In this document: in pieces, positions 1-64,000 of the stretch
How the letters are laid out: each line of letters starts with the position of its first letter
Position numbering within the stretch: the stretch's first letter is position 1
DNA from: a virus
Lineage: Duplodnaviria > Caudoviricetes
Strand: one strand, 5' to 3'
IMG/VR virus record: IMGVR_UViG_3300037424_000485
Span: 140,432-204,431 of that record
Length of the DNA stretch: 64,000 nt
Program-made: the position numbers and the translations under genes
The notes under the pieces: model-generated
The model's database searches: none
Seen by the model: only the letters and a program-made list of their open reading frames with translations
Told to the model about the DNA's origin: nothing

Positions 1-280
1 TACTACCTCTAATGTCTTTACTGTTGTTCTACTGTATTATACTGTAGGTTTGCTATCTAATCACAATACTATTAATGCAATCAATAACATATATATTATA
101 ACCTATTATAGTATGGATGTAAATCAACCCATACTACATAGATCATTTATTTCTTGTGGGTATTTGTCTTTATCAGGATCTTCTATAAAAGGAATATCAT
201 ACCTCTCACCAGATTCATAACATTGAAGAATTCTAATGCTATCTCTTCTAATCCATCTGAATTATGTCTGTTATGCCCTC

Positions 281-478
281 TTAAACTTCCGCATGGTTTC
301 GGCAAGTATCGTTATCATACTCATTTAATTCTTTATCCTGATATTCTTCTTTCTTCTTCTCTTTCTCAAGAAGCGATTCGCCATCACCATACAACATTTG
401 TTCTCTAACTTTCTCTTTCTTACCGTTAGGCTTCTCTAAATAATCGCCTTTACTAATTTTAGTAGCTTGTTCGTTCAT
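281..478 (-). CDS. hypothetical protein (charged, 65 aa)
   Basis: ORF track; follows 489-941 on the coding strand. Confidence 0.4.
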   Translation of the reverse strand: MNEQATKISKGDYLEKPNGKKEKVREQMLYGDGESLLEKEKKKEEYQDKELNEYDNDTCRNHAEV

Positions 479-488
479 GGTATTTTCC

Positions 489-941
489 TTAATCTTTAAT
501 TCCTGCTTCTTTTTCCATTTTTATAAGTCTAGTATAATAGTCAGGAATCTCACAGAGATGGTCAGTAGCAATTCTTTCAGATAATATTTTACTTGAAGTA
601 TGCTCCATCTCTACTTTTATACCCATAGCTAATTCTTTTTGATCAACATCTTTACTTGTTTTGTTCTTCTCATTCGCTCTACCATATCCCAAAAAAGATC
701 CAAGCAAAAAGTATATTTGCTCTTCAAATTCATGAGTATTATATTTTAAATTATCGGCAAGGGCATGAATATCTTTTTCATCTGATGGATTTGGGTTTTT
801 TTTAAAAAGATCTATTATCTTAGGAACCACACTCATATCTTGCTTTTCTTCTCTATCTTCAAGCAAATATTTAATAAATTTATTTTCACTCATAGTTATA
901 TTCTCCTGCTGGCATTCAAATAACTGTACAGTATTCGCCAA
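489..941 (-). CDS. phage protein with DUF5661-like C-terminal domain
   Basis: Motif ELAMGIKVEMEHT...IATDHLCEIPDYYTRL recalled from DUF5661 phage proteins. Confidence 0.6.
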   Translation of the reverse strand: MANTVQLFECQQENITMSENKFIKYLLEDREEKQDMSVVPKIIDLFKKNPNPSDEKDIHALADNLKYNTHEFEEQIYFLLGSFLGYGRANEKNKTSKDVDQKELAMGIKVEMEHTSSKILSERIATDHLCEIPDYYTRLIKMEKEAGIKD

Positions 942-1143
942 GTTTTTCTTTCATACAGTGTTGGCAAATATCTATGTATATTTCGGAACCATCTCCAAAT
1001 ACAGATGAGTACCCACCGACCTGGGAAAAGCTAAAAGCCTCTTGTGCTTCCATCTCGTCTTCCATTAGGTCACGCTTACACACAGAGCAAGTCCATTCTG
1101 TAAGTTTCCGTTCTTTAACTTTTACAATCCCATATTTTCTCAT
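916..1143 (-). CDS. hypothetical protein with two CxxC motifs
   Basis: CSVC and CQHC; TATAAATA at 1198-1205 (minus) upstream. Confidence 0.55.
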   Translation of the reverse strand: MRKYGIVKVKERKLTEWTCSVCKRDLMEDEMEAQEAFSFSQVGGYSSVFGDGSEIYIDICQHCMKEKLGEYCTVI

Positions 1144-1213
1144 TTTAGTTTTCCTTTATCGGGTCGTATTACCGCTCCGTTATTAAGACTTCAACTATAT
1201 TTATATAAATTTA

Positions 1214-1390
1214 CTATTTTTCCCACCTCTTAACATACCAATAGATGTAGTTTTCAAAACCAGAGAAACACCATTTAAATATCTTATATCTTCTGGTATT
1301 GAAATTTGTTGACCATGACTTAGGAACATAATCTAGTAAAACCCATCCTAACCACCAAAAAAATATATCTAATATAGTTGGTTCTTTCAT
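1214..1390 (-). CDS. small Trp-rich hypothetical protein (58 aa, not in track)
   Basis: Manual translation MKEPTILDIFFWWLGW...YVKRWEK; ATGA overlap with upstream gene. Confidence 0.45.
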   Translation of the reverse strand: MKEPTILDIFFWWLGWVLLDYVPKSWSTNFNTRRYKIFKWCFSGFENYIYWYVKRWEK

Positions 1391-1641
1391 AGGTCAAATA
1401 ACTCCCTCTTAAATTCTTGTATATATCCTGTATCATACGATCCACACAACCCCCAATGGACACAGTTTTTACCAATTTTAGAGTGTACCGCTAAAACCTT
1501 GAACATCACATCACCAATCATCCTCAATTCTCCCGATTTAATACCATTTTCATATGATATTATAATGGTTCCTATATATCCATACCAGTTATATTCAACA
1601 TCATCAACAGATGCTTTAAGATTGGTCGCATGTATTCTCAT
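1387..1641 (-). CDS. hypothetical protein
   Basis: ORF track; overlapping operon-style packing. Confidence 0.55.
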   Translation of the reverse strand: MRIHATNLKASVDDVEYNWYGYIGTIIISYENGIKSGELRMIGDVMFKVLAVHSKIGKNCVHWGLCGSYDTGYIQEFKRELFDL

Positions 1642-1840
1642 ATCTCTCCAACATCAATTTAACACCATCTGTAATAATCTCGCCTACTTCTTTTTCAATA
1701 TCATCGATAGTAATATCCGTATCTTTTATATCTTCTTCATTATGGAGTATATTTAAAGTAATGCCATTATCTGTACATTCAATATCTGACAGTTCCACAT
1801 AAATTCCACATTTTTCTAAATACACTTTTGTTTTATTCAT
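1616..1840 (-). CDS. small acidic hypothetical protein
   Basis: ORF track; ATGA coupling to 1837-2457. Confidence 0.55.
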   Translation of the reverse strand: MNKTKVYLEKCGIYVELSDIECTDNGITLNILHNEEDIKDTDITIDDIEKEVGEIITDGVKLMLERYENTCDQS

Positions 1841-2457
1841 ATCATACTCTCTGCTTTCTCAATGAATTTTTTAATATCGAGCATCTCATCTACCAACTCT
1901 CTATAGTTCTGTATAAATACAGTGATATTACCACGTTCAGTATCTGTCAATTTTAGATATCTCTTAACCATCAAGAAAGCCATTGTTAGGTTATCTAGCT
2001 TGCCTTTAATATAATCCTGATATGCTATATGACTATTACCATCTTTAAGCTTGCAATATGTCTCTAGTTTGTTATACCCGTTGATAGTTGACCTATCTTC
2101 CATATATTTTTTTATATGTTTCATAGATTCAATAACGGTTTCTTTAGATATCCTCATTTTTCTCATATGGACGGTGGCTTTTCTTTTATACATCTCCATA
2201 ACGCGAGGATCTTGAAATTGATGATATGAAAAGTTCTTCCATAACTCAAAACCAGTCTGCATATATTTGTTTAGATCTATATTATGCCACTTGGTATTGA
2301 AATTGTTAACTATAGCATCTAAATATACCCTATTACTGGCAGACATTTTAGTTTCCTTAAATGTCTGCCAGTCCTTTGGTGGTCGGAATCCTTTACCTTT
2401 TGCTATAGATTGAGCGTTTCTAAATGCAATATAGACGTTCCAATCGTCCAATGTCAA
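1837..2457 (-). CDS. possible T4 gp59-like helicase loader
   Basis: 206 aa, basic; N-terminal VYIAF and C-terminal AYQDYIKGKLDNLTMAFL pattern loosely resemble gp59; recalled similarity only. Confidence 0.4.
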   Translation of the reverse strand: MTLDDWNVYIAFRNAQSIAKGKGFRPPKDWQTFKETKMSASNRVYLDAIVNNFNTKWHNIDLNKYMQTGFELWKNFSYHQFQDPRVMEMYKRKATVHMRKMRISKETVIESMKHIKKYMEDRSTINGYNKLETYCKLKDGNSHIAYQDYIKGKLDNLTMAFLMVKRYLKLTDTERGNITVFIQNYRELVDEMLDIKKFIEKAESMI

Positions 2458-2654
2458 TACCCACTAATTTTTCGATAGGTTTTATTACACCACCTAATCT
2501 CTTTTACATCTGTTTTGAACTTCTTATTAATGTCCTTTCTAACCTCTGACATCTTACCATAGAACTGCGACCTATACTGTTTACCATCAACAATAAGCCA
2601 ATCAAAAACTCTTACGTAATGATCATCAGTTAATACTATTTCCCCTGCATACAT
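2454..2654 (-). CDS. hypothetical protein
   Basis: ORF track; coupled to downstream gene. Confidence 0.5.
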   Translation of the reverse strand: MYAGEIVLTDDHYVRVFDWLIVDGKQYRSQFYGKMSEVRKDINKKFKTDVKEIRWCNKTYRKISGY

Positions 2655-2682
2655 GTTTTATTACCTTTTTTAAGGTTTAATC

Positions 2683-4917
2683 TTATGGAACAAGTCTCTT
2701 CCCAAACAATGACAAATATGTATTGATATAATGGGTTAGGTTATCATATTCCTCCCAAAACAACTGTTTTCTAACACTTTCAAAATCTTTGGTATATACT
2801 TTATGCCTTAAATCAATATCACCAATTAATTTTTCTATATTACTAACTATATCACCCGATGTATCACATGTCAATGTGGCATCTTTATAAGGCTCTACAT
2901 TTGAGTATACACCTGGACACCCTAGAATGGCGTACTCTAATTTTTTGATATTGCTATTATGAGAAACTATCCCATTAGCTAGATAATAACTACCATCTGG
3001 AACTTGTATATCATAAACATCATTATTAGATTTTTGTATATCAACTATCTCATCATTCATTTCAAATTCTTTAAAAGCATTTGATCTTTTATGTGATAAC
3101 CTTTCTTCTAATATAGATTTCTTTCTATTTGATATAAATCCAATATCCTTATGGAATATTTCAGATGCTTGTCTTCCTAAATACAGAGTATAGTAATCTT
3201 TATCATATGTCTTATTTCTATACACTTGTATACGAGATACTATACCAAAACCTAATAACAGAAATTGAACATCTCTAACCAAATCTTTATCCTTACTTAC
3301 AAAAGAAACAGAAGTTGATTTTTTACATGTAGTTCCATCGGTTTCAAACAAACCTGATAAAAATTCTCTAATTACTGATTTTGGAGATTTTAATATAACA
3401 TCAGGAACCCTTAAAATCTTACCATATCTTCCTTTAAACCCAATTTTATCACCTAAAAATACTTTTAGGTTTCTACTTGATATTTTTATATCAAGGCCCT
3501 TGCCAGAATATCCATCATCTCTTTTCTTTTCAACAAAATGATAGTTTAATCCTATATTAGAAGCAAATTCAGTAATATCATAAATAACATCAATATCGTT
3601 CTTATTACAAGAAATAGATATACAATTAGATGTTGCGAGATGTCCATCACCTAATACATAACCAATAAATCTACCCCATTGCTCATTAATTCTAACTCTT
3701 GGCATAACATCATCATCTAAGCTACTATAATCTATGCTATCTAATTTCTTAGTAATAAACATAGGAAATGTTAGCTCTTGATATGGAACATCTGGAAAAT
3801 CGTAAGTTCCTATATCTACACTATCACCTATTTTAAACTCATCCATTCTTTTATATAGATTAAGACCCCTAAGTTTATGATTCAATGTGCCTTCAATTTC
3901 AAAGCCTTTTTTGGTAATAAATTTTAAAGTATCTCTATTACTATATTTTATATTACTGGCTACATTCTTATATGAATTCTCCTGCCATATAGTATTTTTA
4001 ATATTAACGCTATCTATAGCACAAATACCTTTATCAGTTACCACTCTTGTGTCCTTTACTAGACATTTACAACTATTAAATAGATTATCCTCCAATGGTG
4101 CTATTGCAATATCAACATCGAGCTTCTTAACATACTGAGGAAACTTCCAAATTGATTGCCATTGATGAAATTCTATTTTATCTTTAATATCATGAAGCTC
4201 TCTTGGTAATGCTCCCATAATAACCCATTGGATATCATCAACAGTCTTTCTAATATAATCAAGAAGATCCTTTCCAAAGTCGCCACCTTTCCTATCAGCC
4301 TTCATAGCAAAATGATTACTCGATCCAGCCCAATATACACGTGGCTTTCTGCTAATCTCTTCTTTGAATGGTAGAGGCTCGCCCCATAGAAATTTTGGTA
4401 AATGGTTTGGTATTACCCTGATATTCTTATTAAATTTGCTATATACTTCTTTGAGTTTGTTGGTACTACAAATCATACCATCCATCAACCCCATGATCTG
4501 AGGAATGAATTCTTGTTGCGGCTTATACCAATCAGCAGCAAAATTCCAATCTGGGATCTCTGTTAGTAGATCGTCTATCTCATATATAATTGGTGTGTTT
4601 GTTTGTCTGCTTATATTAGATTTAAAATATTGCAGCATCTCAAGTTGTGGTTTTGTAGCACTTCTTTGAAATTGACAGAATAACAAGTCTTTGTAAAAAT
4701 TAGGATCTGGAATGAATTTATTTCCATAGTTTGCTAAAATTTTTACCTTTGCTATCTCTTCATAATGATTTAGTAATAATGTGGGGAAGATAACTCTTAT
4801 ATGTCCACATCCTTGATTATCAGCAGCATATGAATACATGTTTAACTGGATAGGAGGTTTTATTAAATCCACCTTTGGTTTATTGCCTTTTCTTTTTATA
4901 TTTCTTAAATTTCCCAT
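2683..4917 (-). CDS. GT-B (GT4-like) glycosyltransferase containing an intein
   Basis: GCGHIRV N-terminal motif; spliced motif DIAIAPLEDNLFNSCK|SNIKKLEYAILGCPGVYS is typical of phage GT-B enzymes. Confidence 0.85.
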   Translation of the reverse strand: MGNLRNIKRKGNKPKVDLIKPPIQLNMYSYAADNQGCGHIRVIFPTLLLNHYEEIAKVKILANYGNKFIPDPNFYKDLLFCQFQRSATKPQLEMLQYFKSNISRQTNTPIIYEIDDLLTEIPDWNFAADWYKPQQEFIPQIMGLMDGMICSTNKLKEVYSKFNKNIRVIPNHLPKFLWGEPLPFKEEISRKPRVYWAGSSNHFAMKADRKGGDFGKDLLDYIRKTVDDIQWVIMGALPRELHDIKDKIEFHQWQSIWKFPQYVKKLDVDIAIAPLEDNLFNSCKCLVKDTRVVTDKGICAIDSVNIKNTIWQENSYKNVASNIKYSNRDTLKFITKKGFEIEGTLNHKLRGLNLYKRMDEFKIGDSVDIGTYDFPDVPYQELTFPMFITKKLDSIDYSSLDDDVMPRVRINEQWGRFIGYVLGDGHLATSNCISISCNKNDIDVIYDITEFASNIGLNYHFVEKKRDDGYSGKGLDIKISSRNLKVFLGDKIGFKGRYGKILRVPDVILKSPKSVIREFLSGLFETDGTTCKKSTSVSFVSKDKDLVRDVQFLLLGFGIVSRIQVYRNKTYDKDYYTLYLGRQASEIFHKDIGFISNRKKSILEERLSHKRSNAFKEFEMNDEIVDIQKSNNDVYDIQVPDGSYYLANGIVSHNSNIKKLEYAILGCPGVYSNVEPYKDATLTCDTSGDIVSNIEKLIGDIDLRHKVYTKDFESVRKQLFWEEYDNLTHYINTYLSLFGKRLVP
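2956..4065 (-). mobile_element. intein (370 aa) with LAGLIDADG endonuclease in glycosyltransferase
   Basis: Starts CLVKDTRVVTDKG, ends YYLANGIVSHN with +1 Ser; LAGLIDADG-like FIGYVLGDGH and FLSGLFETDG. Confidence 0.92.
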
Positions 4918-4935
4918 TTAACCCACAAATTAATT

Positions 4936-5016
4936 AAAAATAGGGGTTTAGGAGTTATAACGCACTCTTAACAATGCATATCATATTATTTCTAATATGA
5001 TCTCCATACCCCTCTA
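4936..5016 (-). promoter_or_regulatory. multi-branch RNA structure ending in U6 (terminator or attenuator-like leader)
   Basis: TAGAGGGGT/ACCCCTA, GGAG/CTCC, ATCATATT/AATATGAT, ATGCATT/AGTGCGT, then TTTTTT. Confidence 0.55.
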
Positions 5017-5026
5017 CCTTTACTAC

Positions 5027-5551
5027 CTACACAAGATTTTCAAGTATCTCATTGATATACTTGTCAATTCCTAATGTTTCGACTTTTAACAATAAAAATT
5101 CATTGATGGTCGGCGTATATGGAGATCTCTTCAGATACATATTAATATCTCTTAAAGATTTATCTCCTTTATTATGATTACATTTTTGACATGCACATAC
5201 ACAGTTATCCCATTCTGATTTACCACCTATAGAACTTGGTACAACATGGTCTAGAGTGCATTCATCAACTTTCAGTTTAACATCACAATACTGACATGTA
5301 AACTTGTCACGTGTAAAAATATTTCTTTTTGAATAGGGAACTCTATTTTTGTAAATTTTCCTAACCATTTTAACAAGACGAATTATCTTAGGTATAAGCA
5401 TCTCAAACGATTTAGAGCTGTTAGAAATGACATCATCTGACCATGACAATACATCAACTTTTGCTTGAAAAACAAGAGTGATTGCCTTCTGCCATGATAT
5501 AGTATTCAAATATTGATAGTTTGCATTTAATACAACTACTGATCTTACCAT
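5027..5551 (-). CDS. HNH endonuclease (McrA-like, bacterial type)
   Basis: VVVLNANY N-terminus; RDKFTCQYC...TLDHVVP...WDNCVCACQKCNHNKGD. Confidence 0.9.
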   Translation of the reverse strand: MVRSVVVLNANYQYLNTISWQKAITLVFQAKVDVLSWSDDVISNSSKSFEMLIPKIIRLVKMVRKIYKNRVPYSKRNIFTRDKFTCQYCDVKLKVDECTLDHVVPSSIGGKSEWDNCVCACQKCNHNKGDKSLRDINMYLKRSPYTPTINEFLLLKVETLGIDKYINEILENLV

Positions 5552-5578
5552 CTCAATATACCTTTTGTTTGTATTAGT

Positions 5579-5845
5579 CTATTTCACTCCCTTGTTTCCT
5601 TGTGTGACTAATAGTTTTGATATACCCTCATCCTCCGAGAGTTCCTTTAGATATCTAATATAATTCTTTTTTGCTTCTTCTTTAGTAACCTTATCTTTAA
5701 AATTTCCATTGCTATCTTTAAGTGTTACCTCATCTTTCAATGTTTGGCAGAAAATACATTTACAAATATCTCCTGTCGCTGTGGTGTCTACCACAATCAT
5801 CCAATCTGGATGAAATAAAAATTTACAAACCGCACACTCTGGCAT
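5579..5845 (-). CDS. hypothetical Cys-rich protein
   Basis: CAVC and CKCIFC; SD AGGAG; promoter upstream. Confidence 0.6.
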   Translation of the reverse strand: MPECAVCKFLFHPDWMIVVDTTATGDICKCIFCQTLKDEVTLKDSNGNFKDKVTKEEAKKNYIRYLKELSEDEGISKLLVTQGNKGVK

Positions 5846-5869
5846 TATTCTCTCCTTGTTTAAGTATTA

Positions 5870-5898
5870 ACATTACTATATTTTATAAATTTTGTCAA
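5870..5898 (-). promoter_or_regulatory. sigma70-type early promoter
   Basis: TTGACA-17 bp-TAATGT upstream of 5579-5845. Confidence 0.6.
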
Positions 5899-5920
5899 TG
5901 TTATTGTATATGTAGCTTAT

Positions 5921-6796
5921 TTATAAGATATAAGATTCTTTTGCTATAATATCCAGCAATTTTTCAACTTTTTTACTATAATTTGATTCAACTATATAAA
6001 AGGAATTGCTTGTATCTTCTCTCATCATAAGGACACGACAAATACAATTATCATTAGTCTCCCCATTACCACTCTCAATCCACTCACATATATTTTCTAT
6101 GTATTTTAAAGCTTTTGATAATGGTAATTTAGGTAGTGTAATTTTTACTTCATTAGTACCAAAAGATGTAATTTCACATTCATCTATAAAAGATAATCCA
6201 CTAAAATCAATACTTTTTATCTCTTCATATGGATCTTTAATAAGAGGCTCTTGCATAAATTCAGCATTACCGCCTTCTAATACCCATAATATAGGATTGA
6301 ACTGTTGTTCTCCCATATATTTTATATAAGGATTGAGATCTACCTCCGCAATTTTTACATTCTTATATTTTATTTCTGTGTCTTCATATAGTTCACGAAG
6401 GATGTTAATAGCTTCCTTACATTTCTTTATATCTTCCCTTAATGTATTAGTTTTTCTTGCTATTGTCATTGGCACTAAATCTATATCTGATCTAATATCT
6501 AACAACGCTGCGTGTGTTTGTTTGATCTTATCTTTTTCTTTGTCTATATCAATTTCTATATCAAGAAGTTCTTTTAAAGTGTTCTCATACTCATATCTAA
6601 AAGAGTTAACAGCTTTCTTATAGGCACTCCATGATTCATAAGCCTCTTTATATCCCATATCATCATAAGATATACGATCATAAGACATATATTCAAATTC
6701 ACATTGTAATATTATTTTGTCATTATTTAATGATTCTTTTATTTTATTTATATTCATATTCTCAGTCAATATATTATATTTCTGTAGTCTGCTCAT
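5921..6796 (-). CDS. hypothetical coiled-coil protein (start moved to MSRLQKY)
   Basis: SD AAGGAG before ATG at 6796; long charged helical segment. Confidence 0.65.
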   Translation of the reverse strand: MSRLQKYNILTENMNINKIKESLNNDKIILQCEFEYMSYDRISYDDMGYKEAYESWSAYKKAVNSFRYEYENTLKELLDIEIDIDKEKDKIKQTHAALLDIRSDIDLVPMTIARKTNTLREDIKKCKEAINILRELYEDTEIKYKNVKIAEVDLNPYIKYMGEQQFNPILWVLEGGNAEFMQEPLIKDPYEEIKSIDFSGLSFIDECEITSFGTNEVKITLPKLPLSKALKYIENICEWIESGNGETNDNCICRVLMMREDTSNSFYIVESNYSKKVEKLLDIIAKESYIL

Positions 6797-6821
6797 ATAA
6801 ATCTCCTTACTAGTATTTATA

Positions 6822-7061
6822 TTAACAGCACTGGTCAAAATAGTAATCCTCCAAATCAAGACTATTTATTTCATCCCATGTTTTTTCATTAGTTACTTTA
6901 TATACGTTTTTTTTACGTACTAGATGTATATCTACAATATCTATATCATATTGATCTTCTTCGTTATCATCATCATAGTAAGACTCGCCCCTAGTAACTT
7001 CTACATTCACTTCCACTTGGTAATCAAGGCCATTTAATTCAATCTCTAGTATCTCTATCAT
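6822..7061 (-). CDS. small acidic hypothetical protein
   Basis: ORF track. Confidence 0.5.
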   Translation of the reverse strand: MIEILEIELNGLDYQVEVNVEVTRGESYYDDDNEEDQYDIDIVDIHLVRKKNVYKVTNEKTWDEINSLDLEDYYFDQCC

Positions 7062-7190
7062 AGTGTTGTTATTGTTTAATTTTTCTAGGAAATATATACT
7101 TTTTTCCTATATTTTAATATCCCTAAAGCCTATGGTGTATATAGACCCAAAGTCTCTTTTGGATTTAGACTATTTGCTTATCCCTATTTA

Positions 7191-7382
7191 CTAAAAATAA
7201 TGGTAACACTCCCACTCTGTTAAATCAGAAAATCTTTTTACTAAGGCCATTCCAGTACGTTTTATTTCTCTTTCTATAGTTTTATCTTCCAACCCATATA
7301 TGCTATTAGGATTGTTTGGTACTATAGGTGGACTGGATATTATATCGCCTGTATCTGTTTTTAGTTTAAGTATAAAAGGCAT
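7191..7382 (-). CDS. hypothetical protein
   Basis: ORF track; TAATG coupling. Confidence 0.5.
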   Translation of the reverse strand: MPFILKLKTDTGDIISSPPIVPNNPNSIYGLEDKTIEREIKRTGMALVKRFSDLTEWECYHYF

Positions 7383-7738
7383 TAATCCTCACCTAACTGG
7401 ATTACTGGTAATCTCTCAAGTTCTGTTATGATAGCATCTATAGTGCTATCTGTCAATTCACCATAAATAAATAAATCATAACTATAATCCATTTGTTTAT
7501 AAAATGGTTTTGAATGATCTACCATGTCTGTCTTACTAATATATAGATGATTTATTCTACCACCATTGATACCATAGATGCTTGGGCTATCAGCGACATT
7601 TGCCCTTACCCATCTACCATTAATAATAGCAGTAATCCATCCAGTTATAGAATGTGGATCTACTATTATTATGTTTCCTGTTTTTACTATTTTACTTTCT
7701 TCCATATTGTTATTCTGGGTATCGTATAATCCTTCCAA
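7382..7738 (-). CDS. hypothetical protein
   Basis: ORF track; overlaps thymidylate synthase end. Confidence 0.55.
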   Translation of the reverse strand: MEGLYDTQNNNMEESKIVKTGNIIIVDPHSITGWITAIINGRWVRANVADSPSIYGINGGRINHLYISKTDMVDHSKPFYKQMDYSYDLFIYGELTDSTIDAIITELERLPVIQLGED

Positions 7739-9367
7739 TTTTGGCTTCTATCATATCAATTTGATACTCATATATATGGGAACCAGAGCTATAATAATAC
7801 ATCTTACCTACTTTTTTACCTATATATTCAGCGACCATTTCTTGTAGTCTAGCCATACCACCCATATTAACAGGGAAGCCAGCCCATAAATCATTACTGC
7901 GCCAATAAGTGGTAAGAGTCAGAGAATCACCAACTACTTTGAAATCAATTTCTCTAAGACAGCTTGGGTCATTAATTAATACATCTTCTTTCCTTCCTAT
8001 AGCAATACATGTCTGATTAGTATTTGGTGTGTTTAGAAGAGTTTCCATTACGGTGGGTAGCTGTTCGCCAATTCTTTCTGCATAGGTATTACCAGACCAA
8101 CATGCCTTTCCATTTCTTCTAACATATAATATATGATTTTTTGGTAATCTTGAACAGTAAACAGCGCATGATTTATCATTATCAATTACTTTAACATTTT
8201 TATCTTTTAACACATGAGGCATATTAAAAATATCGTTTTTATAAATATAATTTATATATATATTATTATCCACTCTTTTAGTTAATGTAGAACTATACCC
8301 TATTTTTAAACACAACTCTTGTACATTATCAGCAAGCTGTTTTGATAATGTAGAATATGAACAGTTTCTTGTTGTGCCATCACATCTATACATCCAGTAA
8401 AACAATATTTTTAATTGTTCTTTTGATAGATTCATAAAATCTCTATCAATATATTTATCTCTTGACTTGCCAAATTTTTCAAGATAACAATATAACTGCT
8501 TATCGCTTATTAATATATCTTTATCATAAACTCTGACATTATCAAATATCTTAGAGAATACTTTTATAAAAATATCTTGTTCTTTTTTATTTTGTTTTGT
8601 AATAGTTACAACATATTGATTTTTATCTTTATATCTCCTTAATGACCCATCTGCTAACCAAGCACCATAGAACATTAACCATATATTCATTTTTATCTGT
8701 CTTTGTTCGCCATAGCCATTATATCTATGATTATTATATTCTATAGAAGGAAGAATAAAGTTTTCTTCTTTATTACCTTTCCATATACCATTCTTTTTAA
8801 ACCTAAATCTATAATATGGTATATCATCAACAGGCGATAGATTAAATAATTCTCTATTTTCTTTTGATATATATAGTGAATGTCCTGATGATACTAACTG
8901 ATCTATATACTTGGATTTAACATGATATAGAGGTTTTATAGTATCAAATTTAACATTTTCTATAGGCTTTATATATTCTATTTCATTATTTATAGGGTTT
9001 AAGGAACATATCTTTTCATCACCTTTTAGATCTTTAAAAAAAACCATCCTATATCAGTGAGGACTTCAGTATCTTCCGAATAACAGTATTCCTCATTCTT
9101 CTCTGGCTTCTTACCACCTAAAATATAATTACAATAGTATTCTTCAATAAACTCTTGAGTAGATGGTGGGGCTACCCCAACTGGAACACTAGGAACCATA
9201 TCTACTAAAGGATTTTCAATTTCTACTGATAGAAAGGGGTACTGTAGACGGTATGACTCATTTTCAAATGAGCCTCTATCTATAACTTGTTTATATACTT
9301 CTGGAAGGTCTAAATGATATAACACTTGAAACCATGCATCACTTATAGTTTTTCCAATAATTTCCAT
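7710..9367 (-). CDS. thyA: thymidylate synthase family protein (ThyA, archaeal-like), interrupted by a frameshifted intein
   Basis: Exteins join as NEEY|TYAERIG...DPSCLREIDF...WRSNDLWAGFPVN...SGSHIY (catalytic Cys, RSND, HIY); split over ORFs 9026-9367 and 7710-9047. Confidence 0.85.
8088..9085 (-). mobile_element. intein with LAGLIDADG endonuclease, one base short of in-frame (998 nt)
   Basis: Starts CYSEDTEVLTDIGW, ends YVRRNGKACWSGN with +1 Thr; FYGAWLADGS motif; frame break at T8 run 9036-9043. Confidence 0.88.
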
Positions 9368-9643
9368 TACTTATATATTCCCTATATTCCTTTGCCCATC
9401 TAATAAAATCTATTTGACCACTGGTTTTTATATATTTCTGATATGTCAAACTACAACAGGTCATACAGAGTGCATAATCATCCTAGATCATCTCCACAAT
9501 TAGAGCAATGCATGTCTGGTTCATCACCATAGACATTATACCAAACAACCCTAGTATGGCCTTTAGACCTACAAACAAAAGCCCTTATGGAAAAAGGATC
9601 TTGACATAAATATTTCCACCACTCTTTAGTAAGCCAATGCATA

Positions 9644-9826
9644 TTATTTATCCTTTAGACGATCAGTATTTAATATATTATCTACTTGTTCTTTTAAATC
9701 CATGTTTTTTTCATTAAGATATCTATGATAAGATCTGGATATAATAGAAGACATATCATCCACGTGATATATACCTACACCATTAAACTTTCTAGTAAGC
9801 ATATTATCACCCCAGCTCAAACTCAT
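9644..9826 (-). CDS. hypothetical protein
   Basis: ORF track. Confidence 0.45.
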   Translation of the reverse strand: MSLSWGDNMLTRKFNGVGIYHVDDMSSIISRSYHRYLNEKNMDLKEQVDNILNTDRLKDK

Positions 9827-10019
9827 TCCGTATAACTCTACCTAATGAATGATGGCCTGTAGTTACAGCGTCTTCTTCATTCATAAGCATATACTGCTCA
9901 ATGGTTATATCATCGAAGTCATTAGCTATGATTTCGCTTATACGCTCAAAATTATACAATATGGTTAATGACAGTCCTATTAGCATTTATTTATCCTCAA
10001 ATGATACCTATTCTAATCA

Positions 10020-10226
10020 TTAAGAAATTTTCCTAGATTTATATGCTGAACCAAGGCCCCTACTAAATTTAGAAGCTTGTCTTGTTGTTGCTGGAATACC
10101 AGCATTTTGACATGCTTTAATAAAAGCGTCTGATTTTACGATATTTCTGTTTCTCTCTGCTGCTGCTGATGTATCATAAATCGGCGCACCACCTCTAACA
10201 CGTTCCCACTGTCTAGCTTTACTCAT
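10020..10226 (-). CDS. small basic hypothetical protein
   Basis: ORF track; SD AAGGAG. Confidence 0.65.
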   Translation of the reverse strand: MSKARQWERVRGGAPIYDTSAAAERNRNIVKSDAFIKACQNAGIPATTRQASKFSRGLGSAYKSRKIS

Positions 10227-10296
10227 TTACATCTCCTTGTTTAATTTTAACTTTTTTTTCTTCTTTATTGATATAAAGAAAACATATTTTATTTAA

Positions 10297-10316
10297 CACT
10301 GCCTATACAGGCAGTG
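10297..10316. terminator. GC-rich hairpin, possible terminator
   Basis: CACTGCCT-ATAC-AGGCAGTG perfect 8-bp stem; U-tract on minus strand is short. Confidence 0.45.
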
Positions 10317-10353
10317 GAAGTGATGTTCTTATATTCAATACATATCCTCTTCT

Positions 10354-10560
10354 TTATAAACGTTTAACATCTATTTTTTTATTATATATATCAGACATCA
10401 TAATGTAAACAAACAGATCTGTTAGATCGTGTTTTACTTTATCCCCTTTTACAAGATCTTCAAAAGCCGTTGGAATGAAAACACTGTCATCTTCTCTATA
10501 AACTTTTTTATTTTGATCTCTAACACCCCAACATCCATCCAACATATTATCAGTAATCAT
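10354..10560 (-). CDS. hypothetical protein
   Basis: ORF track 10354-10587; likely start MIITDN overlapping upstream stop. Confidence 0.5.
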   Translation of the reverse strand: MITDNMLDGCWGVRDQNKKVYREDDSVFIPTAFEDLVKGDKVKHDLTDLFVYIMMSDIYNKKIDVKRL

Positions 10561-10729
10561 TATTATTTTTACCATAGTAATAGTCAATCACATGCTGAAA
10601 ACCCATTCCCAAAACAAACCATATAGGCGATACTAATCCGTTGGCTGGTGTCTTCAAAAGAAAGCATAGCATATGCCCAATAATAGCAAACAATATAAGA
10701 ATATAAAGAACTTTAAATCCAACCCACAT
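10550..10729 (-). CDS. small two-helix membrane protein (59 aa, not in track)
   Basis: MWVGFKVLYILILFAIIGHMLCFLL...LVSPIWFVLGMGF; TAATG coupling to upstream gene. Confidence 0.55.
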   Translation of the reverse strand: MWVGFKVLYILILFAIIGHMLCFLLKTPANGLVSPIWFVLGMGFQHVIDYYYGKNNNDY

Positions 10730-10884
10730 TAATAGTTCCTCATGTTCTTGTGTTTCTTGTTACGTACATAAGAACCCTTGCCTTTTATAGGACGATGTAC
10801 AATAACACCTATCTTTGAAACAGGTTTACGAATACTTCTTTGTATTGCTATCATATCTATTTTCATATTCGTTATCATTTTCAT
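10729..10884 (-). CDS. ArfA-like small basic protein (51 aa, not in track)
   Basis: C-terminal KGKGSYVRNKKHK resembles E. coli ArfA KGKGSYMRKGKH; SD GGAGG 7 nt upstream; first gene after a promoter. Confidence 0.6.
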   Translation of the reverse strand: MKMITNMKIDMIAIQRSIRKPVSKIGVIVHRPIKGKGSYVRNKKHKNMRNY

Positions 10885-10915
10885 TGTCCTACCTCCTATT
10901 GATTTATTTCATAGC

Positions 10916-10944
10916 AATATACTACTATCTTTATCTACCGTCAA
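10916..10944 (-). promoter_or_regulatory. sigma70-type early promoter
   Basis: TTGACG-17 bp-TATATT with A-rich upstream element. Confidence 0.7.
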
Positions 10945-10950
10945 TCTATT

Positions 10951-11115
10951 TTATACATTTTTCTTAAATTGGGTATATTCATATAGAACATGATAGTATG
11001 AGCTACGTGCTGCGATATACTCATTCTTCAGCCCTTCCTGACCAGAGACACAAGAATAAATTTTATCATTTAAACTGCTGATTTCGTTGGATATTTTACT
11101 CTCAAAAGCGTCCAT
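10951..11115 (-). CDS. small hypothetical protein (54 aa, not in track)
   Basis: MDAFESKISNEISS...FKKNV; AGGA SD upstream. Confidence 0.45.
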   Translation of the reverse strand: MDAFESKISNEISSLNDKIYSCVSGQEGLKNEYIAARSSYYHVLYEYTQFKKNV

Positions 11116-11150
11116 ATGTTAGTTTTCCTATATTTATTTTAAAATACCTA

Positions 11151-11179
11151 TTGACAAACCTTATTCTTTATGTTATAAT
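11151..11179 (+). promoter_or_regulatory. perfect consensus sigma70 promoter, antisense to late operon
   Basis: TTGACA-17 bp-TATAAT with extended -10 TG; no + strand ORF downstream. Confidence 0.75.
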
Positions 11180-11228
11180 AAAACCTGTTAAGGGGGGAAA
11201 TATAATATTTGAATTTTAGAAGCAACAG

Positions 11229-11268
11229 ATTCAAATTTGAATTAGAAATTTGAATTAGAAATTTTAAA
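11229..11268. repeat. 14-bp palindrome overlapping 13-bp tandem repeats
   Basis: ATTCAAATTTGAAT (11229-11242); AAATTTGAATTAG at 11233 and 11246, partial third copy. Confidence 0.7.
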
Positions 11269-11512
11269 CAAATGTTTCCTTTATCCAATCCTTAATAGAA
11301 GAAATAGTTTTACAATTATCAAGAGACTCTAATTGAGAAGAAGACAATTTAAAATTAACATTCTTTATTATCATATTACCCAATGAAGTTAAAGGATGAT
11401 TACCTTTCTTTAACCACTTTATATAAAGACTCCAACCAACAGAACCCTTTTTAACCATCTTATTAGTCTCTATATTAAAAACAGTATTACTTTTATTTGT
11501 TATTTGATACAT
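11264..11512 (-). CDS. putative tail fibre assembly protein
   Basis: YxxWLxxGNxP motif; follows fibre/adhesin genes. Confidence 0.5.
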   Translation of the reverse strand: MYQITNKSNTVFNIETNKMVKKGSVGWSLYIKWLKKGNHPLTSLGNMIIKNVNFKLSSSQLESLDNCKTISSIKDWIKETFV

Positions 11513-11524
11513 TTAATATCTCCT

Positions 11525-12880
11525 TTATACCTTATAAATGTAAGCTTTACCACTTGATAAACCACCTGCATCGTCTTCCAGATAAGCACCAACAATTGCA
11601 TAGTTGTCTGATATAGCTATAGAGTATCCAAAGCTATCACCATCACTAGTGTTATAAGCATTAGGGTTGTCTAATGTACTAAGCAAAGCACCTGTAGCTG
11701 GATTGTAAATATAAGCTTTACCACTTGTCAAGCCACCTGCATCATCTTCATAAGGAGCACCAACAATAGCATAGCTGTCTGATATAGAAACATAATATCC
11801 AAAATAATCGCCTGTTGTTGAGCTATAAGCATTAGGATTGTCTAGTGTATGAAGCAAAGCACCTGTAACGCTGTTGTAAATATAAGCTATACCACTACCT
11901 AACCCACTAATATCATCTTCTTGATAAGCACCAACAATAGCATAAATATCTGAAATAGAAACAGAGTATCCAAAGCTATCACCAGCACTAGTGTCATATG
12001 CATTAGGGTTGTCTAATGTCCATAGCAAAGTACCTGTAGCATTATCGAAAATATAAGCTTTACCGCTACTTAAACCACCAGCATCATCTTCCAAATAAGC
12101 ACCAATAATAGCATAGCTATTTGATATAGAAACAGAGTATCCAAAATAATCACCATCAGTAGTGCCATATGCATTAGGGTTGTCAAGTGTCCATAATAGA
12201 GCACCTGTAGAAGAATTGTAAATATAAGCTTTACCACTACCTGTGCCACCTGCATCATCTTCATAAGGAGCACCAACAATAGCATAGCTATCTGATATAG
12301 CTATAGAGTATCCAAAACCATCAACAGCACTAGTGTCATAAGCATTAGGGTTATCTAGTGTCCATAATAGAACACCAGTAGCATTATCATAAATATAAGC
12401 TTTACCACTGTCCAATCCACCTGCATCATCTTCCAGCATAGCACCTACAATTGCATAGCTTTCTGAAATAGAAACAGCTCTACCAAAGTTATCATTAAGG
12501 CTAGTGTCATAAGCATTAGGGTTATCTAGTGTCCATAATAGAACACCAGTAGCATTATCGAAAATATAAGCTTTACCACTACCTGTTCCGCCTATATCAT
12601 CTTCAGCATAAGCACCTACAATTGCATAGCTATTTGATATAGATACAGCTCTACCAAAATAGTCATTAAGGCTAGTGTCATAAGCATTAGGGTTGTCTAG
12701 TGTGCGAAGAAAACTTATAAGTGCCTTACCATAGCCATCAGAAAGACTAATAGCACCTGTATAAACACCAAACAAATGTCTCAAATTAGCCTGTCCAAGG
12801 CTAATTAGTGTTGTTGATATTTCACTAAGCTCAGTATTTACTTGTGATAATGATATGCTTCCGCTTGCTGGTAATGTCAT
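11525..12880 (-). CDS. virion adhesin with 7 FG-GAP-like beta-propeller blades
   Basis: 7 x ~57-aa repeat LDNPNAY..FG..V.IS..YAIVGA..ED..G..SGKAYI; MTLPASGSISL N-terminus typical of fibre-associated proteins. Confidence 0.85.
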   Translation of the reverse strand: MTLPASGSISLSQVNTELSEISTTLISLGQANLRHLFGVYTGAISLSDGYGKALISFLRTLDNPNAYDTSLNDYFGRAVSISNSYAIVGAYAEDDIGGTGSGKAYIFDNATGVLLWTLDNPNAYDTSLNDNFGRAVSISESYAIVGAMLEDDAGGLDSGKAYIYDNATGVLLWTLDNPNAYDTSAVDGFGYSIAISDSYAIVGAPYEDDAGGTGSGKAYIYNSSTGALLWTLDNPNAYGTTDGDYFGYSVSISNSYAIIGAYLEDDAGGLSSGKAYIFDNATGTLLWTLDNPNAYDTSAGDSFGYSVSISDIYAIVGAYQEDDISGLGSGIAYIYNSVTGALLHTLDNPNAYSSTTGDYFGYYVSISDSYAIVGAPYEDDAGGLTSGKAYIYNPATGALLSTLDNPNAYNTSDGDSFGYSIAISDNYAIVGAYLEDDAGGLSSGKAYIYKV

Positions 12881-12886
12881 TAAATA

Positions 12887-15406
12887 TTACCCTAGTTTAG
12901 ATTCTAATATTTTAATTTTATTATTAAGTTCTTTTATAGCCTCTATTAATAGAGGGACTAATTTTTCATATTGAACAGTCATATAATTTTCACCTGATTT
13001 AGATGATATATATCCTAACTCTGCATCTCTATTAATATCAAATGGAGCTGGTTTTACTACTTGAGGGAGAATTAATTTTACCTCTTGAGCACTGATACCA
13101 ACCTCTATATCATCACTCATATATCCATATGATTTTGCTATACTATTAGCAGTATAATAAAAGCCATTTAGGGTACTGATCATATCAAGAGCGTTTTCAA
13201 TATTACCGATCTTATTTTTAAGTCTCATATCAGAAAAATAAGCAGTTATATTTCCAGTAGCTGTAATATCCCCTGTAGTAGCAAAACCTGCACTGGCTGA
13301 TTCTACTGTTATGTCATGAGATCCATCAAATTGAATACCACCTATAGTACGAGCTGTTTCAAGGGTTGTAGCAGTTGATGAATTACCTACAAGATCGCCG
13401 GTAAATGTTGTAGTTGTAAGTATACCGGCAGCAGAGTTAAAAGTTAAATTTGTACCTGTATGTATTTGCTGTATTCCCTCAGGACTATTAAAATATGCTA
13501 CATAACAGCTAGTATCTGCACTCTCATCAAATGATGTAATAGTGATAGCATTCCCAGATAAAGATTGTACATCTAACAGTTCTGACTGTGTTAAGTGATA
13601 ATACTCACCAGGGCCTCCTCCTTGTATGCTACCAAGGCCATTATGGAGAACAGGTGTTGATGATTGCAGTAATTGGGAAAAAGGACTTTGAATTTCAGTT
13701 ATATTTGAAGCACCTTGTAAATAAATTACCTTCCCTACTAATTGAGATCCTACACCTGTTGCTTCTGGTGGTAAAATTCCTGGTATCTCTGCCACTTGAG
13801 CATCTGTTAGTGTTGCGTACTGATCTTGTCCATATACAGAATATAAAGAAGATGAAGTACCTATAATTAAATAAATCCAATGAACACCGTAATATCCGGC
13901 TGTCATTGCTGAAAGTGTCCCTGTCCCGACATCAAAATAATTAACATCTATATCTGTTTGAGATGGCGTTCTTACCCAATCACCTCCCGACATATACAAT
14001 GTAGTGAATGTATCCGCTGCACTAGTATCAAATGATGGATGGGTTCTTTTAATATTAGCTAAGTAAAAAATACCAGCTGTTAGGTTCAATCTAAGAGCAC
14101 TAGTACCTTCTGTTAGAACTGTACCTCCTGGTTGATGTTCATACCCATTAACAAAGAAGTCTTTTCTTGAGTTATTTGCCTGATAATTAAGACCATATTC
14201 TCTCATATCAACAATATGTAGAGTATTTTCTATTCTATTAACAATCCATATAGGAACTTTTGTATATCCAGCCTCTACAGGCACTGAAGTTTCACATGTA
14301 ATTCTGGTAGTACCCATATTCCAATCAGCAAATAAATAGTTAGGTATATTATCTACCAATGATGATATACCACCAATACCTGTAGTTCCAGATGGTACAC
14401 TGAATTCTTCAAGTGATGTTGTGTATATATCAAGTCCTGTTCTTAATAATGCATTACCAGCGGATATAGTTACAGTTCCATTTCCATTATCAATAAGATC
14501 AAATCCACTAAGTGGTGTTGATGACATTACATGATCAAAATATGCCTGAACACTTGAAAGACTAGGTGTTTCTGAATGTGTTGGATAATCTATAGCTGAT
14601 GTTGGCCATGTATAATATAGTATATTATCTACATTAACCTGTACACTTTCAATTTCATTTTGTAATATAATAGCAGATACACTAAGTACATTTATATCAT
14701 AATTATTAGCATCTATAGCTGCTGATAGAAAATCTGTATTTAACTCTAAAGAATATACGCTTGATGATAGAGGCATCATATCAATAATTGATTGTGTATT
14801 AGCATCTATAGCTGCTGATAGAAATGCTGTATATGCTGTTAAATAACTACCATCTACAGTTAAATTATCAATAGATGCTGATAGAAATTCAGTATTTAAA
14901 TTAAGAGTATTTAGATGATTATCACTTACCAGTTTATTCCTAATAGTATCTATACTACCATCTACAATACTATATATATTATGAGCACCTTCATTATAGC
15001 TAGTTCCTGTTACATGCTCAGTCCAAATATTTGCATAGTAGTTACTAACCACCCTATCTTTGGTTTGACTATTATCTTTAACATCAACAGGATAATAATC
15101 AAGACTCTCATCAAAAACATCTACGTAATCTATATGACCTTTTGATATCCCTGCTTTATCCCATGCTATTTTTATTTTTTGAGATGAATCATATCCGCCA
15201 TCTTCTTGTAAATCTGCAATCCAGAATTCAAAAAATCCATTAGATAATGTTACTACTTGACCAACAGCATCAGGCGATCCGCCATCTTCTTGATGATATA
15301 TAGTAGCTTGTGTTTCACTACCTGCAAGATACACCTGTACAGTAGCACCTTCAATTGGTTGTCCTTCTCTGTTTATCAAATACTGCCATACATGTGCTCT
15401 AGCCAT
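12887..15406 (-). CDS. tail fibre with C-terminal intramolecular chaperone (peptidase S74)
   Basis: YFSDMRLK...GISAQEV...VQYEKLVPLLIEAIKEL. Confidence 0.88.
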   Translation of the reverse strand: MARAHVWQYLINREGQPIEGATVQVYLAGSETQATIYHQEDGGSPDAVGQVVTLSNGFFEFWIADLQEDGGYDSSQKIKIAWDKAGISKGHIDYVDVFDESLDYYPVDVKDNSQTKDRVVSNYYANIWTEHVTGTSYNEGAHNIYSIVDGSIDTIRNKLVSDNHLNTLNLNTEFLSASIDNLTVDGSYLTAYTAFLSAAIDANTQSIIDMMPLSSSVYSLELNTDFLSAAIDANNYDINVLSVSAIILQNEIESVQVNVDNILYYTWPTSAIDYPTHSETPSLSSVQAYFDHVMSSTPLSGFDLIDNGNGTVTISAGNALLRTGLDIYTTSLEEFSVPSGTTGIGGISSLVDNIPNYLFADWNMGTTRITCETSVPVEAGYTKVPIWIVNRIENTLHIVDMREYGLNYQANNSRKDFFVNGYEHQPGGTVLTEGTSALRLNLTAGIFYLANIKRTHPSFDTSAADTFTTLYMSGGDWVRTPSQTDIDVNYFDVGTGTLSAMTAGYYGVHWIYLIIGTSSSLYSVYGQDQYATLTDAQVAEIPGILPPEATGVGSQLVGKVIYLQGASNITEIQSPFSQLLQSSTPVLHNGLGSIQGGGPGEYYHLTQSELLDVQSLSGNAITITSFDESADTSCYVAYFNSPEGIQQIHTGTNLTFNSAAGILTTTTFTGDLVGNSSTATTLETARTIGGIQFDGSHDITVESASAGFATTGDITATGNITAYFSDMRLKNKIGNIENALDMISTLNGFYYTANSIAKSYGYMSDDIEVGISAQEVKLILPQVVKPAPFDINRDAELGYISSKSGENYMTVQYEKLVPLLIEAIKELNNKIKILESKLG

Positions 15407-15433
15407 TATAAACCTCTTTTTATTTCCTTATAA

Positions 15434-16711
15434 TTAATATGCTTCATTCCATTTTTCTATCTGAGCATAACTTCCAGATCCTGTTACTTTATAAGTGGCT
15501 CCTGGCGGTACATAGAATATTAAATGTGATGTATACTCCCACTGACATCCCCAGTTGACTGCTAAATTATTATCTACTAATGTTAGACCAGATCCTCTAT
15601 TTACATAAGCATACATGTATGCATAAAATGGAGAACATGCCGCATCATGGAAGCTTACATGAACTGCCATTACCTTTCCAGTATTATTAGTATACAAAAC
15701 ATCTTTTGATTTAGAAACCTCGCCTTGCCATGTACTGAAAGGAGATGATGTAGATACTTTACTGTCAATATATGCTTTAATACTTTGCTGAGTAGCAAGA
15801 TGAACATCAGAATTAGATGCCATGTTGTCTTCATCTTTAATAGCAGTTCCAGTTATCTGTGTATTTATAACAGGACTTGTTAAAGTCTTATTAGTCATTG
15901 TTATAGTGCCAGAGTCAACATATGCTTTAATACTTTGCTGAGTAGCAAGATGAACATCAGAATTAGATATCATATCATCTTCATCTAATACGGCAGTTCC
16001 CGACACACTTGTATTAAGAATTGAAGATGTTAAAGTCTTATTAGTCATATTGATAGTACCACTATCAACATATGCTTTAATACTTTGCTGAGTAGCAAGA
16101 TGAACATCAGAATTAGATATCATATCATCTTCATCTTTTATAGCAGTTCCAGTTATCCCTAATGCATTTAACTGTACATCGGTTCCATCAATACCATTAT
16201 CCAACACTTTGAATGTATTATCAGAAGCATATATATCACCTCTTAACTTACCAGCAATTTGAGCATCACCAATAACTGTTAATCCATTATAAACAGTTAA
16301 ATCACCCATAGTGGCAGATACAGCTGATAGCCCTACAGTTCCAGTATAATTTGCATATAAATTATTTAGTATGTTTACATCATGATATATAGTTATTATA
16401 CTACCATTATTAGCTGATAATGAATCTGTACTTACTCCATCACCATATAACTTCATCAATGTCCATCTTTGGAAACCTGTTTCATCATTAGGTTTAATAT
16501 AGTATGGCAGGTCATCACCGACTGTGATTTCAAAGGGATATGTAACCGCATTGTAAAAATACATACCGCCTTCATGTTCTGTCATTACAATATCATTATC
16601 ATTGATAACATCTGTTGAGATTTTATCAACAGAATATGCCGTATCAGAAGCACCAACAATATCATTAATTAATGTATATGCCCCCATTATTTTAATAGGT
16701 GTTACTGCCAT
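15434..16711 (-). CDS. tail fibre-like protein with three internal repeats
   Basis: 3 x DEDxMxSNSDVHLATQQSIKAY; distinct C-terminal tip domain. Confidence 0.7.
   Translation of the reverse strand: MAVTPIKIMGAYTLINDIVGASDTAYSVDKISTDVINDNDIVMTEHEGGMYFYNAVTYPFEITVGDDLPYYIKPNDETGFQRWTLMKLYGDGVSTDSLSANNGSIITIYHDVNILNNLYANYTGTVGLSAVSATMGDLTVYNGLTVIGDAQIAGKLRGDIYASDNTFKVLDNGIDGTDVQLNALGITGTAIKDEDDMISNSDVHLATQQSIKAYVDSGTINMTNKTLTSSILNTSVSGTAVLDEDDMISNSDVHLATQQSIKAYVDSGTITMTNKTLTSPVINTQITGTAIKDEDNMASNSDVHLATQQSIKAYIDSKVSTSSPFSTWQGEVSKSKDVLYTNNTGKVMAVHVSFHDAACSPFYAYMYAYVNRGSGLTLVDNNLAVNWGCQWEYTSHLIFYVPPGATYKVTGSGSYAQIEKWNEAY
15771..16118. repeat. three identical 48-bp cores at 150-bp period
   Basis: tatgctttaatactttgctgagtagcaagatgaacatcagaattagat at 15771, 15921, 16071. 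Confidence 0.9.
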
Positions 16712-16733
16712 ATATCCACTCCATTTAGCTAGA

Positions 16734-17171
16734 TCATCTCATAAGGGTATAATCAATTGATTTTTGAGAATATGAATCTTCCTCTTCTCTTATGAATAAA
16801 TCCTTTTGTTGATAGCACATGTCCTTTATTGTACTGTGCTTCTTTTGTTTTTCAATATACGCTACAAAAGCATTATAACATATCATAGTGATATAGTTGA
16901 AGATAGTACCTTTCTCTGGTTTGTAATTATGAAAATACTTAATTGTATTATGCAAACCTTCCATGATAAAATCTTCTTTGTATGTATACTGATTAAAATT
17001 TCCCTTGTTTGATAAATTTTTTGATATTTTAAATATCATCGTACCAAATTCTTCTGTAGTCTTTGCCGATCCATATATATATTTACCTGCTGATGTGTAT
17101 TGTGCAGTAAGTGTATATATATCAGCTTGCTTTTTTAAATCTTCAGGCTCTATATAATAATTATCTTCCAT
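16734..17171 (-). CDS. T4 gp55-like late transcription sigma factor
   Basis: YKEDFIMEG..NTIKYFHNYKPEK...FNYITMICYNAFVAYIEKQKK matches the gp55 pattern; many TATAAATA boxes in the window. Confidence 0.85.
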   Translation of the reverse strand: MEDNYYIEPEDLKKQADIYTLTAQYTSAGKYIYGSAKTTEEFGTMIFKISKNLSNKGNFNQYTYKEDFIMEGLHNTIKYFHNYKPEKGTIFNYITMICYNAFVAYIEKQKKHSTIKDMCYQQKDLFIREEEDSYSQKSIDYTLMR

Positions 17172-17220
17172 AAATTAAACTACCTCCTATAATAGTAATA
17201 ATTATAATTATTATATCATT

Positions 17221-17583
17221 TTAGGTATCGTTATGTAAATTAGATCTCTGTAGAGTTCTTTCAAACTCTTTTTGTATAATTGCAAGATCATTATTAAACT
17301 CATCAATCTTACGAAAAATTCTTTCTCTCTTTTTAGTATTTATATCAAGATGATTTATATTTTCTTCTTCCTTGATATAAAATCCAAATTTATATTTTCC
17401 TTTTAATATATTTTTAAATTGTTTATTACATTTTTCAATGGTTTCAAGAATATCTATATGTTGATATTTTTTAATCACATCAACATATAGATCATCTTTT
17501 TCAACAATTCCTATATTTAAGGAGCGAAATGTTAGTTCATCTGGTGTTTTAGAAGATAGTGTTATATATTTAAGAAATTTCAT
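17221..17583 (-). CDS. hypothetical protein
   Basis: ORF track; coupled to upstream gene. Confidence 0.6.
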   Translation of the reverse strand: MKFLKYITLSSKTPDELTFRSLNIGIVEKDDLYVDVIKKYQHIDILETIEKCNKQFKNILKGKYKFGFYIKEEENINHLDINTKKRERIFRKIDEFNNDLAIIQKEFERTLQRSNLHNDT

Positions 17584-20500
17584 AATGTATCTATCTTATA
17601 TATATATGTTTTACCACTGTATGTTCCGCCATCATCAGACTCGCTATAAGCACCTACGATTGCATGAGTATTAGATATTCCTACAGAATATCCGAATCTA
17701 TCACCAGCAGTAGTGTCATATGCATTAGGGTTGTCAAGTGTGTGAAGCAAAGCACCTGTAGCATTATCGAAAATATAAGCTTTACCACTATTTGTCCCAT
17801 CAATACTATCTTCTCTATAAGCACCTACAATAGCATAGCTATCTGATATAGATACAGAATATCCAAACTGATCATCAGCACTAGTGCCATATGCATTAGG
17901 GTTGTCTAATGTCCATAGCAAAGCACCAGTAGCATTATCATAAATATATGCTTTACCACTACCTAATCCACCAGCATCACCCTCTTGATAAGCACCTACA
18001 ATAGAATAAGTATCTGATATAGAAACAGATATACCAAAATAATCAACAGCACTAGTGTCATAAGCATTAGGGTTGTCTAGTGTCCATAATAGAGCACCAG
18101 TAGCATTATCATAAATATAAGCTTTACCACTGTCCAATCCACCTGCATCATCTTCAGCATAAGCACCTACAATAGAATAAGTATCTGATATAGAAACATT
18201 ATTTCCAAACTGATCACCAGCACTAGTGTCATAAGCATTAGGGTTGTCTAGTGTATGAAGCAAAGTGCCTGTGATAGTATTATAAATATAAGCTTTACCA
18301 CTATTTACACCTCCTATATCGTTTACTTCATAGGCACCTATAATGGTATAAGTATCATTAATTGATATAGAAGATGCAAATCCACCAGATAATGATGGAT
18401 TTGTTAATGTATGTAATAAGGAACCTGTAGATGTAGTATATATATATACAACACCATTTCCAATAATACCCCCTTCATAAGGTGTTGCAACAGCTGTATA
18501 AGTATCTGATATAGCTACAGAATATCCAAAGCTATCACCAGCACTAGTGTCATAAGCATTAGGGTTGTCTAATGTATGAAGTAAAACACCTGTTGCATTA
18601 TCAAATATATAAGCTTTACCACTATCTATACCACCACCAACACCATCCTCCTCAGGAGCACCAATAATAGCATAAGTATCTGATATAGCTATAGAGTATC
18701 CAAATTTATCCCAATCTGATGTTCCATATGCATTAGGGTTGTCTAATGTTAATATAGATACCTCAGGAACTGCTTCTATATATTCATTTGTTATCAACCA
18801 TGTATCACTATAAATACAACCCTCTACAGTTACAGTAACATCATTTCTAGCAGCACCAGTAGCACTTACTATATGAGAGAAGCCTTGACTGTAATATCCC
18901 ATATCTCCGACAAATACATATGCAGGATCGGATAATGTCCATGTTAGATCACCAGAAGCTGCATCTGTTTTTACATATACAATAGCTGTTTCATAAGGAT
19001 TAATAGTAAAATTAGATATAGATGTATTTATATCAATATAGGATATTCCCTCATACACTGTAGTTAATGTATTTTCTATATATACACCTGTTCCAGAGCT
19101 AACAGATATAGTCACATCTTCCCCATCAGACCCGGAACAAGATATACCTAGAGTCACAACATATAAATCTGGATTTAAAGGATCTATATAATATGAATCT
19201 GTTAAAGGGTGATATCCTGTATGAGTTTTAGTTCCAGTATCAGACCATACAACCCCCGGTAGTGTTGATGTAATATCCCATGTCAAAACAGAAGGATGTG
19301 CATTTGTGCTTATACTTATTAATGACTCAGACCCACATTGATTTATAGGAATTGTTGTTGATGTAGCACCATCTCCATCAACAACATCATTCCATGCTAT
19401 AGTTTCACCCATAGCTGTTTTAATAACCCTGTAATGCATTAAAAAATCTACATATGGTGGTTTGTATAAATCAGAAATGGTAGTTCTAAATTGTACTTTA
19501 TCTCTACTAATGATCTCTATTGTAGCAATATCCTCATACTCAGAAGCATAATCAAGACCCCAATTCATATAGTAATGTCTATTATCTCTTTTAAATTCTG
19601 AGATAACACCAGTTTCTAACACGTTTTGATCTCCATCAAGTAGCTTATATGTTGGGGAGTTTTGAATACCAAAACTATCAAATCCAATAAGCTCTTGAAG
19701 GATATTATAACTTCCACCATCTATTAATATAGCAGTACCGGACTGAGGAGTGCTAAATGTTAGCTTTGTAGACATGATGTTAAGCAATTTTATATCATCT
19801 GGTACTATGCTTACTCCATCTGTATCATATGATTGAATAAATATAAGCTTGCTTTCAAAATCATGATTTACAATACAGCTATTATCCACACCAGATGTTT
19901 CAAATGTCTGTAATGTTAATGTTTCATTTGATGATAAATGTACATTTATGGTATTAATACTTATATTTCCTATACCTATATCAATTTCTATATTGTTGTC
20001 ATCTATAATTGTTACAGAATCAATATCTATAAGACTCTGTTCTCCATTAATAGTATTATATTCATATACCTGTACAAAAAGATCATCCCTGTTTAAAGAA
20101 TGCTCTATTGATAGTATTTGATTACCACCAACATTTGTTGTTATAGGTGTTTTATTTGCTTTTTTAATAACAATATATCCTGACTTTAATCCACTAAATG
20201 TTACTAATACATTTTCGCCATTATTTGTTATTACTGTAGATATAGGTGTTATTAGATTATTTACTTTATCAAAGCATTGAATTATTAAATTCTGTGTATT
20301 TAGATCGGTATGAAATACCCACTCTGAAGCAGATACACACTGAAGTCCTATATATGTCGTTGCAGTATAATAATCTTGTGTAAATGATCTAGAATTTACA
20401 TATGTATTTGTATAACTCTCTCCTAAACTATTCTTATCACCATATAGAGACATAACATCCCCTGTTAAATCAACTATTGGTGAAAACACAACACTATATC

Positions 20501-22076
20501 TGCAAGTTCTATAAACAGGTCTTACAGTCTCAAATGCATCGTATAGACCATCAAATGTAGCCTTTGAGAATACAGAAGTGTTGGATAAAGGTTCTGAATT
20601 TATATCTAGCTCTACCCTATAGTTAGATGATAAAACCATATCATCCATAGAGTATCTATTTAATGGATAGTCTGGAAAATCAACAGATGATGATATAGGA
20701 GTACATACATCTAAATTAGTTATATCGATGTAAGGATATTCTGCATACCAACCAACTCCTGCTCCATCTGTATATACAGATACATTATAATCATCTAGGG
20801 ATGTGTATATAATATCTTCCCACTCGTCTTCTTGTACAACTCTTGTAGTGTCTATTAGTGATTGATTTCCAGATGGTATCCATCTTTCATAAACATTAAG
20901 ACGATTTGTTGTTTGAGTAACAGCACTCCAAACAGCATATAGATCAGAAAATGTTCCTTTTCTTTTTAGAAGATGAATTATATTTTTAACAAATTCTCTA
21001 TATACAGAATCCTCCTGTACTATTGGTTGAAAATCTGTCATACCATAATATTGAGATAGATATCCAATATATTTAATATCTACCTCGCTTGGATCATAAG
21101 GAGTATAACCATCCTTTTGTCTTGTATATATATTATGATATAATCTATCAAATGCTATATTGATAAATTCTTTCAAATTAGGGGTTCTTTGATGTTGTGG
21201 TACAAGAGTAAATATATAGTCTTTAAGACCATAATATTCTATAATATAATTAATACCTTCTTCATTAGCAGCTGCTTCATATATTTTACCAAGATATATA
21301 AACATTTTATCAGTGTTTATATATCCTCGTATATCAATTTCTATACCAAATTTTTCTCTAATAATATCCTGTGCAAATCTAGTTAGCCAATCATGAAACA
21401 TACTATCTTTTCTAAAATATACTTCTCTACCTATAATGAGATTTATAAATTGTGTTGTATCATATTCTAGAAAATATCCACCAGAAATAGAAGACCCAGG
21501 GATAACACTAGCAATACTACCTGGATATTCTTTATAATCATTATGCACTGAGATTCTAATTAGATTTTCATCTTGAAAATCTACATAAGTAAAATTAAGA
21601 GGGAAATATCCTTTTTGTTTATCAGATCCTAGCTCATCATCAGGATTATGTTTAATAAACAATTCATCTACATCTCCACCATCAGTTATAATACCGTTTT
21701 CAACACTAAATAGAGCACAATCACCGCTTGATGACATAGCCCATATATTACTATCAGTAGCATAGCTTGACATATTAAATTTTATTCTTTCTCTATAGTG
21801 TTCATCTCTTCTATCAAAAAAATATACACCACCACTAGTACCAGCAGATGCTATCATACCATTTGTGTAGTAGTCTGCACTCTCAACATCACCATTGATA
21901 AGTATAGCACCACCTGTAGTTTGGTAACTATCAAATTGCCTACTTGAAAATAAAATATTATCCCATTTTATAGACTTGTTATAATCTGTATTTGGAAATG
22001 GAATATAGTTTGTGCTGGCATAATTATCTGTTAAATATTCTTTTAATATAAAATATGGTGTTTCTGCAAATTTCAT
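17580..22076 (-). CDS. baseplate wedge (gp7-like) protein fused to a C-terminal FG-GAP propeller
   Basis: Follows gp6; tail-P2-I-like segment YREFVKNIIHLLKRKGT; last ~390 aa are 7 FG-GAP blades. Confidence 0.7.
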   Translation of the reverse strand: MKFAETPYFILKEYLTDNYASTNYIPFPNTDYNKSIKWDNILFSSRQFDSYQTTGGAILINGDVESADYYTNGMIASAGTSGGVYFFDRRDEHYRERIKFNMSSYATDSNIWAMSSSGDCALFSVENGIITDGGDVDELFIKHNPDDELGSDKQKGYFPLNFTYVDFQDENLIRISVHNDYKEYPGSIASVIPGSSISGGYFLEYDTTQFINLIIGREVYFRKDSMFHDWLTRFAQDIIREKFGIEIDIRGYINTDKMFIYLGKIYEAAANEEGINYIIEYYGLKDYIFTLVPQHQRTPNLKEFINIAFDRLYHNIYTRQKDGYTPYDPSEVDIKYIGYLSQYYGMTDFQPIVQEDSVYREFVKNIIHLLKRKGTFSDLYAVWSAVTQTTNRLNVYERWIPSGNQSLIDTTRVVQEDEWEDIIYTSLDDYNVSVYTDGAGVGWYAEYPYIDITNLDVCTPISSSVDFPDYPLNRYSMDDMVLSSNYRVELDINSEPLSNTSVFSKATFDGLYDAFETVRPVYRTCRYSVVFSPIVDLTGDVMSLYGDKNSLGESYTNTYVNSRSFTQDYYTATTYIGLQCVSASEWVFHTDLNTQNLIIQCFDKVNNLITPISTVITNNGENVLVTFSGLKSGYIVIKKANKTPITTNVGGNQILSIEHSLNRDDLFVQVYEYNTINGEQSLIDIDSVTIIDDNNIEIDIGIGNISINTINVHLSSNETLTLQTFETSGVDNSCIVNHDFESKLIFIQSYDTDGVSIVPDDIKLLNIMSTKLTFSTPQSGTAILIDGGSYNILQELIGFDSFGIQNSPTYKLLDGDQNVLETGVISEFKRDNRHYYMNWGLDYASEYEDIATIEIISRDKVQFRTTISDLYKPPYVDFLMHYRVIKTAMGETIAWNDVVDGDGATSTTIPINQCGSESLISISTNAHPSVLTWDITSTLPGVVWSDTGTKTHTGYHPLTDSYYIDPLNPDLYVVTLGISCSGSDGEDVTISVSSGTGVYIENTLTTVYEGISYIDINTSISNFTINPYETAIVYVKTDAASGDLTWTLSDPAYVFVGDMGYYSQGFSHIVSATGAARNDVTVTVEGCIYSDTWLITNEYIEAVPEVSILTLDNPNAYGTSDWDKFGYSIAISDTYAIIGAPEEDGVGGGIDSGKAYIFDNATGVLLHTLDNPNAYDTSAGDSFGYSVAISDTYTAVATPYEGGIIGNGVVYIYTTSTGSLLHTLTNPSLSGGFASSISINDTYTIIGAYEVNDIGGVNSGKAYIYNTITGTLLHTLDNPNAYDTSAGDQFGNNVSISDTYSIVGAYAEDDAGGLDSGKAYIYDNATGALLWTLDNPNAYDTSAVDYFGISVSISDTYSIVGAYQEGDAGGLGSGKAYIYDNATGALLWTLDNPNAYGTSADDQFGYSVSISDSYAIVGAYREDSIDGTNSGKAYIFDNATGALLHTLDNPNAYDTTAGDRFGYSVGISNTHAIVGAYSESDDGGTYSGKTYIYKIDTL

Positions 22077-22079
22077 TAA

Positions 22080-23885
22080 TTATCCTTCGTTGATAACTAC
22101 ACAATGATTTATTGATAGTCTTGGAAATTGATCATATCGTAAAACAATTCTTCTTATACTATTATCATATAGATATCCACTACCTCCATCATCAATATAA
22201 GATTTTTCATAATGAGGAAATTGTTGTGTTGATGGAATACTTAGGTCATATATAGTTTCTGAATTTCCTGAAACAGGTGTAGTGTATATATTTAAATCTC
22301 TAAATAATAGATTTCTTATTCCTCTTGTATTAGTGAAATCATCTGTTGAAGATGTATTTGCAGGGTCTATAAGAAATTCAGTTATATCAAAGAAGTCTAT
22401 AGTTTCCCCAAACTTTCTAAACTCAAGACTAAAATAATATTCTAATTTATTTAATAGATCAGTCCTAACATTTGTAAAATTATAGTTTCTCTTTATTTTA
22501 ATTCCTATTTCAAACATAAAATATACAAAATTTGGAATAATAAGAGTTTCTAAAACATTTATAGCCTTTCTTTGTTCTAAGTATCTGATAATACCTGTAT
22601 TATAATCTGAATCATAAGATACTGGAACTTGTATATCAGCTGTAATAGGTGATGTTACTGTAGACAATCCCCACGCATGTGCTGATGTCTCTAAAGTCCC
22701 TAATTGAAATGATATACCATCTCCACTTAAAGGGGGTATAGTAGAGAAATATACTTTATTAAATAGAATTGGCTGACCTGCATTTATATCTTGTTCTCCC
22801 CATGCATAAGCAACAACAACATCTGTTCTCTCCTCAAGGTTTACCTTATAGTCATTTTTAGTTATGTTCCTAAGTTGAGATTGAATAATAGCTTTTGAAT
22901 TATTTCTTAAATCATCAAGTGTTTCTGGATTAGATGCCTGACTAGCAACATTGGTATTTGTTACTGTGTGTATATTTACTACATCAACAACAGAATTTAA
23001 TGTTAGATTTGAAATATTTATTCCTTCTAAACTGGTTATAACTCCTTTATCTATTATACCATTAACACCATTAGATTTAAGAACCTTAACTCTTATAATT
23101 GACTGTAATGATGGAACGTTCCTTGAGGTTGAAAAATCAATAACATACTGTTTATATTTATCATAATTAAATTGAAAAACATTATTACCCTCTGTAGTGG
23201 TAACACCAGAAAGACCCTCATAAAAATCAGACACGCGCTGCCATCCTGTATATTCAGTATCACCAGTTAGTGAGTTTTTAATAGAAACTTGGATACTTTC
23301 CATTGTGAAAGGATATATACCATAATCATATTTAAATAGAGGTAATAATATTTGATTATCTACTAACTCATCACCATAATATTCTAAATCAACAATAGCT
23401 CCTTCTCTAAGCTCTATTTCAAAAGAAGCATTGCCATTTATATCTACAGTGGTTAAAGCCTCAGATTCTGTATTTGGAACATAAGAATATATGATAGGCT
23501 GACCATCATCTGTTTCCAGACCAGTATCAATATATTGCCATGGCTCTATATATAGTTGATTACCTACTGGTAGTCCACTTACAGATATTGATAATGTTGT
23601 TTGTCCTGATACATATCCTTTTGGCTGATATCCCTTTGTTTTTACAATCCTATGCAATACTTCAAAAATATCTGTTGTATCTTCATAACTATTTTTAGCT
23701 AGTAGGTTTGTATAATAAGTGCTAAGATCACCAACATATGAGAATAGTTCAATAAGCATTGCTATATTAGAGCCTTCAAAGTTATAATCTTTAAAAACCT
23801 CGCTCTTACCCATAAGATTTTTTAATCTTGTTTGCAGGGAATTGAAATCAGTTTCTAGATATGATGGTTGAAGTTCATTTGACAT
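22080..23885 (-). CDS. baseplate wedge subunit gp6-like
   Basis: ETDFNSL...FKDYNFEGSN...GY.PK...QLRNITKNDY. Confidence 0.9.
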   Translation of the reverse strand: MSNELQPSYLETDFNSLQTRLKNLMGKSEVFKDYNFEGSNIAMLIELFSYVGDLSTYYTNLLAKNSYEDTTDIFEVLHRIVKTKGYQPKGYVSGQTTLSISVSGLPVGNQLYIEPWQYIDTGLETDDGQPIIYSYVPNTESEALTTVDINGNASFEIELREGAIVDLEYYGDELVDNQILLPLFKYDYGIYPFTMESIQVSIKNSLTGDTEYTGWQRVSDFYEGLSGVTTTEGNNVFQFNYDKYKQYVIDFSTSRNVPSLQSIIRVKVLKSNGVNGIIDKGVITSLEGINISNLTLNSVVDVVNIHTVTNTNVASQASNPETLDDLRNNSKAIIQSQLRNITKNDYKVNLEERTDVVVAYAWGEQDINAGQPILFNKVYFSTIPPLSGDGISFQLGTLETSAHAWGLSTVTSPITADIQVPVSYDSDYNTGIIRYLEQRKAINVLETLIIPNFVYFMFEIGIKIKRNYNFTNVRTDLLNKLEYYFSLEFRKFGETIDFFDITEFLIDPANTSSTDDFTNTRGIRNLLFRDLNIYTTPVSGNSETIYDLSIPSTQQFPHYEKSYIDDGGSGYLYDNSIRRIVLRYDQFPRLSINHCVVINEG

Positions 23886-23901
23886 TTATATGTTCCTTTA
23901 T
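23854..23901. repeat. 48-bp direct repeat, copy at gp6 start
   Basis: Identical to 24779-24826; contains SD and first codons MSNELQPSYL. Confidence 0.95.
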
Positions 23902-24810
23902 TTTTAACAAACAGTGTTTTTTATTTTCTATCCAGTCTTGTTCTTGAATTACCAATAAATCAATATTTTTTTCTTTGCATTGTTTTTTCTTAATTCTATC
24001 ATGTGATATGGTTTTTTCTAGAGAATGCCAATACTCACCATTAAATTCTATAGCTTTATTTAAAGATGGTATCCATATATCTAATTCAAGATTAAAACCT
24101 GTTTTAGGATTTAATATTTGTGTTCTATCGTTAGAAATTATATCAACGAATCTGGATATAAATATTTGTATTTCTTTCTCTGCCTTGGAAGATGTTTTTT
24201 CTCTACCACACCGAGGACATCTATTACCATTTAAGAAATTATCAAATCTAGCATCAAAAATATGACCTTTTCCACACTGTATTGTTATATTTTTCTTGTT
24301 ATTTAAATATTCATTACTTAATAGCTTATATCCCTCTTTTTCTATTATTTCTTTAACATATTCTATATCATTACTCATATTTTTACTTATTTCTTTTCTT
24401 TTACATATATTACATCTAGCATTACCTGATATAAAATTATTAAATCTTACACCATACGTATGGTTTTCTGGACACATAACTTCTAATTTAACAAATGCAT
24501 TTAAATATTCATTACTTAATAGCTTATATCCCTCTTTTTCTATTATTTCTTTCACAGAAGTATAAGTATGTTTTACACTTCCATTACATACATTACATCT
24601 CTGGCCCTGTTTAAATTTAGCCCATCTTGCTTTATAAATATGTCCTTTATTACATCTAATTATCAATTTAGAAGAAGAATTTAAATATTCATTACTTAAT
24701 AGCTTATATCCCTCTTTTTCTATCTCTCTTTTAATAAATGAATACTCCAATTTTCTAGTAGAATGTTTTTTATTGTTCTCTAGATATGATGGTTGAAGTT
24801 CATTTGACAT
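23875..24810 (-). CDS. free-standing putative homing endonuclease (Zn-finger repeats plus PD-(D/E)XK/Vsr-like domain)
   Basis: 3 x GYKLLSNEYLN...C..GH repeats; SKAEKEI...ELDIWIPSLNKAIEFNGEYWH; paralog of 42290-43180. Confidence 0.8.
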   Translation of the reverse strand: MSNELQPSYLENNKKHSTRKLEYSFIKREIEKEGYKLLSNEYLNSSSKLIIRCNKGHIYKARWAKFKQGQRCNVCNGSVKHTYTSVKEIIEKEGYKLLSNEYLNAFVKLEVMCPENHTYGVRFNNFISGNARCNICKRKEISKNMSNDIEYVKEIIEKEGYKLLSNEYLNNKKNITIQCGKGHIFDARFDNFLNGNRCPRCGREKTSSKAEKEIQIFISRFVDIISNDRTQILNPKTGFNLELDIWIPSLNKAIEFNGEYWHSLEKTISHDRIKKKQCKEKNIDLLVIQEQDWIENKKHCLLKIKEHINVK

Positions 24811-24826
24811 TTATATGTTCCTTTAT
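24779..24826. repeat. 48-bp direct repeat, copy at nuclease start
   Basis: Identical to 23854-23901. Confidence 0.95.
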
Positions 24827-25191
24827 CTTGTTCTAAAAATATAATCTATTTTTTCTACATTATCTGAATTTATAAGACTATAATATAGTGTTGTTTTGTA
24901 TTGATTGTTGTCTTCATCCATCTCAACATTAAAACTCTCGATATAAATTCTATCATCCCATTTTCTTATAGCTGATACCAACCCTTCTCCAAGTCTTCTG
25001 GATGTTTCTTCGTCCATAGGCTCAAAGAGAATACCATTGATAAATATAAATGCGTCTGGGAGCATTCTTCTTGATCCCTTAATTGTTGAAAATATATTAA
25101 TAAGCGAATTTTTAATAGCTTCTAAATCAGTCATTGCTTTTATATCGCCATCTTGCTGTTTGGTTAAAAAAATATCAATATCTTTCCACAT
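24823..25191 (-). CDS. baseplate wedge subunit gp25-like
   Basis: AIKNSLINIFSTIKGSRRMLPD...LFEPMD...IRKWDDRI. Confidence 0.88.
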   Translation of the reverse strand: MWKDIDIFLTKQQDGDIKAMTDLEAIKNSLINIFSTIKGSRRMLPDAFIFINGILFEPMDEETSRRLGEGLVSAIRKWDDRIYIESFNVEMDEDNNQYKTTLYYSLINSDNVEKIDYIFRTR

Positions 25192-25209
25192 TATTATATC
25201 CTACTGTAT

Positions 25210-25217
25210 TATTTATA
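25210..25217 (-). promoter_or_regulatory. T4-type late promoter TATAAATA
   Basis: Exact box upstream of gp25. Confidence 0.65.
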
Positions 25218-25225
25218 TCTTTATT

Positions 25226-26017
25226 TCAAAAAAAATTGTCTGGTATTAAACTACTTGATGTGCTTGCTACTAGATTTTTGGCTTTCATACTAATTGCTGT
25301 TGTGTATGACTGTAGAGTATTTGCATTGGTATCTATATCAGTAGCAGCCACACCACCTATACCAGCCGCATCTAAAACATTTGCCAAGTCTATACCACCA
25401 GTGTCTGTTAATACAAACTCTGCTGTAAAGTTGCTTATCTCTAAAAAATATCCATCTATTGTCCCTGCATCAACCAACGTCCCGCATGAGCTATCACTTA
25501 AACATCCTAACATCTCATCAAGAGATGCAAGGGCTTTTTCTATTCCTAATGATGTAACTATTGATTGCATATTTGCAAATCTATTAAGAATTGTTAATAT
25601 AGGAGAAAAAGCTGTGTCGAATGTTTCTTGTGTCATAGTTCCAAAGGTATCTATTAAATCTGATATATCAGCAACACCCGCAGCTGCGCCCATTAGAGAT
25701 CCTGTACCACTAGATGCATTTTTAGCAAGTGCTGTTAAAGGCCCCATAACAGCGTTTAAGCACGATCCAGTTAAACTAGTGATGGAGCTATCCAAAGAGT
25801 CCATATTGTTCAAGGAAGTGTCCAAACCAGCTATTAAATTATCATTAACTCTGTTTGTAAGATTCACGTCAATAACATGACCTGTATTGGTGATATCTTC
25901 CATTGAATCTTTCATAGGCCCCATAGCATATCTCATTGTATTGAGATTATTAAGACCTTTGACAATCTCTTTTTGTAATTCCAGACATGGGTTTAGTGCA
26001 TCTACATTTAGACTCAT
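25226..26017 (-). CDS. hypothetical virion protein
   Basis: ORF track; within baseplate cluster. Confidence 0.65.
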   Translation of the reverse strand: MSLNVDALNPCLELQKEIVKGLNNLNTMRYAMGPMKDSMEDITNTGHVIDVNLTNRVNDNLIAGLDTSLNNMDSLDSSITSLTGSCLNAVMGPLTALAKNASSGTGSLMGAAAGVADISDLIDTFGTMTQETFDTAFSPILTILNRFANMQSIVTSLGIEKALASLDEMLGCLSDSSCGTLVDAGTIDGYFLEISNFTAEFVLTDTGGIDLANVLDAAGIGGVAATDIDTNANTLQSYTTAISMKAKNLVASTSSSLIPDNFF

Positions 26018-26018
26018 A

Positions 26019-26243
26019 TTAGCTTATTACATTAATGTTAGGATGAACATGGGGGCCTGTACCAGCTGGATCTTCTCCAATCACGGCTCCATTTATAATT
26101 TCATCAATAATACCTTGACACATTGCAACCAGCATATCATCTGCATAACTACTATCTGATATAGGCCCTTCGGATGGACTAGGGGTTATTGTAGTTTGAT
26201 GAATTCTAATTGCTGCTGCCATATCTGCTGCTGACATTGCCAT
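26019..26243 (-). CDS. small baseplate-associated hypothetical protein (start moved)
   Basis: SD AAGGA before ATG at 26243, just after the spike gene. Confidence 0.55.
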   Translation of the reverse strand: MAMSAADMAAAIRIHQTTITPSPSEGPISDSSYADDMLVAMCQGIIDEIINGAVIGEDPAGTGPHVHPNINVIS

Positions 26244-26254
26244 AATTTTATTCC

Positions 26255-27277
26255 TTATAATGATGCATTTACATCTGATGAGCTTTGCATGTGCGGTTTT
26301 CCTGTAAATGCACATATACACTGGCCTGTTACCACACCACTATTTATACCACCACCGCCATCTATATCCACTGTAGCCGCTGTAATATTACATTGTCCTG
26401 TTACCACAATGTCACAGTCACCAGTAACATTAATTGCTAGATTTCCTGTTATATTATCAGTGTTGTCAACGCCAATGGTTCTGGTAACACTTCCATTAAC
26501 TTTTGATGTTTCATTTCCAGAGACAAGGAATGTTTTATTCCCATCTATTGTCTCATTTTTATTTTGTTTAATATGGATATTGTTATTTCCCATAACTATC
26601 TCATATTTATCTTTATTATTTTTTATAATCATAGTTCCATCATTATTTATTTCTACATAGCTATTTGACGAATGAAATATATGTATGCGTCTGCTTCCAG
26701 GTGTGCTATCTAACTCTATAATATTACCACCATGTGTAGCCAAGACAACATTATTAGGATATATAGTCTCATAGAATGATGGTGGTTCTGACCAAGAGTC
26801 TCCATCAGCTGTTTCTACATCTTCATCTAGGTTGTTATTTTTACCTTCAACGATAGTGCCTTCAGAAACGCCTCTAACGAGTCTATGCACGTCAGGTTCA
26901 TCTAACCTATGCTTTGTTGGATAAACACCGTCAGGATCATTAAACCCCATAGATGGATCTGATTCTTGAGTAGGCTTGCCTGGAACACTTGCAAAATAAA
27001 CTGGCTGATTAGGATGTCCATTTTCAAAAAATAAAAATACATGACTTCCCTGTACAGGAACAGCCCATGTGCCAAACCCAGATATAGATCCACCCATTAT
27101 AGAATTTGCAGGGGTGGCCCATGGCAAATCCTCTATAAGTACCCCATCTTTACCTTTGTTTATCTTGGTTTTATGGGGTGTATGTACACCAAAAACACGT
27201 ATTTTACATCTCCCCATCTTCTCTGGGTCAATGTTGTTCTCTACAACACCCCTAAACACACCCAATAAATCTTTCAT
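26255..27277 (-). CDS. central baseplate spike (gp5-like OB-fold plus beta-helix, no lysozyme)
   Basis: FRGVVENNIDPEKMGRCKIRVFG..LPWA; YPNNVV.T.GG..IELD.TPG.RRI. Confidence 0.88.
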   Translation of the reverse strand: MKDLLGVFRGVVENNIDPEKMGRCKIRVFGVHTPHKTKINKGKDGVLIEDLPWATPANSIMGGSISGFGTWAVPVQGSHVFLFFENGHPNQPVYFASVPGKPTQESDPSMGFNDPDGVYPTKHRLDEPDVHRLVRGVSEGTIVEGKNNNLDEDVETADGDSWSEPPSFYETIYPNNVVLATHGGNIIELDSTPGSRRIHIFHSSNSYVEINNDGTMIIKNNKDKYEIVMGNNNIHIKQNKNETIDGNKTFLVSGNETSKVNGSVTRTIGVDNTDNITGNLAINVTGDCDIVVTGQCNITAATVDIDGGGGINSGVVTGQCICAFTGKPHMQSSSDVNASL

Positions 27278-28518
27278 ATGTTAACCTTCTTAGCCTTTAT
27301 AAAAGTACCCTCTTGCCTTTCACCAAATCCATTCTTTATCAATACGATTGATTGTTGATATTTTGGTGTTCTGGAATGGCTTAGATGATGAGTAATAGAC
27401 TTAATAAGGTATTTTCCATTAAGGGATTGATTTAATTTTTCCCCTGTTACATTTTTAGACTTCCATACAACCTCTATCATCCCACCAGCATATCTATCTT
27501 CATGTCCTTTTACATTTATCTCTATAAGCTGTTGTAAACAATATTTTTTTATCCAATCACCAAACCACATATTATCCATTATTTTTAAATCAGATTCACC
27601 AGTGTTTATAGGTGTTGCCTCACTTTGTAGATAAGGGAGTATTTGAGTAGATTCAAATAATGTATGCATTCCTAATATTGTATATTTATCGATAGCATCT
27701 ATATAACTATATGTTCTATGATTAAAAATCTTAGTCATAGGGTCATATCCAAGTAAATATCCTCTTGATATATCAGGAACTACTTTATTAGATACTCCTT
27801 TGATCTTATGACTCTGTATTTTATTGATATAATTAATATTAACATCATCAAAAACATACATTTCCTCCTTGCTTGTTATCCACATTTTCTTTTTCTGTTG
27901 TAGTAGATATTCAAGAGTGGTAAGGTTCCATCTTTTTTCAGATGTATTCTGGTACATAAGATATCCAGGTTGTCCAGATTTAGTTCCAGAGCATCTTTTC
28001 AATAGCCATTTTATATTATCAGCGGGTGTGCTATTATCAGTATCAAAATATGGTAATTTTTCAATACAATCTTCAAATAATTGATATTCTAATATTTTAA
28101 AATATTTACTTGCTAAATCTTTAACAATATCAGTATATAAGGAGTTGCTGGTGTATGAGGATGAATAAGTATGATAATTTAGATCTTTAAATGATTCGTC
28201 TATAAGATCCATTTCTATTCTATAATCTGTCTTGTTTATTAAAATAGACTTTGTATTATGGACATGGAATGATATAGATTTTTTATTATCTTCTTGTCCG
28301 TATACTATTTCTATTGTTTCTGTTCCTGATATACCACCAAACTCCATAAGACCATCTTTATCAACAAATGACAGCCTTCCTTTCATACATAATGAGTATA
28401 TATCTTCAATAAACCAGAGATCGATAATATCATTTGATAAAATGTTTAATTCTAAAACTGATGTTCTGATATATACCTCAAAGGTATCCATAGCATCTAT
28501 ATTTTTTAGTTCATTCAT
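27274..28518 (-). CDS. baseplate hub (gp27-like)
   Basis: Position before spike; C-terminal G.YAGGMI...G.YLIKSITH. Confidence 0.7.
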   Translation of the reverse strand: MNELKNIDAMDTFEVYIRTSVLELNILSNDIIDLWFIEDIYSLCMKGRLSFVDKDGLMEFGGISGTETIEIVYGQEDNKKSISFHVHNTKSILINKTDYRIEMDLIDESFKDLNYHTYSSSYTSNSLYTDIVKDLASKYFKILEYQLFEDCIEKLPYFDTDNSTPADNIKWLLKRCSGTKSGQPGYLMYQNTSEKRWNLTTLEYLLQQKKKMWITSKEEMYVFDDVNINYINKIQSHKIKGVSNKVVPDISRGYLLGYDPMTKIFNHRTYSYIDAIDKYTILGMHTLFESTQILPYLQSEATPINTGESDLKIMDNMWFGDWIKKYCLQQLIEINVKGHEDRYAGGMIEVVWKSKNVTGEKLNQSLNGKYLIKSITHHLSHSRTPKYQQSIVLIKNGFGERQEGTFIKAKKVNI

Positions 28519-28898
28519 TATAGAATAGATAACCTATTTAAATCATTAAAAACAATATACAAATAGTTCTCTTTTAATATTTTAATTACCATACCCTCTT
28601 CAATTTCTTCCATTGGATTTACAATATCATTTAATATACATATAACCCACCATAGATTAGGAGTATCATAATGTAAATTTGATATATTATCCCACCAATC
28701 TTCTGTTTCTATTACATATGTAAACCAATAGTCATCTTTTAATTTAATTTTACTGCTAATTACATATGAGCGAAAGATATTTATAAAGTGTTCATTGTTC
28801 CATTCCTTTAGAATAGGAAACATTCTCAGTCTGGACGTTGTTTGTAATCTCTGTCCAGTGAGATCCATAAAACTTCTTTCTTCTTTATTTATAGTCAT
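28518..28898 (-). CDS. baseplate wedge gp53-like (LysM-type)
   Basis: WDNISNLHYDTPNLWWVICILNDIVNP. Confidence 0.8.
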   Translation of the reverse strand: MTINKEERSFMDLTGQRLQTTSRLRMFPILKEWNNEHFINIFRSYVISSKIKLKDDYWFTYVIETEDWWDNISNLHYDTPNLWWVICILNDIVNPMEEIEEGMVIKILKENYLYIVFNDLNRLSIL

Positions 28899-28906
28899 TA
28901 AATATC

Positions 28907-29995
28907 CTATACTTTATGTTTTGGCTTTACCAGTTTTGAAGCTGGATTTATTGTAAGATCTGATGATTTTTCTTTTGGTGTTACTAATTTAGAATATGGG
29001 TTAACTGTTTTAGCTTTATTACTAATTGTAACAATATTTTGATTAGCAACTGTAGAATCAAATCCACCTACTGTTGATCTATAAACAGGTAAAATGCTAG
29101 ATAGTGTAATAGTTATATCTGCTTTTGTTGGAATGCCATTTCTATAAGGCCCTCCAAAAGAAAATTGCAAACTTGTTATTGCTGCAAATTTCATGTTTAT
29201 AATAGGAACAGAAGAATTGCCCCATACTGTATTTACCTCACATACATAGGGAAATTCCATTTTTATTAGATCTCTTTCTCTAGATCCATGACCAATTGAT
29301 GGTTTACTAGCAGCCGATAAATATCTAAGCATTTGCACAGGTAATAAAATATCATATTCTGGATCTGAAGAATCTCCAAGACTGAACATAAAGTTATATG
29401 ATGGTTTTGGAGATTCTTTATACTGTTGTGGAGCATCATATTTATAGAAAGACTCCTTTCTATAGTCTTTAGCAGCTCTATTAATTTTCGACTCATACTC
29501 TTTATGGAATGACTTTTGAGCCTCATTGCTTTTTTGTAATTCGTCCTCTGCTTCTTTAGTTCCTGAATTTTCCCCAGGCTTCATTCTGTCCATTAGCAGA
29601 TTTCCTTGAGAGGTTATTGTATTAACTAATGAATTAGCATCAGATAAAGTCTTACTAAATCCTGTCCATGCTGTGAGTGCTCTACCTGCTATGTTACTGG
29701 CATCGTCCCATTGATGGGTAAATGTTTCTTGTAGTTCCATAGGGGCTATAAACATCAGAGTAGGGCCTTCTACCATTGTCTTATTACCCCTTGAGTCTGT
29801 AGTGCCAAAACCACCATTTTCCCATATATTACCCGTAAGAGATGTAAATTTTTTAAACTTCAATTCTATCCACATCATATTTTTAGCCATATCCCCAGAA
29901 ATTCTTGCATTTCCCCCAGGTTCTGGAAACATTAAAACTTTTCCACCTAAAGATGCTGATTTAAGGTCTGACATATATTGTTCATATCTTGTCAT
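28907..29995 (-). CDS. baseplate tail-tube cap/initiator (gp48/gp54-like)
   Basis: Synteny; C-terminal AAITSLQFSFG...GIPTKADITITL. Confidence 0.6.
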   Translation of the reverse strand: MTRYEQYMSDLKSASLGGKVLMFPEPGGNARISGDMAKNMMWIELKFKKFTSLTGNIWENGGFGTTDSRGNKTMVEGPTLMFIAPMELQETFTHQWDDASNIAGRALTAWTGFSKTLSDANSLVNTITSQGNLLMDRMKPGENSGTKEAEDELQKSNEAQKSFHKEYESKINRAAKDYRKESFYKYDAPQQYKESPKPSYNFMFSLGDSSDPEYDILLPVQMLRYLSAASKPSIGHGSRERDLIKMEFPYVCEVNTVWGNSSVPIINMKFAAITSLQFSFGGPYRNGIPTKADITITLSSILPVYRSTVGGFDSTVANQNIVTISNKAKTVNPYSKLVTPKEKSSDLTINPASKLVKPKHKV

Positions 29996-30002
29996 TAATG
30001 AT

Positions 30003-31595
30003 TTACCATGTGTTATTTAATGAATCTACTTCAGTATCGTATGATCTTGTATTATCGCTATTATTTACCACATGTGATGGAGCGATTACACTATTTTGAG
30101 TATTAATATTTGTAGTGTTAAAAAATCCTTGCATTTTATTACCTAATGTAGATGTTTGTTCTGCCATGGCTGTCTTCATACCGTTAGATGCCATAACACC
30201 CATAACTCTCACATTTTTTATTTCACCAGCCACTATAGTATCTGATAAGTTTGATATAGGAGATTTAGACGGAACGGAAAAAGTAGCATTCTCCTCGTCC
30301 TTGAACCAGTTAGCTGGATTGTATTTATCTATTATCTTCTGTACATTCTCTTTAATATTTTTAAAGAAGTTGAAAATAGAAGAACCTATATCCATAATAA
30401 CTCTAATAATTTTATCTATTAGCTTCGGTGCATTTTCTTTAATATTTTTAAAGAAGTTGAAAATAGAAGAACCCATATCCATAATAAATCTAATAATTTT
30501 ACCTATAGTATTTCCTTCCCATTTTATAAACTCGATGTAAGTATTGCCAAGAAATTTCCATAGGTTCCATATCATTAATCCTAGATCGCCTATAAATCTA
30601 ATTGCTATGCCTATCCCCTTTCCTATAAAAGCAAATACAGGCTGTAGTTTTTCACCAGCTAATGCCAGACCTCTAAGAGCAATCTCTATAGGCCAGAATA
30701 ATATATCGATAATCTTATTACCTAGATCTGGTATTTCTTTAAATCCTGTCCATTTTAAGAATTTATTTATTACCCATGCGAAAGGCTGTACAAATATATC
30801 TATAAGACCTTTAAATACATTTTTAAGACCAGCCACAATTTTATCTAATGTACTACCTTTTTCTCCACTATATCCTGTAAAGAAATCATAGATACTCATA
30901 ACGGCTTGTATAGGCCAGAAGAATTTTTTACCTAATTTAAACCCCAATCCTAACTTTCTAAGTAACGGGTTTTTAGATGTTTTTTCTAATACTTCAAAAA
31001 ATTTACCTATTTTTCCAAAGAAATTGCCCTTACCAAGAAGCTTAATTTTAGTAATTTTTTCAAATGCCCATGCAAATAATTTTATAGGAGCTAGTAGAAT
31101 ATTCGCTGCTAGTTGTAGCTTAGAAGCGAATATACCTATAGCTATTCCTAGAATAAGAAATATACCCCCTATAAGCTTCATAATACCACCCTTTCTACCT
31201 CTGCTCTCGCTATCACTTTTATCTTGTCTTAGAAATAATTTAGCAAACCCTTTTTTTATATGAGCACCAATAGATATAAGAGGTGAAATAAATGTAGTAT
31301 GGATTTTACCCATAATCTCCATATATGTACTTCTTATGTTACGAAATGCCTCGCTAAATCCATCTTTCAGCCATATAAAAAATTGTGTTCCTGCTGTTTT
31401 GAATATAGTAGGGAATAAATTAATCAAGCTTTTATTAACATTTGCAAAACCAGGAGCTTTTGCAAATTTAGATCCTGGTATATCTCTTGAAAGTGCGGTT
31501 CCTATGCTTTTTCTTTCAATGATATTTCGTAGACTATCAATGGATTTTGCAAATTTCTCTTGAATTGTGTGATGTTTTTTTAAATCTATTGCCAT
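30003..31595 (-). CDS. tape-measure-like protein (start moved to MAIDLKK)
   Basis: Amphipathic W/F-periodic helices; follows tube and chaperone genes; SD GGAG. Confidence 0.7.
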   Translation of the reverse strand: MAIDLKKHHTIQEKFAKSIDSLRNIIERKSIGTALSRDIPGSKFAKAPGFANVNKSLINLFPTIFKTAGTQFFIWLKDGFSEAFRNIRSTYMEIMGKIHTTFISPLISIGAHIKKGFAKLFLRQDKSDSESRGRKGGIMKLIGGIFLILGIAIGIFASKLQLAANILLAPIKLFAWAFEKITKIKLLGKGNFFGKIGKFFEVLEKTSKNPLLRKLGLGFKLGKKFFWPIQAVMSIYDFFTGYSGEKGSTLDKIVAGLKNVFKGLIDIFVQPFAWVINKFLKWTGFKEIPDLGNKIIDILFWPIEIALRGLALAGEKLQPVFAFIGKGIGIAIRFIGDLGLMIWNLWKFLGNTYIEFIKWEGNTIGKIIRFIMDMGSSIFNFFKNIKENAPKLIDKIIRVIMDIGSSIFNFFKNIKENVQKIIDKYNPANWFKDEENATFSVPSKSPISNLSDTIVAGEIKNVRVMGVMASNGMKTAMAEQTSTLGNKMQGFFNTTNINTQNSVIAPSHVVNNSDNTRSYDTEVDSLNNTW

Positions 31596-31667
31596 ATTTT
31601 CTCCATAAAAAAAGTCCAAAGAGTGTTTTAACACAACCCTTCAGACTTTCATCCATAACTCAATGAG

Positions 31668-31865
31668 TTAAGTGAGGTTATCTAATCCTGTTTGTTTTTT
31701 GCTGTCATCCCTATATAGTTTACCAAGGATCATTTTTCTTTCAAAATCAGGCATATTATGAGACTCTGATATGCCTATATTACAATTCTTTGCTAATATA
31801 TATTGCTCTTCTAATATGCCTTCTAAACTATCATCGGAACATGCCAGATGGATTAGGCGAAAAAA
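31668..31865 (-). CDS. -1 frame extension of tail assembly chaperone (gp51-like), not in track
   Basis: Frame opens at T TTT TTC (31859-31865) right after an in-frame TAA; RLIHLACSDDSLEGILEEQYILAKNCNIGISESHNMPDFERKMILGKL. Confidence 0.75.
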   Translation of the reverse strand, partial: FFRLIHLACSDDSLEGILEEQYILAKNCNIGISESHNMPDFERKMILGKLYRDDSKKQTGLDNLT

Positions 31866-32593
31866 TTATCTACAGGTATACTATATTTTTCTTCATTACC
31901 GCATCCAATGCAATTTAAATCTGTAGTGAACTGCATACCAAAGTCGTTATCTTCTAACCATTTTTTTAGAGTCTCAAAGCCACTTGTAGGTATACCATTA
32001 TCAATAAGATCAATTTTGTCTTCTAGAGGTATATTACTATCTTCTTCATCACCAACAATAAAAGTATTCATAGACTGTGCAACGCTCATAGTAACTACTT
32101 CTACAAATTTTTCAGTAGTTGTTAGTTTTTTTCTATTAACTCTTTTATATACTTCTTTCTGTTCACCTCTAGTAATGAGTTTCATCTTTACAGATATCTT
32201 ATCATTTATAACAATAGGTGTTTCATCAACATCCATTGGTGTAACTTTCATTTCTGATATTTTTATAGACTTAGGAGAAGTCATATTACATTTTGAACAT
32301 GTATAATTAAAATTATAAATATCTCCTTTAGAATTTTCTCTAATTTTTAATAGAAGATAAAATCTATCTTGTAATAGTAATTCATCTACAAAAAAATCTT
32401 CTGTAATGACACATTCATTCATGATATCATCAAGAATGCTCTCAATCATAAATGGATCAGTAGAATTTTCATATACCAACATCTTTTTCATCTGACCTGT
32501 TGTGAATGGTTTAAAAGTAATAGACCTTCCATCACTTGGTAATTCACAAGTAAACTCATAACTGTTTATATGATCTCTAAGTTTAATAGACAT
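31853..32593 (-). CDS. baseplate hub assembly / tail assembly chaperone (gp26-like)
   Basis: ELPSDG..ITFKPFT..Q.K; LRIRxxSKGD-like segment; two CxxC; ends DNFFA. Confidence 0.8.
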   Translation of the reverse strand: MSIKLRDHINSYEFTCELPSDGRSITFKPFTTGQMKKMLVYENSTDPFMIESILDDIMNECVITEDFFVDELLLQDRFYLLLKIRENSKGDIYNFNYTCSKCNMTSPKSIKISEMKVTPMDVDETPIVINDKISVKMKLITRGEQKEVYKRVNRKKLTTTEKFVEVVTMSVAQSMNTFIVGDEEDSNIPLEDKIDLIDNGIPTSGFETLKKWLEDNDFGMQFTTDLNCIGCGNEEKYSIPVDNFFA

Positions 32594-32618
32594 ATTGAAT
32601 AACTCCTTATTTCACTGA

Positions 32619-33131
32619 TTATAATATGGTATGATATTGATATGAAAAAGTTACATCAAATTGTAATGTATCTTTATTAGCATAATCAAGTGCTGCTGTT
32701 CCTACTACTTTAGGATATGCCCCATGCATGACATATTGGATGTTATTTGAGCTATCGGTATTTAGATGTGTCATGTTAAGAATACACATATAACTAGCAG
32801 GGCTTGCATGTGTATTGTCTGCTGGATTGTGTATATAGTTTACCCAATTTACAAAGTCATAACGAATAAGTGAGTCTTTATCAACATTAAATGTTACTGT
32901 GATATCGTTAAAAGTTTGAGTTGCTGCTAATTTATAAGTCATGCCTTGCCACGGAACAGCTATTTCTTCTAGATTTGAATCAGGAAGAGATGTTGTTCTA
33001 ACAAGATAAGGATAACTTTCTTTCCATAGACCTAGAGGCGCATTATCAATTTCAAATTTGAAAAGATATCCCCTCGCAAAGTCCTTATATTGACCTAATA
33101 AACTGTCTAAATTAAATCCTACATCTGCCAT
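32619..33131 (-). CDS. tail tube protein gp19-like
   Basis: FARGYLF...LPDSNLEEIAVPWQG...WVNYI...YPKVVG..LDY...FDVTFSY. Confidence 0.88.
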   Translation of the reverse strand: MADVGFNLDSLLGQYKDFARGYLFKFEIDNAPLGLWKESYPYLVRTTSLPDSNLEEIAVPWQGMTYKLAATQTFNDITVTFNVDKDSLIRYDFVNWVNYIHNPADNTHASPASYMCILNMTHLNTDSSNNIQYVMHGAYPKVVGTAALDYANKDTLQFDVTFSYQYHTIL

Positions 33132-33213
33132 TATATTATTCCTCCTAATATCTATCTAATTTATAATACACTTCTTAATAGTGTATTAATTGTTATGCTG
33201 CTTCTACTACTCT

Positions 33214-33233
33214 TATTTATATTTATATTTATA
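33214..33233 (-). promoter_or_regulatory. three overlapping late promoter boxes
   Basis: TATAAATATAAATATAAATA upstream of the tube gene. Confidence 0.7.
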
Positions 33234-33236
33234 AAA

Positions 33237-34100
33237 TTATTTGCATTTAAGCTGATTATATTTACAGCCTTCTTGTTTATGCACTGCTTTATGACATTTT
33301 TTACATAATGTAATACAATTATCTATATCTGTGCTCTCAATCGGGTTGATTTCTATGCCCTCATAATGGTGACAGTGTAAGTTTGATACTGAGTCACATT
33401 TTTGGCATGTCCAGTTGTCTCTTTCTAAAACTAATTTTCTTAGTTGTGCCTGTACTTCTCTTGTGTATTTATTGTTCTTATGTCCTTTGGGATATTTTAT
33501 CCGACCGTAAATATCACAACTACCCTTACATTCTTCAGAGCAATAAAATCTACAATCACCAGCCCCTCCATTTATAGATCTTATCCTATGTACCAAATCA
33601 TTTACTATAGGTATATGCCATTTATTACAATAGGTGCATCTTACTTCTAATATGTTTTCATCATCAGGGTATCTTCTTGTTTCTTCACAAAAATCTAACT
33701 GATGTGAGTATGTATCATATAATGGGATTGTTTTATATCCACCCTTCCACATATAACAATTTTTACCAGATTTTTTATGCTTAGTTTCTGACTGAACTTT
33801 AATCATTGCTAAACTTCTTTTTTTCTTCGTTTCTTTTGATTTGTTTGTTATTTTTTGTTTATTAGCAGCATTTTTCCTTTTCTCTACATCATCACCATAA
33901 GGACTTTTATGTTTTATTTGGCAAGATCTAGAACAATAAGTAGAATTTTCTTTTTGTGTTAGATATGGATCATTACAATATAGACAGCTTTCATTCTCTG
34001 TATAATATGTTATACCGCCTTTTTCTCTATATTGTTTATATAGTTGATCTCTTTCCTTATTATATTTAAAATCATTAATATTATCCCAACATATTCTCAT
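33237..34100 (-). CDS. HNH homing endonuclease, family A copy 1
   Basis: REVQ.QLRKLVLERDNWTCQKC...LHCHH...DIDNCITLCKKCH. Confidence 0.9.
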   Translation of the reverse strand: MRICWDNINDFKYNKERDQLYKQYREKGGITYYTENESCLYCNDPYLTQKENSTYCSRSCQIKHKSPYGDDVEKRKNAANKQKITNKSKETKKKRSLAMIKVQSETKHKKSGKNCYMWKGGYKTIPLYDTYSHQLDFCEETRRYPDDENILEVRCTYCNKWHIPIVNDLVHRIRSINGGAGDCRFYCSEECKGSCDIYGRIKYPKGHKNNKYTREVQAQLRKLVLERDNWTCQKCDSVSNLHCHHYEGIEINPIESTDIDNCITLCKKCHKAVHKQEGCKYNQLKCK

Positions 34101-34123
34101 ATAAATCTCCTATTTAGATTATT

Positions 34124-34193
34124 AAAAATAAGAGGTAGATTGATAAAATAGGTATCAATCAGAGATGGCCATCCTTTTCCCTCTTAATTTATA
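34124..34193 (-). ncRNA. three-way-junction leader RNA upstream of HNH gene
   Basis: TAAGAGG/CCTCTTA closing stem, GGAT-GGCC-ATCT hairpin, GATTGATA/TATCAATC hairpin, U5; covaries with 58295-58369. Confidence 0.65.
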
Positions 34194-34197
34194 GCTA

Positions 34198-34223
34198 GAC
34201 ATTAAACTGTAAGGTTTAATGTC
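34198..34223. promoter_or_regulatory. 10-bp inverted repeat after sheath gene
   Basis: GACATTAAAC-6 nt-GTTTAATGTC. Confidence 0.65.
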
Positions 34224-34230
34224 ATATCTT

Positions 34231-35958
34231 TTAGACTATATCAGTAAGTTCATCAAATGATGCACCAGTTTTTGTAGCGATAAAATTTAATATAATAAAT
34301 TCAGCACTCCTAGTAGGTTTGATAAAAATATTACACCAAAGCTCATTTCTATCCACCCTTTCAGGTGTATTTATTGTGTTATCACATACCACTTTGAAAT
34401 CATATACACCTCTACGAGCTTTAACATCACGTAGGAAAGGTTCAATCATATTAACCAACACTCTACGGGTAGCAGGATCATTAGGTTCAAATAGGAAGTA
34501 TTTGGTAGCTGTAGAGATGGCTTTCTCCATAACCATAAATAGTCTTCTAACATTTACTCTGTTGAAGGCACTTGACTTGTCAAGCATTGTTTTTTGCCCC
34601 CAAGTTACCTTTCCTTGACCAGCAAAAGAAACGATAGAATTGATACCATTACTATAAAGAATGTCTCTTGCGCCTTGTGAAGGATTCCAAGCTAGTTTTC
34701 TAATACCAGTTATAACCCCACGATTAAGACCAGCAGGGGCGAACCAAGGACCAGATACATCATCGGTTTTAGCATAAATACCAGCAACATAACCAGATGC
34801 AGGAACCCATACGTATTTTTTGGTATATCTGTTGTATACTTCAAACCAGTTACCATACAGAGCTGCATAGCTTGTATTGGCATTAAGAGTCTCACCAGAT
34901 GCAAGACCCCTTCTCCAATCACGAAGATTTGTTGTCTCACTACCACGTTGATTTATTACATCACTTTCTTGACAATCTAGAACTACAATGCAGTCTTTTC
35001 TTTCTTCTGCAATAACGATCATATAACGCTTAACATCTTCTGGTTTATCAGAGTCAATCAAGATATTAATATCTGTTTCTTCTGAGTTTCTATACAGATC
35101 AAGAGCATCCATAATATCAGCATTAGAAACCAAATCCCCTTGATTATCAGCACCTGATGAAAAAGTCATAAAATTAGATAGTGTAGATGCACTTAATGAA
35201 ACGCCTATCATTGACGGATCAAGCTTCATTCTAATATATTTTGAATTTTCATTGATAACATTCTCTACGAATTTAGAAGCACCTTGATCATCAATAGCAA
35301 GCTCTAGTGTAGATACGTTCCAGATTTCCTTAGTAACATAGTTTGTTTTTCCTTGATCTTTATACTGAACCATAAGCAAGAAGTCTGTATCTTCTTCAAG
35401 ACGGTCATCAACACTAAGCCATGCAGAACTTGTATTGAAAGATTCATAGGCAACACCACCTGTTAAAATAGATGTCTGTGATGTTCTATCAAGTAATGAA
35501 ATTCTTACATTATTACCCCAAGCACCTCTGGAATTTGCAATAAAGTACATATCCGCACCAGTAAGTCCTTCAGTATGGAATTGATCAGGATCTTCGCTTG
35601 TAAGATCTGATAGCTTATAAGCTGATGATACTTCTGGTGTTCCAGTCCATGAATCATTATTAATGCTACCACCAGCAAATGTTGCAGATGCTGGCATAAC
35701 TCTAGTTGCATAAAGTTTGTTTCCATATTTTAGAAATGCTTCTGCTGATAGCATATCTCTATAACAATCAGAATTAGTGGTAGGATCTCCAAAAGCAATT
35801 ACTAATTCATCTTTATTTGAAACAAAAGTTTGTTTAAGTTCAGATCCTTTATATGTATTTCTAACAATAATTGCGCCTATTGAAGTAGCCACCGCAGGAA
35901 TTGTAGTAGATACATCGACTTCATTTACATCAACTAATGGGCTTAAATAGAATGCCAT
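34231..35958 (-). CDS. tail sheath protein gp18-like
   Basis: MAFYLSPLVDVNEVD; WFAPAGLNRG; FNRVNVRRLF; IKPTRSAEFIILNF. Confidence 0.96.
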   Translation of the reverse strand: MAFYLSPLVDVNEVDVSTTIPAVATSIGAIIVRNTYKGSELKQTFVSNKDELVIAFGDPTTNSDCYRDMLSAEAFLKYGNKLYATRVMPASATFAGGSINNDSWTGTPEVSSAYKLSDLTSEDPDQFHTEGLTGADMYFIANSRGAWGNNVRISLLDRTSQTSILTGGVAYESFNTSSAWLSVDDRLEEDTDFLLMVQYKDQGKTNYVTKEIWNVSTLELAIDDQGASKFVENVINENSKYIRMKLDPSMIGVSLSASTLSNFMTFSSGADNQGDLVSNADIMDALDLYRNSEETDINILIDSDKPEDVKRYMIVIAEERKDCIVVLDCQESDVINQRGSETTNLRDWRRGLASGETLNANTSYAALYGNWFEVYNRYTKKYVWVPASGYVAGIYAKTDDVSGPWFAPAGLNRGVITGIRKLAWNPSQGARDILYSNGINSIVSFAGQGKVTWGQKTMLDKSSAFNRVNVRRLFMVMEKAISTATKYFLFEPNDPATRRVLVNMIEPFLRDVKARRGVYDFKVVCDNTINTPERVDRNELWCNIFIKPTRSAEFIILNFIATKTGASFDELTDIV

Positions 35959-36006
35959 GTGTTTTCTCCTTAATATTGCCTATCTAAGATTCATAAATAG
36001 GTCTTT

Positions 36007-36864
36007 TTATTTACATCTAAGCTGATTATATTTACAGCCATCTTGTTTATGTACTTCTTTATGACACTTTTTACATAATGTAATACAATTGTCTATATCA
36101 GCACTTTCAATAGGATTTATTTCGATACCCTCAAAGTGATGACAGTGTAGTTCTTTTGATGAGTTACACTTCTGACATGTCCAATTGTCACGTTCAAATA
36201 CTATATTTCTTAAATCTGGTTGATCTTTTCTTATTTTTATATCAACATTATTATTTATTAAAGTTGTTATATGTTTTCCAAAAACATAACACTTTTGTCT
36301 ACATTCATCAGAACAGTAAAACAGTCTATTTTCTTTATTTCCTTTAATAGTCTGTACTCTATTATCAACAAGTGATCTCGATGGGATAAACCATTTATTA
36401 CATTTGTTATGATAGCACCTTACTTCTAATATATTTTCATCATCAGGACATCTTCTTGTTTCTTCATATGGCTCTAACTTATGTGAATAAGAGTCGTAAT
36501 ATACATATTCACACCCACCTTTAAATCCAATACCTAATTTACTACTACTTATTTTTCTTCTATGCTCTTTGGAAAGTTTTCTATTATAATTACCGTTTTT
36601 ATAGCCAGACAACATACCCTTCATTATATTACTGTGATTGTTTTTAAATTCCTCTGTATGTTCTCTACCATAAAAAGGGTTTCCATCACCTTCAAAATAC
36701 TCTTTCTTACAATCATTAGAACAGTATGAATTGTTATTTCTTGAGCTTATATATAGCTCTTCACATATAGTACATTCACACAAATATCTTGTTTTATTAT
36801 TGACAAGAAAATTGCCTCTTAAAGATAAACTTAATGTATCTATATTATCCCAACATAGTTTCAT
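36007..36864 (-). CDS. HNH homing endonuclease, family A copy 2
   Basis: Same C-terminal HNH block and CKYNQL.CK tail; ATGA overlap with gp3-like gene. Confidence 0.88.
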   Translation of the reverse strand: MKLCWDNIDTLSLSLRGNFLVNNKTRYLCECTICEELYISSRNNNSYCSNDCKKEYFEGDGNPFYGREHTEEFKNNHSNIMKGMLSGYKNGNYNRKLSKEHRRKISSSKLGIGFKGGCEYVYYDSYSHKLEPYEETRRCPDDENILEVRCYHNKCNKWFIPSRSLVDNRVQTIKGNKENRLFYCSDECRQKCYVFGKHITTLINNNVDIKIRKDQPDLRNIVFERDNWTCQKCNSSKELHCHHFEGIEINPIESADIDNCITLCKKCHKEVHKQDGCKYNQLRCK

Positions 36865-37367
36865 GGTGTTTCGATTTCATATCGATCATACATGAAATTC
36901 ACACTTGAAGCTAAATTCACCTCACCTTCTCTGTAAGACATTGATATCTCTCCTAACATACTAGGCCATACGTTTTTAAAATTTATTGTCATTATAGATT
37001 CTCGCATGTTGTTTAATATATTTAAACTTGCATCAACAACATAATCTGGCCTATCACGACCATATCTATCTTTGTTATTATTTATATAATTTATCCAATT
37101 ATATAATATTTTCCAGTTATCAAAATTATCATCAATAAGAAAATTTACATACCAAGGCTCGTATGATATCCCACCAGAGTCCCAATTGGCCTTACCACCC
37201 ATCCAATTTTGCTCTCTTGTATCTAGCGTTATTGTTGGGAGAACAGATGAAAAAACATTCATTGATAAACTATTAGATTCTTTCAGACTTCCTAGATTAG
37301 GTAGCACAGGAAATAATAATTCAAAATTCTCTGGTGATGATTTATTTAAATTTGTAATATTTGCCAT
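36861..37367 (-). CDS. tail completion / tube terminator (gp3-like)
   Basis: NFELLFP...LPTITL...ISYEPWYVNFLIDDNFDNWKILYNWI. Confidence 0.75.
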   Translation of the reverse strand: MANITNLNKSSPENFELLFPVLPNLGSLKESNSLSMNVFSSVLPTITLDTREQNWMGGKANWDSGGISYEPWYVNFLIDDNFDNWKILYNWINYINNNKDRYGRDRPDYVVDASLNILNNMRESIMTINFKNVWPSMLGEISMSYREGEVNLASSVNFMYDRYEIETP

Positions 37368-37372
37368 ATTAT

Positions 37373-37380
37373 TATTTATA
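37373..37380 (-). promoter_or_regulatory. late promoter TATAAATA
   Basis: Exact box upstream of gp3-like gene. Confidence 0.6.
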
Positions 37381-37384
37381 TATT

Positions 37385-37615
37385 TTATTTTTCATCAATT
37401 GCTAATTGATTAATCCATGAATCATAAACTACTAAATTTCCAAATTTCTGATTCTCTCCCAAAACAGGTATATTGACAGGCAGCCATCCATATTCTTTCA
37501 GTATATGATTTGACTGTCTGTCAAAATTAATAATACCATTATGACTACGTGGTGGATTGCAAGGCCCTTTAACAATTTTATCTTCTTTCACTAAACAATA
37601 TAACGTATCTTCCAT
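37385..37615 (-). CDS. hypothetical protein (fibre-chaperone-like)
   Basis: LKEYGWLPV motif; ORF track. Confidence 0.5.
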   Translation of the reverse strand: MEDTLYCLVKEDKIVKGPCNPPRSHNGIINFDRQSNHILKEYGWLPVNIPVLGENQKFGNLVVYDSWINQLAIDEK

Positions 37616-37624
37616 GTATGTTCC

Positions 37625-39502
37625 TTATTCGTATATTACTGCTATCTTTGATGTAGTTACAACAATAGTAAGTCCATTACTATAAGGTGCATTAAAATCT
37701 AATGTACCTAAAGCCTTTGCTGTATCAATAATAGCAATTAATGTTCCAGATGCTGTTATACTATCATAAATAGTTACAACACCAGCATTGTCTAAATTAA
37801 TTACTCTTTGTAAAACACCAGCACTATTTTTAAGTGTATATGTACCAGGAGTGCCTAAATATCTATATTTAGGATTTGCTGTTAAGTTTCCTAATCTAAT
37901 AATAGATGCCATTCTTACATCCATTGTATTAACAGTTGTATTTCCATTGATATTATTATTTTCAAATCTAATAGTGAGATTTAAAGTATTAGTAGTTGTT
38001 GTCATATTATTCAAAGTATGTAGTAAAACATCATTAATAAAGAAATTTACATAATAAGAACTATATTCTATAACTAATCTTTTTATATTTGTATCCATAG
38101 TGACAACAGAACCCCAATTTCCATTAAAATTTCCTGTTGTTACTACTGTATCAACACCACCTTTTCTACTAACAACCTCTAATAGCAGTCCATTAATCTG
38201 AAAGAAAAAACCATTGTTATCATCAAACGCACCGGCTTTTCTTATATTATTAACATCTGGTGACGTTCCTAATCTTGATATAGATCTAAATTGATTCACA
38301 ACCCCTGATATTTTTCTAGCTCTATCATTAGTTTCATATCTTATTGTTGAGTTTGAGGTAGCACCTGTTGATAGTGTTATTTGACCACTCTGTGTAACAG
38401 ACCCCGTTCCAACTATAGTCTCTGTCCAAAAATTGGTATCTTTAGTTGTATCATTAAATGAAGATCCTATCAATCTAACAGGTGTTGTTGTTTTTAATGT
38501 GCCTAATACATCAACCTCTGCTTTTATTCCGGTTTCTTCATTTACAATACCAGAACTTGTTTTTAATCTTCCCCTGTTGTTTAGTGTCCTAGGTAATGAC
38601 GAAACAATTGGTGCTAATATACCTTGTAGTCTGAAATAGGTAGTTGCTATTGCTGAATCTAGAACTACCCTAATTTTCCAATATGACGAAACAGCCTGTA
38701 CAGTATCACCCGTACCACCATTAATATAATAGTATTGAAAACTATCTACAATATCCCAATTAATACCATCAGTAGATTGTTCTATATATACCATTGCATT
38801 TACATCAGTTTTTAGATTCCACTGAATAGCACCAACACCAAGAGTAGTTGTAGCTGTTCCATTAAATGTATATGAATTTCCTGCATCTAGATTAACTGTA
38901 CTTGAGTTATTAGGATCAACATATATTTTTTGCACAACGGCTGATGCTAAACTATATCCTCCGTCTACAGAAGGTGTTATGTCAACATTTGCATATCCAT
39001 CCCCAATTACCTTTCCTGATATAATAGATCTTGTTGTTTTTGCTGTTGAAGAATCTGTTAATATTTCTCCTATAGGAATATATACAGAACCTCTTTCATA
39101 TTCACTATTGATAGTTTGTAATCTAAGAAATGTTTGATCAGTAATAGATGTATTTGTTAACACTATTCTGATGTATTTTGACCTGGGTGATATTGCAAAG
39201 AATAGAGATCCATCAGTTAATGGATGTACAAAAGTTCTATCAATATTCACACCATCTGATGAATTTTGAAAATAGCAATTTCCTGACAATGCATCTGTTA
39301 TAATATTAACATTAATAGAACCAAAATTTAATACATCTTCCCATTCTCCTATGAATGTCTCACCAGCCGTTAAAGGAACTGTTGATGAATTAACAGTAGA
39401 AACTTCATTATTAATATTTTCTGTAACTACTGGTAATGGATTGCTCAGACCTATCTCAACTCCATCTTCATCTTTTATTTTTGTTGATTGAAAATCTGCC
39501 AT
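37625..39502 (-). CDS. beta-rich virion structural protein with internal duplication and lectin-like domain
   Basis: Two VSTVNSSTVPL / VDPNNSSTVNL-type modules; beta-sandwich-like C-terminal half. Confidence 0.65.
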   Translation of the reverse strand: MADFQSTKIKDEDGVEIGLSNPLPVVTENINNEVSTVNSSTVPLTAGETFIGEWEDVLNFGSINVNIITDALSGNCYFQNSSDGVNIDRTFVHPLTDGSLFFAISPRSKYIRIVLTNTSITDQTFLRLQTINSEYERGSVYIPIGEILTDSSTAKTTRSIISGKVIGDGYANVDITPSVDGGYSLASAVVQKIYVDPNNSSTVNLDAGNSYTFNGTATTTLGVGAIQWNLKTDVNAMVYIEQSTDGINWDIVDSFQYYYINGGTGDTVQAVSSYWKIRVVLDSAIATTYFRLQGILAPIVSSLPRTLNNRGRLKTSSGIVNEETGIKAEVDVLGTLKTTTPVRLIGSSFNDTTKDTNFWTETIVGTGSVTQSGQITLSTGATSNSTIRYETNDRARKISGVVNQFRSISRLGTSPDVNNIRKAGAFDDNNGFFFQINGLLLEVVSRKGGVDTVVTTGNFNGNWGSVVTMDTNIKRLVIEYSSYYVNFFINDVLLHTLNNMTTTTNTLNLTIRFENNNINGNTTVNTMDVRMASIIRLGNLTANPKYRYLGTPGTYTLKNSAGVLQRVINLDNAGVVTIYDSITASGTLIAIIDTAKALGTLDFNAPYSNGLTIVVTTSKIAVIYE

Positions 39503-40116
39503 TATGAACCTCTTATCCAGTTGATATTATTACTATAAATTACAATAGAATCCCATTGACTAGTAAGGACTATATTTGAGTCACCGCTTATGGTTTCTAC
39601 ACCATTTGGAGTTATTGTTACATTCCCAGCTCCTGTTCTAATTATATTATATCTTTTACCTAACAGACCAACAGCTGTTGGTAGTGTTATATCAGTAAGA
39701 TCATTTGCTTCTACTATATCATATGTATAATCAAGTAAAACACTCCCAGAAACAATACTATAATTAGATGCTACTGCATTTTCTGCAATATCTGCCCAAT
39801 ATGCAGCACTTACCATATAACCAGATGTGGCAATAGAATAATTATAGGTACTGTCTAATAGATTAGCAGCACTTACCATATAACCAGATGTGGCAATAGA
39901 ATAATTATATGCCGCTTCTGCTGCACTAACAGATGTACTCATGGCATCTGTTATTGCAGTAGCTACCATAGGTGCTATATTAACTGCTAGAACTGTAGCC
40001 TTAATATGCCTCCCAGAATCATCAGGCTGTTCTCTAGTATCAATAACAGGAATTAATAAATCGTCCCTTATTATTGTTATCTCTGGTGATGAAGATATTC
40101 TTTTTCTATTTGCCAT
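39502..40116 (-). CDS. virion appendage protein with short repeat
   Basis: 2 x YNYSIATSGYMVSAA (63-bp period); C-terminal TLPTAVG...GETISG fibre-type domain. Confidence 0.6.
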   Translation of the reverse strand: MANRKRISSSPEITIIRDDLLIPVIDTREQPDDSGRHIKATVLAVNIAPMVATAITDAMSTSVSAAEAAYNYSIATSGYMVSAANLLDSTYNYSIATSGYMVSAAYWADIAENAVASNYSIVSGSVLLDYTYDIVEANDLTDITLPTAVGLLGKRYNIIRTGAGNVTITPNGVETISGDSNIVLTSQWDSIVIYSNNINWIRGS

Positions 40117-40128
40117 TATATTAATTCC

Positions 40129-41046
40129 TTATTCATATACTATTGGAGTGCCATCATCCCATGTTATAGTAAATTCATTACCACTAACACCCATTGATAA
40201 AAGATAATCAATAATCTCAGGTTCTGTAAATATTTCATAATCTGATAGAACATTACCATCATTATCATACTTAACAGCACTTGTAGCCCATGTTAATATC
40301 TCTTCACTATCATGCCCTATACCACTTAATTGCTCTGTTGTTGTATCTGTAGAGTGTGACCATGCCTCATCTGAGGTATATATTTTTTGTACTACTGTGA
40401 GAACATTACTATCAAGCTTAGTATTGGTGAATAGATATCCATCAACTTTAAATTGTAGATTCCATAATAGTGCTCTATAATTAGCTTCTTCTATATCAAC
40501 AGATGTCTCTTGGCTAGAACTTTCAAGTATGGTTTTTAATTCAAGAGTTTTAGCACCTTGCTCTTGAGTAGCACTATCAGTGTTTATATTCAGTTCAGGG
40601 ATTGTAATTCTTACATAATTTGTTGGTGTGAAATATGGTAAGATCTGCTCAAGGATCTGTGTTAATTCAATTATATACTTAGCGGCTATCTTAACCTCGA
40701 AAGTATATGTAAAAGGCTCTGGATTTGTATATCTAAACGTTTGATTTAGCGTCCTTAATGCCTCTACTTGAAAATGCTTGCTGGTCTTTCTCTCACTATT
40801 ATATTCAACATTGACCATTTGAACAGAGATGATAGGTAGTATTTTATCTCTAACACGCCTACCTTCACTATCAGTCTTTTCTATCCAGTACCATTGTTTG
40901 GATTTTGGAGCCAGCTTAACAGGAACTTTTACATATTTTGTAATATTCCCATTTTTATCATACTTAGCAATCTTAATATCATTAAACATATCAAGAAATT
41001 GTATGATAGTCTTACGCATGATGTTGAAAAAATAATGTGTTTTCAT
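40129..41046 (-). CDS. tail sheath stabiliser / terminator gp15-like
   Basis: HYFFNIMRKTIIQFLDMFNDI...VPVKLAPKSK...QILEQILPYFTP. Confidence 0.9.
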   Translation of the reverse strand: MKTHYFFNIMRKTIIQFLDMFNDIKIAKYDKNGNITKYVKVPVKLAPKSKQWYWIEKTDSEGRRVRDKILPIISVQMVNVEYNSERKTSKHFQVEALRTLNQTFRYTNPEPFTYTFEVKIAAKYIIELTQILEQILPYFTPTNYVRITIPELNINTDSATQEQGAKTLELKTILESSSQETSVDIEEANYRALLWNLQFKVDGYLFTNTKLDSNVLTVVQKIYTSDEAWSHSTDTTTEQLSGIGHDSEEILTWATSAVKYDNDGNVLSDYEIFTEPEIIDYLLSMGVSGNEFTITWDDGTPIVYE

Positions 41047-41052
41047 ATTACT

Positions 41053-41256
41053 TTATTTCTTATTCATTGCATGTTTTAGTGCATCTATAGCATTACTGCC
41101 TCTTATAGAAAGAAGAGTATCTAGAGCCTTTTTATAATCTTTTGCATTTTTAGCAGTTAATACAGCATTATATAGAGGATCTTCCCTAAACTCTATAGGA
41201 ATGTCCTTATATGATGGAGCCTCTTTTAACAAGTATTTTTCATATGTTAATTTCAT
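41053..41256 (-). CDS. hypothetical protein
   Basis: ORF track. Confidence 0.55.
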   Translation of the reverse strand: MKLTYEKYLLKEAPSYKDIPIEFREDPLYNAVLTAKNAKDYKKALDTLLSIRGSNAIDALKHAMNKK

Positions 41257-41261
41257 TTTTA

Positions 41262-41555
41262 TTATCCTATAGCCTTTCTGATACCATTTTCATCAGTGGT
41301 TATATAATCCATACCACTCAATTCACTCTTCATAACATTTTGAAGTACAGTTGTAGTTGATGAATACTTATCTACATTCAGATAAATCTTTCCACTTTTA
41401 TATCTATAAAGAATAGGTGTTTCATAATTAACCATACTCCATCCATTTACTTCCTTGTTTATTTTAAGATTTTTAGTTCCCCAATTAGGCATTTTATTTT
41501 TTTGGAAATTCATCACCAATAAACATATTAATAACCTCTTGATTTGTGGCTTCAT
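41262..41555 (-). CDS. hypothetical protein
   Basis: ORF track; YETPI...DKYSSTT motif. Confidence 0.5.
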   Translation of the reverse strand: MKPQIKRLLICLLVMNFQKNKMPNWGTKNLKINKEVNGWSMVNYETPILYRYKSGKIYLNVDKYSSTTTVLQNVMKSELSGMDYITTDENGIRKAIG

Positions 41556-41601
41556 TTACTAAATATTTCTCAATCTTATCTTCTATTTTCATGTTCATTT
41601 C

Positions 41602-42309
41602 TTACCTTCCAAATATTTTTTCATCAATAGATGAGTAATCATCTATTGCATCACTTTCTTCTTCAATATACTCATTGTCTCCATATTCCAATAATTCATC
41701 ATATATAGGTGTTCCATCTGCCGCACTGCTGGTAGCTGTAAGTGTTGCTGTTGGGTCTAATTTATGCAATCTGTATGCCTCTAGTGACTCACTGCTATAT
41801 CTGAAAGGTCTAAGTATTAATTCCCAAATCAGCTTCTTAGCTTGAAAGATTTGCTGTTCCGCCCCCACATTCACTACCTCATACTTCCTGTTATTCCATT
41901 TAGTATGAATTACCATTCCTGGTATAGGGTGAAGATTACCAGCACTTAATGATGGTATTGATAAAAATGTATCTGTACAGTCCCTTGCAAACATAGTCTT
42001 AGGAATGACAGCATATTGTAGTGTCTCATCACTGGTAATACCAAAAGACTCAAGTATACTTGTTTCTTCTGTTGGTTCATATATTAGTTTTGTAGTGATA
42101 GCATTTGATAGATTTGTATTTGGATCTTCACCATATAATTTATCCCAGCTAACAATAGGAAAATATATATCGATTTCAAATCCGACAACATCCGTAAATT
42201 CATTAATAAATGAGTCATATAGATAATGCTCTGGATTGTCTGATGAAATATCATAAAGCCTCCAAAGTGGTGTTCCTGCTAAAGCATTTTTAACTGTTTC
42301 TATTGACAT
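41602..42309 (-). CDS. neck protein gp14-like
   Basis: EFTDVVGFEIDIYFP...DKLYGED...PIPG..I...N.RKYEV..V. Confidence 0.85.
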   Translation of the reverse strand: MSIETVKNALAGTPLWRLYDISSDNPEHYLYDSFINEFTDVVGFEIDIYFPIVSWDKLYGEDPNTNLSNAITTKLIYEPTEETSILESFGITSDETLQYAVIPKTMFARDCTDTFLSIPSLSAGNLHPIPGMVIHTKWNNRKYEVVNVGAEQQIFQAKKLIWELILRPFRYSSESLEAYRLHKLDPTATLTATSSAADGTPIYDELLEYGDNEYIEEESDAIDDYSSIDEKIFGR

Positions 42310-43180
42310 CTATAAAATCCTCAATCTTATCAAAACAGCAATATTTATTATTAATCCAATCACTTTCATTAATAACCAATAAATCTATTCCTTTTTCTTG
42401 ACATTGTTTTATTTTTATTATATCTTTTTCTTTTATCATATCTAGAGAATGCCAATACTCACCATTAAATTCTATAGCTTTATTTAAAGATGGTATCCAT
42501 ATATCTAATTCAAGATTAAAACCTGTTTTAGGATTTAATATTTGTGTTCTATCGTTTGGTAAGAATGATATCCTATCTGATAAAAAACTCTGTATTTCTT
42601 TCTCTGCCTTAGAAGATGTTTTTTCTCTATCACAATTAGGGCATCTCTTACCTTGTTGAAAATTATACCATCTCACCTTGTATTTATGATTATTATTACA
42701 TTTTATATTTATTGGTGACTGTGCATTTACATATTCTTTGCTTAATAGGATATATCCTTCATTTTCTATCTGTTCTTTTACATAATCATATGATAGTTTT
42801 TCTCTTCCACAACAAGAAATACATCTCTTACCTTGTTGAAAATTTCCATATGTTATAAGACTTTCATGTCCTTTGTTGCATTTAACACTTAAAATACTTG
42901 TAGTATTTACATATTCTTTGCTTAATAGGACATATCCTTCATTTTCTATCTGTTCTTTTACATAATCATATGATAGTCTTCGTGTGTTATGTGATTTTTC
43001 ATTACCACAAATTCTACATCTATGTCCTTTTTTAAAAGACCAAAATGTAGGATGATATATATGTCCTTTATTACATTTAACTTCTAATTTAGAATTAGAT
43101 CCTATATAATTTTCTGATAGTAGTTCATATCCTTCATTTTCTATCTGTTCTTTTACAAATTCATATGTATCCTTCTTCAT
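42290..43180 (-). CDS. free-standing putative homing endonuclease (Zn-finger repeats plus PD-(D/E)XK/Vsr-like domain), start MKKDTY
   Basis: 3 x YVKEQIENEGY.LLS..Y repeats; 116 bp identical to 24017-24132 at 42441-42556. Confidence 0.8.
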   Translation of the reverse strand: MKKDTYEFVKEQIENEGYELLSENYIGSNSKLEVKCNKGHIYHPTFWSFKKGHRCRICGNEKSHNTRRLSYDYVKEQIENEGYVLLSKEYVNTTSILSVKCNKGHESLITYGNFQQGKRCISCCGREKLSYDYVKEQIENEGYILLSKEYVNAQSPINIKCNNNHKYKVRWYNFQQGKRCPNCDREKTSSKAEKEIQSFLSDRISFLPNDRTQILNPKTGFNLELDIWIPSLNKAIEFNGEYWHSLDMIKEKDIIKIKQCQEKGIDLLVINESDWINNKYCCFDKIEDFIDVNRNS

Positions 43181-43185
43181 ATATG

Positions 43186-43193
43186 TATTTATA
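43186..43193 (-). promoter_or_regulatory. late promoter TATAAATA 5 nt before ATG
   Basis: TATAAATA-CATAT-ATG, no SD. Confidence 0.6.
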
Positions 43194-43208
43194 TAATATC
43201 TATAATAA

Positions 43209-43847
43209 TTACGTAGGCCAGCCAGTAGTAATATCATAATTGATAATATCTAAATGGTTTTGAAGAAGATTTATGGCTTTACTATGATTATATTCATTTC
43301 TAAAGCATTGTTGTACATGAAACCCTACAACATTTGCTATAATTAATGCTGTTGTACTATCTATATCTACCCATCCGTCATCACCTTTAAAATTAATTAA
43401 CTCTGTTGGGTTAAGCTCGATAAACGACTTCAAACCATTGATCATGGCCTGACTACTTCTATCTGTTGATATAGTAATACTCCCCCCGCCACTTAATGGC
43501 ATGGAAAGACCGCTTATTTCTTTTTGATATCTAAATGTTGCTAGTTCTTTTAATTTATAATACCTTATAGATTCTGTATTAGCCGCTATTTCTTCTGGTG
43601 TTAATTCAGTAATAACCCATGAAATTGTCCATATGTCAGATATAAGATGTGGATATGAGCTTGATAAACCTTGTGTTGTGGTATCATAGCTTGGAGCACC
43701 TGATGAGACTACAGTAAATACATCATAGCTGTTAAGTATTTCTTCTGTTATACTACGAGGAAACGAAACATTAGGGTTGTCTGCATGAAGATCTATAAGG
43801 GTATATGGATATTTTTGTATAATTCCGTTATTTGCTTTTAAGTACAT
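43209..43847 (-). CDS. tail fibre assembly protein (DUF4376-like)
   Basis: KLKELATFRYQKEISG...ISTDRSSQAMI...FKG.DGW...HVQQCF. Confidence 0.75.
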   Translation of the reverse strand: MYLKANNGIIQKYPYTLIDLHADNPNVSFPRSITEEILNSYDVFTVVSSGAPSYDTTTQGLSSSYPHLISDIWTISWVITELTPEEIAANTESIRYYKLKELATFRYQKEISGLSMPLSGGGSITISTDRSSQAMINGLKSFIELNPTELINFKGDDGWVDIDSTTALIIANVVGFHVQQCFRNEYNHSKAINLLQNHLDIINYDITTGWPT

Positions 43848-43861
43848 TTATTCTCTCTCTT

Positions 43862-46126
43862 TTATAAATCATATATGTAAGCTTTACCACTGTTTAGATA
43901 GCCATCCTCATCCTCCAATGGCGCACCAATAATAACATGTGTATCTGATATAGATACAGTATATCCAAACTGATCACCGGTACTTGTTCCGAATGCATTA
44001 GGATTGTCTAATGTATGAAGTAAAATACCTGTAGCATTATCATAAATATAAGCTTTACCGCTTGATAAACCACCTGCATCGTCTTCTAAATAAGCACCTA
44101 CAATTGCATAGCTATCTGATATAGCTACAGAATATCCAAACCAATCGTTGGCAGTAGTGCTATATGCATTAGGGTTGTCAAGTGTCCACAATAGAGCACC
44201 TGTAGCATTATCATAAATATAAGCTTTACCGCTTGATAAACCACCTGCATCGTCTTCTAAATAAGCACCTACAATTGAATATGTATTAGATATAGCTACG
44301 GCCCTACCAAAGCTATCACCAGCACTAGTACCATAAGCATTAGGATTGTCAAGTGTATGAAGCAAAGCACCTGTAACATTATCGAAAATATAAGCTTTAC
44401 CGCTACTTAAACCACCTGCATCGTCTTCTTGATAGGCTCCAACTATTGAATAGTTGCCATGAGTAGAAACCGAATATCCAAATCTATCAGCAGCACTAGT
44501 TCCATATGGATTTGGATTGTATAGTGTATGAAGTAAAGATCCATTTGTAGTATTGAATATATATGCTCGTCCACTATCAGCCTGAGTGTCATCTACACCA
44601 TAAGCACCAACAATAGCATATGAATTTGAAATACTTACTGATCTTCCAAAAAAACCACCTGTACTATATGCGTTTAGTGTATGAAGCAAAGCACCTGTAA
44701 CGCTGTTGTAAATATAAGCTTTACCAGATTGAGTAGATTCATAATGAGCACCAATAATAGCATAAGTATCTGATATAGCTACACAATATCCAAAATAATC
44801 TTCAGTGCTGGTTCCATAAGCATTAGGATTGTTTAATGTATGGAGTAAAGCACCTGTAGTATTATCATAAATATAAGCCTTACCGCTTTGTACTCCTCCA
44901 GCATCATCCTCTTGATAAGCACTTACAATTGAATAATTATCTGATATATCAACACTATAACCGAATCTATCTTCAGTGCTAGTTCCATATGGATTTGGAT
45001 TGTTTAATATGTTAGAGGGAGCTGATATTATTGTCGGGATTCTATAAATATAAGCTTTACCGCTACTTAAACCACCAGCATCGTCTTCTAAATAAGCACC
45101 TACAATTGCATAGTTGTCTGAGATAAATACAGATCTGCCAAAATAGTCATTAAGGCTAGTGTTATAAGCATTAGGGTTATCTAATGTACTAAGCAAAGCA
45201 CCAGTGGCTGGATTAAAAATATAAGCTTTACCGCTACTTAAACCACCAGCATCATCCTCACCATAAGCACCTACAATTGCATAATTATCTGATATAGCTA
45301 CAGAATATCCAAAGCTATCACCAGCACTAGTGTCATAAGCATTAGGGTTGTCTAGTGTATGAAGCAAAGTGCCTGTAGCATTATCGAAAATATAAGCTTT
45401 ACCGCTACTTAAACCACCAGCATCATCCTCACCATAAGCACCTACAATTGCATAATTATCTGATATAGATATATCTATCCCGAATTGATCACTAGCAGTA
45501 GTGCTATAAGCATTAGGGTTGTCTAATGTCCATAGCAAAGCACCTGTAGATGGATTGTAAATATAAGCTTTACCACTTGATAATCCACCGGCATCGTCTT
45601 CTTGATGTGATCCCACAATAGCATATGTATTAGAGATAGCTACATTCTGACCAAAGTTATCATTAAGGCTAGTGTCATAAGCATTAGGGTTGTCTAATGT
45701 CCATAGCAAAGCACCTGTAGAAGGATTATAGATATAAACCACACCACTGCCAACATCACCAGCAGGGCTTTTTTCATTATAAGCACCTACAATAGCATAG
45801 CTTTCTGATATCCCAACAGAATATCCAAAAACATCAACAGCAGTAGTGCCATATGCATTAGGGTTATCTAATGTACTAAGCAAAGCACCAGTGGCTGGAT
45901 TAAAAATATAAGCTTTACCACTTGTCAAGCCACCTGCATCATCCTCACCATAAGCACCTACAATTGCATAGCTATCTGATATAGCTATAGAGTATCCAAA
46001 GCTATCACCATCACTAGTGTTATAAGCATTAGGGTTGTCTAATGTTTGTGATAGTGTGATATTAATAGGGGTTTCCGGTAGTGTTTCAGGTATACTACCA
46101 CACATCATTAAATCTCTATATCCCAT
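43862..46126 (-). CDS. virion adhesin with 13 FG-GAP-like blades (6+7)
   Basis: 13 repeats with one linker YIYRIPTIISAPSNIL. Confidence 0.85.
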   Translation of the reverse strand: MGYRDLMMCGSIPETLPETPINITLSQTLDNPNAYNTSDGDSFGYSIAISDSYAIVGAYGEDDAGGLTSGKAYIFNPATGALLSTLDNPNAYGTTAVDVFGYSVGISESYAIVGAYNEKSPAGDVGSGVVYIYNPSTGALLWTLDNPNAYDTSLNDNFGQNVAISNTYAIVGSHQEDDAGGLSSGKAYIYNPSTGALLWTLDNPNAYSTTASDQFGIDISISDNYAIVGAYGEDDAGGLSSGKAYIFDNATGTLLHTLDNPNAYDTSAGDSFGYSVAISDNYAIVGAYGEDDAGGLSSGKAYIFNPATGALLSTLDNPNAYNTSLNDYFGRSVFISDNYAIVGAYLEDDAGGLSSGKAYIYRIPTIISAPSNILNNPNPYGTSTEDRFGYSVDISDNYSIVSAYQEDDAGGVQSGKAYIYDNTTGALLHTLNNPNAYGTSTEDYFGYCVAISDTYAIIGAHYESTQSGKAYIYNSVTGALLHTLNAYSTGGFFGRSVSISNSYAIVGAYGVDDTQADSGRAYIFNTTNGSLLHTLYNPNPYGTSAADRFGYSVSTHGNYSIVGAYQEDDAGGLSSGKAYIFDNVTGALLHTLDNPNAYGTSAGDSFGRAVAISNTYSIVGAYLEDDAGGLSSGKAYIYDNATGALLWTLDNPNAYSTTANDWFGYSVAISDSYAIVGAYLEDDAGGLSSGKAYIYDNATGILLHTLDNPNAFGTSTGDQFGYTVSISDTHVIIGAPLEDEDGYLNSGKAYIYDL

Positions 46127-48072
46127 TATAAGCTACCTATTGCAGCTACCTGACCATGCCATGTAGTTCCACCATTATTTGTAGTGAATACTAATATATC
46201 AATGCCAGAAGCTGTAAGTGTCGGAGCTATAGCAGAAGGCCATTTAACACCAGGCCAAGTAACCACTGATGAACCGCCATTTGTTAAATATAAAACAAAA
46301 CCGCTCTGTCTTCCAGTAGTAGCAGGATTTGTAAACGCAAATGATGTTGTTGTTGCCACGGTAGCAGTAACAACATTACCAAGTGATAAATCAATAGGCT
46401 GATTTGCAGCTGCCACACCAATAATATTTACAACCTCTTCTACCTGTTTAAATAAAGGTTTTGTAAGAGACTTGTTGGTTAATACTTGGATATCTGTGGT
46501 TCCTACAATAACACCACTGGGAGCTACCTTAGTAGAGTCCTTAATTAATTTTCCTGTTATGCCATTAAACAAAGGTATTGTTGAATCAAGAGAGGAAGTA
46601 GGGCCTGTTACTTTATTATCCAAAGCTGTTTGTACATCTGTTGTTATGGGTAGATTTGTAGCATGATATCCATCTAATAAATCTGCATCTAGACCAGATG
46701 TACTACCATCGACAGTTTTTATAGCTGTGAGAATTTCTGAAGCTGTTTGGTCGGCTGTGGCACTAGGCTCGATAAGATTTAATTTAGAAAGAAGAGAATC
46801 AGTAAATGCATTTGTATCTGGATTTGCTTCATATAATGTTTTTATCTGAAGTCCATTAAAATCTATATAGTTTAAGATAATAGACCAGTCGGTTAATGCT
46901 ACTGGATCATTAATATTGGCAAAAATAAAATCACCAGTATTTAAATTCAAATCAAAGAATGTTCCAGATGTTGTTATTGTATATAGATCCCCTGATACTA
47001 TTCCAGGAATTGGAGATACGTCTAAATCTGGTGTATTTGTAAGGGCATCATAACCACCTTTGAAATGAATAGCAGAAACTACAAACTGATCAACATATGT
47101 TTTTACGCTTTGTTGTGTTGGTATTTTATTAGCAGTATTTGAGATCATATTGTCTTCATCAATAACAAAAGACATAAGTGATGCATTTGTACTGTCAAAC
47201 ATTACAGCACCAGCAGCAGATACATTAACTGATCCTGTTACATCAGCAGATACAGATATGGTATCTAATTTTTCTTTATCTAATAATGTTAATATAGCAT
47301 TTGTTGTTCCACTACTGATATTATCTGCATTTGTAGTATCTATATTAACAACATTCCCTAAATCAACATCAGATGCAGTTACCTGATGGGGGTTTCCTGA
47401 TACTAAAGTTGTATGAGTATATGTATTATCCCAATTATTGCTATTGTTAGGTATTACAGAGTAAAAACCAAAACCATTGGTTATCATTATACCGTCTGAT
47501 GTAAAATCATAATCTGTTAATATAGCCCCACTAACAGACATCCCTAGAATTTGTTCCTCTAGATCAGTGGTGAATGATGCAGTTGTAGCTTGTAGAATAT
47601 CTGAATATGCCTGTATTGTTGTACCTATAAAACTCTCACTAAAAGAATCCCCACTAACAGATAGACTAGAAATCCACTCAGCTTCAGAGCCTATAAAACC
47701 ATTGTTTATAGCTATCTCATAAGCACTAATACCATCAGCTCCATCAGCTCCACTAACAGATAGACTAGAAATCCACTCAGCTTCAGAGCCTATAAAACCA
47801 TTGTTTATAGCTATCTCATAAGCACTAATACCATCAGCTCCATCAGCTCCACTAACAGATAGACTAGAAATCCACTCAGCTTCAGAGCCTATAAAACCAT
47901 TGTTTATAGCTATCTCATAAGCACTCGAACCTTTCTGACCTATGGTAACAATAGCTGTTATTGTTTCCTCTATGGTGGTTATAGGTATAGTGTATGTAGG
48001 CGGCTCTGTGGCTAGAGGGACTACAACTATAGTTGTGTCTATGGTGGTTATAGGTATGCTTATAGTTGTCAT
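46126..48072 (-). CDS. fibre-like structural protein
   Basis: SAYEIAINNGFIGSEAEW repeats; SGLDADLLDG motif; C-terminal domain WPSAIAPTLT..G.DILVF. Confidence 0.75.
   Translation of the reverse strand: MTTISIPITTIDTTIVVVPLATEPPTYTIPITTIEETITAIVTIGQKGSSAYEIAINNGFIGSEAEWISSLSVSGADGADGISAYEIAINNGFIGSEAEWISSLSVSGADGADGISAYEIAINNGFIGSEAEWISSLSVSGDSFSESFIGTTIQAYSDILQATTASFTTDLEEQILGMSVSGAILTDYDFTSDGIMITNGFGFYSVIPNNSNNWDNTYTHTTLVSGNPHQVTASDVDLGNVVNIDTTNADNISSGTTNAILTLLDKEKLDTISVSADVTGSVNVSAAGAVMFDSTNASLMSFVIDEDNMISNTANKIPTQQSVKTYVDQFVVSAIHFKGGYDALTNTPDLDVSPIPGIVSGDLYTITTSGTFFDLNLNTGDFIFANINDPVALTDWSIILNYIDFNGLQIKTLYEANPDTNAFTDSLLSKLNLIEPSATADQTASEILTAIKTVDGSTSGLDADLLDGYHATNLPITTDVQTALDNKVTGPTSSLDSTIPLFNGITGKLIKDSTKVAPSGVIVGTTDIQVLTNKSLTKPLFKQVEEVVNIIGVAAANQPIDLSLGNVVTATVATTTSFAFTNPATTGRQSGFVLYLTNGGSSVVTWPGVKWPSAIAPTLTASGIDILVFTTNNGGTTWHGQVAAIGSL
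47651..47925. repeat. perfect 99-bp tandem repeat (~2.8 copies)
   Basis: Units start at 47651, 47750, 47849. Confidence 0.92.
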
Positions 48073-48073
48073 A

Positions 48074-48430
48074 TTAATATGTTCTGTCTTCTGAGATCTT
48101 TATATTGCCTCTTATATATGTCTTAGTAATACCTAGACTATCGGTTGTTTCAAAATCCCAAGTCCATGTGCCAGCCTCTAGTGGTAGACTCTGTTCAGCA
48201 ATAGATATCTCCCATGTGTTAGCATCAGTAATAACAATAATGCCATATCCTACTGTTGATATAGATGAGAATCCATATCCAAGCTTATTGGCTTTATCAC
48301 GAAAATGTAACCTACAGCTTACTAAAGCATTGGTTGGTGCGACATTATCAAATGTTATAGGGCCTATCTGAATCCCTGACCATGTATCGCCTCTTACAAA
48401 AGGCGGTAGTTCTACAAAAGCTGGTGTCAT
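48074..48430 (-). CDS. BppU-like / Ig-fold virion protein
   Basis: RGDTW...AGTWTWDFETTD...TYIRG.I. Confidence 0.55.
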   Translation of the reverse strand: MTPAFVELPPFVRGDTWSGIQIGPITFDNVAPTNALVSCRLHFRDKANKLGYGFSSISTVGYGIIVITDANTWEISIAEQSLPLEAGTWTWDFETTDSLGITKTYIRGNIKISEDRTY

Positions 48431-48477
48431 AATATTTATCTCTTTTTTAATTTAACTTATTAATATCAACTACTTAT

Positions 48478-49278
48478 CTAACCCATAGAAATTCCATACC
48501 CCATATGACAATCTTCATCTCTTAGCCTTTCTTCTAATTTTTCAATCATAGTATCAGCTTCAGATATTAATTCACTACCATCCAATGAAATACCCTGATT
48601 ACCAACAGATGCAAAAGAGCTAAATTTTCTTCTTATAATGCCTAGGGTTCTCATAGACAATGCAAATGCATAATCTTGTACTGTTTGCTCGCTATATATA
48701 TCCTCATCTTCAGCTTCTAATTTAAAAACTCTCAGTAGGGCGAATCCAGGACTATCTATATAAATAGGTTCACCAGCTGATGTATATCCTGTTATGATAT
48801 AACCACCACTAACAGGTGGAGTAGGGGTGAGTGTTAGTTGGTTTTTAAATTTATTATATGTCCATTGATACTTAGAGTGTACATATCTGCTTAGTGTCTC
48901 AAGGAAATCTAGCGCGATATGATATCCAATTAGATCAAATGGATTTTGAATATTTGCCAACATGCCTTGCGAATAGAAATAGTTTTCAATTGTGAATAAT
49001 GTATTAATACTACCACCAAAAGACCCGCCGCCTACACCATCGGTATATGCAACAACTTCCTTGATAGAGGGTAGAAGATCATAGGTGGCCTGTCCACCAG
49101 ATAGCAGTACAGTTATATATTCCTCCTGTACTGCATTACCTATCGCAACTTTTATAAATCTATCCCTAGAATAATCAATAGCATCTTCTATTTGTGTATC
49201 GGTGAGTTCAACCTTTATGAGTGGAAAACCAAGCCTTCTTTTGATTAATTCTATTAGCTCTGATTTAGTTATTGTCAT
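48478..49278 (-). CDS. neck protein gp13-like
   Basis: LIKRRLGFPLIKVELTDTQIEDAID...LDG..L. Confidence 0.9.
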   Translation of the reverse strand: MTITKSELIELIKRRLGFPLIKVELTDTQIEDAIDYSRDRFIKVAIGNAVQEEYITVLLSGGQATYDLLPSIKEVVAYTDGVGGGSFGGSINTLFTIENYFYSQGMLANIQNPFDLIGYHIALDFLETLSRYVHSKYQWTYNKFKNQLTLTPTPPVSGGYIITGYTSAGEPIYIDSPGFALLRVFKLEAEDEDIYSEQTVQDYAFALSMRTLGIIRRKFSSFASVGNQGISLDGSELISEADTMIEKLEERLRDEDCHMGYGISMG

Positions 49279-49309
49279 GTTATTTTTCCTATATAAATAT
49301 ATCTTCTAG

Positions 49310-49317
49310 TATTTATA
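49310..49317 (-). promoter_or_regulatory. late promoter TATAAATA
   Basis: Exact box upstream of gp13. Confidence 0.65.
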
Positions 49318-49323
49318 TAAATA

Positions 49324-50862
49324 TTAGTTTTTTGTTAGCCAGCTCCAATCATCATCTCTCCCATCTATAAAGTCAGTTAGCAACCCCCAACCATCATCTT
49401 CTGTTAGTTCGTTGGCTTTAAACTCAAATTTTTCATCTAAAATGTCCATTTCTAAGAGAAAAATAGCCCAATATAGTGCGGAAACTAAGTCATCATCAAT
49501 ATTAGCACCGCCAAATTTGTTATGACCCTTATCTTGGAAATCTGTTAATTGTCTAACAGTTTCCATATCAACCAATTCAATACTATCATCTTCTATTAAT
49601 TTCTTCATAAGAAGAACAGCTCTTGGTTTTGTATTTCCTGTAGCTCTAATTCCTAATTTAGATTCTTTAGAACCTTCGTTAATAAGATTTGGATTTTCAT
49701 AATCCCACCATAATTTCATAACAACAGGAGCACCCTCACCATTATTCTCACACATGATATGTGCATTATTATAATAGTAACAAGTCCTATTAACAATCTC
49801 AGAAAAGGTGTATGTATCTGTAAAATTATTTTCAAATACAGCTACTTGTTTCATTTTAATAGGTTTTGTACTGTCTATTCGTAATACCTGTATGGTTGAA
49901 TAATGCTCACCAGTACCCTTTGCAACATCAACACCCAAACAATACATGGCACCGGGAACAGGCTTTTCATAAACTCTAAATTTGTTATTAAGATCATACG
50001 TTTCTGGCTCTGGGTAGTGTCGTTTCAATAACACTTCTAATACATTAGAATCAATAACAGTGTTAGAACTACCAATAAAATTTACCATCATTTCTTGTGC
50101 AAATTTTAATTTACCCAAAACACCTAATTGTTCTTTAGCCCATTCATCATCTCTATCTGGATGTGCTGTCCAATCATATTTTATACATTTAAATGCATTT
50201 GTCCCATTTTCAGCCCCTGTATATAATTTATGGAATGTATTAAACATACCTTGTGGTGTTGAAATAATAATAACCTTTGCAGTCTTTGATGATGATATTG
50301 TGGGCCAGTTGGAAGTCCAAAATGAATCTGCTCTTGGAGCAAATGCCATCTCATCTAAAATTAAAAGAGCAAATGTACTACCCCTGAATGCACTATCACT
50401 GGTAGCAGATACTTTTATTTCTGAATGATTTTCAAACTCTACTGCTGTTTCTGCCCATTTAACAACCCCAGGTTTTATCCAAACTGGTAGGAGTTCATAC
50501 ATATTTTTCAATTTCTTTAAAAAATCTATTGCTGATTTTTCTTTATTTGAAGCTATACCTATAACTCTATCATTATGAAATATAGCAAACCATAATGCAT
50601 ATGCAGAAACAAGAATAGACTTCCCTTGTTGACGTGCAACCATTGCGATAGAAAATCTATTGGATATGAAGTGTTTTAATAGGTTTTTTTGAAAATCATA
50701 TAATTCAAATAAAATTTTACCTTTGTCAACAGAAACTATATAAATATAGTTCTCAATGAAGTATAATGGATCTTTTTTACACCTAACTAACTCTTTAATC
50801 TGGTGGGAAGTATATTCGTGCTCTACATCACATGGTTTTACAAAATCTACATTCTTAGCCAT
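49324..50862 (-). CDS. terL: terminase large subunit gp17-like
   Basis: Walker A ARQQGKS, Walker B LLILDEMAF, ISTPQG, nuclease LGVDVAKG and DDLV. Confidence 0.96.
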   Translation of the reverse strand: MAKNVDFVKPCDVEHEYTSHQIKELVRCKKDPLYFIENYIYIVSVDKGKILFELYDFQKNLLKHFISNRFSIAMVARQQGKSILVSAYALWFAIFHNDRVIGIASNKEKSAIDFLKKLKNMYELLPVWIKPGVVKWAETAVEFENHSEIKVSATSDSAFRGSTFALLILDEMAFAPRADSFWTSNWPTISSSKTAKVIIISTPQGMFNTFHKLYTGAENGTNAFKCIKYDWTAHPDRDDEWAKEQLGVLGKLKFAQEMMVNFIGSSNTVIDSNVLEVLLKRHYPEPETYDLNNKFRVYEKPVPGAMYCLGVDVAKGTGEHYSTIQVLRIDSTKPIKMKQVAVFENNFTDTYTFSEIVNRTCYYYNNAHIMCENNGEGAPVVMKLWWDYENPNLINEGSKESKLGIRATGNTKPRAVLLMKKLIEDDSIELVDMETVRQLTDFQDKGHNKFGGANIDDDLVSALYWAIFLLEMDILDEKFEFKANELTEDDGWGLLTDFIDGRDDDWSWLTKN

Positions 50863-51203
50863 CAGTCTACATTCCCACCTAAATCTCTAACATTTTGTTT
50901 CATGTCAGCCACCTGTTGTTGTAGCCTATTCTTCATTACCTTTTCAACATCTGTAGCAACGCCCATTTGTTCTTTAAGAGAGTATTCAAATATGGTATTT
51001 TCTTTTTCCCTGATATCTTTCTTCTCTTGAACGATCTGATATTCCACCATATCACCAGCATGGACATATCTACTATCAATCCAGAATATTGATCCTATTA
51101 TGAATGTTATAATTGCTATGACTCCTGTTATTGATTTGATAGGATTCTCCTTTATATTTTTCCATGCTACAGAGCTTGTAGATGGTATTACATCATCACC
51201 CAT
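50862..51203 (-). CDS. single-pass membrane protein with coiled coil
   Basis: ITGVIAIITFIIGSIFWI hydrophobic segment. Confidence 0.6.
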   Translation of the reverse strand: MGDDVIPSTSSVAWKNIKENPIKSITGVIAIITFIIGSIFWIDSRYVHAGDMVEYQIVQEKKDIREKENTIFEYSLKEQMGVATDVEKVMKNRLQQQVADMKQNVRDLGGNVD

Positions 51204-51213
51204 TTTTACCTCC

Positions 51214-52404
51214 TTATAGGCCAGTTTTTAGTATTGTGTTGCATATAGGCCCTCTTGATTTAGAACCTTGTAATACAATGTGACCATAGTTAGGTTGTCC
51301 TTTAAGCATACGAACTACCCAATTAAGGCCATTATTTTCCGTATTCAAATGGCTATTATCTACTTGGTTTGTATCCCCGTTAATAATACATTTAACATTT
51401 TCACCCATACGTGTCATAATAGTCCTAATTTGGATTCTACTGAAATTCTGAGCCTCTTCTATGATGACTATCGCATTATCGATATTCATGCCTCTCATGT
51501 GGTTAATTGGAATAAATTCAATGTATTTGGGGTTAAGGATAGCATTACCATTCTGAATATCTAAAAATAGCCTGTTAGCATTTCTATCTTCATGAAGAGC
51601 AAGAAGCAAATCTTTCACTGGTTTGAAGAAAGGATCTATTTTTGATTCTAACGTCCCTGGAAGAAAGCCAAGCTCTTTGCCAATTTCTATAGTGTTTTTA
51701 ACAACATATATCTTTCTATATTGCTTCTTCTCTAGGGTTAGATATAAAGCAGAAGCTAATGATATCAAAGACTTTCCTAAACCAGCTGGTGATTGAATGG
51801 ATATAATATCGATCTCGTCATTAGTTATTAAGTGTATAGCCGCATTCTGGTATGCTGTTTTCGGCTTAATTTTCCATACTTCATGGTTTGGTATCAACAC
51901 AGGATCTAAATGAGGATTGAACATATGAAGCTTGCCATCAACAAAACCAAAACAATTTGGTGTTTCATCATCATACTCGTCAACAAACCCCGTAAATCTC
52001 TCAGAATCGCTTTTAAAGGGCATAGACTCTTTAAACTCTTGAGTTACTATGCCATGGTATACATCGGCTTTAAAACGCATTAGAAAGTCAGATGTGACTA
52101 AAATAGGGTTTTCTATTTTAGTGTTAGCGATCTCAGCAAGAATTTTATTGTCGTTGTTATAATTATTATCAGGATGTCCGATTATTTTAATCATGTCCTT
52201 ATATTCTATAAGGTTTTTTATAACTTCTTGAACTTGCGGTCTTAGTTTGTTATCTCTTTTCAGACCATCGAGTTCGTTTATAATAGTATGTGTTAAATAT
52301 ACCTGATTTTTATCTTTACCATCTTCACCATTAGTCAATATTCTTAGCACATCTGGATTGTCTATCAGCACATTTGTGTCTACAATAAAATGTTTCTTAG
52401 CCAT
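51214..52404 (-). CDS. phoH: PIN-PhoH (PhoH2-like) protein
   Basis: FIVDTNVL PIN start; SPAGLGKS; RGMNIDNAIVIIEEAQN; GDTNQVD. Confidence 0.92.
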   Translation of the reverse strand: MAKKHFIVDTNVLIDNPDVLRILTNGEDGKDKNQVYLTHTIINELDGLKRDNKLRPQVQEVIKNLIEYKDMIKIIGHPDNNYNNDNKILAEIANTKIENPILVTSDFLMRFKADVYHGIVTQEFKESMPFKSDSERFTGFVDEYDDETPNCFGFVDGKLHMFNPHLDPVLIPNHEVWKIKPKTAYQNAAIHLITNDEIDIISIQSPAGLGKSLISLASALYLTLEKKQYRKIYVVKNTIEIGKELGFLPGTLESKIDPFFKPVKDLLLALHEDRNANRLFLDIQNGNAILNPKYIEFIPINHMRGMNIDNAIVIIEEAQNFSRIQIRTIMTRMGENVKCIINGDTNQVDNSHLNTENNGLNWVVRMLKGQPNYGHIVLQGSKSRGPICNTILKTGL

Positions 52405-52432
52405 TTAAACTCCTTGAGTGTATGTTATTTAT

Positions 52433-52993
52433 CTACTCCACAATTTCGGCATCTTCAGCGTCTTCAGCTTGTAATTCACATATTTGTTTTAATAGATCCT
52501 CTCTACTACTGATAATAATATTGTTTTGTGTTATACTCCTCCCCCCGCCCTTGAGCGTGTCTTTTAATGCTACTTGCTGTTCTTTTATATCCAACTCCCT
52601 AGATTTATGTTCTAATACTTGTTGATTATAAGATTCACCCATTATAGAGCTTGATGCCGTAGTAATGGCATTAATAAGTCCCGCCATAACTTCTATGCGT
52701 CTATTATCAAGACCCCCTGTTAGAAATGATTCTTCAGCTTTATCTAATATTCTGTTTGCTCTTTCTATGTTTTGGTGTAGAATTGTGTCAGCGTCAGGAT
52801 GGGCATTTTTAGCAAGAACTTTTATTTCTTCTCTTAGCTTTTCTATTTCCTGTAGTTGGGTATCAGTATTAATTACTTGGTCTGGTATGGCTATTGATTT
52901 TGAGGTTCTATCAACATTGAACAGGATATCTAAACTATTGGTGTTTAGTTGGGGTTCTGCCTTGTCGGAATTATATTTATTATCTTCTATCAC
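52433..52993 (-). CDS. probable terminase small subunit (gp16-like), GTG start
   Basis: SD AAGGAG before GTG at 52993; NRRIEVMAGLINAI resembles T4-like TerS; upstream of TerL operon. Confidence 0.55.
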   Translation of the reverse strand: MIEDNKYNSDKAEPQLNTNSLDILFNVDRTSKSIAIPDQVINTDTQLQEIEKLREEIKVLAKNAHPDADTILHQNIERANRILDKAEESFLTGGLDNRRIEVMAGLINAITTASSSIMGESYNQQVLEHKSRELDIKEQQVALKDTLKGGGRSITQNNIIISSREDLLKQICELQAEDAEDAEIVE

Positions 52994-53022
52994 AGTATTC
53001 TCCTTATACATCTTGGTATATG

Positions 53023-53054
53023 TATTTATATGAAATTGTATGTTTATATTTATA
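53023..53054 (-). promoter_or_regulatory. two late promoter boxes
   Basis: TATAAATA at 53023-53030 and 53047-53054. Confidence 0.6.
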
Positions 53055-53141
53055 TTTAAATAAATAATAAATTTTCTTAACATACCCTGTAAAAGTAGTA
53101 TATTGTATTATATCAAGTGAACATTAACAAAGGAGACAACA

Positions 53142-53357
53142 TTGTCTTTAAAATTAACTTATATGAATCCAGAAGGTATGACAGCTCTTGAAATGGAAGA
53201 AGAGCTTTTAAAGGTTTTTAATTCATACCCTGAATATAATGACAAGTCATTCTTTAAAATGGTGGAGTTATTTGCAAATGATGATTTTTTTCATTTGCAT
53301 CTAGTAGCTAAAGAATGTCTTAAAGATCCCTTTTTTAAAGAGCTATATACCAACTAA
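53142..53357 (+). CDS. hypothetical protein
   Basis: SD AAGGAG, TTG start; possible promoter TTAACA-16-TATATT at 53077-53104. Confidence 0.6.
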   Translation: MSLKLTYMNPEGMTALEMEEELLKVFNSYPEYNDKSFFKMVELFANDDFFHLHLVAKECLKDPFFKELYTN

Positions 53358-53381
53358 TAACCATCACATGGAAGGTGAAGT

Positions 53382-53581
53382 ATGAGAGAACCATATAAAA
53401 ACCCACAGTAAAATTGTTAGGAACAGATGGCAATGCCTTTGCTGTTCTTGTGGTAGTCAGACGAGCTTTGAGGAAAGCGGGAGCCGATGCAGAGTATGTG
53501 TCAAAGTACACTGCCGAGGCAAGGTCAGGAGACTTTGACAATCTTCTGCGAGTGTCCATGAAGTACGTGGATGTGAAATAA
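53382..53581 (+). pseudogene. conserved small phage protein with a frameshift in an A5 run
   Basis: MREPYK then -1 frame KPTVKLLGTDGNAFAVL...SGDFDNLLRVSMKYVDVK; SD GAAGGTG. Confidence 0.65.
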
Positions 53582-53718
53582 CAACTAATGGGGTGTAGAC
53601 CCCTCATAACTTTAGAAAAGTTGGCTGTGCATATGTTGTTGGACTCAGCAGGAATTAAGGGGATGTCATAATAAATAAACATACACAAAAACAACAGTAT
53701 TCCTGGTAGGGGATTATT

Positions 53719-53952
53719 ATGCCGAAAACAAAAAGAGACACCCGTTTATCGTTAAGACTATTGTGTGATGACAGCAACGACAATTTTATTGTAAGATATT
53801 CAAACCAAGGGGAACCATTCCGTGAAGGTGTCGAAATCGGAGTGGAAAACAGGGAGTTTGAAAAAGAAGTGATTGTAACGCTGATAGATGGTGAAGCAAG
53901 GCAGTTAAGAGATTTACTTATTCGCCTTTACCCTATCAACATCAAAGGTTAA
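53719..53952 (+). CDS. hypothetical protein
   Basis: SD GGGGA; ORF track. Confidence 0.6.
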   Translation: MPKTKRDTRLSLRLLCDDSNDNFIVRYSNQGEPFREGVEIGVENREFEKEVIVTLIDGEARQLRDLLIRLYPINIKG

Positions 53953-53981
53953 CAATGGAATACTAATAAGGAGATTTACCA

Positions 53982-54191
53982 ATGGCAAGTCATAAATCAG
54001 TGCAACTTGATGGCAGAACTTACAACCTGTTTGAGAAGAGCATACAAGTTGAGGGTATTGCTAAGTTTGTATTTTTCACAAGACCAGTGAATATGGCTGA
54101 TGTAATTCTTCTTCATAGCATCTATGAATTAGGCAGAAAGAATGGCAAGAATGAAGTTGCTGATGTTATTAAAAATATACTTGGGATGTAG
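53982..54191 (+). CDS. hypothetical protein
   Basis: SD AAGGAG; ORF track. Confidence 0.65.
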   Translation: MASHKSVQLDGRTYNLFEKSIQVEGIAKFVFFTRPVNMADVILLHSIYELGRKNGKNEVADVIKNILGM

Positions 54192-54199
54192 TATAATTA

Positions 54200-54940
54200 T
54201 CAACATTTATTCCTTCTCATGTCGCAATGCTTATGAACAGCATTATGACATTTTTTACACAATGTAATACAATTATCAACATCAGCAGACTCGATAGGGT
54301 TAAGTTCTACACCTTCGTAGTGATGACAGTGTAATTGAGTGTAAGAATCACCACATTTTTTACATGTCCAATTGTCTCTTTCTAAAACTAGTTTTCTTAA
54401 TTGGGGTTGTACTTCTCTACTATTATTAATATTTATATTGAAATCTCTTGGATGTTTTTTCTGTCCATATATAGAACAATTATTTTTACATTCATCAGAA
54501 CAATATAAATTCTGACCCCCTTTAGATATATTTGTTATAGATTGAATTCTACGTCTTACATCTGTTGTTTTTGGTACAAACCAACACTTGCAATGATGAC
54601 ATACAACCTCTAATATCTCTCTGTTATTATGAGATCTACGTGTTTTTTCATATAATGATATTTGATTATTATATGTATCAAATGATGGTATATTACTTTT
54701 AGTTATACCACCCTTCCATACAGGATTACCAATTCCCATATTAGAACAATGGTTGCTGCATGTATTGATACTTTTCATATGTTGTTTCTTGATAAAATAT
54801 GGATCGCCACATATTATACAAGATTCAATCAATATAAAACTATCCTGTTTACATTTACCATCTATTCGTCTAAAGATAGTATATCCTGTTCTTCCTTTAG
54901 TTATCCTATAATTATCTATATTTTCCCATGATATAACCAT
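54200..54940 (-). CDS. HNH homing endonuclease, family A copy 3
   Basis: REVQPQLRKLVLERDNWTCKKC...LHCHH...DVDNCITLCKKCH. Confidence 0.88.
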   Translation of the reverse strand: MVISWENIDNYRITKGRTGYTIFRRIDGKCKQDSFILIESCIICGDPYFIKKQHMKSINTCSNHCSNMGIGNPVWKGGITKSNIPSFDTYNNQISLYEKTRRSHNNREILEVVCHHCKCWFVPKTTDVRRRIQSITNISKGGQNLYCSDECKNNCSIYGQKKHPRDFNININNSREVQPQLRKLVLERDNWTCKKCGDSYTQLHCHHYEGVELNPIESADVDNCITLCKKCHNAVHKHCDMRRNKC

Positions 54941-54946
54941 AATAGT

Positions 54947-54975
54947 ATTATATTAGATTATATGTTTAATGTCAA
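54947..54975 (-). promoter_or_regulatory. perfect sigma70 promoter for HNH copy 3 (leaderless)
   Basis: TTGACA-17 bp-TATAAT, ATG 6 nt downstream; 20-bp palindrome 54965-54984 over the -35. Confidence 0.75.
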
Positions 54976-54981
54976 GACATT

Positions 54982-55015
54982 AAAAAACCCCTTGACAATT
55001 AAGCCAAGGGGTTTT
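54982..55015 (-). terminator. intrinsic terminator after major capsid gene
   Basis: AAAACCCCTTGGC-TTAATT-GTCAAGGGGTTTTTT. Confidence 0.9.
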
Positions 55016-55020
55016 ATACT
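54992..55020 (+). promoter_or_regulatory. sigma70 promoter embedded in terminator, antisense to capsid gene
   Basis: TTGACA-17 bp-TATACT. Confidence 0.55.
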
Positions 55021-55040
55021 ACAGGTTTAGTTTCTATCTA

Positions 55041-56375
55041 TTAATCGAAATTATTTACGACTATTGTCTGATAGAAATTTTGAGAACCAAACATGTGTTC
55101 ATGGATGGCATAACGACTCATCAGACCAACGGTAGGTTGGAATGAATCTTCGTAAGTTGCTTTACTTGCCATCAACTGAATGTATGGAAGATAAACAACA
55201 CCAGTGTCATACTCAGAAGGCCCTTTGTAACCGATAAGGATAGAATCATTAGCGGTAGTATGGAAGGTATCACGATAAACGTTCAATCTACCATCAAGAG
55301 AACCTACACGACTCACACCAGTAACACCAGAGTTAATATCTGTTGATACAGGAGCGATAGTGAAAGCACTGGTTGCTTCAAGAGCAGCTACCATATTCGG
55401 AGAACAAACAGCGTAGTTACCTGCGCCTCTACGGGTAGTTACTGCAATACGGTTGGTTTTACGGATTACATAGTTGTAAAGGTTACGATAAACCTCTGCT
55501 TCCCATCTACCGTTGAAATCAGCACCAGAAGAACCCCAAGAATTGAAATCAAGAGTAGTTACGTTGCCATTACCAACTGTACAAAGAGAACGAATTTTAG
55601 CAATAAGCTCCCTATCAATCTCAGCGGTAATTTCGTAAGCAAGAACGTCCATCATTTCTTCTTCAAGATTCAGACCGTGCATAGCTTTAAGATCCTGGGC
55701 AACTTCCATTGACCAACGACTTCTAAGCTTACGGGTCTTAGCTTCTACTTGCGCTTTCTCAATTGTCATGCTAAGTTCAGCAATCTCTTGGTTAGTACCG
55801 ATACCAAGGCCACGATTGGCTACTGTAGCATCAGAACCAAGAGCCTCGCCAGCAGCAGCAGAGAGAGTCTGATTTCTTACATCATCACCAGAGTAGTAAG
55901 GATTTACAGCGTTATACCCAATCTCGTTAGTTATGGTATTACCGTAACTATCTTTGTTTACAGGATTGGTTGTGCTTTCAGCACCAGCATCATAAGTTGA
56001 AGAACCACGAAAACGAAGTGCAAACGCAAGACCAACAGGGCCAGTCAGCGGTTGAACACCTACGATATCATGAGCAATCAACTCAGGAAAGGTTCTACGA
56101 ACCATAGGAATGGCGATTTTATGAAACTCACCAGATCCGATAGTGCCAGGAGTACCATAACCAGTACCAACACCAGCAGCAGTACCGATACTATTAGCAC
56201 CAATAGCAACTGCTTCACTAATATCTACACCACCATTAAGATGGGTAGCCTCATTGTTTAACATGATAGCGGTCGCTCTACGAATCTTCTCAGATTTGTA
56301 AGTAGCTCCCTCATCAAGTACATCTTTCCAAAAATCAACTATACCATTAATATAGTTTTTATTACTTTTATCCAT
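55041..56375 (-). CDS. major capsid protein gp23-like (start MDKSNK)
   Basis: IPMVRRTFPELIAHDIVGVQPLTGPVGLAFALR; KTRKLRSRWSMEVAQDLKAMHG; EITAEIDRE; SD AGGAGG. Confidence 0.97.
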   Translation of the reverse strand: MDKSNKNYINGIVDFWKDVLDEGATYKSEKIRRATAIMLNNEATHLNGGVDISEAVAIGANSIGTAAGVGTGYGTPGTIGSGEFHKIAIPMVRRTFPELIAHDIVGVQPLTGPVGLAFALRFRGSSTYDAGAESTTNPVNKDSYGNTITNEIGYNAVNPYYSGDDVRNQTLSAAAGEALGSDATVANRGLGIGTNQEIAELSMTIEKAQVEAKTRKLRSRWSMEVAQDLKAMHGLNLEEEMMDVLAYEITAEIDRELIAKIRSLCTVGNGNVTTLDFNSWGSSGADFNGRWEAEVYRNLYNYVIRKTNRIAVTTRRGAGNYAVCSPNMVAALEATSAFTIAPVSTDINSGVTGVSRVGSLDGRLNVYRDTFHTTANDSILIGYKGPSEYDTGVVYLPYIQLMASKATYEDSFQPTVGLMSRYAIHEHMFGSQNFYQTIVVNNFD

Positions 56376-56388
56376 TATATTATTCCTC

Positions 56389-57300
56389 CTAGTTCCTTTT
56401 ATTAAGTTCAATCCATTGCTTCTTTTGAAGTTCCCAAGGTGAAAGACCTGTCCCTTCATTCATTTTAGGTTTTTCAGATTTAGTATGTCCTACTTCAACA
56501 TGACCTTTACCTTCTTCAACCTTTTTACCGCCTTTCTTTTCAGTCAATGTCATCTTTTCGCCGCATTCAGGACAAGTAAGATCATCACCTTCTTTAATCT
56601 CAGCAGATGCCCCACACTTCTCACATGTATAAGAACTTACATCACCCTTATCATCTTTAGGCTCATCTTCTTCAGTAATTTTTTTGATGTCCATAGATTC
56701 GATAATAAATCCGAATTTCTTATCAATGCTTTCTTTAACAGTCTCATCACCTAGAATACTGATAACATGACTTTTTTGTGATTCGGTAAGTCCGTCACAT
56801 TTCTTACGAAGATAGATATGAGCAGCCATTTCTTGAGCATCTTGTTCAAGAGTAAGAACTTTTTTAGTAGACTTGTTGCAGTCTTCTTTAAGTTTAATAA
56901 TCTCATTCTTAGCTTCTTTAAGAAGACTTTGAACTTCATTATTAAGAGCACCCTCGTCAATAGCAAGACGAATTTTGAATTGCTCAATAAGATCATGATA
57001 TAATTCGCCAAGTTTGGCATATTCTACAACTTTCTCAGGAATTTTAACTTCCTCGTCAAGGATAGAATCTACAAAATTTGAGAATTTGCTAGTAACCTCA
57101 TCTTTATAAGTTTCAAACTTACTTTCAAGCTCTTCTGTTAAAGCATCTTTCGCGGCTTCTAGTTCTTTTTCAATTCTTTCAGCAACCAGTGATTGAGCTT
57201 TTGACTCTATAATGGTTTCAAGTTTGTTTTTAATCTCTGCTTGAGCAGATTCTTCAAGTTTATTAGCTTGAAGCATTTCTAATACTTTGGTAAGATCCAT
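56389..57300 (-). CDS. prohead scaffold (gp22-like) with zinc-ribbon insertion
   Basis: Coiled-coil acidic protein directly upstream of MCP; CEKC...CPEC near C-terminus. Confidence 0.85.
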   Translation of the reverse strand: MDLTKVLEMLQANKLEESAQAEIKNKLETIIESKAQSLVAERIEKELEAAKDALTEELESKFETYKDEVTSKFSNFVDSILDEEVKIPEKVVEYAKLGELYHDLIEQFKIRLAIDEGALNNEVQSLLKEAKNEIIKLKEDCNKSTKKVLTLEQDAQEMAAHIYLRKKCDGLTESQKSHVISILGDETVKESIDKKFGFIIESMDIKKITEEDEPKDDKGDVSSYTCEKCGASAEIKEGDDLTCPECGEKMTLTEKKGGKKVEEGKGHVEVGHTKSEKPKMNEGTGLSPWELQKKQWIELNKRN

Positions 57301-57343
57301 AAATTTTTCCTCCTGAAAAAAGTATAATTTGTTTTGTTACTAT

Positions 57344-57351
57344 TATTTATA
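57344..57351 (-). promoter_or_regulatory. late promoter TATAAATA
   Basis: Exact box upstream of scaffold and MCP. Confidence 0.7.
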
Positions 57352-57406
57352 TAAAATTTAATCTATATCTAAAAAGTTAAATTTTATAGATATATTAATA
57401 CAAAAA

Positions 57407-58273
57407 TTATTTACATATTAGTTGATTATATTTACATCCTTCTTGTTTATGTACTGCCTTATGACATTTTTTACATAGTGTTATACAATTGTCTATATCA
57501 CATGACTAAATTGGGTTATTTATTACAGGGTCTATATGATGACAGTGAAGATTTGATACTTCGTTACACTTCTGACATGTCCAATTATCTCTTTCTAAAA
57601 CCATCTTTCTTAATTGTGGTTGTACTTCTCTTGTTATACTTCTAGGATTTAAAAAACTTTTAGGAAATAGTTTTTGATTGAATAAATCACAATTACCCTT
57701 ACATTCATCAGAGCAATAAAATCTATTTTCAGATCTATAATTAATATTTCCTTTTATATTTTGTATCCTACTTCTAACAGATGTTCTTTTTGGTATATAC
57801 CATTTATTACAATATGTACATCTTACTTCTAATATGTTTTCATCTATTGATGATCTTTTAACTTCTTCATATTGATCTATTTGGTTTTTATATACATCAA
57901 ATGCGGGTATATTATTTAATCTATATCCGCCTTTCCAGAAATTACAATTATCACCACTATTTGATAAATATGACTTTCCTTTTTTGCCTTTACTTATTTT
58001 CAAACAGTGATCTTTTGTTTTTTTATATCTAAGCTTATCTTTTGTTTCTTCTGTATGTTTATATCCATTTCTTGAACATGAATATGAACAATATATACCT
58101 ATTCCTTTTTTAACATTTTTTTTAAATGCTAAGAATTCATCACCACATTTTTTACAATTACATATAAGAAACAATTCAAATAAACTACTTTTACTATTTC
58201 TTTTTCTAAAATATCCTTTAGATGTTATATACTCAAACTCTTCTAGATCTTTATATGTCTTAGGTATCAACAT
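57407..58273 (-). pseudogene. HNH homing endonuclease, family A copy 4, premature TAG
   Basis: NPI-TAG(57506-57508)-SCDIDNCITLCKKCH...NQLICK stop; paralogs have Glu here. Confidence 0.85.
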
Positions 58274-58294
58274 ATAATCTCCTTACTAAGATAT

Positions 58295-58369
58295 AAAAAT
58301 AGGAGTAAGATAGTTAAGTAAGTAACCATCACAAGGGAGCTACCCTTTGTCCTCCTAATGTTATTTATA
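58295..58369 (-). ncRNA. three-way-junction leader RNA upstream of HNH copy 4
   Basis: TATAAATA box, TAGGAG/CTCCTA stem, AAGGG-TAGCT-CCCTT, GATGGTT/AACTATC, U5. Confidence 0.65.
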
Positions 58370-60089
58370 GATTTTTAATAATTGTATCTAGTGAATCGTT
58401 GATATATTTTTTAAAATCCTTTTTTGCCTGTGCTTCTGTTATCTTTACTTCTTCTGGTTTGATGTCTTTTCTTTCTTCATCATGTACCTCGAAAGTCTTG
58501 CCCTCGTATATCCCTTGCACCCACGAAGGGTTATTAGAAGGATCTGCCACTAAATCCCAAGTTATTAAATTGTAATCCTCGTTAACATATCCATCAGCAC
58601 CAACGGTTCCCAAACCTCTAGAAGATATACCAAGAGCACCTTCTTTGATAAGTGTTCTTGCTATATTACCTTGTGGAGTATCAAGAACCTTTGCTCTACC
58701 CATGAGATTATCGCCTTTCCATTGAAGAGATTCAATTTTAATAGCTATTTTATCAAGATTGATCTCTGGACAATTACCTGTCCAGAACGAAACACTGTCT
58801 TTATTTCTAACATAGAAATTTTGATTTTTTACCCTAACACAATAAACATTACCATTGTAAGATTCTTTACTAACATTGGTATGATCATCAAACATCCATA
58901 TACCTTTTGAAGTATATAACTTTAGAAAATATAGAGGTTGTTTATTACATGCTTTGATAACTCTATCTCCAAAAACATAATCGGTATCACATATTTCCAC
59001 TGTCTTTCTAGCAGAAATATCACACTTCAATGCAATTTCATGAAAATCATCAATCATTCTTTCGGAAGTTGAAAATATATCCCTTCTTTCATATCCATTA
59101 TCATCAACACTATGCCTACCGTCACCGACACCAAACCAATAAAGTAATTGTTCTAAGTATTGAGATGATAACTGTTTGAATTCATCTGGTATATATTTAC
59201 CATAGCAATTACCCAATCCCTCAAGAAATCTTGATAATCTTCTATCCGTTAATATAAATTCTCTATCTTTTTTATCCCATTTCATACCTTCAGGGAACAT
59301 ATCTAATAATTTTTCAATCATTAAAGAACTTTCTTCTTTAATCTGAGAAATATGAACACATGTATATGTACCATCCCTACCTTTTGATAAATTACCTTCT
59401 GCAAGATAGATACCGAGAAATGATATAAATACATTCATATCTATTTCAACATCTTCAGTATAGTCTTTTTTAAATTCTCTATTTTTACATTCGTCAACTG
59501 AAAATCCTTTCAAGGTAAAAACATCTATATCCTCACCTATCCATGTACCTGTCTTAGGGATATAACATTTTTTGAATCTTCTTGTAGTTGATTGATCAAC
59601 CTCTTCTGAAGTTGCAAAAAAATGTTTGTTATATCTATCTATCAGAAAATGTCTATGGTTGGGCGTAAAAGACATATCAACTTGTCTATTTTTATATCTA
59701 AACATATCACCTACAAAAGGTGCTTCTATACGTTCATCTATTTGATGATATTCAATTTCTCTAGTGTCTGGATTGAGTGTTGCAACGACCTCATCATTTG
59801 CGATATTCTGAATCTCTTTCCATCCATCTTTTGTTAAGATTTCATTATCACCAAAAATACAAGGTGGATGTCCTAATTCACCCCATAGGCTATTGGCACT
59901 AACTTTCTTTTGAACTCCTAATACTTCTCTTTCAAGGATAGATTTTTTATATCTTCTTTTATTATTGTTCTTTAGCTCCGCTGTGGAAAAAATGCCTTCA
60001 ATAAACAATTCTTTTCCATTAGATCCATTAGACTCTACAAGTTGTATATCATGAGAAGTCTCTGTAATTAATTTTAGTTTTTTCATCAA
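58365..60089 (-). CDS. prohead core protease gp21-like containing an intein
   Basis: LFIEGIF..AELKNNNKRRY; WGELGHPP|CPEINLDKIA; GISSRGLG; WDLVADPS. Confidence 0.92.
   Translation of the reverse strand: MMKKLKLITETSHDIQLVESNGSNGKELFIEGIFSTAELKNNNKRRYKKSILEREVLGVQKKVSANSLWGELGHPPCIFGDNEILTKDGWKEIQNIANDEVVATLNPDTREIEYHQIDERIEAPFVGDMFRYKNRQVDMSFTPNHRHFLIDRYNKHFFATSEEVDQSTTRRFKKCYIPKTGTWIGEDIDVFTLKGFSVDECKNREFKKDYTEDVEIDMNVFISFLGIYLAEGNLSKGRDGTYTCVHISQIKEESSLMIEKLLDMFPEGMKWDKKDREFILTDRRLSRFLEGLGNCYGKYIPDEFKQLSSQYLEQLLYWFGVGDGRHSVDDNGYERRDIFSTSERMIDDFHEIALKCDISARKTVEICDTDYVFGDRVIKACNKQPLYFLKLYTSKGIWMFDDHTNVSKESYNGNVYCVRVKNQNFYVRNKDSVSFWTGNCPEINLDKIAIKIESLQWKGDNLMGRAKVLDTPQGNIARTLIKEGALGISSRGLGTVGADGYVNEDYNLITWDLVADPSNNPSWVQGIYEGKTFEVHDEERKDIKPEEVKITEAQAKKDFKKYINDSLDTIIKNL
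58773..59861 (-). mobile_element. intein (363 aa) with LAGLIDADG endonuclease in prohead protease
   Basis: Starts CIFGDNEILTKDGW, ends VYCVRV...FWTGN with +1 Cys; FLGIYLAEGN motif. Confidence 0.92.
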
Positions 60090-60120
60090 TGCTCCTTATT
60101 TTAAACACCAGTGGGCATTA

Positions 60121-60285
60121 TTATTCTTTGTCGATATCTACAACATCACCTTTAAGACCCAACTTCTCTTTGAAATAATCGTTCATATGACCTTTTATTT
60201 CCTTAGAAAGAGTATCTTTTGCTGCAATGAAATCATCATTCTCGAAAGAATCTAACGCGCCTTTAATTTTATCTGTATCAACCAT
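60121..60285 (-). CDS. small prohead core protein (gp67/68-like, 54 aa, not in track)
   Basis: MVDTDKIKGALDSFENDDFIAAKDTL; SD AAGGAG; between portal and protease. Confidence 0.7.
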   Translation of the reverse strand: MVDTDKIKGALDSFENDDFIAAKDTLSKEIKGHMNDYFKEKLGLKGDVVDIDKE

Positions 60286-60328
60286 TGTTTTTCTCCTTGT
60301 AACAAATTAGTTTTTAACTTCTTATTAT

Positions 60329-60336
60329 TATTTATA
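60329..60336 (-). promoter_or_regulatory. late promoter TATAAATA
   Basis: Exact box after portal. Confidence 0.65.
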
Positions 60337-60349
60337 AAATAATAATTTT

Positions 60350-61924
60350 TTAATATCCATCGTCCTCTTTAGGTAGTAACTCTTTATCTAATTTAAATCC
60401 CTCTGCATTCTGTTTTATCATATCATCATCCCATTTAAGGTACGTTTTTTGTAAAAAGCTTTTGCTGAATTCTACATTACTAGCCAGTGTAGAATAGTTA
60501 CTCATCTGTGTTGTTAATAATTGTTGGGCCATTTGATCTTTATAATTATTAGGGGCTGTCAATGATATATGTATTTTAGATCTATCAAGATCATATTCTT
60601 TTTTAAGCCCTTTGAAATCTAAATGTAATAAAAATAAATCAACAAATTCACTACAGAATTTCATTTGATGTCTTTCAAGAAATTTAGACCATTTTATCTC
60701 ATCTCTTTGAATTTCCCCCGCATTAGTTCCACCAAATACTATATCAGACTCAGATTTTGATTCTTGTGCAGAAACCCTAGACATAGGATATTTAAGGGAA
60801 CGATATAATTTTCTTGCAAAATAGTAGATGTCATCCAACTCTGCGAATCCAGCAGGATTACCGCCAATACTGTCTATTTGAGATCCACGACCATCAGCTG
60901 ATTGTGGAAGGAAGAAGTTTTCTAATACACTAAACACCTCAGGGCTATTAGACATCTGACCTGTGGCTGAATCGTATGTTATCTTTTTTGTAAATTTTTG
61001 TTTTATATTTTCTACAAATTTCATAGCCTTGTCTTTTGGCATGTTACCTGTATCAATACGAAATACTAATCTTTCAGGAGATCTAACTAGTCTATAAATA
61101 ATTACTGATGTTTCTAATAGTTTTAATTGATTAAATGGTTGTTTTGATTTTTCTAAATAACCTAATATTTGAGTTTTGCTTTTGCCATATACTCCATAAT
61201 TAACAAATCCTATCTGTTCAGGATAAAATACAATTACATTATTATCTTGTCTTGCCGCATCTATACTGTTATACTTCTTACCCTTCTCATTAAGATATTG
61301 GAAATATGCTATAACCTTTCCTGTTTTTGGATCATACAGATAATCCATTGTTTCTGTGGGTAGTTTTTTAATACCTATAACACCATTGCTAGATTTAGCA
61401 GAGTGTATTAAACGTTCATAATATACACGTCCATCTATATAGTAGGTTCTAAGCATATCCCACATTGCTTCTTTTATATCTATTCTGTTATAAAATAGAT
61501 CATCGAACTCTTCCTGAATATTCTTAACAATATTGCTATTACTTTCTAATTCTTTATCTCTAATTTCAAGAGTTATAAGATTACCAATAGTATCTTCATG
61601 TGTTGATTCAATAACAGCATCTTCTATAACATCTGCAACTTCTGGCATCTCCGCCATTTGACGATAGTGGAAAATACGTGCTCTCTCATTTTCAAATTCA
61701 ACATTAATATGATTAGTATAGAATTGATTAAATGATGTAAGAGCCTCCTTTCCGTAGCCCTGAACATTATTAATCAAAGAAAGATCATCAATACCTTCAC
61801 CTGATCTTAATTCTAGATGTCGATCACTAAAGTTATCTTCTCCTTTATTCTTAAAGGATTTTATTTCCTCTGTAAGAATTTGAGGTTCTTTATCTATCCA
61901 ACTCTTTGGATTATACCAAGCCAT
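60350..61924 (-). CDS. portal protein gp20-like
   Basis: YIDGRVYY; IYRLVRSPERLVFRIDTGNMPK; ENFFLP...GRGSQI; YRSLKYPMSR. Confidence 0.96.
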   Translation of the reverse strand: MAWYNPKSWIDKEPQILTEEIKSFKNKGEDNFSDRHLELRSGEGIDDLSLINNVQGYGKEALTSFNQFYTNHINVEFENERARIFHYRQMAEMPEVADVIEDAVIESTHEDTIGNLITLEIRDKELESNSNIVKNIQEEFDDLFYNRIDIKEAMWDMLRTYYIDGRVYYERLIHSAKSSNGVIGIKKLPTETMDYLYDPKTGKVIAYFQYLNEKGKKYNSIDAARQDNNVIVFYPEQIGFVNYGVYGKSKTQILGYLEKSKQPFNQLKLLETSVIIYRLVRSPERLVFRIDTGNMPKDKAMKFVENIKQKFTKKITYDSATGQMSNSPEVFSVLENFFLPQSADGRGSQIDSIGGNPAGFAELDDIYYFARKLYRSLKYPMSRVSAQESKSESDIVFGGTNAGEIQRDEIKWSKFLERHQMKFCSEFVDLFLLHLDFKGLKKEYDLDRSKIHISLTAPNNYKDQMAQQLLTTQMSNYSTLASNVEFSKSFLQKTYLKWDDDMIKQNAEGFKLDKELLPKEDDGY

Positions 61925-61948
61925 ATTCACACCTTGTTAATTTTTAGA

Positions 61949-62431
61949 CTACTTTAAAGAACTAGCAAATTTGCTTTTTTTCTTTTTTTCTACTTGCTTA
62001 ATTTTTTCAGCACATTTTTCTTCTATTTTTTTATCTGGTATAATATCTTCATCTACAATAGAAGACATTTTTAAATCCATATTTTCAATAACTCTTTCTT
62101 CAACATCCTCAATAGACTTCTCCATTGTTATTTCTACTTCTGGTTCAAGTTTTATCTTGATTTTTTCTGAAAATGGATTAAGATAGTATTTATCCTCTCC
62201 TGTTACCTCTAGCTTGGAATCGTAGTTACCGACATGTATATCACCATATACGACCTCAGATAGAGGAGGGATAGTAACAGTTACCTTGTCTCCTATTAAA
62301 GTACATGGAAACCCATATTCAATACCTTCAATGATGATTCTAAAGGTAAATTTCAAGTTCTGAGGCTTGATACCTTTTGTCTCTATCATCATTTCAAGTT
62401 TCTTTTCTTTTAATGCGTCAAATATAAGCAT
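61949..62431 (-). CDS. hypothetical virion-associated protein
   Basis: ORF track; late box upstream. Confidence 0.7.
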   Translation of the reverse strand: MLIFDALKEKKLEMMIETKGIKPQNLKFTFRIIIEGIEYGFPCTLIGDKVTVTIPPLSEVVYGDIHVGNYDSKLEVTGEDKYYLNPFSEKIKIKLEPEVEITMEKSIEDVEERVIENMDLKMSSIVDEDIIPDKKIEEKCAEKIKQVEKKKKSKFASSLK

Positions 62432-62447
62432 ATATATCTCCTAGATG

Positions 62448-62455
62448 TATTTATA
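62448..62455 (-). promoter_or_regulatory. late promoter TATAAATA
   Basis: Exact box upstream of 61949-62431. Confidence 0.6.
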
Positions 62456-62774
62456 CTTTTAATTCAGTAATACCCAGAAGTATCACATCAATATCCTGTT
62501 CGTCTTTGGATAATATCCTTTTTATAAGAACAACAGGCCATGGTCTTTCTTTTAATTGTATCTTTGTGGGGTTGGTATCCGATGTACCCCCTCCTAGATA
62601 AATATATTCTTTTTTTCCTGGCAGTGTTCCAGTCCCGCCACCCCATCCACCATCAAGAGCAGCCGCTACAACATCAACCAAAACACTCCTACTAGCCATC
62701 ATAGCGTCTACTGCGGCCACGTTTTGGCGTATTAGAGAGGTTTCTGCCATCCAGTTAGGGTATAAGCCTTGCAT
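62451..62774 (-). CDS. hypothetical protein
   Basis: ORF track; TAATG coupling. Confidence 0.55.
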   Translation of the reverse strand: MQGLYPNWMAETSLIRQNVAAVDAMMASRSVLVDVVAAALDGGWGGGTGTLPGKKEYIYLGGGTSDTNPTKIQLKERPWPVVLIKRILSKDEQDIDVILLGITELKV

Positions 62775-63478
62775 TACAATGGCTCCCTTGTATGGACGTT
62801 ATTCTCATCAGAAGAGGTATTAAACTGATGAAGTATTGTAGTGCCATCATCATCGTAGATAGTAACTAAAAGACCATCAGCAGAAATAATAGCTAAATTT
62901 GTACCCATCTTTCTTGCCTTAGTCGCCTCAACATTAGCTTGAGATGCTTGAACATTTGCGGCTGTAGCTTGTGTGAGTATATCAGCAAATAAAGTAAGCT
63001 GTTCAGCTGTTAGAGCTGGTACTTGCTCTGTATCCGTATATTTAACAGTATTAACAAGAGAGGACACCTGCCATTGGATTTTAATATTAGATCCAGTATC
63101 AGCAGCAACAAACGGATCTAGATTTGTTGGATCTTCTGACCAATCATCACCAAGTGTATCAACATATAAATTACCATCAAATCTTAATGTATAATCACCA
63201 GACCAAGGCTTAATTTTCCATCCATTGATCAGGAAATAAGAATCGCCCAATTGTTGTGTTTCGCTGATATAGTCACCACCAGCAGTTCTAATAGCCGGAA
63301 TGTATTTAGGATTATCATCAACTAACTGCCATTCTTTCCAATCTGAATAAATATCAGATTTAACAACAAGATCGGTAACATGGGGGGCAATATATATGGT
63401 TCTTGTAGTACCATTAAATGATAACTTATGTCCTAATAGCCAATATCTCCATATTGACATGTGATTACTAGGATTCAT
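62774..63478 (-). CDS. hypothetical structural protein
   Basis: DIYSDWKEW...AIRTAGGD...YFLINGWKIKP. Confidence 0.65.
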   Translation of the reverse strand: MNPSNHMSIWRYWLLGHKLSFNGTTRTIYIAPHVTDLVVKSDIYSDWKEWQLVDDNPKYIPAIRTAGGDYISETQQLGDSYFLINGWKIKPWSGDYTLRFDGNLYVDTLGDDWSEDPTNLDPFVAADTGSNIKIQWQVSSLVNTVKYTDTEQVPALTAEQLTLFADILTQATAANVQASQANVEATKARKMGTNLAIISADGLLVTIYDDDGTTILHQFNTSSDENNVHTREPL

Positions 63479-63481
63479 ATT

Positions 63482-63910
63482 TTATGATATAACCTCTATC
63501 TCTGACCAGTTTATTGACATTTTCACATCACATGATGATTTTATAGCTTTTGCAGCTATCGTCCATGTCTTCGATGTACCATCCGCCTTATTGCATAGGT
63601 ATGTATCTACGAAAGCAAGGTAAGATGAAAATGGAATATCTACAGTACCCTTGACCATACGATATCCAGAAATAACACCACCGGATGCAGAGATGGATTC
63701 AATATCAAAATCAAAATCAGATTGATCTCCGAGTGGATTCCATACAGCACCTTCTAGACTTGAATCTACAATTAACCCTAACTGTATTCTCCCATCTATA
63801 TTTTCATCAGAAGATAAGGAAGATGTGACAGATACTAGGTCTATTACTGCCAAAGTTCTGTTGATATTACCATTTTTTAATGCGGTCGGCCTTCCTGATA
63901 TTATAGGCAT
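63482..63910 (-). CDS. hypothetical protein (may extend upstream)
   Basis: ORF track at window edge. Confidence 0.5.
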   Translation of the reverse strand: MPIISGRPTALKNGNINRTLAVIDLVSVTSSLSSDENIDGRIQLGLIVDSSLEGAVWNPLGDQSDFDFDIESISASGGVISGYRMVKGTVDIPFSSYLAFVDTYLCNKADGTSKTWTIAAKAIKSSCDVKMSINWSEIEVIS

Positions 63911-64000
63911 CCATGCCCCACTTGTGACTGTTGTTATATTTGATACTGTTGTGAGATGATTAATATGTTGTGTGTCATCTCCTTCTAGTGTCGCTATTGT

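Follow-up and report, generated by a model that had tools for sequence, protein, structure and literature searches.

The closest described systems are the ribosome-rescue proteins ArfA, BrfA and ArfT. The KGKGS motif occupies the empty mRNA channel (PMC6299226), and the KH motif sits in a pocket of that channel in ArfA and BrfA alike (PMC8012679). In E. coli ArfA, residues 27-30 form an added strand on RF2, F25 confers RF2 specificity and helix 15-24 touches the decoding centre; with the A18T change the protein still binds and still brings in RF2, but RF2 is not activated (PMC8012679). BrfA and ArfT are rescue factors as well, although their N-termini do not resemble that of ArfA (PMC8012679, PMC6299226), and further small release-factor-recruiting rescue proteins, missed by homology search, are expected (PMC8012679). 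A survey of 15,000 genomes found ArfA confined to gamma- and betaproteobacteria and ten Bacillus species of the B. subtilis group (PMC11633108). In phages, gp10 of Citromicrobium phage RXM (PMC8953757) and gp30 of Pelagibacter phage HTVC027P, which is expressed early and late (PMC12753301), have been annotated as ArfA, and GenBank carries the same annotation for a 36-aa protein of Brevundimonas phage Kikimora (04590). The ArfA passages on RXM and HTVC027P (PMC8953757, PMC12753301) contain no functional test, and for phage ArfA-like proteins the literature that we searched yielded annotations and one transcriptome but no test of function.

The locus described here belongs to an uncultured T4-like sediment phage. 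The virus record comprises 204,431 bases (32% GC, 85% complete), and its final 64 kb are the window, by which we mean the whole stretch of DNA analysed. The capsid protein is T4-like and is 32-36% identical to those of cultured cyanophage and Stenotrophomonas T4-like phages. The DNA is present in two runs, both sediment metagenomes, and there is no RNA run among the runs listed with this DNA. The locus lies at the junction between the structural genes (from 11264 upwards) and a series of small ORFs on the minus strand that extends to a split thymidylate synthase. Its features are as follows, in window coordinates:

10729..10884, minus strand: ArfA-like ORF, 51 aa (P0001), with a TAA stop 17 residues past K34
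10750..10785, minus strand: residues 34-45, KGKGSYxRxxKH, predicted mRNA-channel binding module (E. coli ArfA numbering)
10789..10833, minus strand: residues 18-32, subfamily segment (I/F/L)RxPVxxxGVIxHxP (from family conservation)
10892..10897, minus strand: Shine-Dalgarno sequence AGGAGG, with the ATG 7 nt downstream
10916..10944, minus strand: sigma-70-type promoter TTGACG-17-TATATT (consensus match only, 10/12)
10550..10729, minus strand: downstream hydrophobic ORF, 59 aa, whose ATG overlaps the P0001 stop

The first-pass annotation had described a 51-aa ORF with a Shine-Dalgarno sequence directly after TTGACG-17-TATATT; the ORF, AGGAGG and the promoter were all found, and the C-terminus is as it was quoted. 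Taken on its own the promoter is weak evidence, because the DNA is AT-rich and 54 promoter-like sites were counted against 35.7 +/- 5.8 in shuffles. It fits a recurring TTGAC(A/T)-TATA(G/T/A)T class that stands ahead of genes with Shine-Dalgarno sequences genome-wide, and early expression of P0001 is suggested by this promoter type only. The P0001 stop shares bases with the next ATG (TAATG at 10731-10727), and a search of 8000-14000 revealed no terminator on the minus strand, which makes an operon plausible; the 59-aa hydrophobic ORF, for which Pfam and other family searches found no family, is probably co-translated with P0001. The gene had also been called the first of its operon. Relative to the TTGACG promoter this holds, but a 54-aa ORF terminates at 10951, just upstream of that promoter, so that transcription from further upstream may read through. 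A public sediment assembly, possibly the source sample, spans the P0001 gene with 0 differences.

Several other elements of this region were recorded. Three genes downstream of P0001 lies a 68-aa basic ORF with a good Shine-Dalgarno sequence and no family match (window 10020-10226, minus strand). Two adjacent ORFs at window 9644-9986 (minus strand) match the halves of DUF6794 (profile positions 11-50 and 51-83) and, from their sequences, appear to be one split or frameshifted gene. The thymidylate synthase (window 7710-9367, minus strand) is carried in two overlapping ORFs, the second interrupted by a LAGLIDADG insertion that is probably an intein, with the frame break near its start; in a syntenic phage (L019) a different gene, ThyX-looking by eye, takes its place. 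No contig of run X1 covers 9500-11115, although contigs cannot prove absence, and in runs X1 and X2 a contig joins 11174 to other sequence, so that the block of small genes to which P0001 belongs (9500-11174) seems strain-variable. At window 11151-11320 (plus strand), a perfect TTGACA-17-TATAAT promoter with an extended -10 faces the structural-gene ends. No ORF follows it, and the 135 nt after it form one long hairpin (z -2.95); in the two-run variant the DNA differs before 11174 but TTTACA-17-TATAAT is kept. This element is possibly a small or antisense RNA.

Protein and DNA searches gave at least 12 relatives of P0001, with the common motif RxPVxxxGVIxHxPxKGKGSYxR. Among the listed members R19, P21, G26, V27, K34, G35, Y39 and R41 are invariant and the ends are free, several relatives beginning only at position 13-14. 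Nine DNA copies, compared over the core, diverge by 0.29, 0.22 and 0.61 at codon positions 1, 2 and 3, respectively, and different codons are used in 376 of 611 identical-residue pairs. The relative in the related phage L019 lies upstream of homologues of two window genes (39% and 55% identity) with their order kept, and three other relatives, in another phage group, stand with rIIB or its neighbours on one side and a PolyA_pol/CCA-type enzyme on the other; gene neighbours vary from relative to relative. All listed members with enough context appear to be phage-borne, and none of 13 GTDB matches was a bacterial genome with the P0001 subfamily. At least 12 relatives with mostly synonymous DNA change, together with the shared neighbourhood in the related phage, establish P0001 as a real, conserved and previously unannotated phage gene. 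A match to phrog_37108 (E 0.004) adds nothing functional, since that family has no assigned function. Two sets of candidates were rejected: the only three tblastn matches to P0001 among cultured phages, all in Klebsiella phages (E 2), which lay outside annotated genes, and P0003, a 1231-aa tail fibre-like repeat protein with a chance match to the GVI stretch.

The C-terminal half of P0001 resembles ArfA. PF03889 is its sole Pfam match (E 2.7e-4, 20.8 bits, below the curated cut-off of 25.5 bits and restricted to profile positions 27-44), and nothing else in the genome matches that family. For three short relatives ArfA is again the sole Pfam match (18-23 bits), and P0009 and P0010 have a precomputed PF03889 match. 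The best of 177,635 PDB sequences is E. coli ArfA, with P0001 as the query (E 0.15) and likewise with the family profile (E 1.6e-4); the Pfam match and the two PDB matches are one signal viewed three ways. Anchored on K34, the sequence runs in ungapped register with Salmonella ArfA at K34-G35-K36-G37-S38-Y39-R41-K44-H45, so that KGKGS(Y)xR and the basic tail are both present in the ArfA register. The KH motif, K44-H45 in P0001, is kept in 7 of the 13 listed family members. KGKGSYxRxxKH, a motif picked post hoc, occurs once in the six frames of the 204-kb genome against 6e-7 expected. A home-built canonical ArfA profile scored P0001 at 29.3 bits, compared with a best of 13.4 in 2000 shuffles, a score that is partly circular because the profile was collected via the same motif. 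NCBIfam gave no match to P0001, a negative that is uninformative since canonical phage ArfA was also unmatched, and the ESM Atlas neighbours (0.91-0.92) are hypothetical proteins, with the ArfA label on 15% of the first cluster. The proposed ArfA-like C-terminal module is thus upheld by the Pfam match, the top PDB match and the motif register. The concern, raised with that proposal, that a profile might match nothing beyond a low-complexity basic motif is correct as to extent (27-44 only) but not as to kind, as a specific motif in the ArfA register is matched and not a composition.

Is P0001 then a member of the ArfA family? The N-terminal half of the P0001 family cannot be aligned with that of canonical ArfA (hhalign probability 1.6%), and the family does not keep helix 15-24, A18 or F25 of ArfA, whose place is taken by (I/F/L)RxPVxxxGVIxHxP. 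Position 18 is bulky (I18 in P0001; I, F, L or V in the family) in contrast to the small A18, P21 is invariant inside the ArfA helix region, position 25 is variable and G26 is invariant. The ArfA N-terminal loop is absent too, since in many relatives the protein begins no earlier than position 13-14. V27-H30 (V-I-V-H) falls in the register of the RF2-binding strand 27-30 of ArfA and is strand-prone in composition, yet is unlike the ArfA QRVE, and G26 is common to the P0001 family, a marine NTG type and chromosomal clostridial genes. The AlphaFold model of P0001 is of low confidence (pLDDT 61, pTM 0.25), and modelling it together with E. coli RF2 (110-365) gave a score of 0.00, which has no weight either way. 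The remark in the first-pass annotation that the N-terminal half does not obviously match ArfA proved accurate, and this half has a conserved segment of its own. On this comparison P0001 falls outside strict ArfA membership; a functional likeness is possible all the same, because ribosome rescue is also carried out by BrfA and ArfT, each of which has its own type of N-terminus.

In addition, P0001 differs from ArfA in its apparent regulation. A fast terminator test overlooks Salmonella arfA, the hairpin of which has no long U-run, and folding z-scores were therefore added. The 3' half of the P0001 gene contains no in-gene hairpin when compared with shuffles (z -0.19 and -0.45), against z -5.0 for Salmonella arfA. 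An in-gene terminator is absent in 8 of 9 subfamily loci tested; L005 (P0005, same subfamily) contains a strong hairpin plus U-run that ends 5 nt short of the stop (z -4.3), comparable to Salmonella arfA. At 51 aa P0001 compares with 52-55 aa for active truncated ArfA, and it has no hydrophobic or destabilising tail. The suggestion that the destabilising tail and the non-stop mRNA control had been lost agrees with the normal TAA 17 residues after K34 and with the missing hairpin, which also speaks, as a prediction, for the protein being constitutively active.

Uncharacterised ArfA-like genes are also found in clostridia (L048-L060, L016, L028). Loci L048, L050-L055, L057, L059 and L060 come from Clostridium muellerianum, drakei, oryzae, grantii and sediminicola and from MAGs, and the gene occupies about 3910-4160 in these loci (2363-2617 in L055). 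Its products are like P0001 in G26, often H30, the full motif and the lack of a canonical ArfA N-terminus, but they have their own RKFxxxEI(S/G)RG segment, are chromosomal and in many cases combine an in-gene terminator with a hydrophobic tail. A terminator-like hairpin lies inside the ORF, 14-76 nt before the stop, in 5 of 12 clostridial genes (null at most 1/40); the hairpin of L055 has z -6.1, and in four more genes a hairpin ends at the stop and may be an ordinary terminator. The gene was absent from 120 other genomes sampled from the class, its distribution being sporadic. The in-gene hairpin is the control design of arfA and brfA and is therefore sensible for a rescue factor, and the clostridial product is, judged from its gene, a candidate rescue factor. 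As L005 and several clostridial relatives keep an in-gene hairpin, a rescue role is favoured. Of the indirect arguments that peptides of this sort serve as rescue factors, the strongest is that relatives whose front halves are non-canonical show non-stop control. KGKGSY peptides with yet other front halves were seen in L029 (3974-4102), L036 (1369-1530), L056 (3923-4123) and L058 (3977-4081), from marine contigs, a Spirochaetota MAG and a Patescibacteria MAG; several of this group have a hairpin and U-run at or before the stop.

Our preferred reading, held with modest confidence, is that P0001 may act as an unregulated, release-factor-recruiting ribosome-rescue peptide of the ArfA/BrfA/ArfT type. 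Its basic KGKGSYxRxxKH tail would, with good probability, enter the mRNA channel left empty in ribosomes that have stalled on broken mRNA. Given such docking, it is reasonably likely that the family segment would recruit and open a release factor: residues 27-30 (VIVH) would supply an extra strand to a class I factor of the host and the RxPV..G segment would open it, in place of the ArfA helix, as BrfA and ArfT use their own unrelated N-termini. Because its stop is normal and its promoter of host type, P0001 could be made without awaiting tmRNA failure, and ribosomes would be returned to phage translation after mRNA cutting or degradation in infection. The genome also carries an RNA-repair set, all of it outside the window:

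G000:C1 125294-126388: RtcB
G000:C1 13406-14938: Ro60/TROVE
G000:C1 34268-35716: PolyA_pol/CCA-type enzyme
G000:C1 45296-45745: NADAR
G000:C1 130087-138844: eight tRNAs

This set is consistent with a phage guarding translation from RNA damage; RtcB, Ro60/TROVE, the PolyA_pol/CCA-type enzyme and the tRNAs, with the three relatives near such an enzyme, give the rescue reading contextual support. The repair genes lie 25-140 kb from the ArfA-like gene in this genome, and such distant genes do not decide between readings of P0001. Against rescue stand the sub-cut-off Pfam match, the unaligned N-terminal half, the missing N-terminal loop, the bulky residue 18, P21, the variable position 25 and a KH motif kept in only 7 of 13 members.

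[quoted passage not shown] Such a peptide would compete with tmRNA-SmpB and host Arf factors or park idle ribosomes. We regard it as the main rival, though an unlikely one: the hairpin or terminator in L005 and in the G26-class clostridial genes implies synthesis on tmRNA failure, which suits a rescuer instead, and the invariance of R19, P21, G26 and V27 is stronger conservation than a plug requires. The repair genes, in this genome and near three relatives, and the absence of any release factor or tmRNA gene found in the record (85% complete) might rather indicate a peptide that protects or holds ribosomes or recruits an RNA-repair partner (RtcB, Ro60 or the CCA enzyme) and not a release factor. 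With the repair genes at that distance, neighbours that vary across relatives and no known KGKGS peptide acting so, this is quite improbable.

Could the gene be real and its likeness to ArfA convergent or vestigial, the product being a basic nucleic-acid-binding peptide without a ribosome role? The Pfam score below the cut-off, the NCBIfam negative, the hypothetical ESM Atlas neighbours, whose first cluster is 15% ArfA-labelled, and a region that seems replaced in a related strain all fit this view, which we nevertheless find rather improbable, because nine motif positions are in exact ArfA register, shuffles fall short, the change pattern is purifying and the position is retained in the related phage. 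A broader proposal, which we put forward tentatively, is that the phage family, the marine NTG type and the clostridial genes form a separate G26 class of KGKGS factors. The phage front half might then have been rewired, either for rescue with another release factor or for an uncontrolled block of tmRNA tagging and takeover of the host's handling of stalled ribosomes.

Finally, P0001 can be set beside the known systems. It shares with ArfA of E. coli and Salmonella (YhdL; PF03889; PDB 5H5U, 5MDV, 5U4I, 5MGP) the KGKGSYxR and KH register and the basic tail, but it is phage-encoded, lacks helix 15-24, A18, F25, the hydrophobic tail and the in-gene hairpin, and has the invariant P21 and G26. BrfA of B. 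subtilis, with its release-factor-dependent rescue, KH motif and N-terminus unlike ArfA, is a precedent for a front-half swap; it is made from a non-stop mRNA, however, and has an N-terminal helix, and a PDB search with the P0001 family gave no BrfA match. ArfT of Francisella is similarly small (~40 aa), with a KGKGS-like motif near the C-terminus and regulation unlike arfA, and is often unannotated (PMC6299226); it differs in having KKGGS, in recruiting RF1 or RF2 and in being chromosomal, and is likened to P0001 by its published motif description alone. The annotated ArfA proteins of RXM, HTVC027P and Kikimora are likewise products of small phage genes with a KG(K/R)GS(Y/F)xR module, and those of Kikimora (36 aa) and HTVC027P also stop shortly after the basic segment, but they have the canonical NPxAxxLxxPx(F/Y)(R/K) front half that the P0001 family lacks. 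The novelty of a phage ArfA, implied in the first-pass annotation, was overstated, since both GenBank and published papers already contain phage ArfA annotations and the Kikimora protein is equally short-tailed; what is new is the conserved non-ArfA front half together with the loss of non-stop control. With the channel motif kept and the activating half swapped, a synthetic peptide of 36-51 aa could show which part sets the choice of release factor, and P0001-type peptides offer a direct way to ask whether phages rescue or block stalled ribosomes.

Follow-up and report, generated by a model that had tools for sequence, protein, structure and literature searches.

How does a selfish nuclease gene enter a compact, essential late baseplate operon without harm? 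The locus analysed here, on the minus strand of a 64,000-nt window (positions 140,432 to 204,431 of the 204,431-bp genome of an uncultured T4-like phage; coordinates below are those of the window), offers a concrete case. In the direction of transcription, the baseplate wedge gene gp25 (24823-25191, 122 aa) is followed by a free-standing homing endonuclease gene (23875-24810, 311 aa, MSNELQPSYLE...IKEHINVK and stop) and by the baseplate wedge gene gp6 (22080-23885, 601 aa), which is intact and starts with MSNELQPSYLETDF, its N-terminus being conserved in relatives. The three genes are ORF calls, supplemented by Pfam for gp25 and gp6. We found that the 48-base junction of gp25 and gp6 is duplicated around the endonuclease gene, which has taken the resident start signal, with a spare handed to gp6.

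Such a duplication had been reported in a preliminary description made from the letters alone, and our repeat comparison bears it out: positions 23854-23901 and 24779-24826 are identical at 48/48 bases, with an offset of 925 nt, and a search allowing 3 mismatches found exactly two copies in the whole genome. Their local alignment scores 48.5 against a shuffle maximum of 14.5 and can be extended by only 3 bases with one mismatch, identity ending on both sides. Genome-wide, the pair is the only exact repeat of at least 20 nt that brackets a single gene. No inverted repeats were found at the insert ends in the locus repeat analysis. Read along the minus strand, the repeat consists of A (final base of the last sense codon of gp25), TAA (the gp25 stop), the ribosome-binding site AGGAAC, a spacer, the gp6 ATG and 29 more gp6 bases (MSNELQPSYL plus two bases of E), a gp6 share amounting to its first 10.7 codons. 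In both copies a TAA stands in frame directly before the ATG.

The upstream copy in the direction of transcription (copy 2, 24779..24826, minus strand) contains the end of gp25 with its stop codon, the ribosome-binding site and the endonuclease start. Copy 1 (23854..23901, minus strand) encodes the endonuclease tail IKEHINVK and its stop and, in another frame, provides gp6 with its ribosome-binding site, ATG and first codons, so that the nuclease C-terminus overlaps the gp6 start as the preliminary description had seen. The sequence specific to the endonuclease is confined to 23902-24778 (877 nt), which together with one spare 48-nt junction copy makes up the insert of 925 bp. The insertion point lies in frame, 32 nt into gp6, and the endonuclease stop TGA (23875-23877) lies 8 nt past the gp6 ATG. 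The stop codon of gp25 is retained, the spare repeat copy is followed by a complete gp6, and translation of the endonuclease begins at the original initiation region of gp6, giving it the fused N-terminus MSNELQPSYLE.

That the nuclease starts like gp6 was also correctly noted before; its first 11 codons and initiation region come from the duplicated gp6 start. Other family members begin M-x-KK-x-TYEYVK, a motif that aligns ~17 residues further on, and the 311-aa endonuclease has no ATG at that position. Codon 21 is a TTG that we weighed as an internal start and rejected, as no ribosome-binding site precedes it. The shared residues had been taken for an N-terminal tag from gp6. We see no function indicated for such a tag, since the 11 residues stop before the first folded domain of gp6 (Pfam residues 14-60) and are disordered in the AF2 model, as are residues 1-20 of the endonuclease altogether.

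A T4-type late-promoter octamer, TATAAATA, is located at 25210..25217 on the minus strand, 19 nt before the gp25 start, and the motif scan detected none on that strand between gp25 and gp6. Because of this arrangement, gp25, the endonuclease and gp6 probably form one late transcript, in which case the endonuclease would be a late product, initiated about as strongly as gp6. The scan gave no convincing promoter or terminator inside the insert and no match in the 48-nt repeat. RNA folding of both repeat contexts was no better than that of shuffles (z -0.9 and +0.5), with no stable hairpin, and thus gives no sign of either start being masked.

The assignment of the product to the homing-endonuclease type is upheld by Pfam, a family alignment, a profile match to 3R3P and a fold match. 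Three tandem zinc-ribbon DNA-binding modules of ~60 aa each (CapR/DUF4379; 24202..24750, minus strand; residues ~21-77, 81-137 and 147-203) were recognized by Pfam, internal 133-nt repeats, alignment and the model. Pfam returned CapR (PF21817) and DUF4379 zinc ribbons three times, with neither an N-terminal NUMOD/HTH region as in I-Bth0305I nor a transposase domain. Residues ~205-311 (23878..24198, minus strand) form a Vsr-like (EDxHD-type) nuclease domain according to alignment, profile and fold match. E242, D244, N257, H262 and D271 are invariant in the alignment of 25 family members; N257, H262 and D271 fall on N208, H213 (Ala in the crystal) and D222 of the I-Bth0305I catalytic domain (3R3P), and no family member varies at the positions that correspond to its D196, N208, H213 and D222. 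The family profile matches this domain with an E-value of 4.4e-6. The AF2 model (mean pLDDT 87) matches 3r3p_A with a target-normalised TM of 0.73 and Vsr (1cw0/1vsr) with a TM of 0.47-0.52. Because Foldseek E-values for the whole multi-domain model are weak (9e-3), we based the nuclease call on the target-normalised TM and the sequence profile. The endonuclease looks active, as predicted from its conserved catalytic residues, profile and fold.

The locus DNA had no match in 50,697 phage records, and a single-protein query of viral contigs gave no relative above 38%; a search of the protein database and a scan with an alignment led to the relatives. In ~60 of 80 related phages gp25 lies directly before gp6, with a gap of -1 to ~40 nt, so that the single-copy relatives envisaged in the preliminary description do exist and are the norm. 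One of them (L022) has the gp25 stop, GGAAC, ATG and MPNNELIPSYLE, all in single copy, and both 48-nt copies match this native junction. Since L022 has the junction once and most relatives are uninterrupted, we conclude that the 48-nt repeat is sequence native to the target. A crossover between the two copies would recreate the exact empty site of the relatives, in line with the precise excision suggested earlier. As a point against the explanation preferred below, the perfect duplicate leaves intact any target site lying within the gp25 end plus the repeat, or within the repeat plus gp6, and would thus expose the phage to its own nuclease if the target is at the insertion point.

The junction of gp25 and gp6 is an insertion hot spot that has received several unrelated HNH genes. 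Genes of the present family occupy it in L021/L106 and in L038, and other nucleases are found there elsewhere; the endonuclease is thus patchily present, as homing endonuclease genes are, at a site uninterrupted in relatives. The endonucleases at this junction in the present phage, L021 and L038 are 40-55% identical and do not group in a tree of the nuclease half, which is weakly resolved and confounded by a conversion tract. Their 3' ends all read through a relic of the gp25 stop and ribosome-binding site (KIKEH in the present endonuclease, IRNFIDE in L038, KINKH in L021). L021 has no exact flanking repeat, and L038 has a junction duplication of 21 nt, its endonuclease and gp6 both starting MSEI. 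A further relative (L031) carries an 18-nt duplication in front of terminase, where VGL before the stop is the common end of the upstream gene and the endonuclease, and MP the common start of the endonuclease and terminase.

Repeats of at least 17 nt linking gene start and end occur in 9 of 64 family genes compared with 1 of 133 neighbouring genes (Fisher p 2e-4). Such flanking duplications are thus about twenty times commoner around this endonuclease family, which hints that a duplicated junction is a regular outcome of insertion and not a curiosity. In relatives they measure 17-38 nt, apart from two tandem-paralog cases, and lengths across the family are 17-21, 29, 38 and 48 nt. Of the features of a transposon, neither a fixed-length duplication nor terminal inverted repeats nor a transposase was found.

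Within the genome, a paralogous endonuclease gene (42290..43180, minus strand, 296 aa) has its own start after TATAAATA and no flanking duplication, and around none of the five endonuclease genes of the genome other than the present one did a flanking repeat rise above shuffle level. A 116-nt tract of the present gene (24017..24132, minus strand) is identical to its counterpart at 42441-42556 in the paralogue, against a background identity of ~66%. As judged from this identity, the tract is the product of recent ectopic gene conversion, which shows that short-tract ectopic conversion is active in this genome.

Two sediment metagenome DNA runs cover the locus, and no RNA run is listed for it. 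In one of the DNA runs (X1), the 48-nt repeat unitig has a depth of 48, the unitigs specific to the nuclease have 22-29 and gp6 has 26, which fits two repeat copies per genome and presence of the nuclease in essentially all genomes. The structure comes from one assembly together with the contigs of these runs, built at k=31 and unable to phase a 48-nt repeat. These contigs contain no joints of a circle or an empty site, no variants and no indels, at k=31 and with part of the gp25 side uncovered in X1.

Considering all the above results, we propose, with a probability of roughly 0.55, that a homing endonuclease gene settled between gp25 and gp6 with a duplicated junction, through recombination at short homologies and under selection for translatability of both genes. 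The recombination would be illegitimate double-strand-break repair or template switching, as in the ectopic invasion of T4 by introns and endonuclease genes. The two joints may have overlapped on the target, and the only survivors would be recombinants in which both essential genes stayed intact and the endonuclease gained a start. From there, the gene could spread to empty gp25-gp6 junctions of co-infecting relatives by ordinary break-and-repair homing, and it could be lost precisely through recombination between the repeats. Since the copies are perfectly identical, the event, or a later gene conversion between them, should be recent; the perfect repeat would mark a young or actively converted event.

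Microhomology at the 3' joint is plausible on sequence grounds. The family tail K-I-K-x-F-I has AT-rich codons and is similar to the sequence of the stop and ribosome-binding site; the tail IKEHI encoded by the repeat keeps the conserved I304 and the I/L position, with the conserved aromatic residue replaced. Illegitimate break repair at microhomologies is a described route to ectopic sites (PMC2988022), and SegB-linked segmental amplification shows microhomology at the ends of the repeat unit (PMC13096335).

The arrangement is a variant of a known way in which endonuclease genes settle in compact genomes. In fungal mitochondria, mobile endonuclease ORFs (mORFs) come with a second copy of a gene terminus (Allomyces atp6; Glomus atp6, atp9, cox2 and nad3; PMC3630166), so that the initial premise of no target duplication with such genes is too strong. 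In mORFs as in the present case, the endonuclease ORF is in phase with the host gene (here with gp6 codons 1-11) and a second copy of the interrupted end keeps that gene functional (here by restoring gp6). However, mORFs duplicate the C-terminus, and their copies are diverged (64-81% nt identity) and of foreign origin (PMC3630166), whereas here the 5' end and its translation signals are duplicated and the copies are 100% identical and native. In cassettes of the T4 mobA/gene 60 and Aeh1 mobE/nrdA type, too, an endonuclease gene has entered an essential gene or its border, and additional sequence travelling with it allows the host gene to be expressed. Those cassettes use translational bypassing or gene splitting, while in our locus it is enough that the start region has been duplicated.

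The T4 seg/mob genes are likewise single selfish genes between conserved genes of a T4-type phage, whose presumed mode of spread is double-strand-break repair that co-converts the flanks. Each of them begins at a start of its own. The present gene, in contrast, has no such start (lost or never had); 11 codons of the gene downstream are fused to its beginning, and the same 48 bases stand on either side of it. A review describes seg/mob genes as intergenic and down-regulated in expression and mentions no duplication (PMC2988022). EDxHD/Vsr-like endonucleases (I-Bth0305I of Bacillus phage 0305phi8-36, an EDxHD type; Hef of T4-related phages) are also phage-borne, patchy and located beside essential genes, and the catalytic domain of I-Bth0305I is homologous to ours, with E/D/N/H/D conserved. 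These relatives bind DNA through NUMOD/HTH modules instead of three CapR/DUF4379 zinc ribbons, and I-Bth0305I is intron-encoded, whereas the present gene is free-standing. In the searched sections of its report, no flanking duplication or borrowed start is described (PMC3239194). Our literature search found no description of target duplication around free-standing phage endonuclease genes. A Xanthomonas phage paper was discarded as a precedent because it concerns tail-fibre domain duplications.

PeSL cassettes (PMC2839356, PMC4122927) resemble our locus in that short direct repeats with expression signals flank a dispensable gene of a T4-type genome, and recombination between copies would in both cases give precise loss and a small circle. 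PeSLs are, however, dispersed promoter and terminator motifs of hyperplastic early regions (PMC2839356, PMC4122927), whereas the present repeat is a unique translation-initiation junction inside a conserved late baseplate operon, has only two copies and carries no dispersed promoter plus stem-loop terminator motif.

The likeness to PeSLs brings up another route, in which a 925-bp circle of the endonuclease and one repeat, released by a crossover between the two copies, integrates by a single crossover into an empty 48-nt junction and regenerates the repeats. Patches shorter than 50 bp suffice for T4-type recombination, and genes flanked by PeSLs give rise to encapsidated minicircles (PMC2839356); moreover, on such a circle the 936-nt ORF would begin and end in the single repeat, and the empty site is exactly one repeat copy. 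Yet circle integration accounts for spread and not for the first duplication, it would make an active-looking nuclease superfluous, and the repeat is no dispersed regulatory cassette, having two copies, no promoter or terminator and no stable hairpin. The contigs show no circle or empty-site joint and equal depth of endonuclease and flanks, a weak test at k=31. Taken together, we consider this route unlikely.

The duplication may instead be old, with selection or recurrent gene conversion maintaining an identity that is useful, for example for equal initiation signals in co-regulated late translation, re-initiation coupling or a functional gp6-derived N-terminal peptide. In favour of an old event, family members sit at this junction in L038 and L021 as well, with the 3' relic described above, and conversion tracts are present in the genome. 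On the other hand, the low identity of the three junction endonucleases, their scatter in the tree and the short or missing exact repeat in L038 and L021 speak against it. The 11-residue peptide, disordered and shorter than any gp6 domain, and the usually low expression of homing endonucleases (PMC2988022) also count against it, and we regard this explanation as quite improbable.

A bolder reading, a long shot in our opinion, is that the zinc-ribbon/Vsr-like family has its own insertion route creating target duplications of 17-48 nt at gene junctions, by wide-spaced nicks on the two strands or by self-contained ~0.9-kb minicircles whose one junction copy provides the ORF with its start as well as its end. 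If true, these genes would be a transposon-like or integron-cassette-like class of mobile genes in phages and not ordinary homing endonuclease genes.

The long staggered cut put forward in the preliminary description, with nicks ~48 nt apart, the element joined in and the target duplicated by gap filling, is very unlikely. Vsr is a nickase, I-Bth0305I nicked most non-cognate sites on one strand only (PMC3239194), and direct repeats are enriched around the family. However, the cut of I-Bth0305I at its cognate site leaves a 2-base 5' overhang (PMC3239194), repeat lengths vary from 17 to 48 nt among family members, no terminal inverted repeats or transposase-like features are seen, and other paralogues in the genome lack a flanking repeat.

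Finally, a mis-join as the source of the repeat or of the nuclease placement is hardly credible: although other assemblies break beside the repeat (L020, a 3.5-kb contig of identical sequence assembled from a different sample, stops 15 nt away from it) and k=31 contigs do not phase it, the repeat unitig has double depth with all four flanks present at single depth, the repeat exactly completes both reading frames, the endonuclease has no other start, and the independent contig L038 has the same architecture.

The locus offers a testable system for the arrival of free-standing endonuclease genes at new sites, which is poorly documented, for their possible precise exit and for a possible carriage on small circles. 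It also carries two warnings, as contigs may break at such repeats and such endonucleases may be annotated with borrowed N- and C-terminal residues. The paralogue at 42290..43180, too, has a 3' end that overlaps the ribosome-binding site and ATG of the next gene.

Every gene of this stretch is encoded on the minus strand, and transcription proceeds from gp5 (window 26255-27277, -) through two small ORFs to gp25 (24823-25191, -), a 311-aa endonuclease ORF (23875-24810, -), gp6 (22080-23885, -) and the gene of a 1498-aa fibre-like protein, gp25 and gp6 being baseplate wedge genes. The two junctions bordering the endonuclease ORF share a repeat of 48 nt (48/48 identity between 23854-23901 and 24779-24826, distance 925 nt). 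Local alignment of the junctions gave a score of 48.5, the highest value among 200 shuffles being 14.5, and a search at up to 3 mismatches found only these two copies in the 204,431-bp genome. On the coding strand, the repeat opens with the last base of the final sense codon of gp25 and that gene's TAA stop; then follow the ribosome-binding site AGGAAC, a short spacer closing with an in-frame TAA, and the ATG with 29 more bases of gp6. Owing to these parts, the upstream copy (24779-24826) provides the end of gp25 together with the beginning of the 311-aa ORF (MSNELQPSYLE...). In the downstream copy lie the gp6 start MSNELQPSYLETDF... and, in a frame other than that of gp6, the codons for the final eight residues of the endonuclease (IKEHINVK), whose TGA lies 8 nt past the gp6 ATG. 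Direct comparison and ORF calling thus bear out what the preliminary description had claimed of this locus: identical copies, a ribosome-binding site with the first gp6 codons, a nuclease beginning like gp6, and a C-terminus read from the second copy in another frame and overlapping the gp6 start.

The nearest gp6 proteins are about 60% identical. In two relatives, L022 (gp6 60%) and L023 (48%), the gp25 stop is followed by 9 nt and the gp6 ATG, which represents the empty site. The repeat aligns base for base with the L022 junction and is therefore the native target sequence. The single-copy relatives to which the preliminary description had looked as a check on the insertion do exist, and gp25 and gp6 are adjacent (spacing -1 to about 40 nt) in about 60 of 80 metagenomic relatives. 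About 15 of the 80 carry junction inserts of 0.14-1.6 kb, several of which are unrelated HNH endonucleases (L164/L174, L165, L107), and ORFs of 364-534 aa with no assigned function are found there in L129 and L141/L177. Given these proportions, phages of this clade have an insertion hot spot at the gp25|gp6 junction, with the empty site as the norm. Scanning the 80 relatives, we found no flanking repeats of at least 17 nt around those roughly 15 inserts.

Endonucleases of the same family occupy the junction in two further cases. In L021/L106 the gene is split into ORFs of 133 and 215 aa, has its own start and lacks an exact repeat; the L021 endonuclease (2911-4001) is probably a decaying copy. 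In L038 it is flanked by a repeat that is exact over 21 nt and extends to about 31 nt if mismatches are allowed, and MSEI begins both endonuclease and gp6. In another phage, L031, a same-family endonuclease lies between a 746-aa gene (254-2494), which resembles a PhoH-type ATPase split by an intein-like segment with an LLGDGG motif, and the large terminase; the junction is duplicated over 18 nt, VGL* ends both upstream ORFs and MP starts both downstream ORFs. Overall, exact start-end repeats of at least 17 nt were found for 9 of 64 family genes in viral contigs, two of the nine being tandem paralogues, versus 1 of 133 neighbouring genes of at least 200 aa (Fisher p 2e-4). Within the genome to which the window belongs, only the gp6-site copy is flanked by such a repeat.

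Family members start with M-x-KK-x-TYEYVK; in the family alignment, the equivalent point of the endonuclease falls ~17 residues after its N-terminus and lacks an ATG, and residues 1-20 are disordered in the AlphaFold model. The gp6 orthologues of phages without the insert start with MPNNELIPSYLE (L022) and MANYLTPDYLT (L023), and that of L021, which has a separate insert, with MGLELNPSYLE. Judging from these sequences, residues 1-11 of the endonuclease clearly derive from gp6. The family tail reads ...C-x-x-K-I-K-x-F-(I/L), and the endonuclease is repeat-encoded from I304 on; its IKEHI keeps the conserved Ile and Ile/Leu, with His replacing the conserved aromatic. When written in AT-rich codons, the family tail looks like the junction's stop codon and ribosome-binding site, a likeness that could plausibly have served as microhomology for the 3' joint.

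Pfam detects CapR-homology and DUF4379 zinc ribbons in the endonuclease and, below threshold, a restriction-endonuclease-like C-terminus; the PHROGs families holding it are annotated as HNH or homing endonuclease. [quoted passage not shown] E242, D244, N257, H262 and D271 are invariant across the family, and the last three align with N208, H213 and D222 of I-Bth0305I. Taken together, these profile, model and residue data identify a protein predicted to combine three zinc-ribbon DNA-binding modules with an intact Vsr-like (EDxHD-type) nuclease domain. Its catalytic domain places it among the EDxHD/Vsr-like homing endonucleases, although the DNA-binding part differs. The family counts 682 database matches with three to seven ribbon modules per protein. 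The same phage carries two further copies with the Vsr-like domain and similar ribbons on at least two HNH-type nucleases; one phage thus shuffles DNA-binding arrays between two different nuclease domains, the kind of modularity reported for phage homing endonucleases (PMC10448857). Outside the window, further endonuclease genes lie at genome positions 67039-67941, 81631-82629, 83482-84342 and 85209-86573, at least two of them HNH-type with the same ribbon modules and one another copy with the Vsr-like domain.

Since the perfect duplicate leaves every target that fits within either the gp25 end plus repeat or the repeat plus gp6 intact in the occupied genome, the enzyme's target must be longer, elsewhere or protected. 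Endonuclease ORFs of fungal mitochondria (PMC3630166) likewise combine in-phase insertion with a duplicate gene terminus, whereas here the duplicate lies at the 5' end and includes the translation signals, and both copies are identical and native. Our literature search found no publication on duplicated gene starts or ends around free-standing phage endonuclease genes.

Recombination at short homologies best fits the origin of the duplication. In T4, the documented route of ectopic invasion is illegitimate repair of double-strand breaks, with microhomologies at the junctions (PMC2988022), and in T6 segmental amplification has been seen around segB, where the repeat unit is noted to have microhomology at its ends (PMC13096335). 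Two joints overlapping on the target would create a duplication; where the operon is essential and tightly packed, survival would be limited to duplications in which the upstream gene keeps its stop and the downstream gene its start, and these would also supply the endonuclease with a start. A minicircle integrating via the repeat would give the same structure, with PeSL minicircles as precedent (PMC2839356), but it leaves the first duplication unexplained, and features of PeSLs are absent from the repeat. We regard it as improbable that the family has an insertion route of its own, producing long target duplications or minicircles. The long staggered cut, one of the two routes suggested in the preliminary description, does not hold up well: a fixed cut of this kind is unlikely because repeat lengths vary from 17 to 48 nt within the family, the insert has no terminal inverted repeats, and the characterised relative I-Bth0305I leaves a 2-base 5' overhang (PMC3239194).

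The endonuclease and its paralogue (42290-43180, -), otherwise about 66% identical, share 116 identical nt (24017-24132 and 42441-42556), which indicates a recent short ectopic gene conversion active in this genome. Perfect identity over the 48 nt may therefore stem from a young insertion or from conversion in the recent past. In a tree of the nuclease half, the endonuclease groups with this paralogue and not with L038 or L021; because the tree is weakly resolved and confounded by the 116-nt tract, the same-family endonucleases at the junction may represent either independent invasions of the hot spot or one old insertion.

Upstream of gp25, at a distance of 19 nt, is the T4-type late octamer TATAAATA. 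Since neither a same-strand octamer nor a terminator-like site was found between gp25 and gp6, and RNA folding of both repeat contexts was no better than that of shuffles, the genes are probably carried on a single late transcript, with the endonuclease start unmasked and of gp6 strength. The start of the paralogue follows a late octamer TATAAATA by 5 nt (43178-43193), the octamer position being confirmed.

The window comes from an IMG/VR contig, and the same stretch occurs in two sediment metagenome runs. In one of them, X1, k=31 unitigs end exactly at the repeat borders, as expected. Depth was 48 for the repeat unitig, 22-29 for five nuclease-specific unitigs, 26 for gp6 and 57 for the 116-nt unitig common to endonuclease and paralogue; these depths, from k=31 contigs that do not prove flank-to-flank joins through the 48-nt repeat, fit a genome with two repeat copies and an X1 population in which practically all genomes carry the nuclease. 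An assembly artefact is very improbable, as the repeat completes both reading frames exactly, no alternative usable start is available to the ORF and the arrangement recurs in an independent contig, L038.

At the end of the contig (63752-64000), its opening ~248 bases (genome 1-248) appear again as exact matches of 126 and 127 nt with a one-base offset; the 204-kb record, which is catalogued as linear with a completeness of 85%, probably represents a whole, circularly permuted genome. At 11600-18600 and 44000-46000, several fibre-like genes of very large size, composed of ~57-aa units (DNPNAYGTS...GKAYIY), share many exact repeats of 35-80 nt, and a tandem repeat with a 99-nt period lies at 47651-47950.

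Follow-up and report, generated by a model that had tools for sequence, protein, structure and literature searches.

Two minus-strand elements of a phage genome, site A (58295-58369) and site B (34124-34193), are true copies of a widespread family of RNA leaders without a match in Rfam at the gathering scores. In both, a three-way junction stands ahead of an HNH gene, and the loop of its third stem is complementary to the flank of that gene's own Shine-Dalgarno sequence (SD). We consider it likely that A and B represent a portable cis-acting 5' leader of free-standing homing-endonuclease genes, which lowers translation of the nuclease. Positions refer to the window, i.e., the whole 64,000-nt stretch of DNA analyzed; the strings quoted in a preliminary description of the two sites were found there at the positions given.

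Genomic setting and layout of the two leaders

The source genome is that of a 204-kb far-T4-like phage from sediment metagenomes, which carries about 18 HNH paralogues inserted among essential genes. The sequencing runs listed as containing the phage are DNA data from sediment, with no RNA run among them. Each site lies between a virion gene and one of these paralogues. The virion genes 5' of the leaders, described as highly expressed, encode the prohead protease (A) and the tail sheath (B). HNH gene A (57407..58273, minus strand) has a reading frame of 255 aa (57509-58273) that ends at an in-frame TAG (57506-57508). This TAG falls within the HNH motif, at a position occupied by Glu in the paralogues, and is followed by 32 intact codons (57410-57505) and a stop at 57407-57409. 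No suppressor tRNA was found in the genome, where TAG serves as a stop; ARAGORN detected no tRNA-like genes in the window, and the eight tRNAs of the genome are located outside it. As gene A is broken by this stop, leader A may be relaxed from selection. HNH gene B (33237..34100, minus strand; 287 aa) is intact, with a Pfam HNH domain at residues 232-276, and is flanked by the tail-sheath and tail-tube genes. The two HNH proteins share 46% identity. Megablast and blastn found no relatives of the loci or the leader among cultivated phages, and tblastn matches of the HNH protein, in phages of Bacillus and Staphylococcus, were confined to the short HNH motif.

At site A, a T4-type late-promoter box, TATAAATA (58362..58369, minus strand), shares bases with the TAA (58365-58367) that ends the prohead-protease gene; the same box is repeated ahead of many SD and ATG starts across the genome. 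The spacing from box to start is an established rule for T4 late promoters, and by this rule the transcript is predicted to begin at A58356, at the base of P1. Leader A (58299..58358, minus strand) has the junction as its minimum free energy (MFE) fold. P1 (UAGGAG/CUCCUA) pairs 58357-58352 with 58305-58300, P2 (58350-58331) carries the loop UAGCU, and P3 (58330-58309) carries the loop CUUACU (58322-58317). A run of five U residues (58295..58299) lies directly 3' of P1. The SD, AAGGAG, is at 58284-58279 and the ATG at 58273-58271. All six P3-loop bases are complementary to AGUAAG (58287-58282), which overlaps the SD; the energy of this duplex is -4.0 kcal/mol.

At site B, leader B (34128..34187, minus strand) has a P1 of UAAGAGG/CCUCUUA (34186-34180 with 34135-34129), a P2 at about 34178-34161 with the loop GGCC, and a P3 (34160-34138) with the loop CCUAUUU (34152-34146). 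A U5 run (34124..34128) again follows P1, and the SD, UAGGAG (34112-34107), precedes an ATG at 34100-34098. Here all seven loop bases are complementary to AAAUAGG (34115-34109), overlapping the SD, with a duplex energy of -5.0 kcal/mol. A late-promoter-like box, TATAAATT (34186..34193, minus strand), abuts or overlaps the 5' arm of P1 (distance -2 in our spacing tally). By T4 spacing its +1 would be G34180, the final base of that arm, and the transcript would then lack most of the arm. All three stems had been reported for both sites; the junction fold holds for both, but P2 of site B is degenerate, with four pairs and mismatches, and its junction reads GAA where the family has GAC.

When the elements were folded in isolation with RNAfold, the MFE structure of both was the three-way junction, with z-scores of -2.7 (A) and -2.0 (B). 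These values are moderate, so that folding energy alone is weak proof, and the proof is supplied by homologues.

Distribution and conserved features of the family

In line with the check proposed in the preliminary description, homologues were collected and covariance models built. Model R1, constructed from three other contigs and thus without leader A, recovered leader A (27.3 bits, E 2.5e-4) and later, with filters off, leader B (19.6 bits, E 0.002). Model R2 scored A at 59.2 and B at 55.6 bits; it yielded 21 copies in 14 of the 43 IMG/VR records carrying HNH relatives, and 58 copies in metagenome and viral loci. A further 42 copies have other P1 sequences. Contigs of IMG/VR and of metagenomes yielded about 100 copies by covariance model. 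A loose collection pattern gave mainly chance matches, and tighter patterns were used for collection; MAFFT alignments were not structure-consistent, and counts were taken on model-based or gap-free alignments. A scan of genome contigs found a single true copy; the contig, 3 kb long, had been binned with a Thermotogae MAG, a placement too weak to name a host. Two weak matches in the window, one to R1 (29617-29669) and one to R3 (37235-37294, within a coding region), were judged to be due to chance. By their R2 scores, three covarying stems and P3 loops complementary to their own SD flanks, A and B belong to class I of the family.

The stems are clearly maintained. Among 58 distinct sequences, 94.8% of cells are paired, compared with 82% after shuffling and 38.9-58.8% with slid partners; both partners vary in 15 of the 19 pairs of the three stems, and pairing reaches 99.6% in P3. 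The earlier proposal, a covarying junction RNA that moves together with homing-endonuclease cassettes, is supported. At the junction, the bases G-A-C and C-U-N-A hardly vary. P2 and P3 contain conserved G-U pairs, that of P2 being kept in 49 of 58 class I sequences and in all 12 of class II, a stand-alone form described below. The self-complementary first-hairpin loops noted earlier at A (AGCU) and B (GGCC) turned out to reflect a tendency of the whole family: a 4-nt palindrome is present in 10 of 17 distinct P2 loops (4.0 +/- 1.5 in shuffles) and in 2 of 40 P3 loops.

Nearly all of the roughly 100 copies immediately precede a gene of homing-endonuclease type that has the same orientation, and in class I an SD and start codon follow within 75 nt in 54 of 56. 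The downstream genes (n = 39) comprise 21 HNH, 14 NUMOD3 and 4 GIY-YIG genes, and other nuclease genes, including endonuclease-I-like ones, also follow the leader. The link to a single HNH family assumed at first is therefore too narrow. Rfam 15 gave no match in the window at the gathering score, consistent with the earlier failure to recognize a named family. A search of 11 leaders at E <= 10 returned no int-alpA (RF02996), and the best other matches were far under their cut-offs. By the int-alpA model's own scoring the leaders are not members, and membership of a ribozyme or riboswitch family was rejected, as no credible Rfam match was obtained. The leaders are a candidate new Rfam family, and a catalogue of about 10,000 candidate viral RNAs (PMC10690425) may include the motif.

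Neither the U-tract, which had been counted among the features of the leader, nor the promoter box proved to be a family feature: a run of U4 or longer follows P1 in 3 of 56 members and is absent from the other 53, which speaks against termination or attenuation as the purpose of the family at large, and the TATAAATA box occurs in 13 of 56, 1-11 nt upstream of the whole junction. In every boxed copy, the predicted start precedes the anti-SD loop. The U5 of site A is possibly a weak terminator or attenuator, a feature that the family does not share. One could go further and regard the fold in the source phage as mainly a branched intrinsic terminator or insulator, which would keep the heavy late transcription through the protease and sheath genes from reaching the nuclease gene. 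Such a role would fit the U5 directly after P1 in both window copies, the TATAAATA boxes of their own that the downstream virion genes carry at both sites, and a very stable branched structure with U5 in an intergenic gap of the minus strand (4930-5022; z -6.1); terminators are moreover known for T4 mobE and segF (PMC2988022). However, P1, which encloses a branched fold, contains no more than 3-4 G-C pairs, a simple terminator scan calls neither A nor B, and what the family conserves is the fold and the pseudoknot, not the U-tract. We regard this reading as highly improbable.

The same parts could be put together as a small RNA gene, in which promoter, junction and U5 specify a late RNA of about 65 nt that acts in trans or dimerizes through its P2 loop. 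We give this very little weight. For A, as for most copies that have a box, the spacing does place +1 at the foot of P1, with the U5 as a tail, the palindromes are concentrated in P2 rather than P3 loops, and class II consists of stand-alone units with a loop complementary to a neighbor's SD. Yet box and U-tract are both missing from most class I copies, all class I copies are fused at a fixed distance to the downstream gene, and the +1 predicted at site B would delete the P1 5' arm.

Pairing of the P3 loop with the Shine-Dalgarno sequence

The decisive feature, overlooked in the preliminary description, is the P3 loop, whose 6-7 nt are complementary to bases ending in the first half of the SD. 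Full Watson-Crick complementarity to the leader's own pre-SD and SD bases was found for 37 of 40 distinct loops, compared with 5 of 1560 mismatched pairings, and 2000 permutations of loops and SDs produced at most 5 matches. A validation set picked by a different P1 added 17 loops, in which the complementary stretch averages 6.35 nt versus 3.73 nt when mismatched. In a gap-free alignment of 12 sequences, one of which is site B, the pseudoknot helix is 100% paired and 6 of its 7 pairs are altered on both sides. One copy preserves the pairing by a G-U wobble which, together with the conserved G-U pairs in P2 and P3, indicates that the constraint acts on RNA. Judged by this covariation, the loop-to-SD pseudoknot is what covers the ribosome-binding site, the target proposed at the outset.

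The partner first proposed for the SD was a different one, namely the 3' arm of P1 (CUCCU), alternating between the P1 5' arm and the SD and forming an on/off switch or attenuator together with the U-tract. This arm is indeed complementary to GGAG in every copy, and when the whole leader of site B is folded, the P1 3' arm and U-tract pair with AAAUAGGAG in the MFE structure, which yields another SD-masking hairpin. The complementarity, however, follows automatically from a GGAG/CUCC stem, because the P1 5' arm is itself SD-like; it has no covariation of its own, and the P1 variants (AGAGG, UAAGG, GGGAG, CGAG) are not tracked by the SD. The covariation of the SD flank belongs to the P3 loop, and the scarcity of the U-tract weighs against the switch as well. 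We therefore think it very unlikely that the P1 arm is the regulatory element. A leader peptide arising from the SD-like P1 arm was also considered and dropped, as start codons are not conserved.

For the cis-acting leader that we favor, the following mechanism is proposed. About 60 nt fold into the junction, with a purine-rich, SD-like 5' arm of P1 pairing to its CUCCU-like 3' arm. The bases GAC lead into P2, P3 stacks directly onto P2, and CUNA returns the chain to P1. The closed junction would pre-organize and insulate the anti-SD loop, which pairs with bases 10-15 nt further downstream, ending in the first AGG or AAG of the SD. What the data establish are this fold, the pseudoknot pairing and the link with nuclease genes, whereas repression of translation, the start of the transcript and any termination are inferences. 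A pseudoknot placed over about half of the SD would compete with 30S binding and keep translation of the nuclease low, whichever transcript receives the cassette. On average 6.7 bases of the SD pair with the anti-SD, about 3.2 of them inside the pseudoknot, whose helix has a mean energy of -6.3 kcal/mol versus -10.3 for SD:anti-SD; given this half coverage and weaker pairing, repression is perhaps modest. In the source phage, with a late-promoter box in front and U5 behind P1, the fold may also serve as the 5' end of late transcripts and as a weak read-through terminator. Site B counts against the proposal on two points, the degenerate P2 and the alternative hairpin preferred by the full leader.

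A plain attenuator has no role for the GAC/CUNA junction bases, the conserved P2 G-U pair or the palindromic P2 loops, and these features hint at a partner, be it a protein, a ligand or a second RNA. The junction bases and the G-U pair also invite the idea that the junction is a sensor, whether of temperature, of a small ligand, of an RNA-binding protein from phage or host, or of a ribosome terminating on the upstream gene, and that the pseudoknot is its expression platform, making the nuclease conditional. Reuse of the scaffold by class II is in keeping with this, as is the upstream reading frame: in 26 of 38 copies its stop is no more than 12 nt from P1, and a ribosome terminating there would sit over the P1 5' arm; the short gap may, however, merely reflect compact insertion. 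Despite the conserved junction bases, no conserved decoy or anti-pseudoknot pairing was found that would make up a mutually exclusive second state, and the two-state switch suggested earlier finds no counterpart in the family. An upstream decoy for the P3 loop gave 0 full matches in 39 (mean 0.58 matched, 0.64 mismatched), a supposed pairing between the first bases of P3 and the conserved AAAYYU linker shows no covariation, and the downstream genes share no metabolite logic. Overall, a sensor seems unlikely to us.

Stand-alone relatives and comparison with known control systems

The class II sister form is built on the class I junction scaffold, and one copy lies beside HNH gene h86k of the source genome. 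Its anti-SD is on P2 rather than P3, in a loop that complements the SD and the spacer of an adjacent, oppositely oriented nuclease gene, and it is flanked by two convergent late-promoter boxes. From these features, class II copies appear to be small structured RNAs with a predicted promoter of their own, seemingly acting in trans. A broader and quite tentative possibility is that the GGGACAG...CUNAC junction is a modular presenter of anti-Shine-Dalgarno loops, used in cis as the P3-loop pseudoknot and, on a separately transcribed RNA, as a P2 loop directed at a neighbor's SD. The conserved junction, G-U pair and P2 loops might then be a dock for a shared factor or a dimerization signal that times the nucleases.

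Structures that sequester the SD are an established restraint on homing endonucleases of T-even phages (PMC2988022, PMC3014915). Hairpins over the ribosome-binding site are known for I-TevI, I-TevII, I-TevIII, segB and Aeh1 mobE (Gott 1988; Gibb and Edgell 2007/2009; reviewed in PMC2988022, PMC3014915), and in T4 a late promoter within the hairpin allows late transcripts to evade repression (PMC2988022, PMC3014915). The present leaders resemble these in being cis structures that pair with the SD in the 5' leader of a nuclease gene, in a T4-type phage with TATAAATA late promoters, and in their presumed purpose of restraining the nuclease. Whereas the T-even leaders are simple and gene-specific hairpins, a single junction of about 60 nt with a pseudoknot recurs here in about 100 copies ahead of several nuclease families. 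Unlike in T4, the box, when present, is upstream of the entire structure, and late transcripts would thus retain the anti-SD loop.

Pseudoknots that occlude the SD are also found in the SAM-II and preQ1-II riboswitches and in the leaders of two autoregulated mRNAs, those of ribosomal protein S15 and T4 gene 32. The viral RNA catalogue (PMC10690425) mentions gene 32. The leaders described here share with all four a pseudoknot at the ribosome-binding region and an upstream scaffold with conserved junction bases; in contrast to them, the gene context implies no ligand or protein, and no alternative conformation is conserved. Antisense control initiated by loops is exemplified by CopA/CopT, RNAI/RNAII and divergent type I toxin-antitoxin systems such as IstR-1/tisB. 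In cyanophage S-PM2, an antisense RNA over a homing-endonuclease gene is described (Millard 2010, as cited in PMC10690425). Class II, including the copy beside h86k, is like antisense RNAs in being small and structured, with a predicted promoter of its own and a loop directed at a neighbor's SD. It differs from systems of the CopA/CopT type in the scaffold it has in common with a cis leader, in the anti-SD carried on P2, and in the two convergent late boxes.

Large lytic phages have homing endonucleases as their main selfish genes, and how these avoid harming the phage is understood for no more than a few T-even genes, which have separate, simple hairpins. One conserved, self-contained leader that accompanies unrelated nuclease families in many uncultured phages, with an anti-SD loop co-evolving gene by gene, points to a general, transferable way to quiet a toxic passenger. 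The more than 50 distinct loop/SD pairs form a natural test set for the tuning of initiation by a pseudoknot, and the leader may be of use as a compact, programmable translation damper in synthetic biology and as an aid to phage genome annotation. The class II form, in turn, would add an antisense layer to the control of homing endonucleases.

Genome setting of the two leaders

The virus record is 204,431 bp long with a G+C content of 32%, and the window covers its bases 140432-204431. This DNA comes from sediment metagenomes; the virion genes in the window are T4-like, and the closest cultivated phages share just 33-39% identity in the sheath. Two minus-strand leaders, site A (58295-58369) and site B (34124-34193), each lie 5' of an HNH gene, and the strings quoted for them in the preliminary description matched the sequence exactly. 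Both sites have the same order: a TATAAAT(A/T) box, a closing stem (P1) of 6-7 bp, the first (P2) and second (P3) hairpins of a three-way junction, a U5 run, a Shine-Dalgarno (SD) sequence and the ATG of the HNH gene. Site A is placed between the prohead-protease and scaffold genes, site B between the tail-sheath and tail-tube genes. An 11-bp hairpin (34198-34223) lies directly 3' of the tail-sheath stop codon, ahead of the promoter box of site B, and may stabilise the 3' end of the sheath message or act as its terminator. The motif TATAAATA, the T4 late-promoter consensus, is repeated ahead of many SD+ATG starts in the genome.

HNH proteins A and B are 46% identical. Some 18 paralogues from a single HNH family were found in the genome, with near-identical nuclease ends and several different (swapped) N-terminal modules, and many of them are wedged among essential genes. 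HNH gene A carries an in-frame TAG at 57506-57508 (minus strand), at an HNH-motif site where the paralogues have Glu, and the frame beyond it is intact for 32 codons. No suppressor tRNA is encoded in the genome, where TAG functions as a stop; HNH gene A is a recent pseudogene or gives a truncated product. Other paralogues have other upstream regions. That of the HNH gene at 54203-54940 (54941-55040, minus strand) holds a canonical G+C-rich terminator and a TTGACA-N17-TATAAT promoter with no late box, and this gene is probably expressed early from the host-type promoter. Five further paralogues (loci L004, L005, L006, L007 and L008; genome positions 106-107 kb, 31 kb, 54 kb, 78 kb and 122 kb) share a leader of a different type, in which TATAAATA is followed by a single hairpin of varying sequence and preserved pairing, and then by a conserved UCUAACCACAAUCUACUUU.AAGGAG linker.

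A covarying family of three-way junctions

When folded in isolation with RNAfold, elements A and B both gave the three-way junction as the minimum-free-energy structure; the z-scores, -2.7 and -2.0, were unremarkable. The first hairpin of site B is weak, and with downstream bases added the best fold of this site paired the P1 3' arm and U-run to the SD region. Given these modest scores and the alternative fold, folding energy alone is not decisive.

Comparison of the regions upstream of HNH relatives in IMG/VR revealed clearly homologous junctions. A covariance model built from three of these upstream sequences (R1) matched site A (27.3 bits, E 2.5e-4), a copy on another contig and, with filters off, site B. 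A second model, built from eight sequences (R2), found 21 copies across 14 of 43 viral records, 58 copies in viral and metagenome loci collected by the P1/junction pattern, and 42 further copies in loci collected by a different P1 sequence. Contigs with 3-4 copies are common; in the phage's own genome, A (59.2 bits) and B (55.6 bits) were the sole R2 matches. In a model-based alignment of 58 distinct sequences, the stems were paired in 94.8% of cells; shuffling lowered this to 82.0%, and sliding the partners by 1-3 columns to 38.9-58.8%. Both sides had changed at 15 of 19 stem pairs; P3 was 99.6% paired, with 8 of its 9 pairs doubly changed. The arms of P1 vary in concert (GGAG/CUCC, AGAGG/CCUCU, UAAGG/CCUUA and others), the junction bases G-A-C and C-U-N-A are almost invariant, and a G-U pair in P2 is retained in 49 of the 58 sequences. 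Sites A and B belong to a real RNA family. No Rfam family matched the leader, int-alpA included, and our literature search found no account of it; it could be present without a name in a catalogue of viral candidate RNAs from 2023.

The P2 loops are often self-complementary. Palindromes of 4 nt occur in 10 of 17 distinct P2 loops (4.0 +/- 1.5 in shuffles) and in 2 of 40 P3 loops, and six different ones are used (GATC, GGCC, AGCT, GTAC, CGCG and TGCA). Paralogous copies on one contig, for example L088, L090 and L091, usually differ in this palindrome. This would fit homodimeric kissing or a bound factor.

A structure at 4930-5022 (minus strand), between ORFs 5027-5551 and 2683-4917, is also branched and very stable (-30.9 kcal/mol, z -6.1) and is followed by U5. 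The covariance models do not place it within the leader family, and it looks like a Y-shaped terminator.

Pairing of the P3 loop with the ribosome-binding site

In class I, the leader family to which this pairing belongs, the entire P3 loop (6-7 nt, starting C-Y) is the reverse complement of the bases ending in the first AGG, AAG or CGG of the SD of its own gene. The loop and SD-flank sequences differ in almost every copy and the complementarity is consistent: CUUACU pairs with AGUAAG at site A, and CCUAUUU with AAAUAGG at site B. Full Watson-Crick complementarity to the own target was seen for 37 of 40 distinct loops, against 5 of 1560 comparisons with the targets of other copies, and 2000 loop/target permutations gave at most 5 full matches. 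Another 17 distinct loops, from a second set picked out with a different P1 sequence, showed complementary runs of 6.35 nt when matched versus 3.73 nt when mismatched. A gap-free alignment of 12 sequences had the pseudoknot helix 100% paired, with 6 of 7 pairs changed on both sides. One copy preserves the helix through a G-U wobble, which is what an RNA helix would be expected to allow. The motif A-A-A-Y-Y-U is conserved 5' of the pseudoknot 3' strand; the helix mostly ends 8-12 nt from the start codon and takes in about half of the SD bases. Its mean duplex energy is -6.3 kcal/mol, versus -10.3 for SD:anti-SD.

The preliminary description had proposed a mobile RNA with a regulatory effect at the ribosome site, in which the P1 3' arm toggles onto the SD and a U-tract takes part. 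The kind of element was right; the SD partner and the U-tract were not, as it is the P3 loop that covaries with the SD, and a U-run follows P1 in only 3 of 56 copies, two of which are A and B. The P1 3' arm is indeed complementary to the SD, but automatically so because P1 is GGAG/CUCC, and across copies this complementarity does not follow the changes in P1; the toggle is left as a minor alternative. A regulated switch is another minor one: we found no upstream decoy for the P3 loop among class I copies and no alternative pairing partner for the linker. A TATAAAT(A/T) box lies within 15 nt in 13 of 56 copies, where the spacing puts a T4-type start at the base of P1; at site B, the predicted start is the last base of the P1 5' arm. 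Formation of the 5' end and weak termination are possible local extras in this phage.

Stand-alone relatives, associated nucleases and proposed role

About a dozen elements of the second set have the same scaffold and no fused gene. In this stand-alone sister form (class II), a TATAAATA box precedes the element, the U-rich tail is the complement of a second, convergent TATAAATA, and P2 is longer, its loop bearing ACUCC and 3-6 more bases. The neighbouring gene runs in the opposite orientation, and this loop is complementary to its SD and spacer (run of 7.6 nt matched versus 4.6 nt mismatched); the mRNA leader of that gene would be antisense to the junction. Covariation is also seen in the class II stems (93.4% paired; 14 of 18 pairs doubly changed). 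A model built solely from other contigs, own genome excluded (R3), matched the phage genome outside the window at 85114-85179, minus strand (49.2 bits, E 2e-12; L001:166-231, G000:C1:85114-85179). This stand-alone junction adjoins the oppositely oriented HNH paralogue h86k and has two convergent TATAAATA boxes, one on each side. Its P2 loop, AUCACUCC, complements GGAGUGA in the SD/spacer of h86k. A small-RNA role is a further minor alternative for the leader.

Among the 39 proteins encoded downstream, HNH was matched by 21, NUMOD3 by 14 and GIY-YIG by 4, and others matched endonuclease I, Vsr/TnsA-like and zinc-ribbon domains. In 26 of 38 cases, the reading frame upstream ends no more than 12 nt from P1. 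A few copies have a broken gene, or none, behind them, and a truncated copy without the P1 3' arm and linker (L221; G042:C1:66118-66177) lies directly 5' of a virion-type gene, and may mark the place from which a nuclease cassette was lost. Such broken genes and remnants are expected of decaying cassettes.

For I-TevI, I-TevII, I-TevIII, segB and mobE, SD-sequestering hairpins, embedded late promoters, autorepression and internal terminators have been documented (PMC2988022, PMC3014915). By analogy, the present leader may work similarly. Unlike those leaders, however, it is one conserved junction-plus-pseudoknot module, common to several nuclease families, and its promoter sits outside the structure. 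Collectively, we consider the likeliest mechanism, and a probable one, to be that the SD-occluding pseudoknot damps translation of the nuclease, and that this damping would be constitutive and independent of context.
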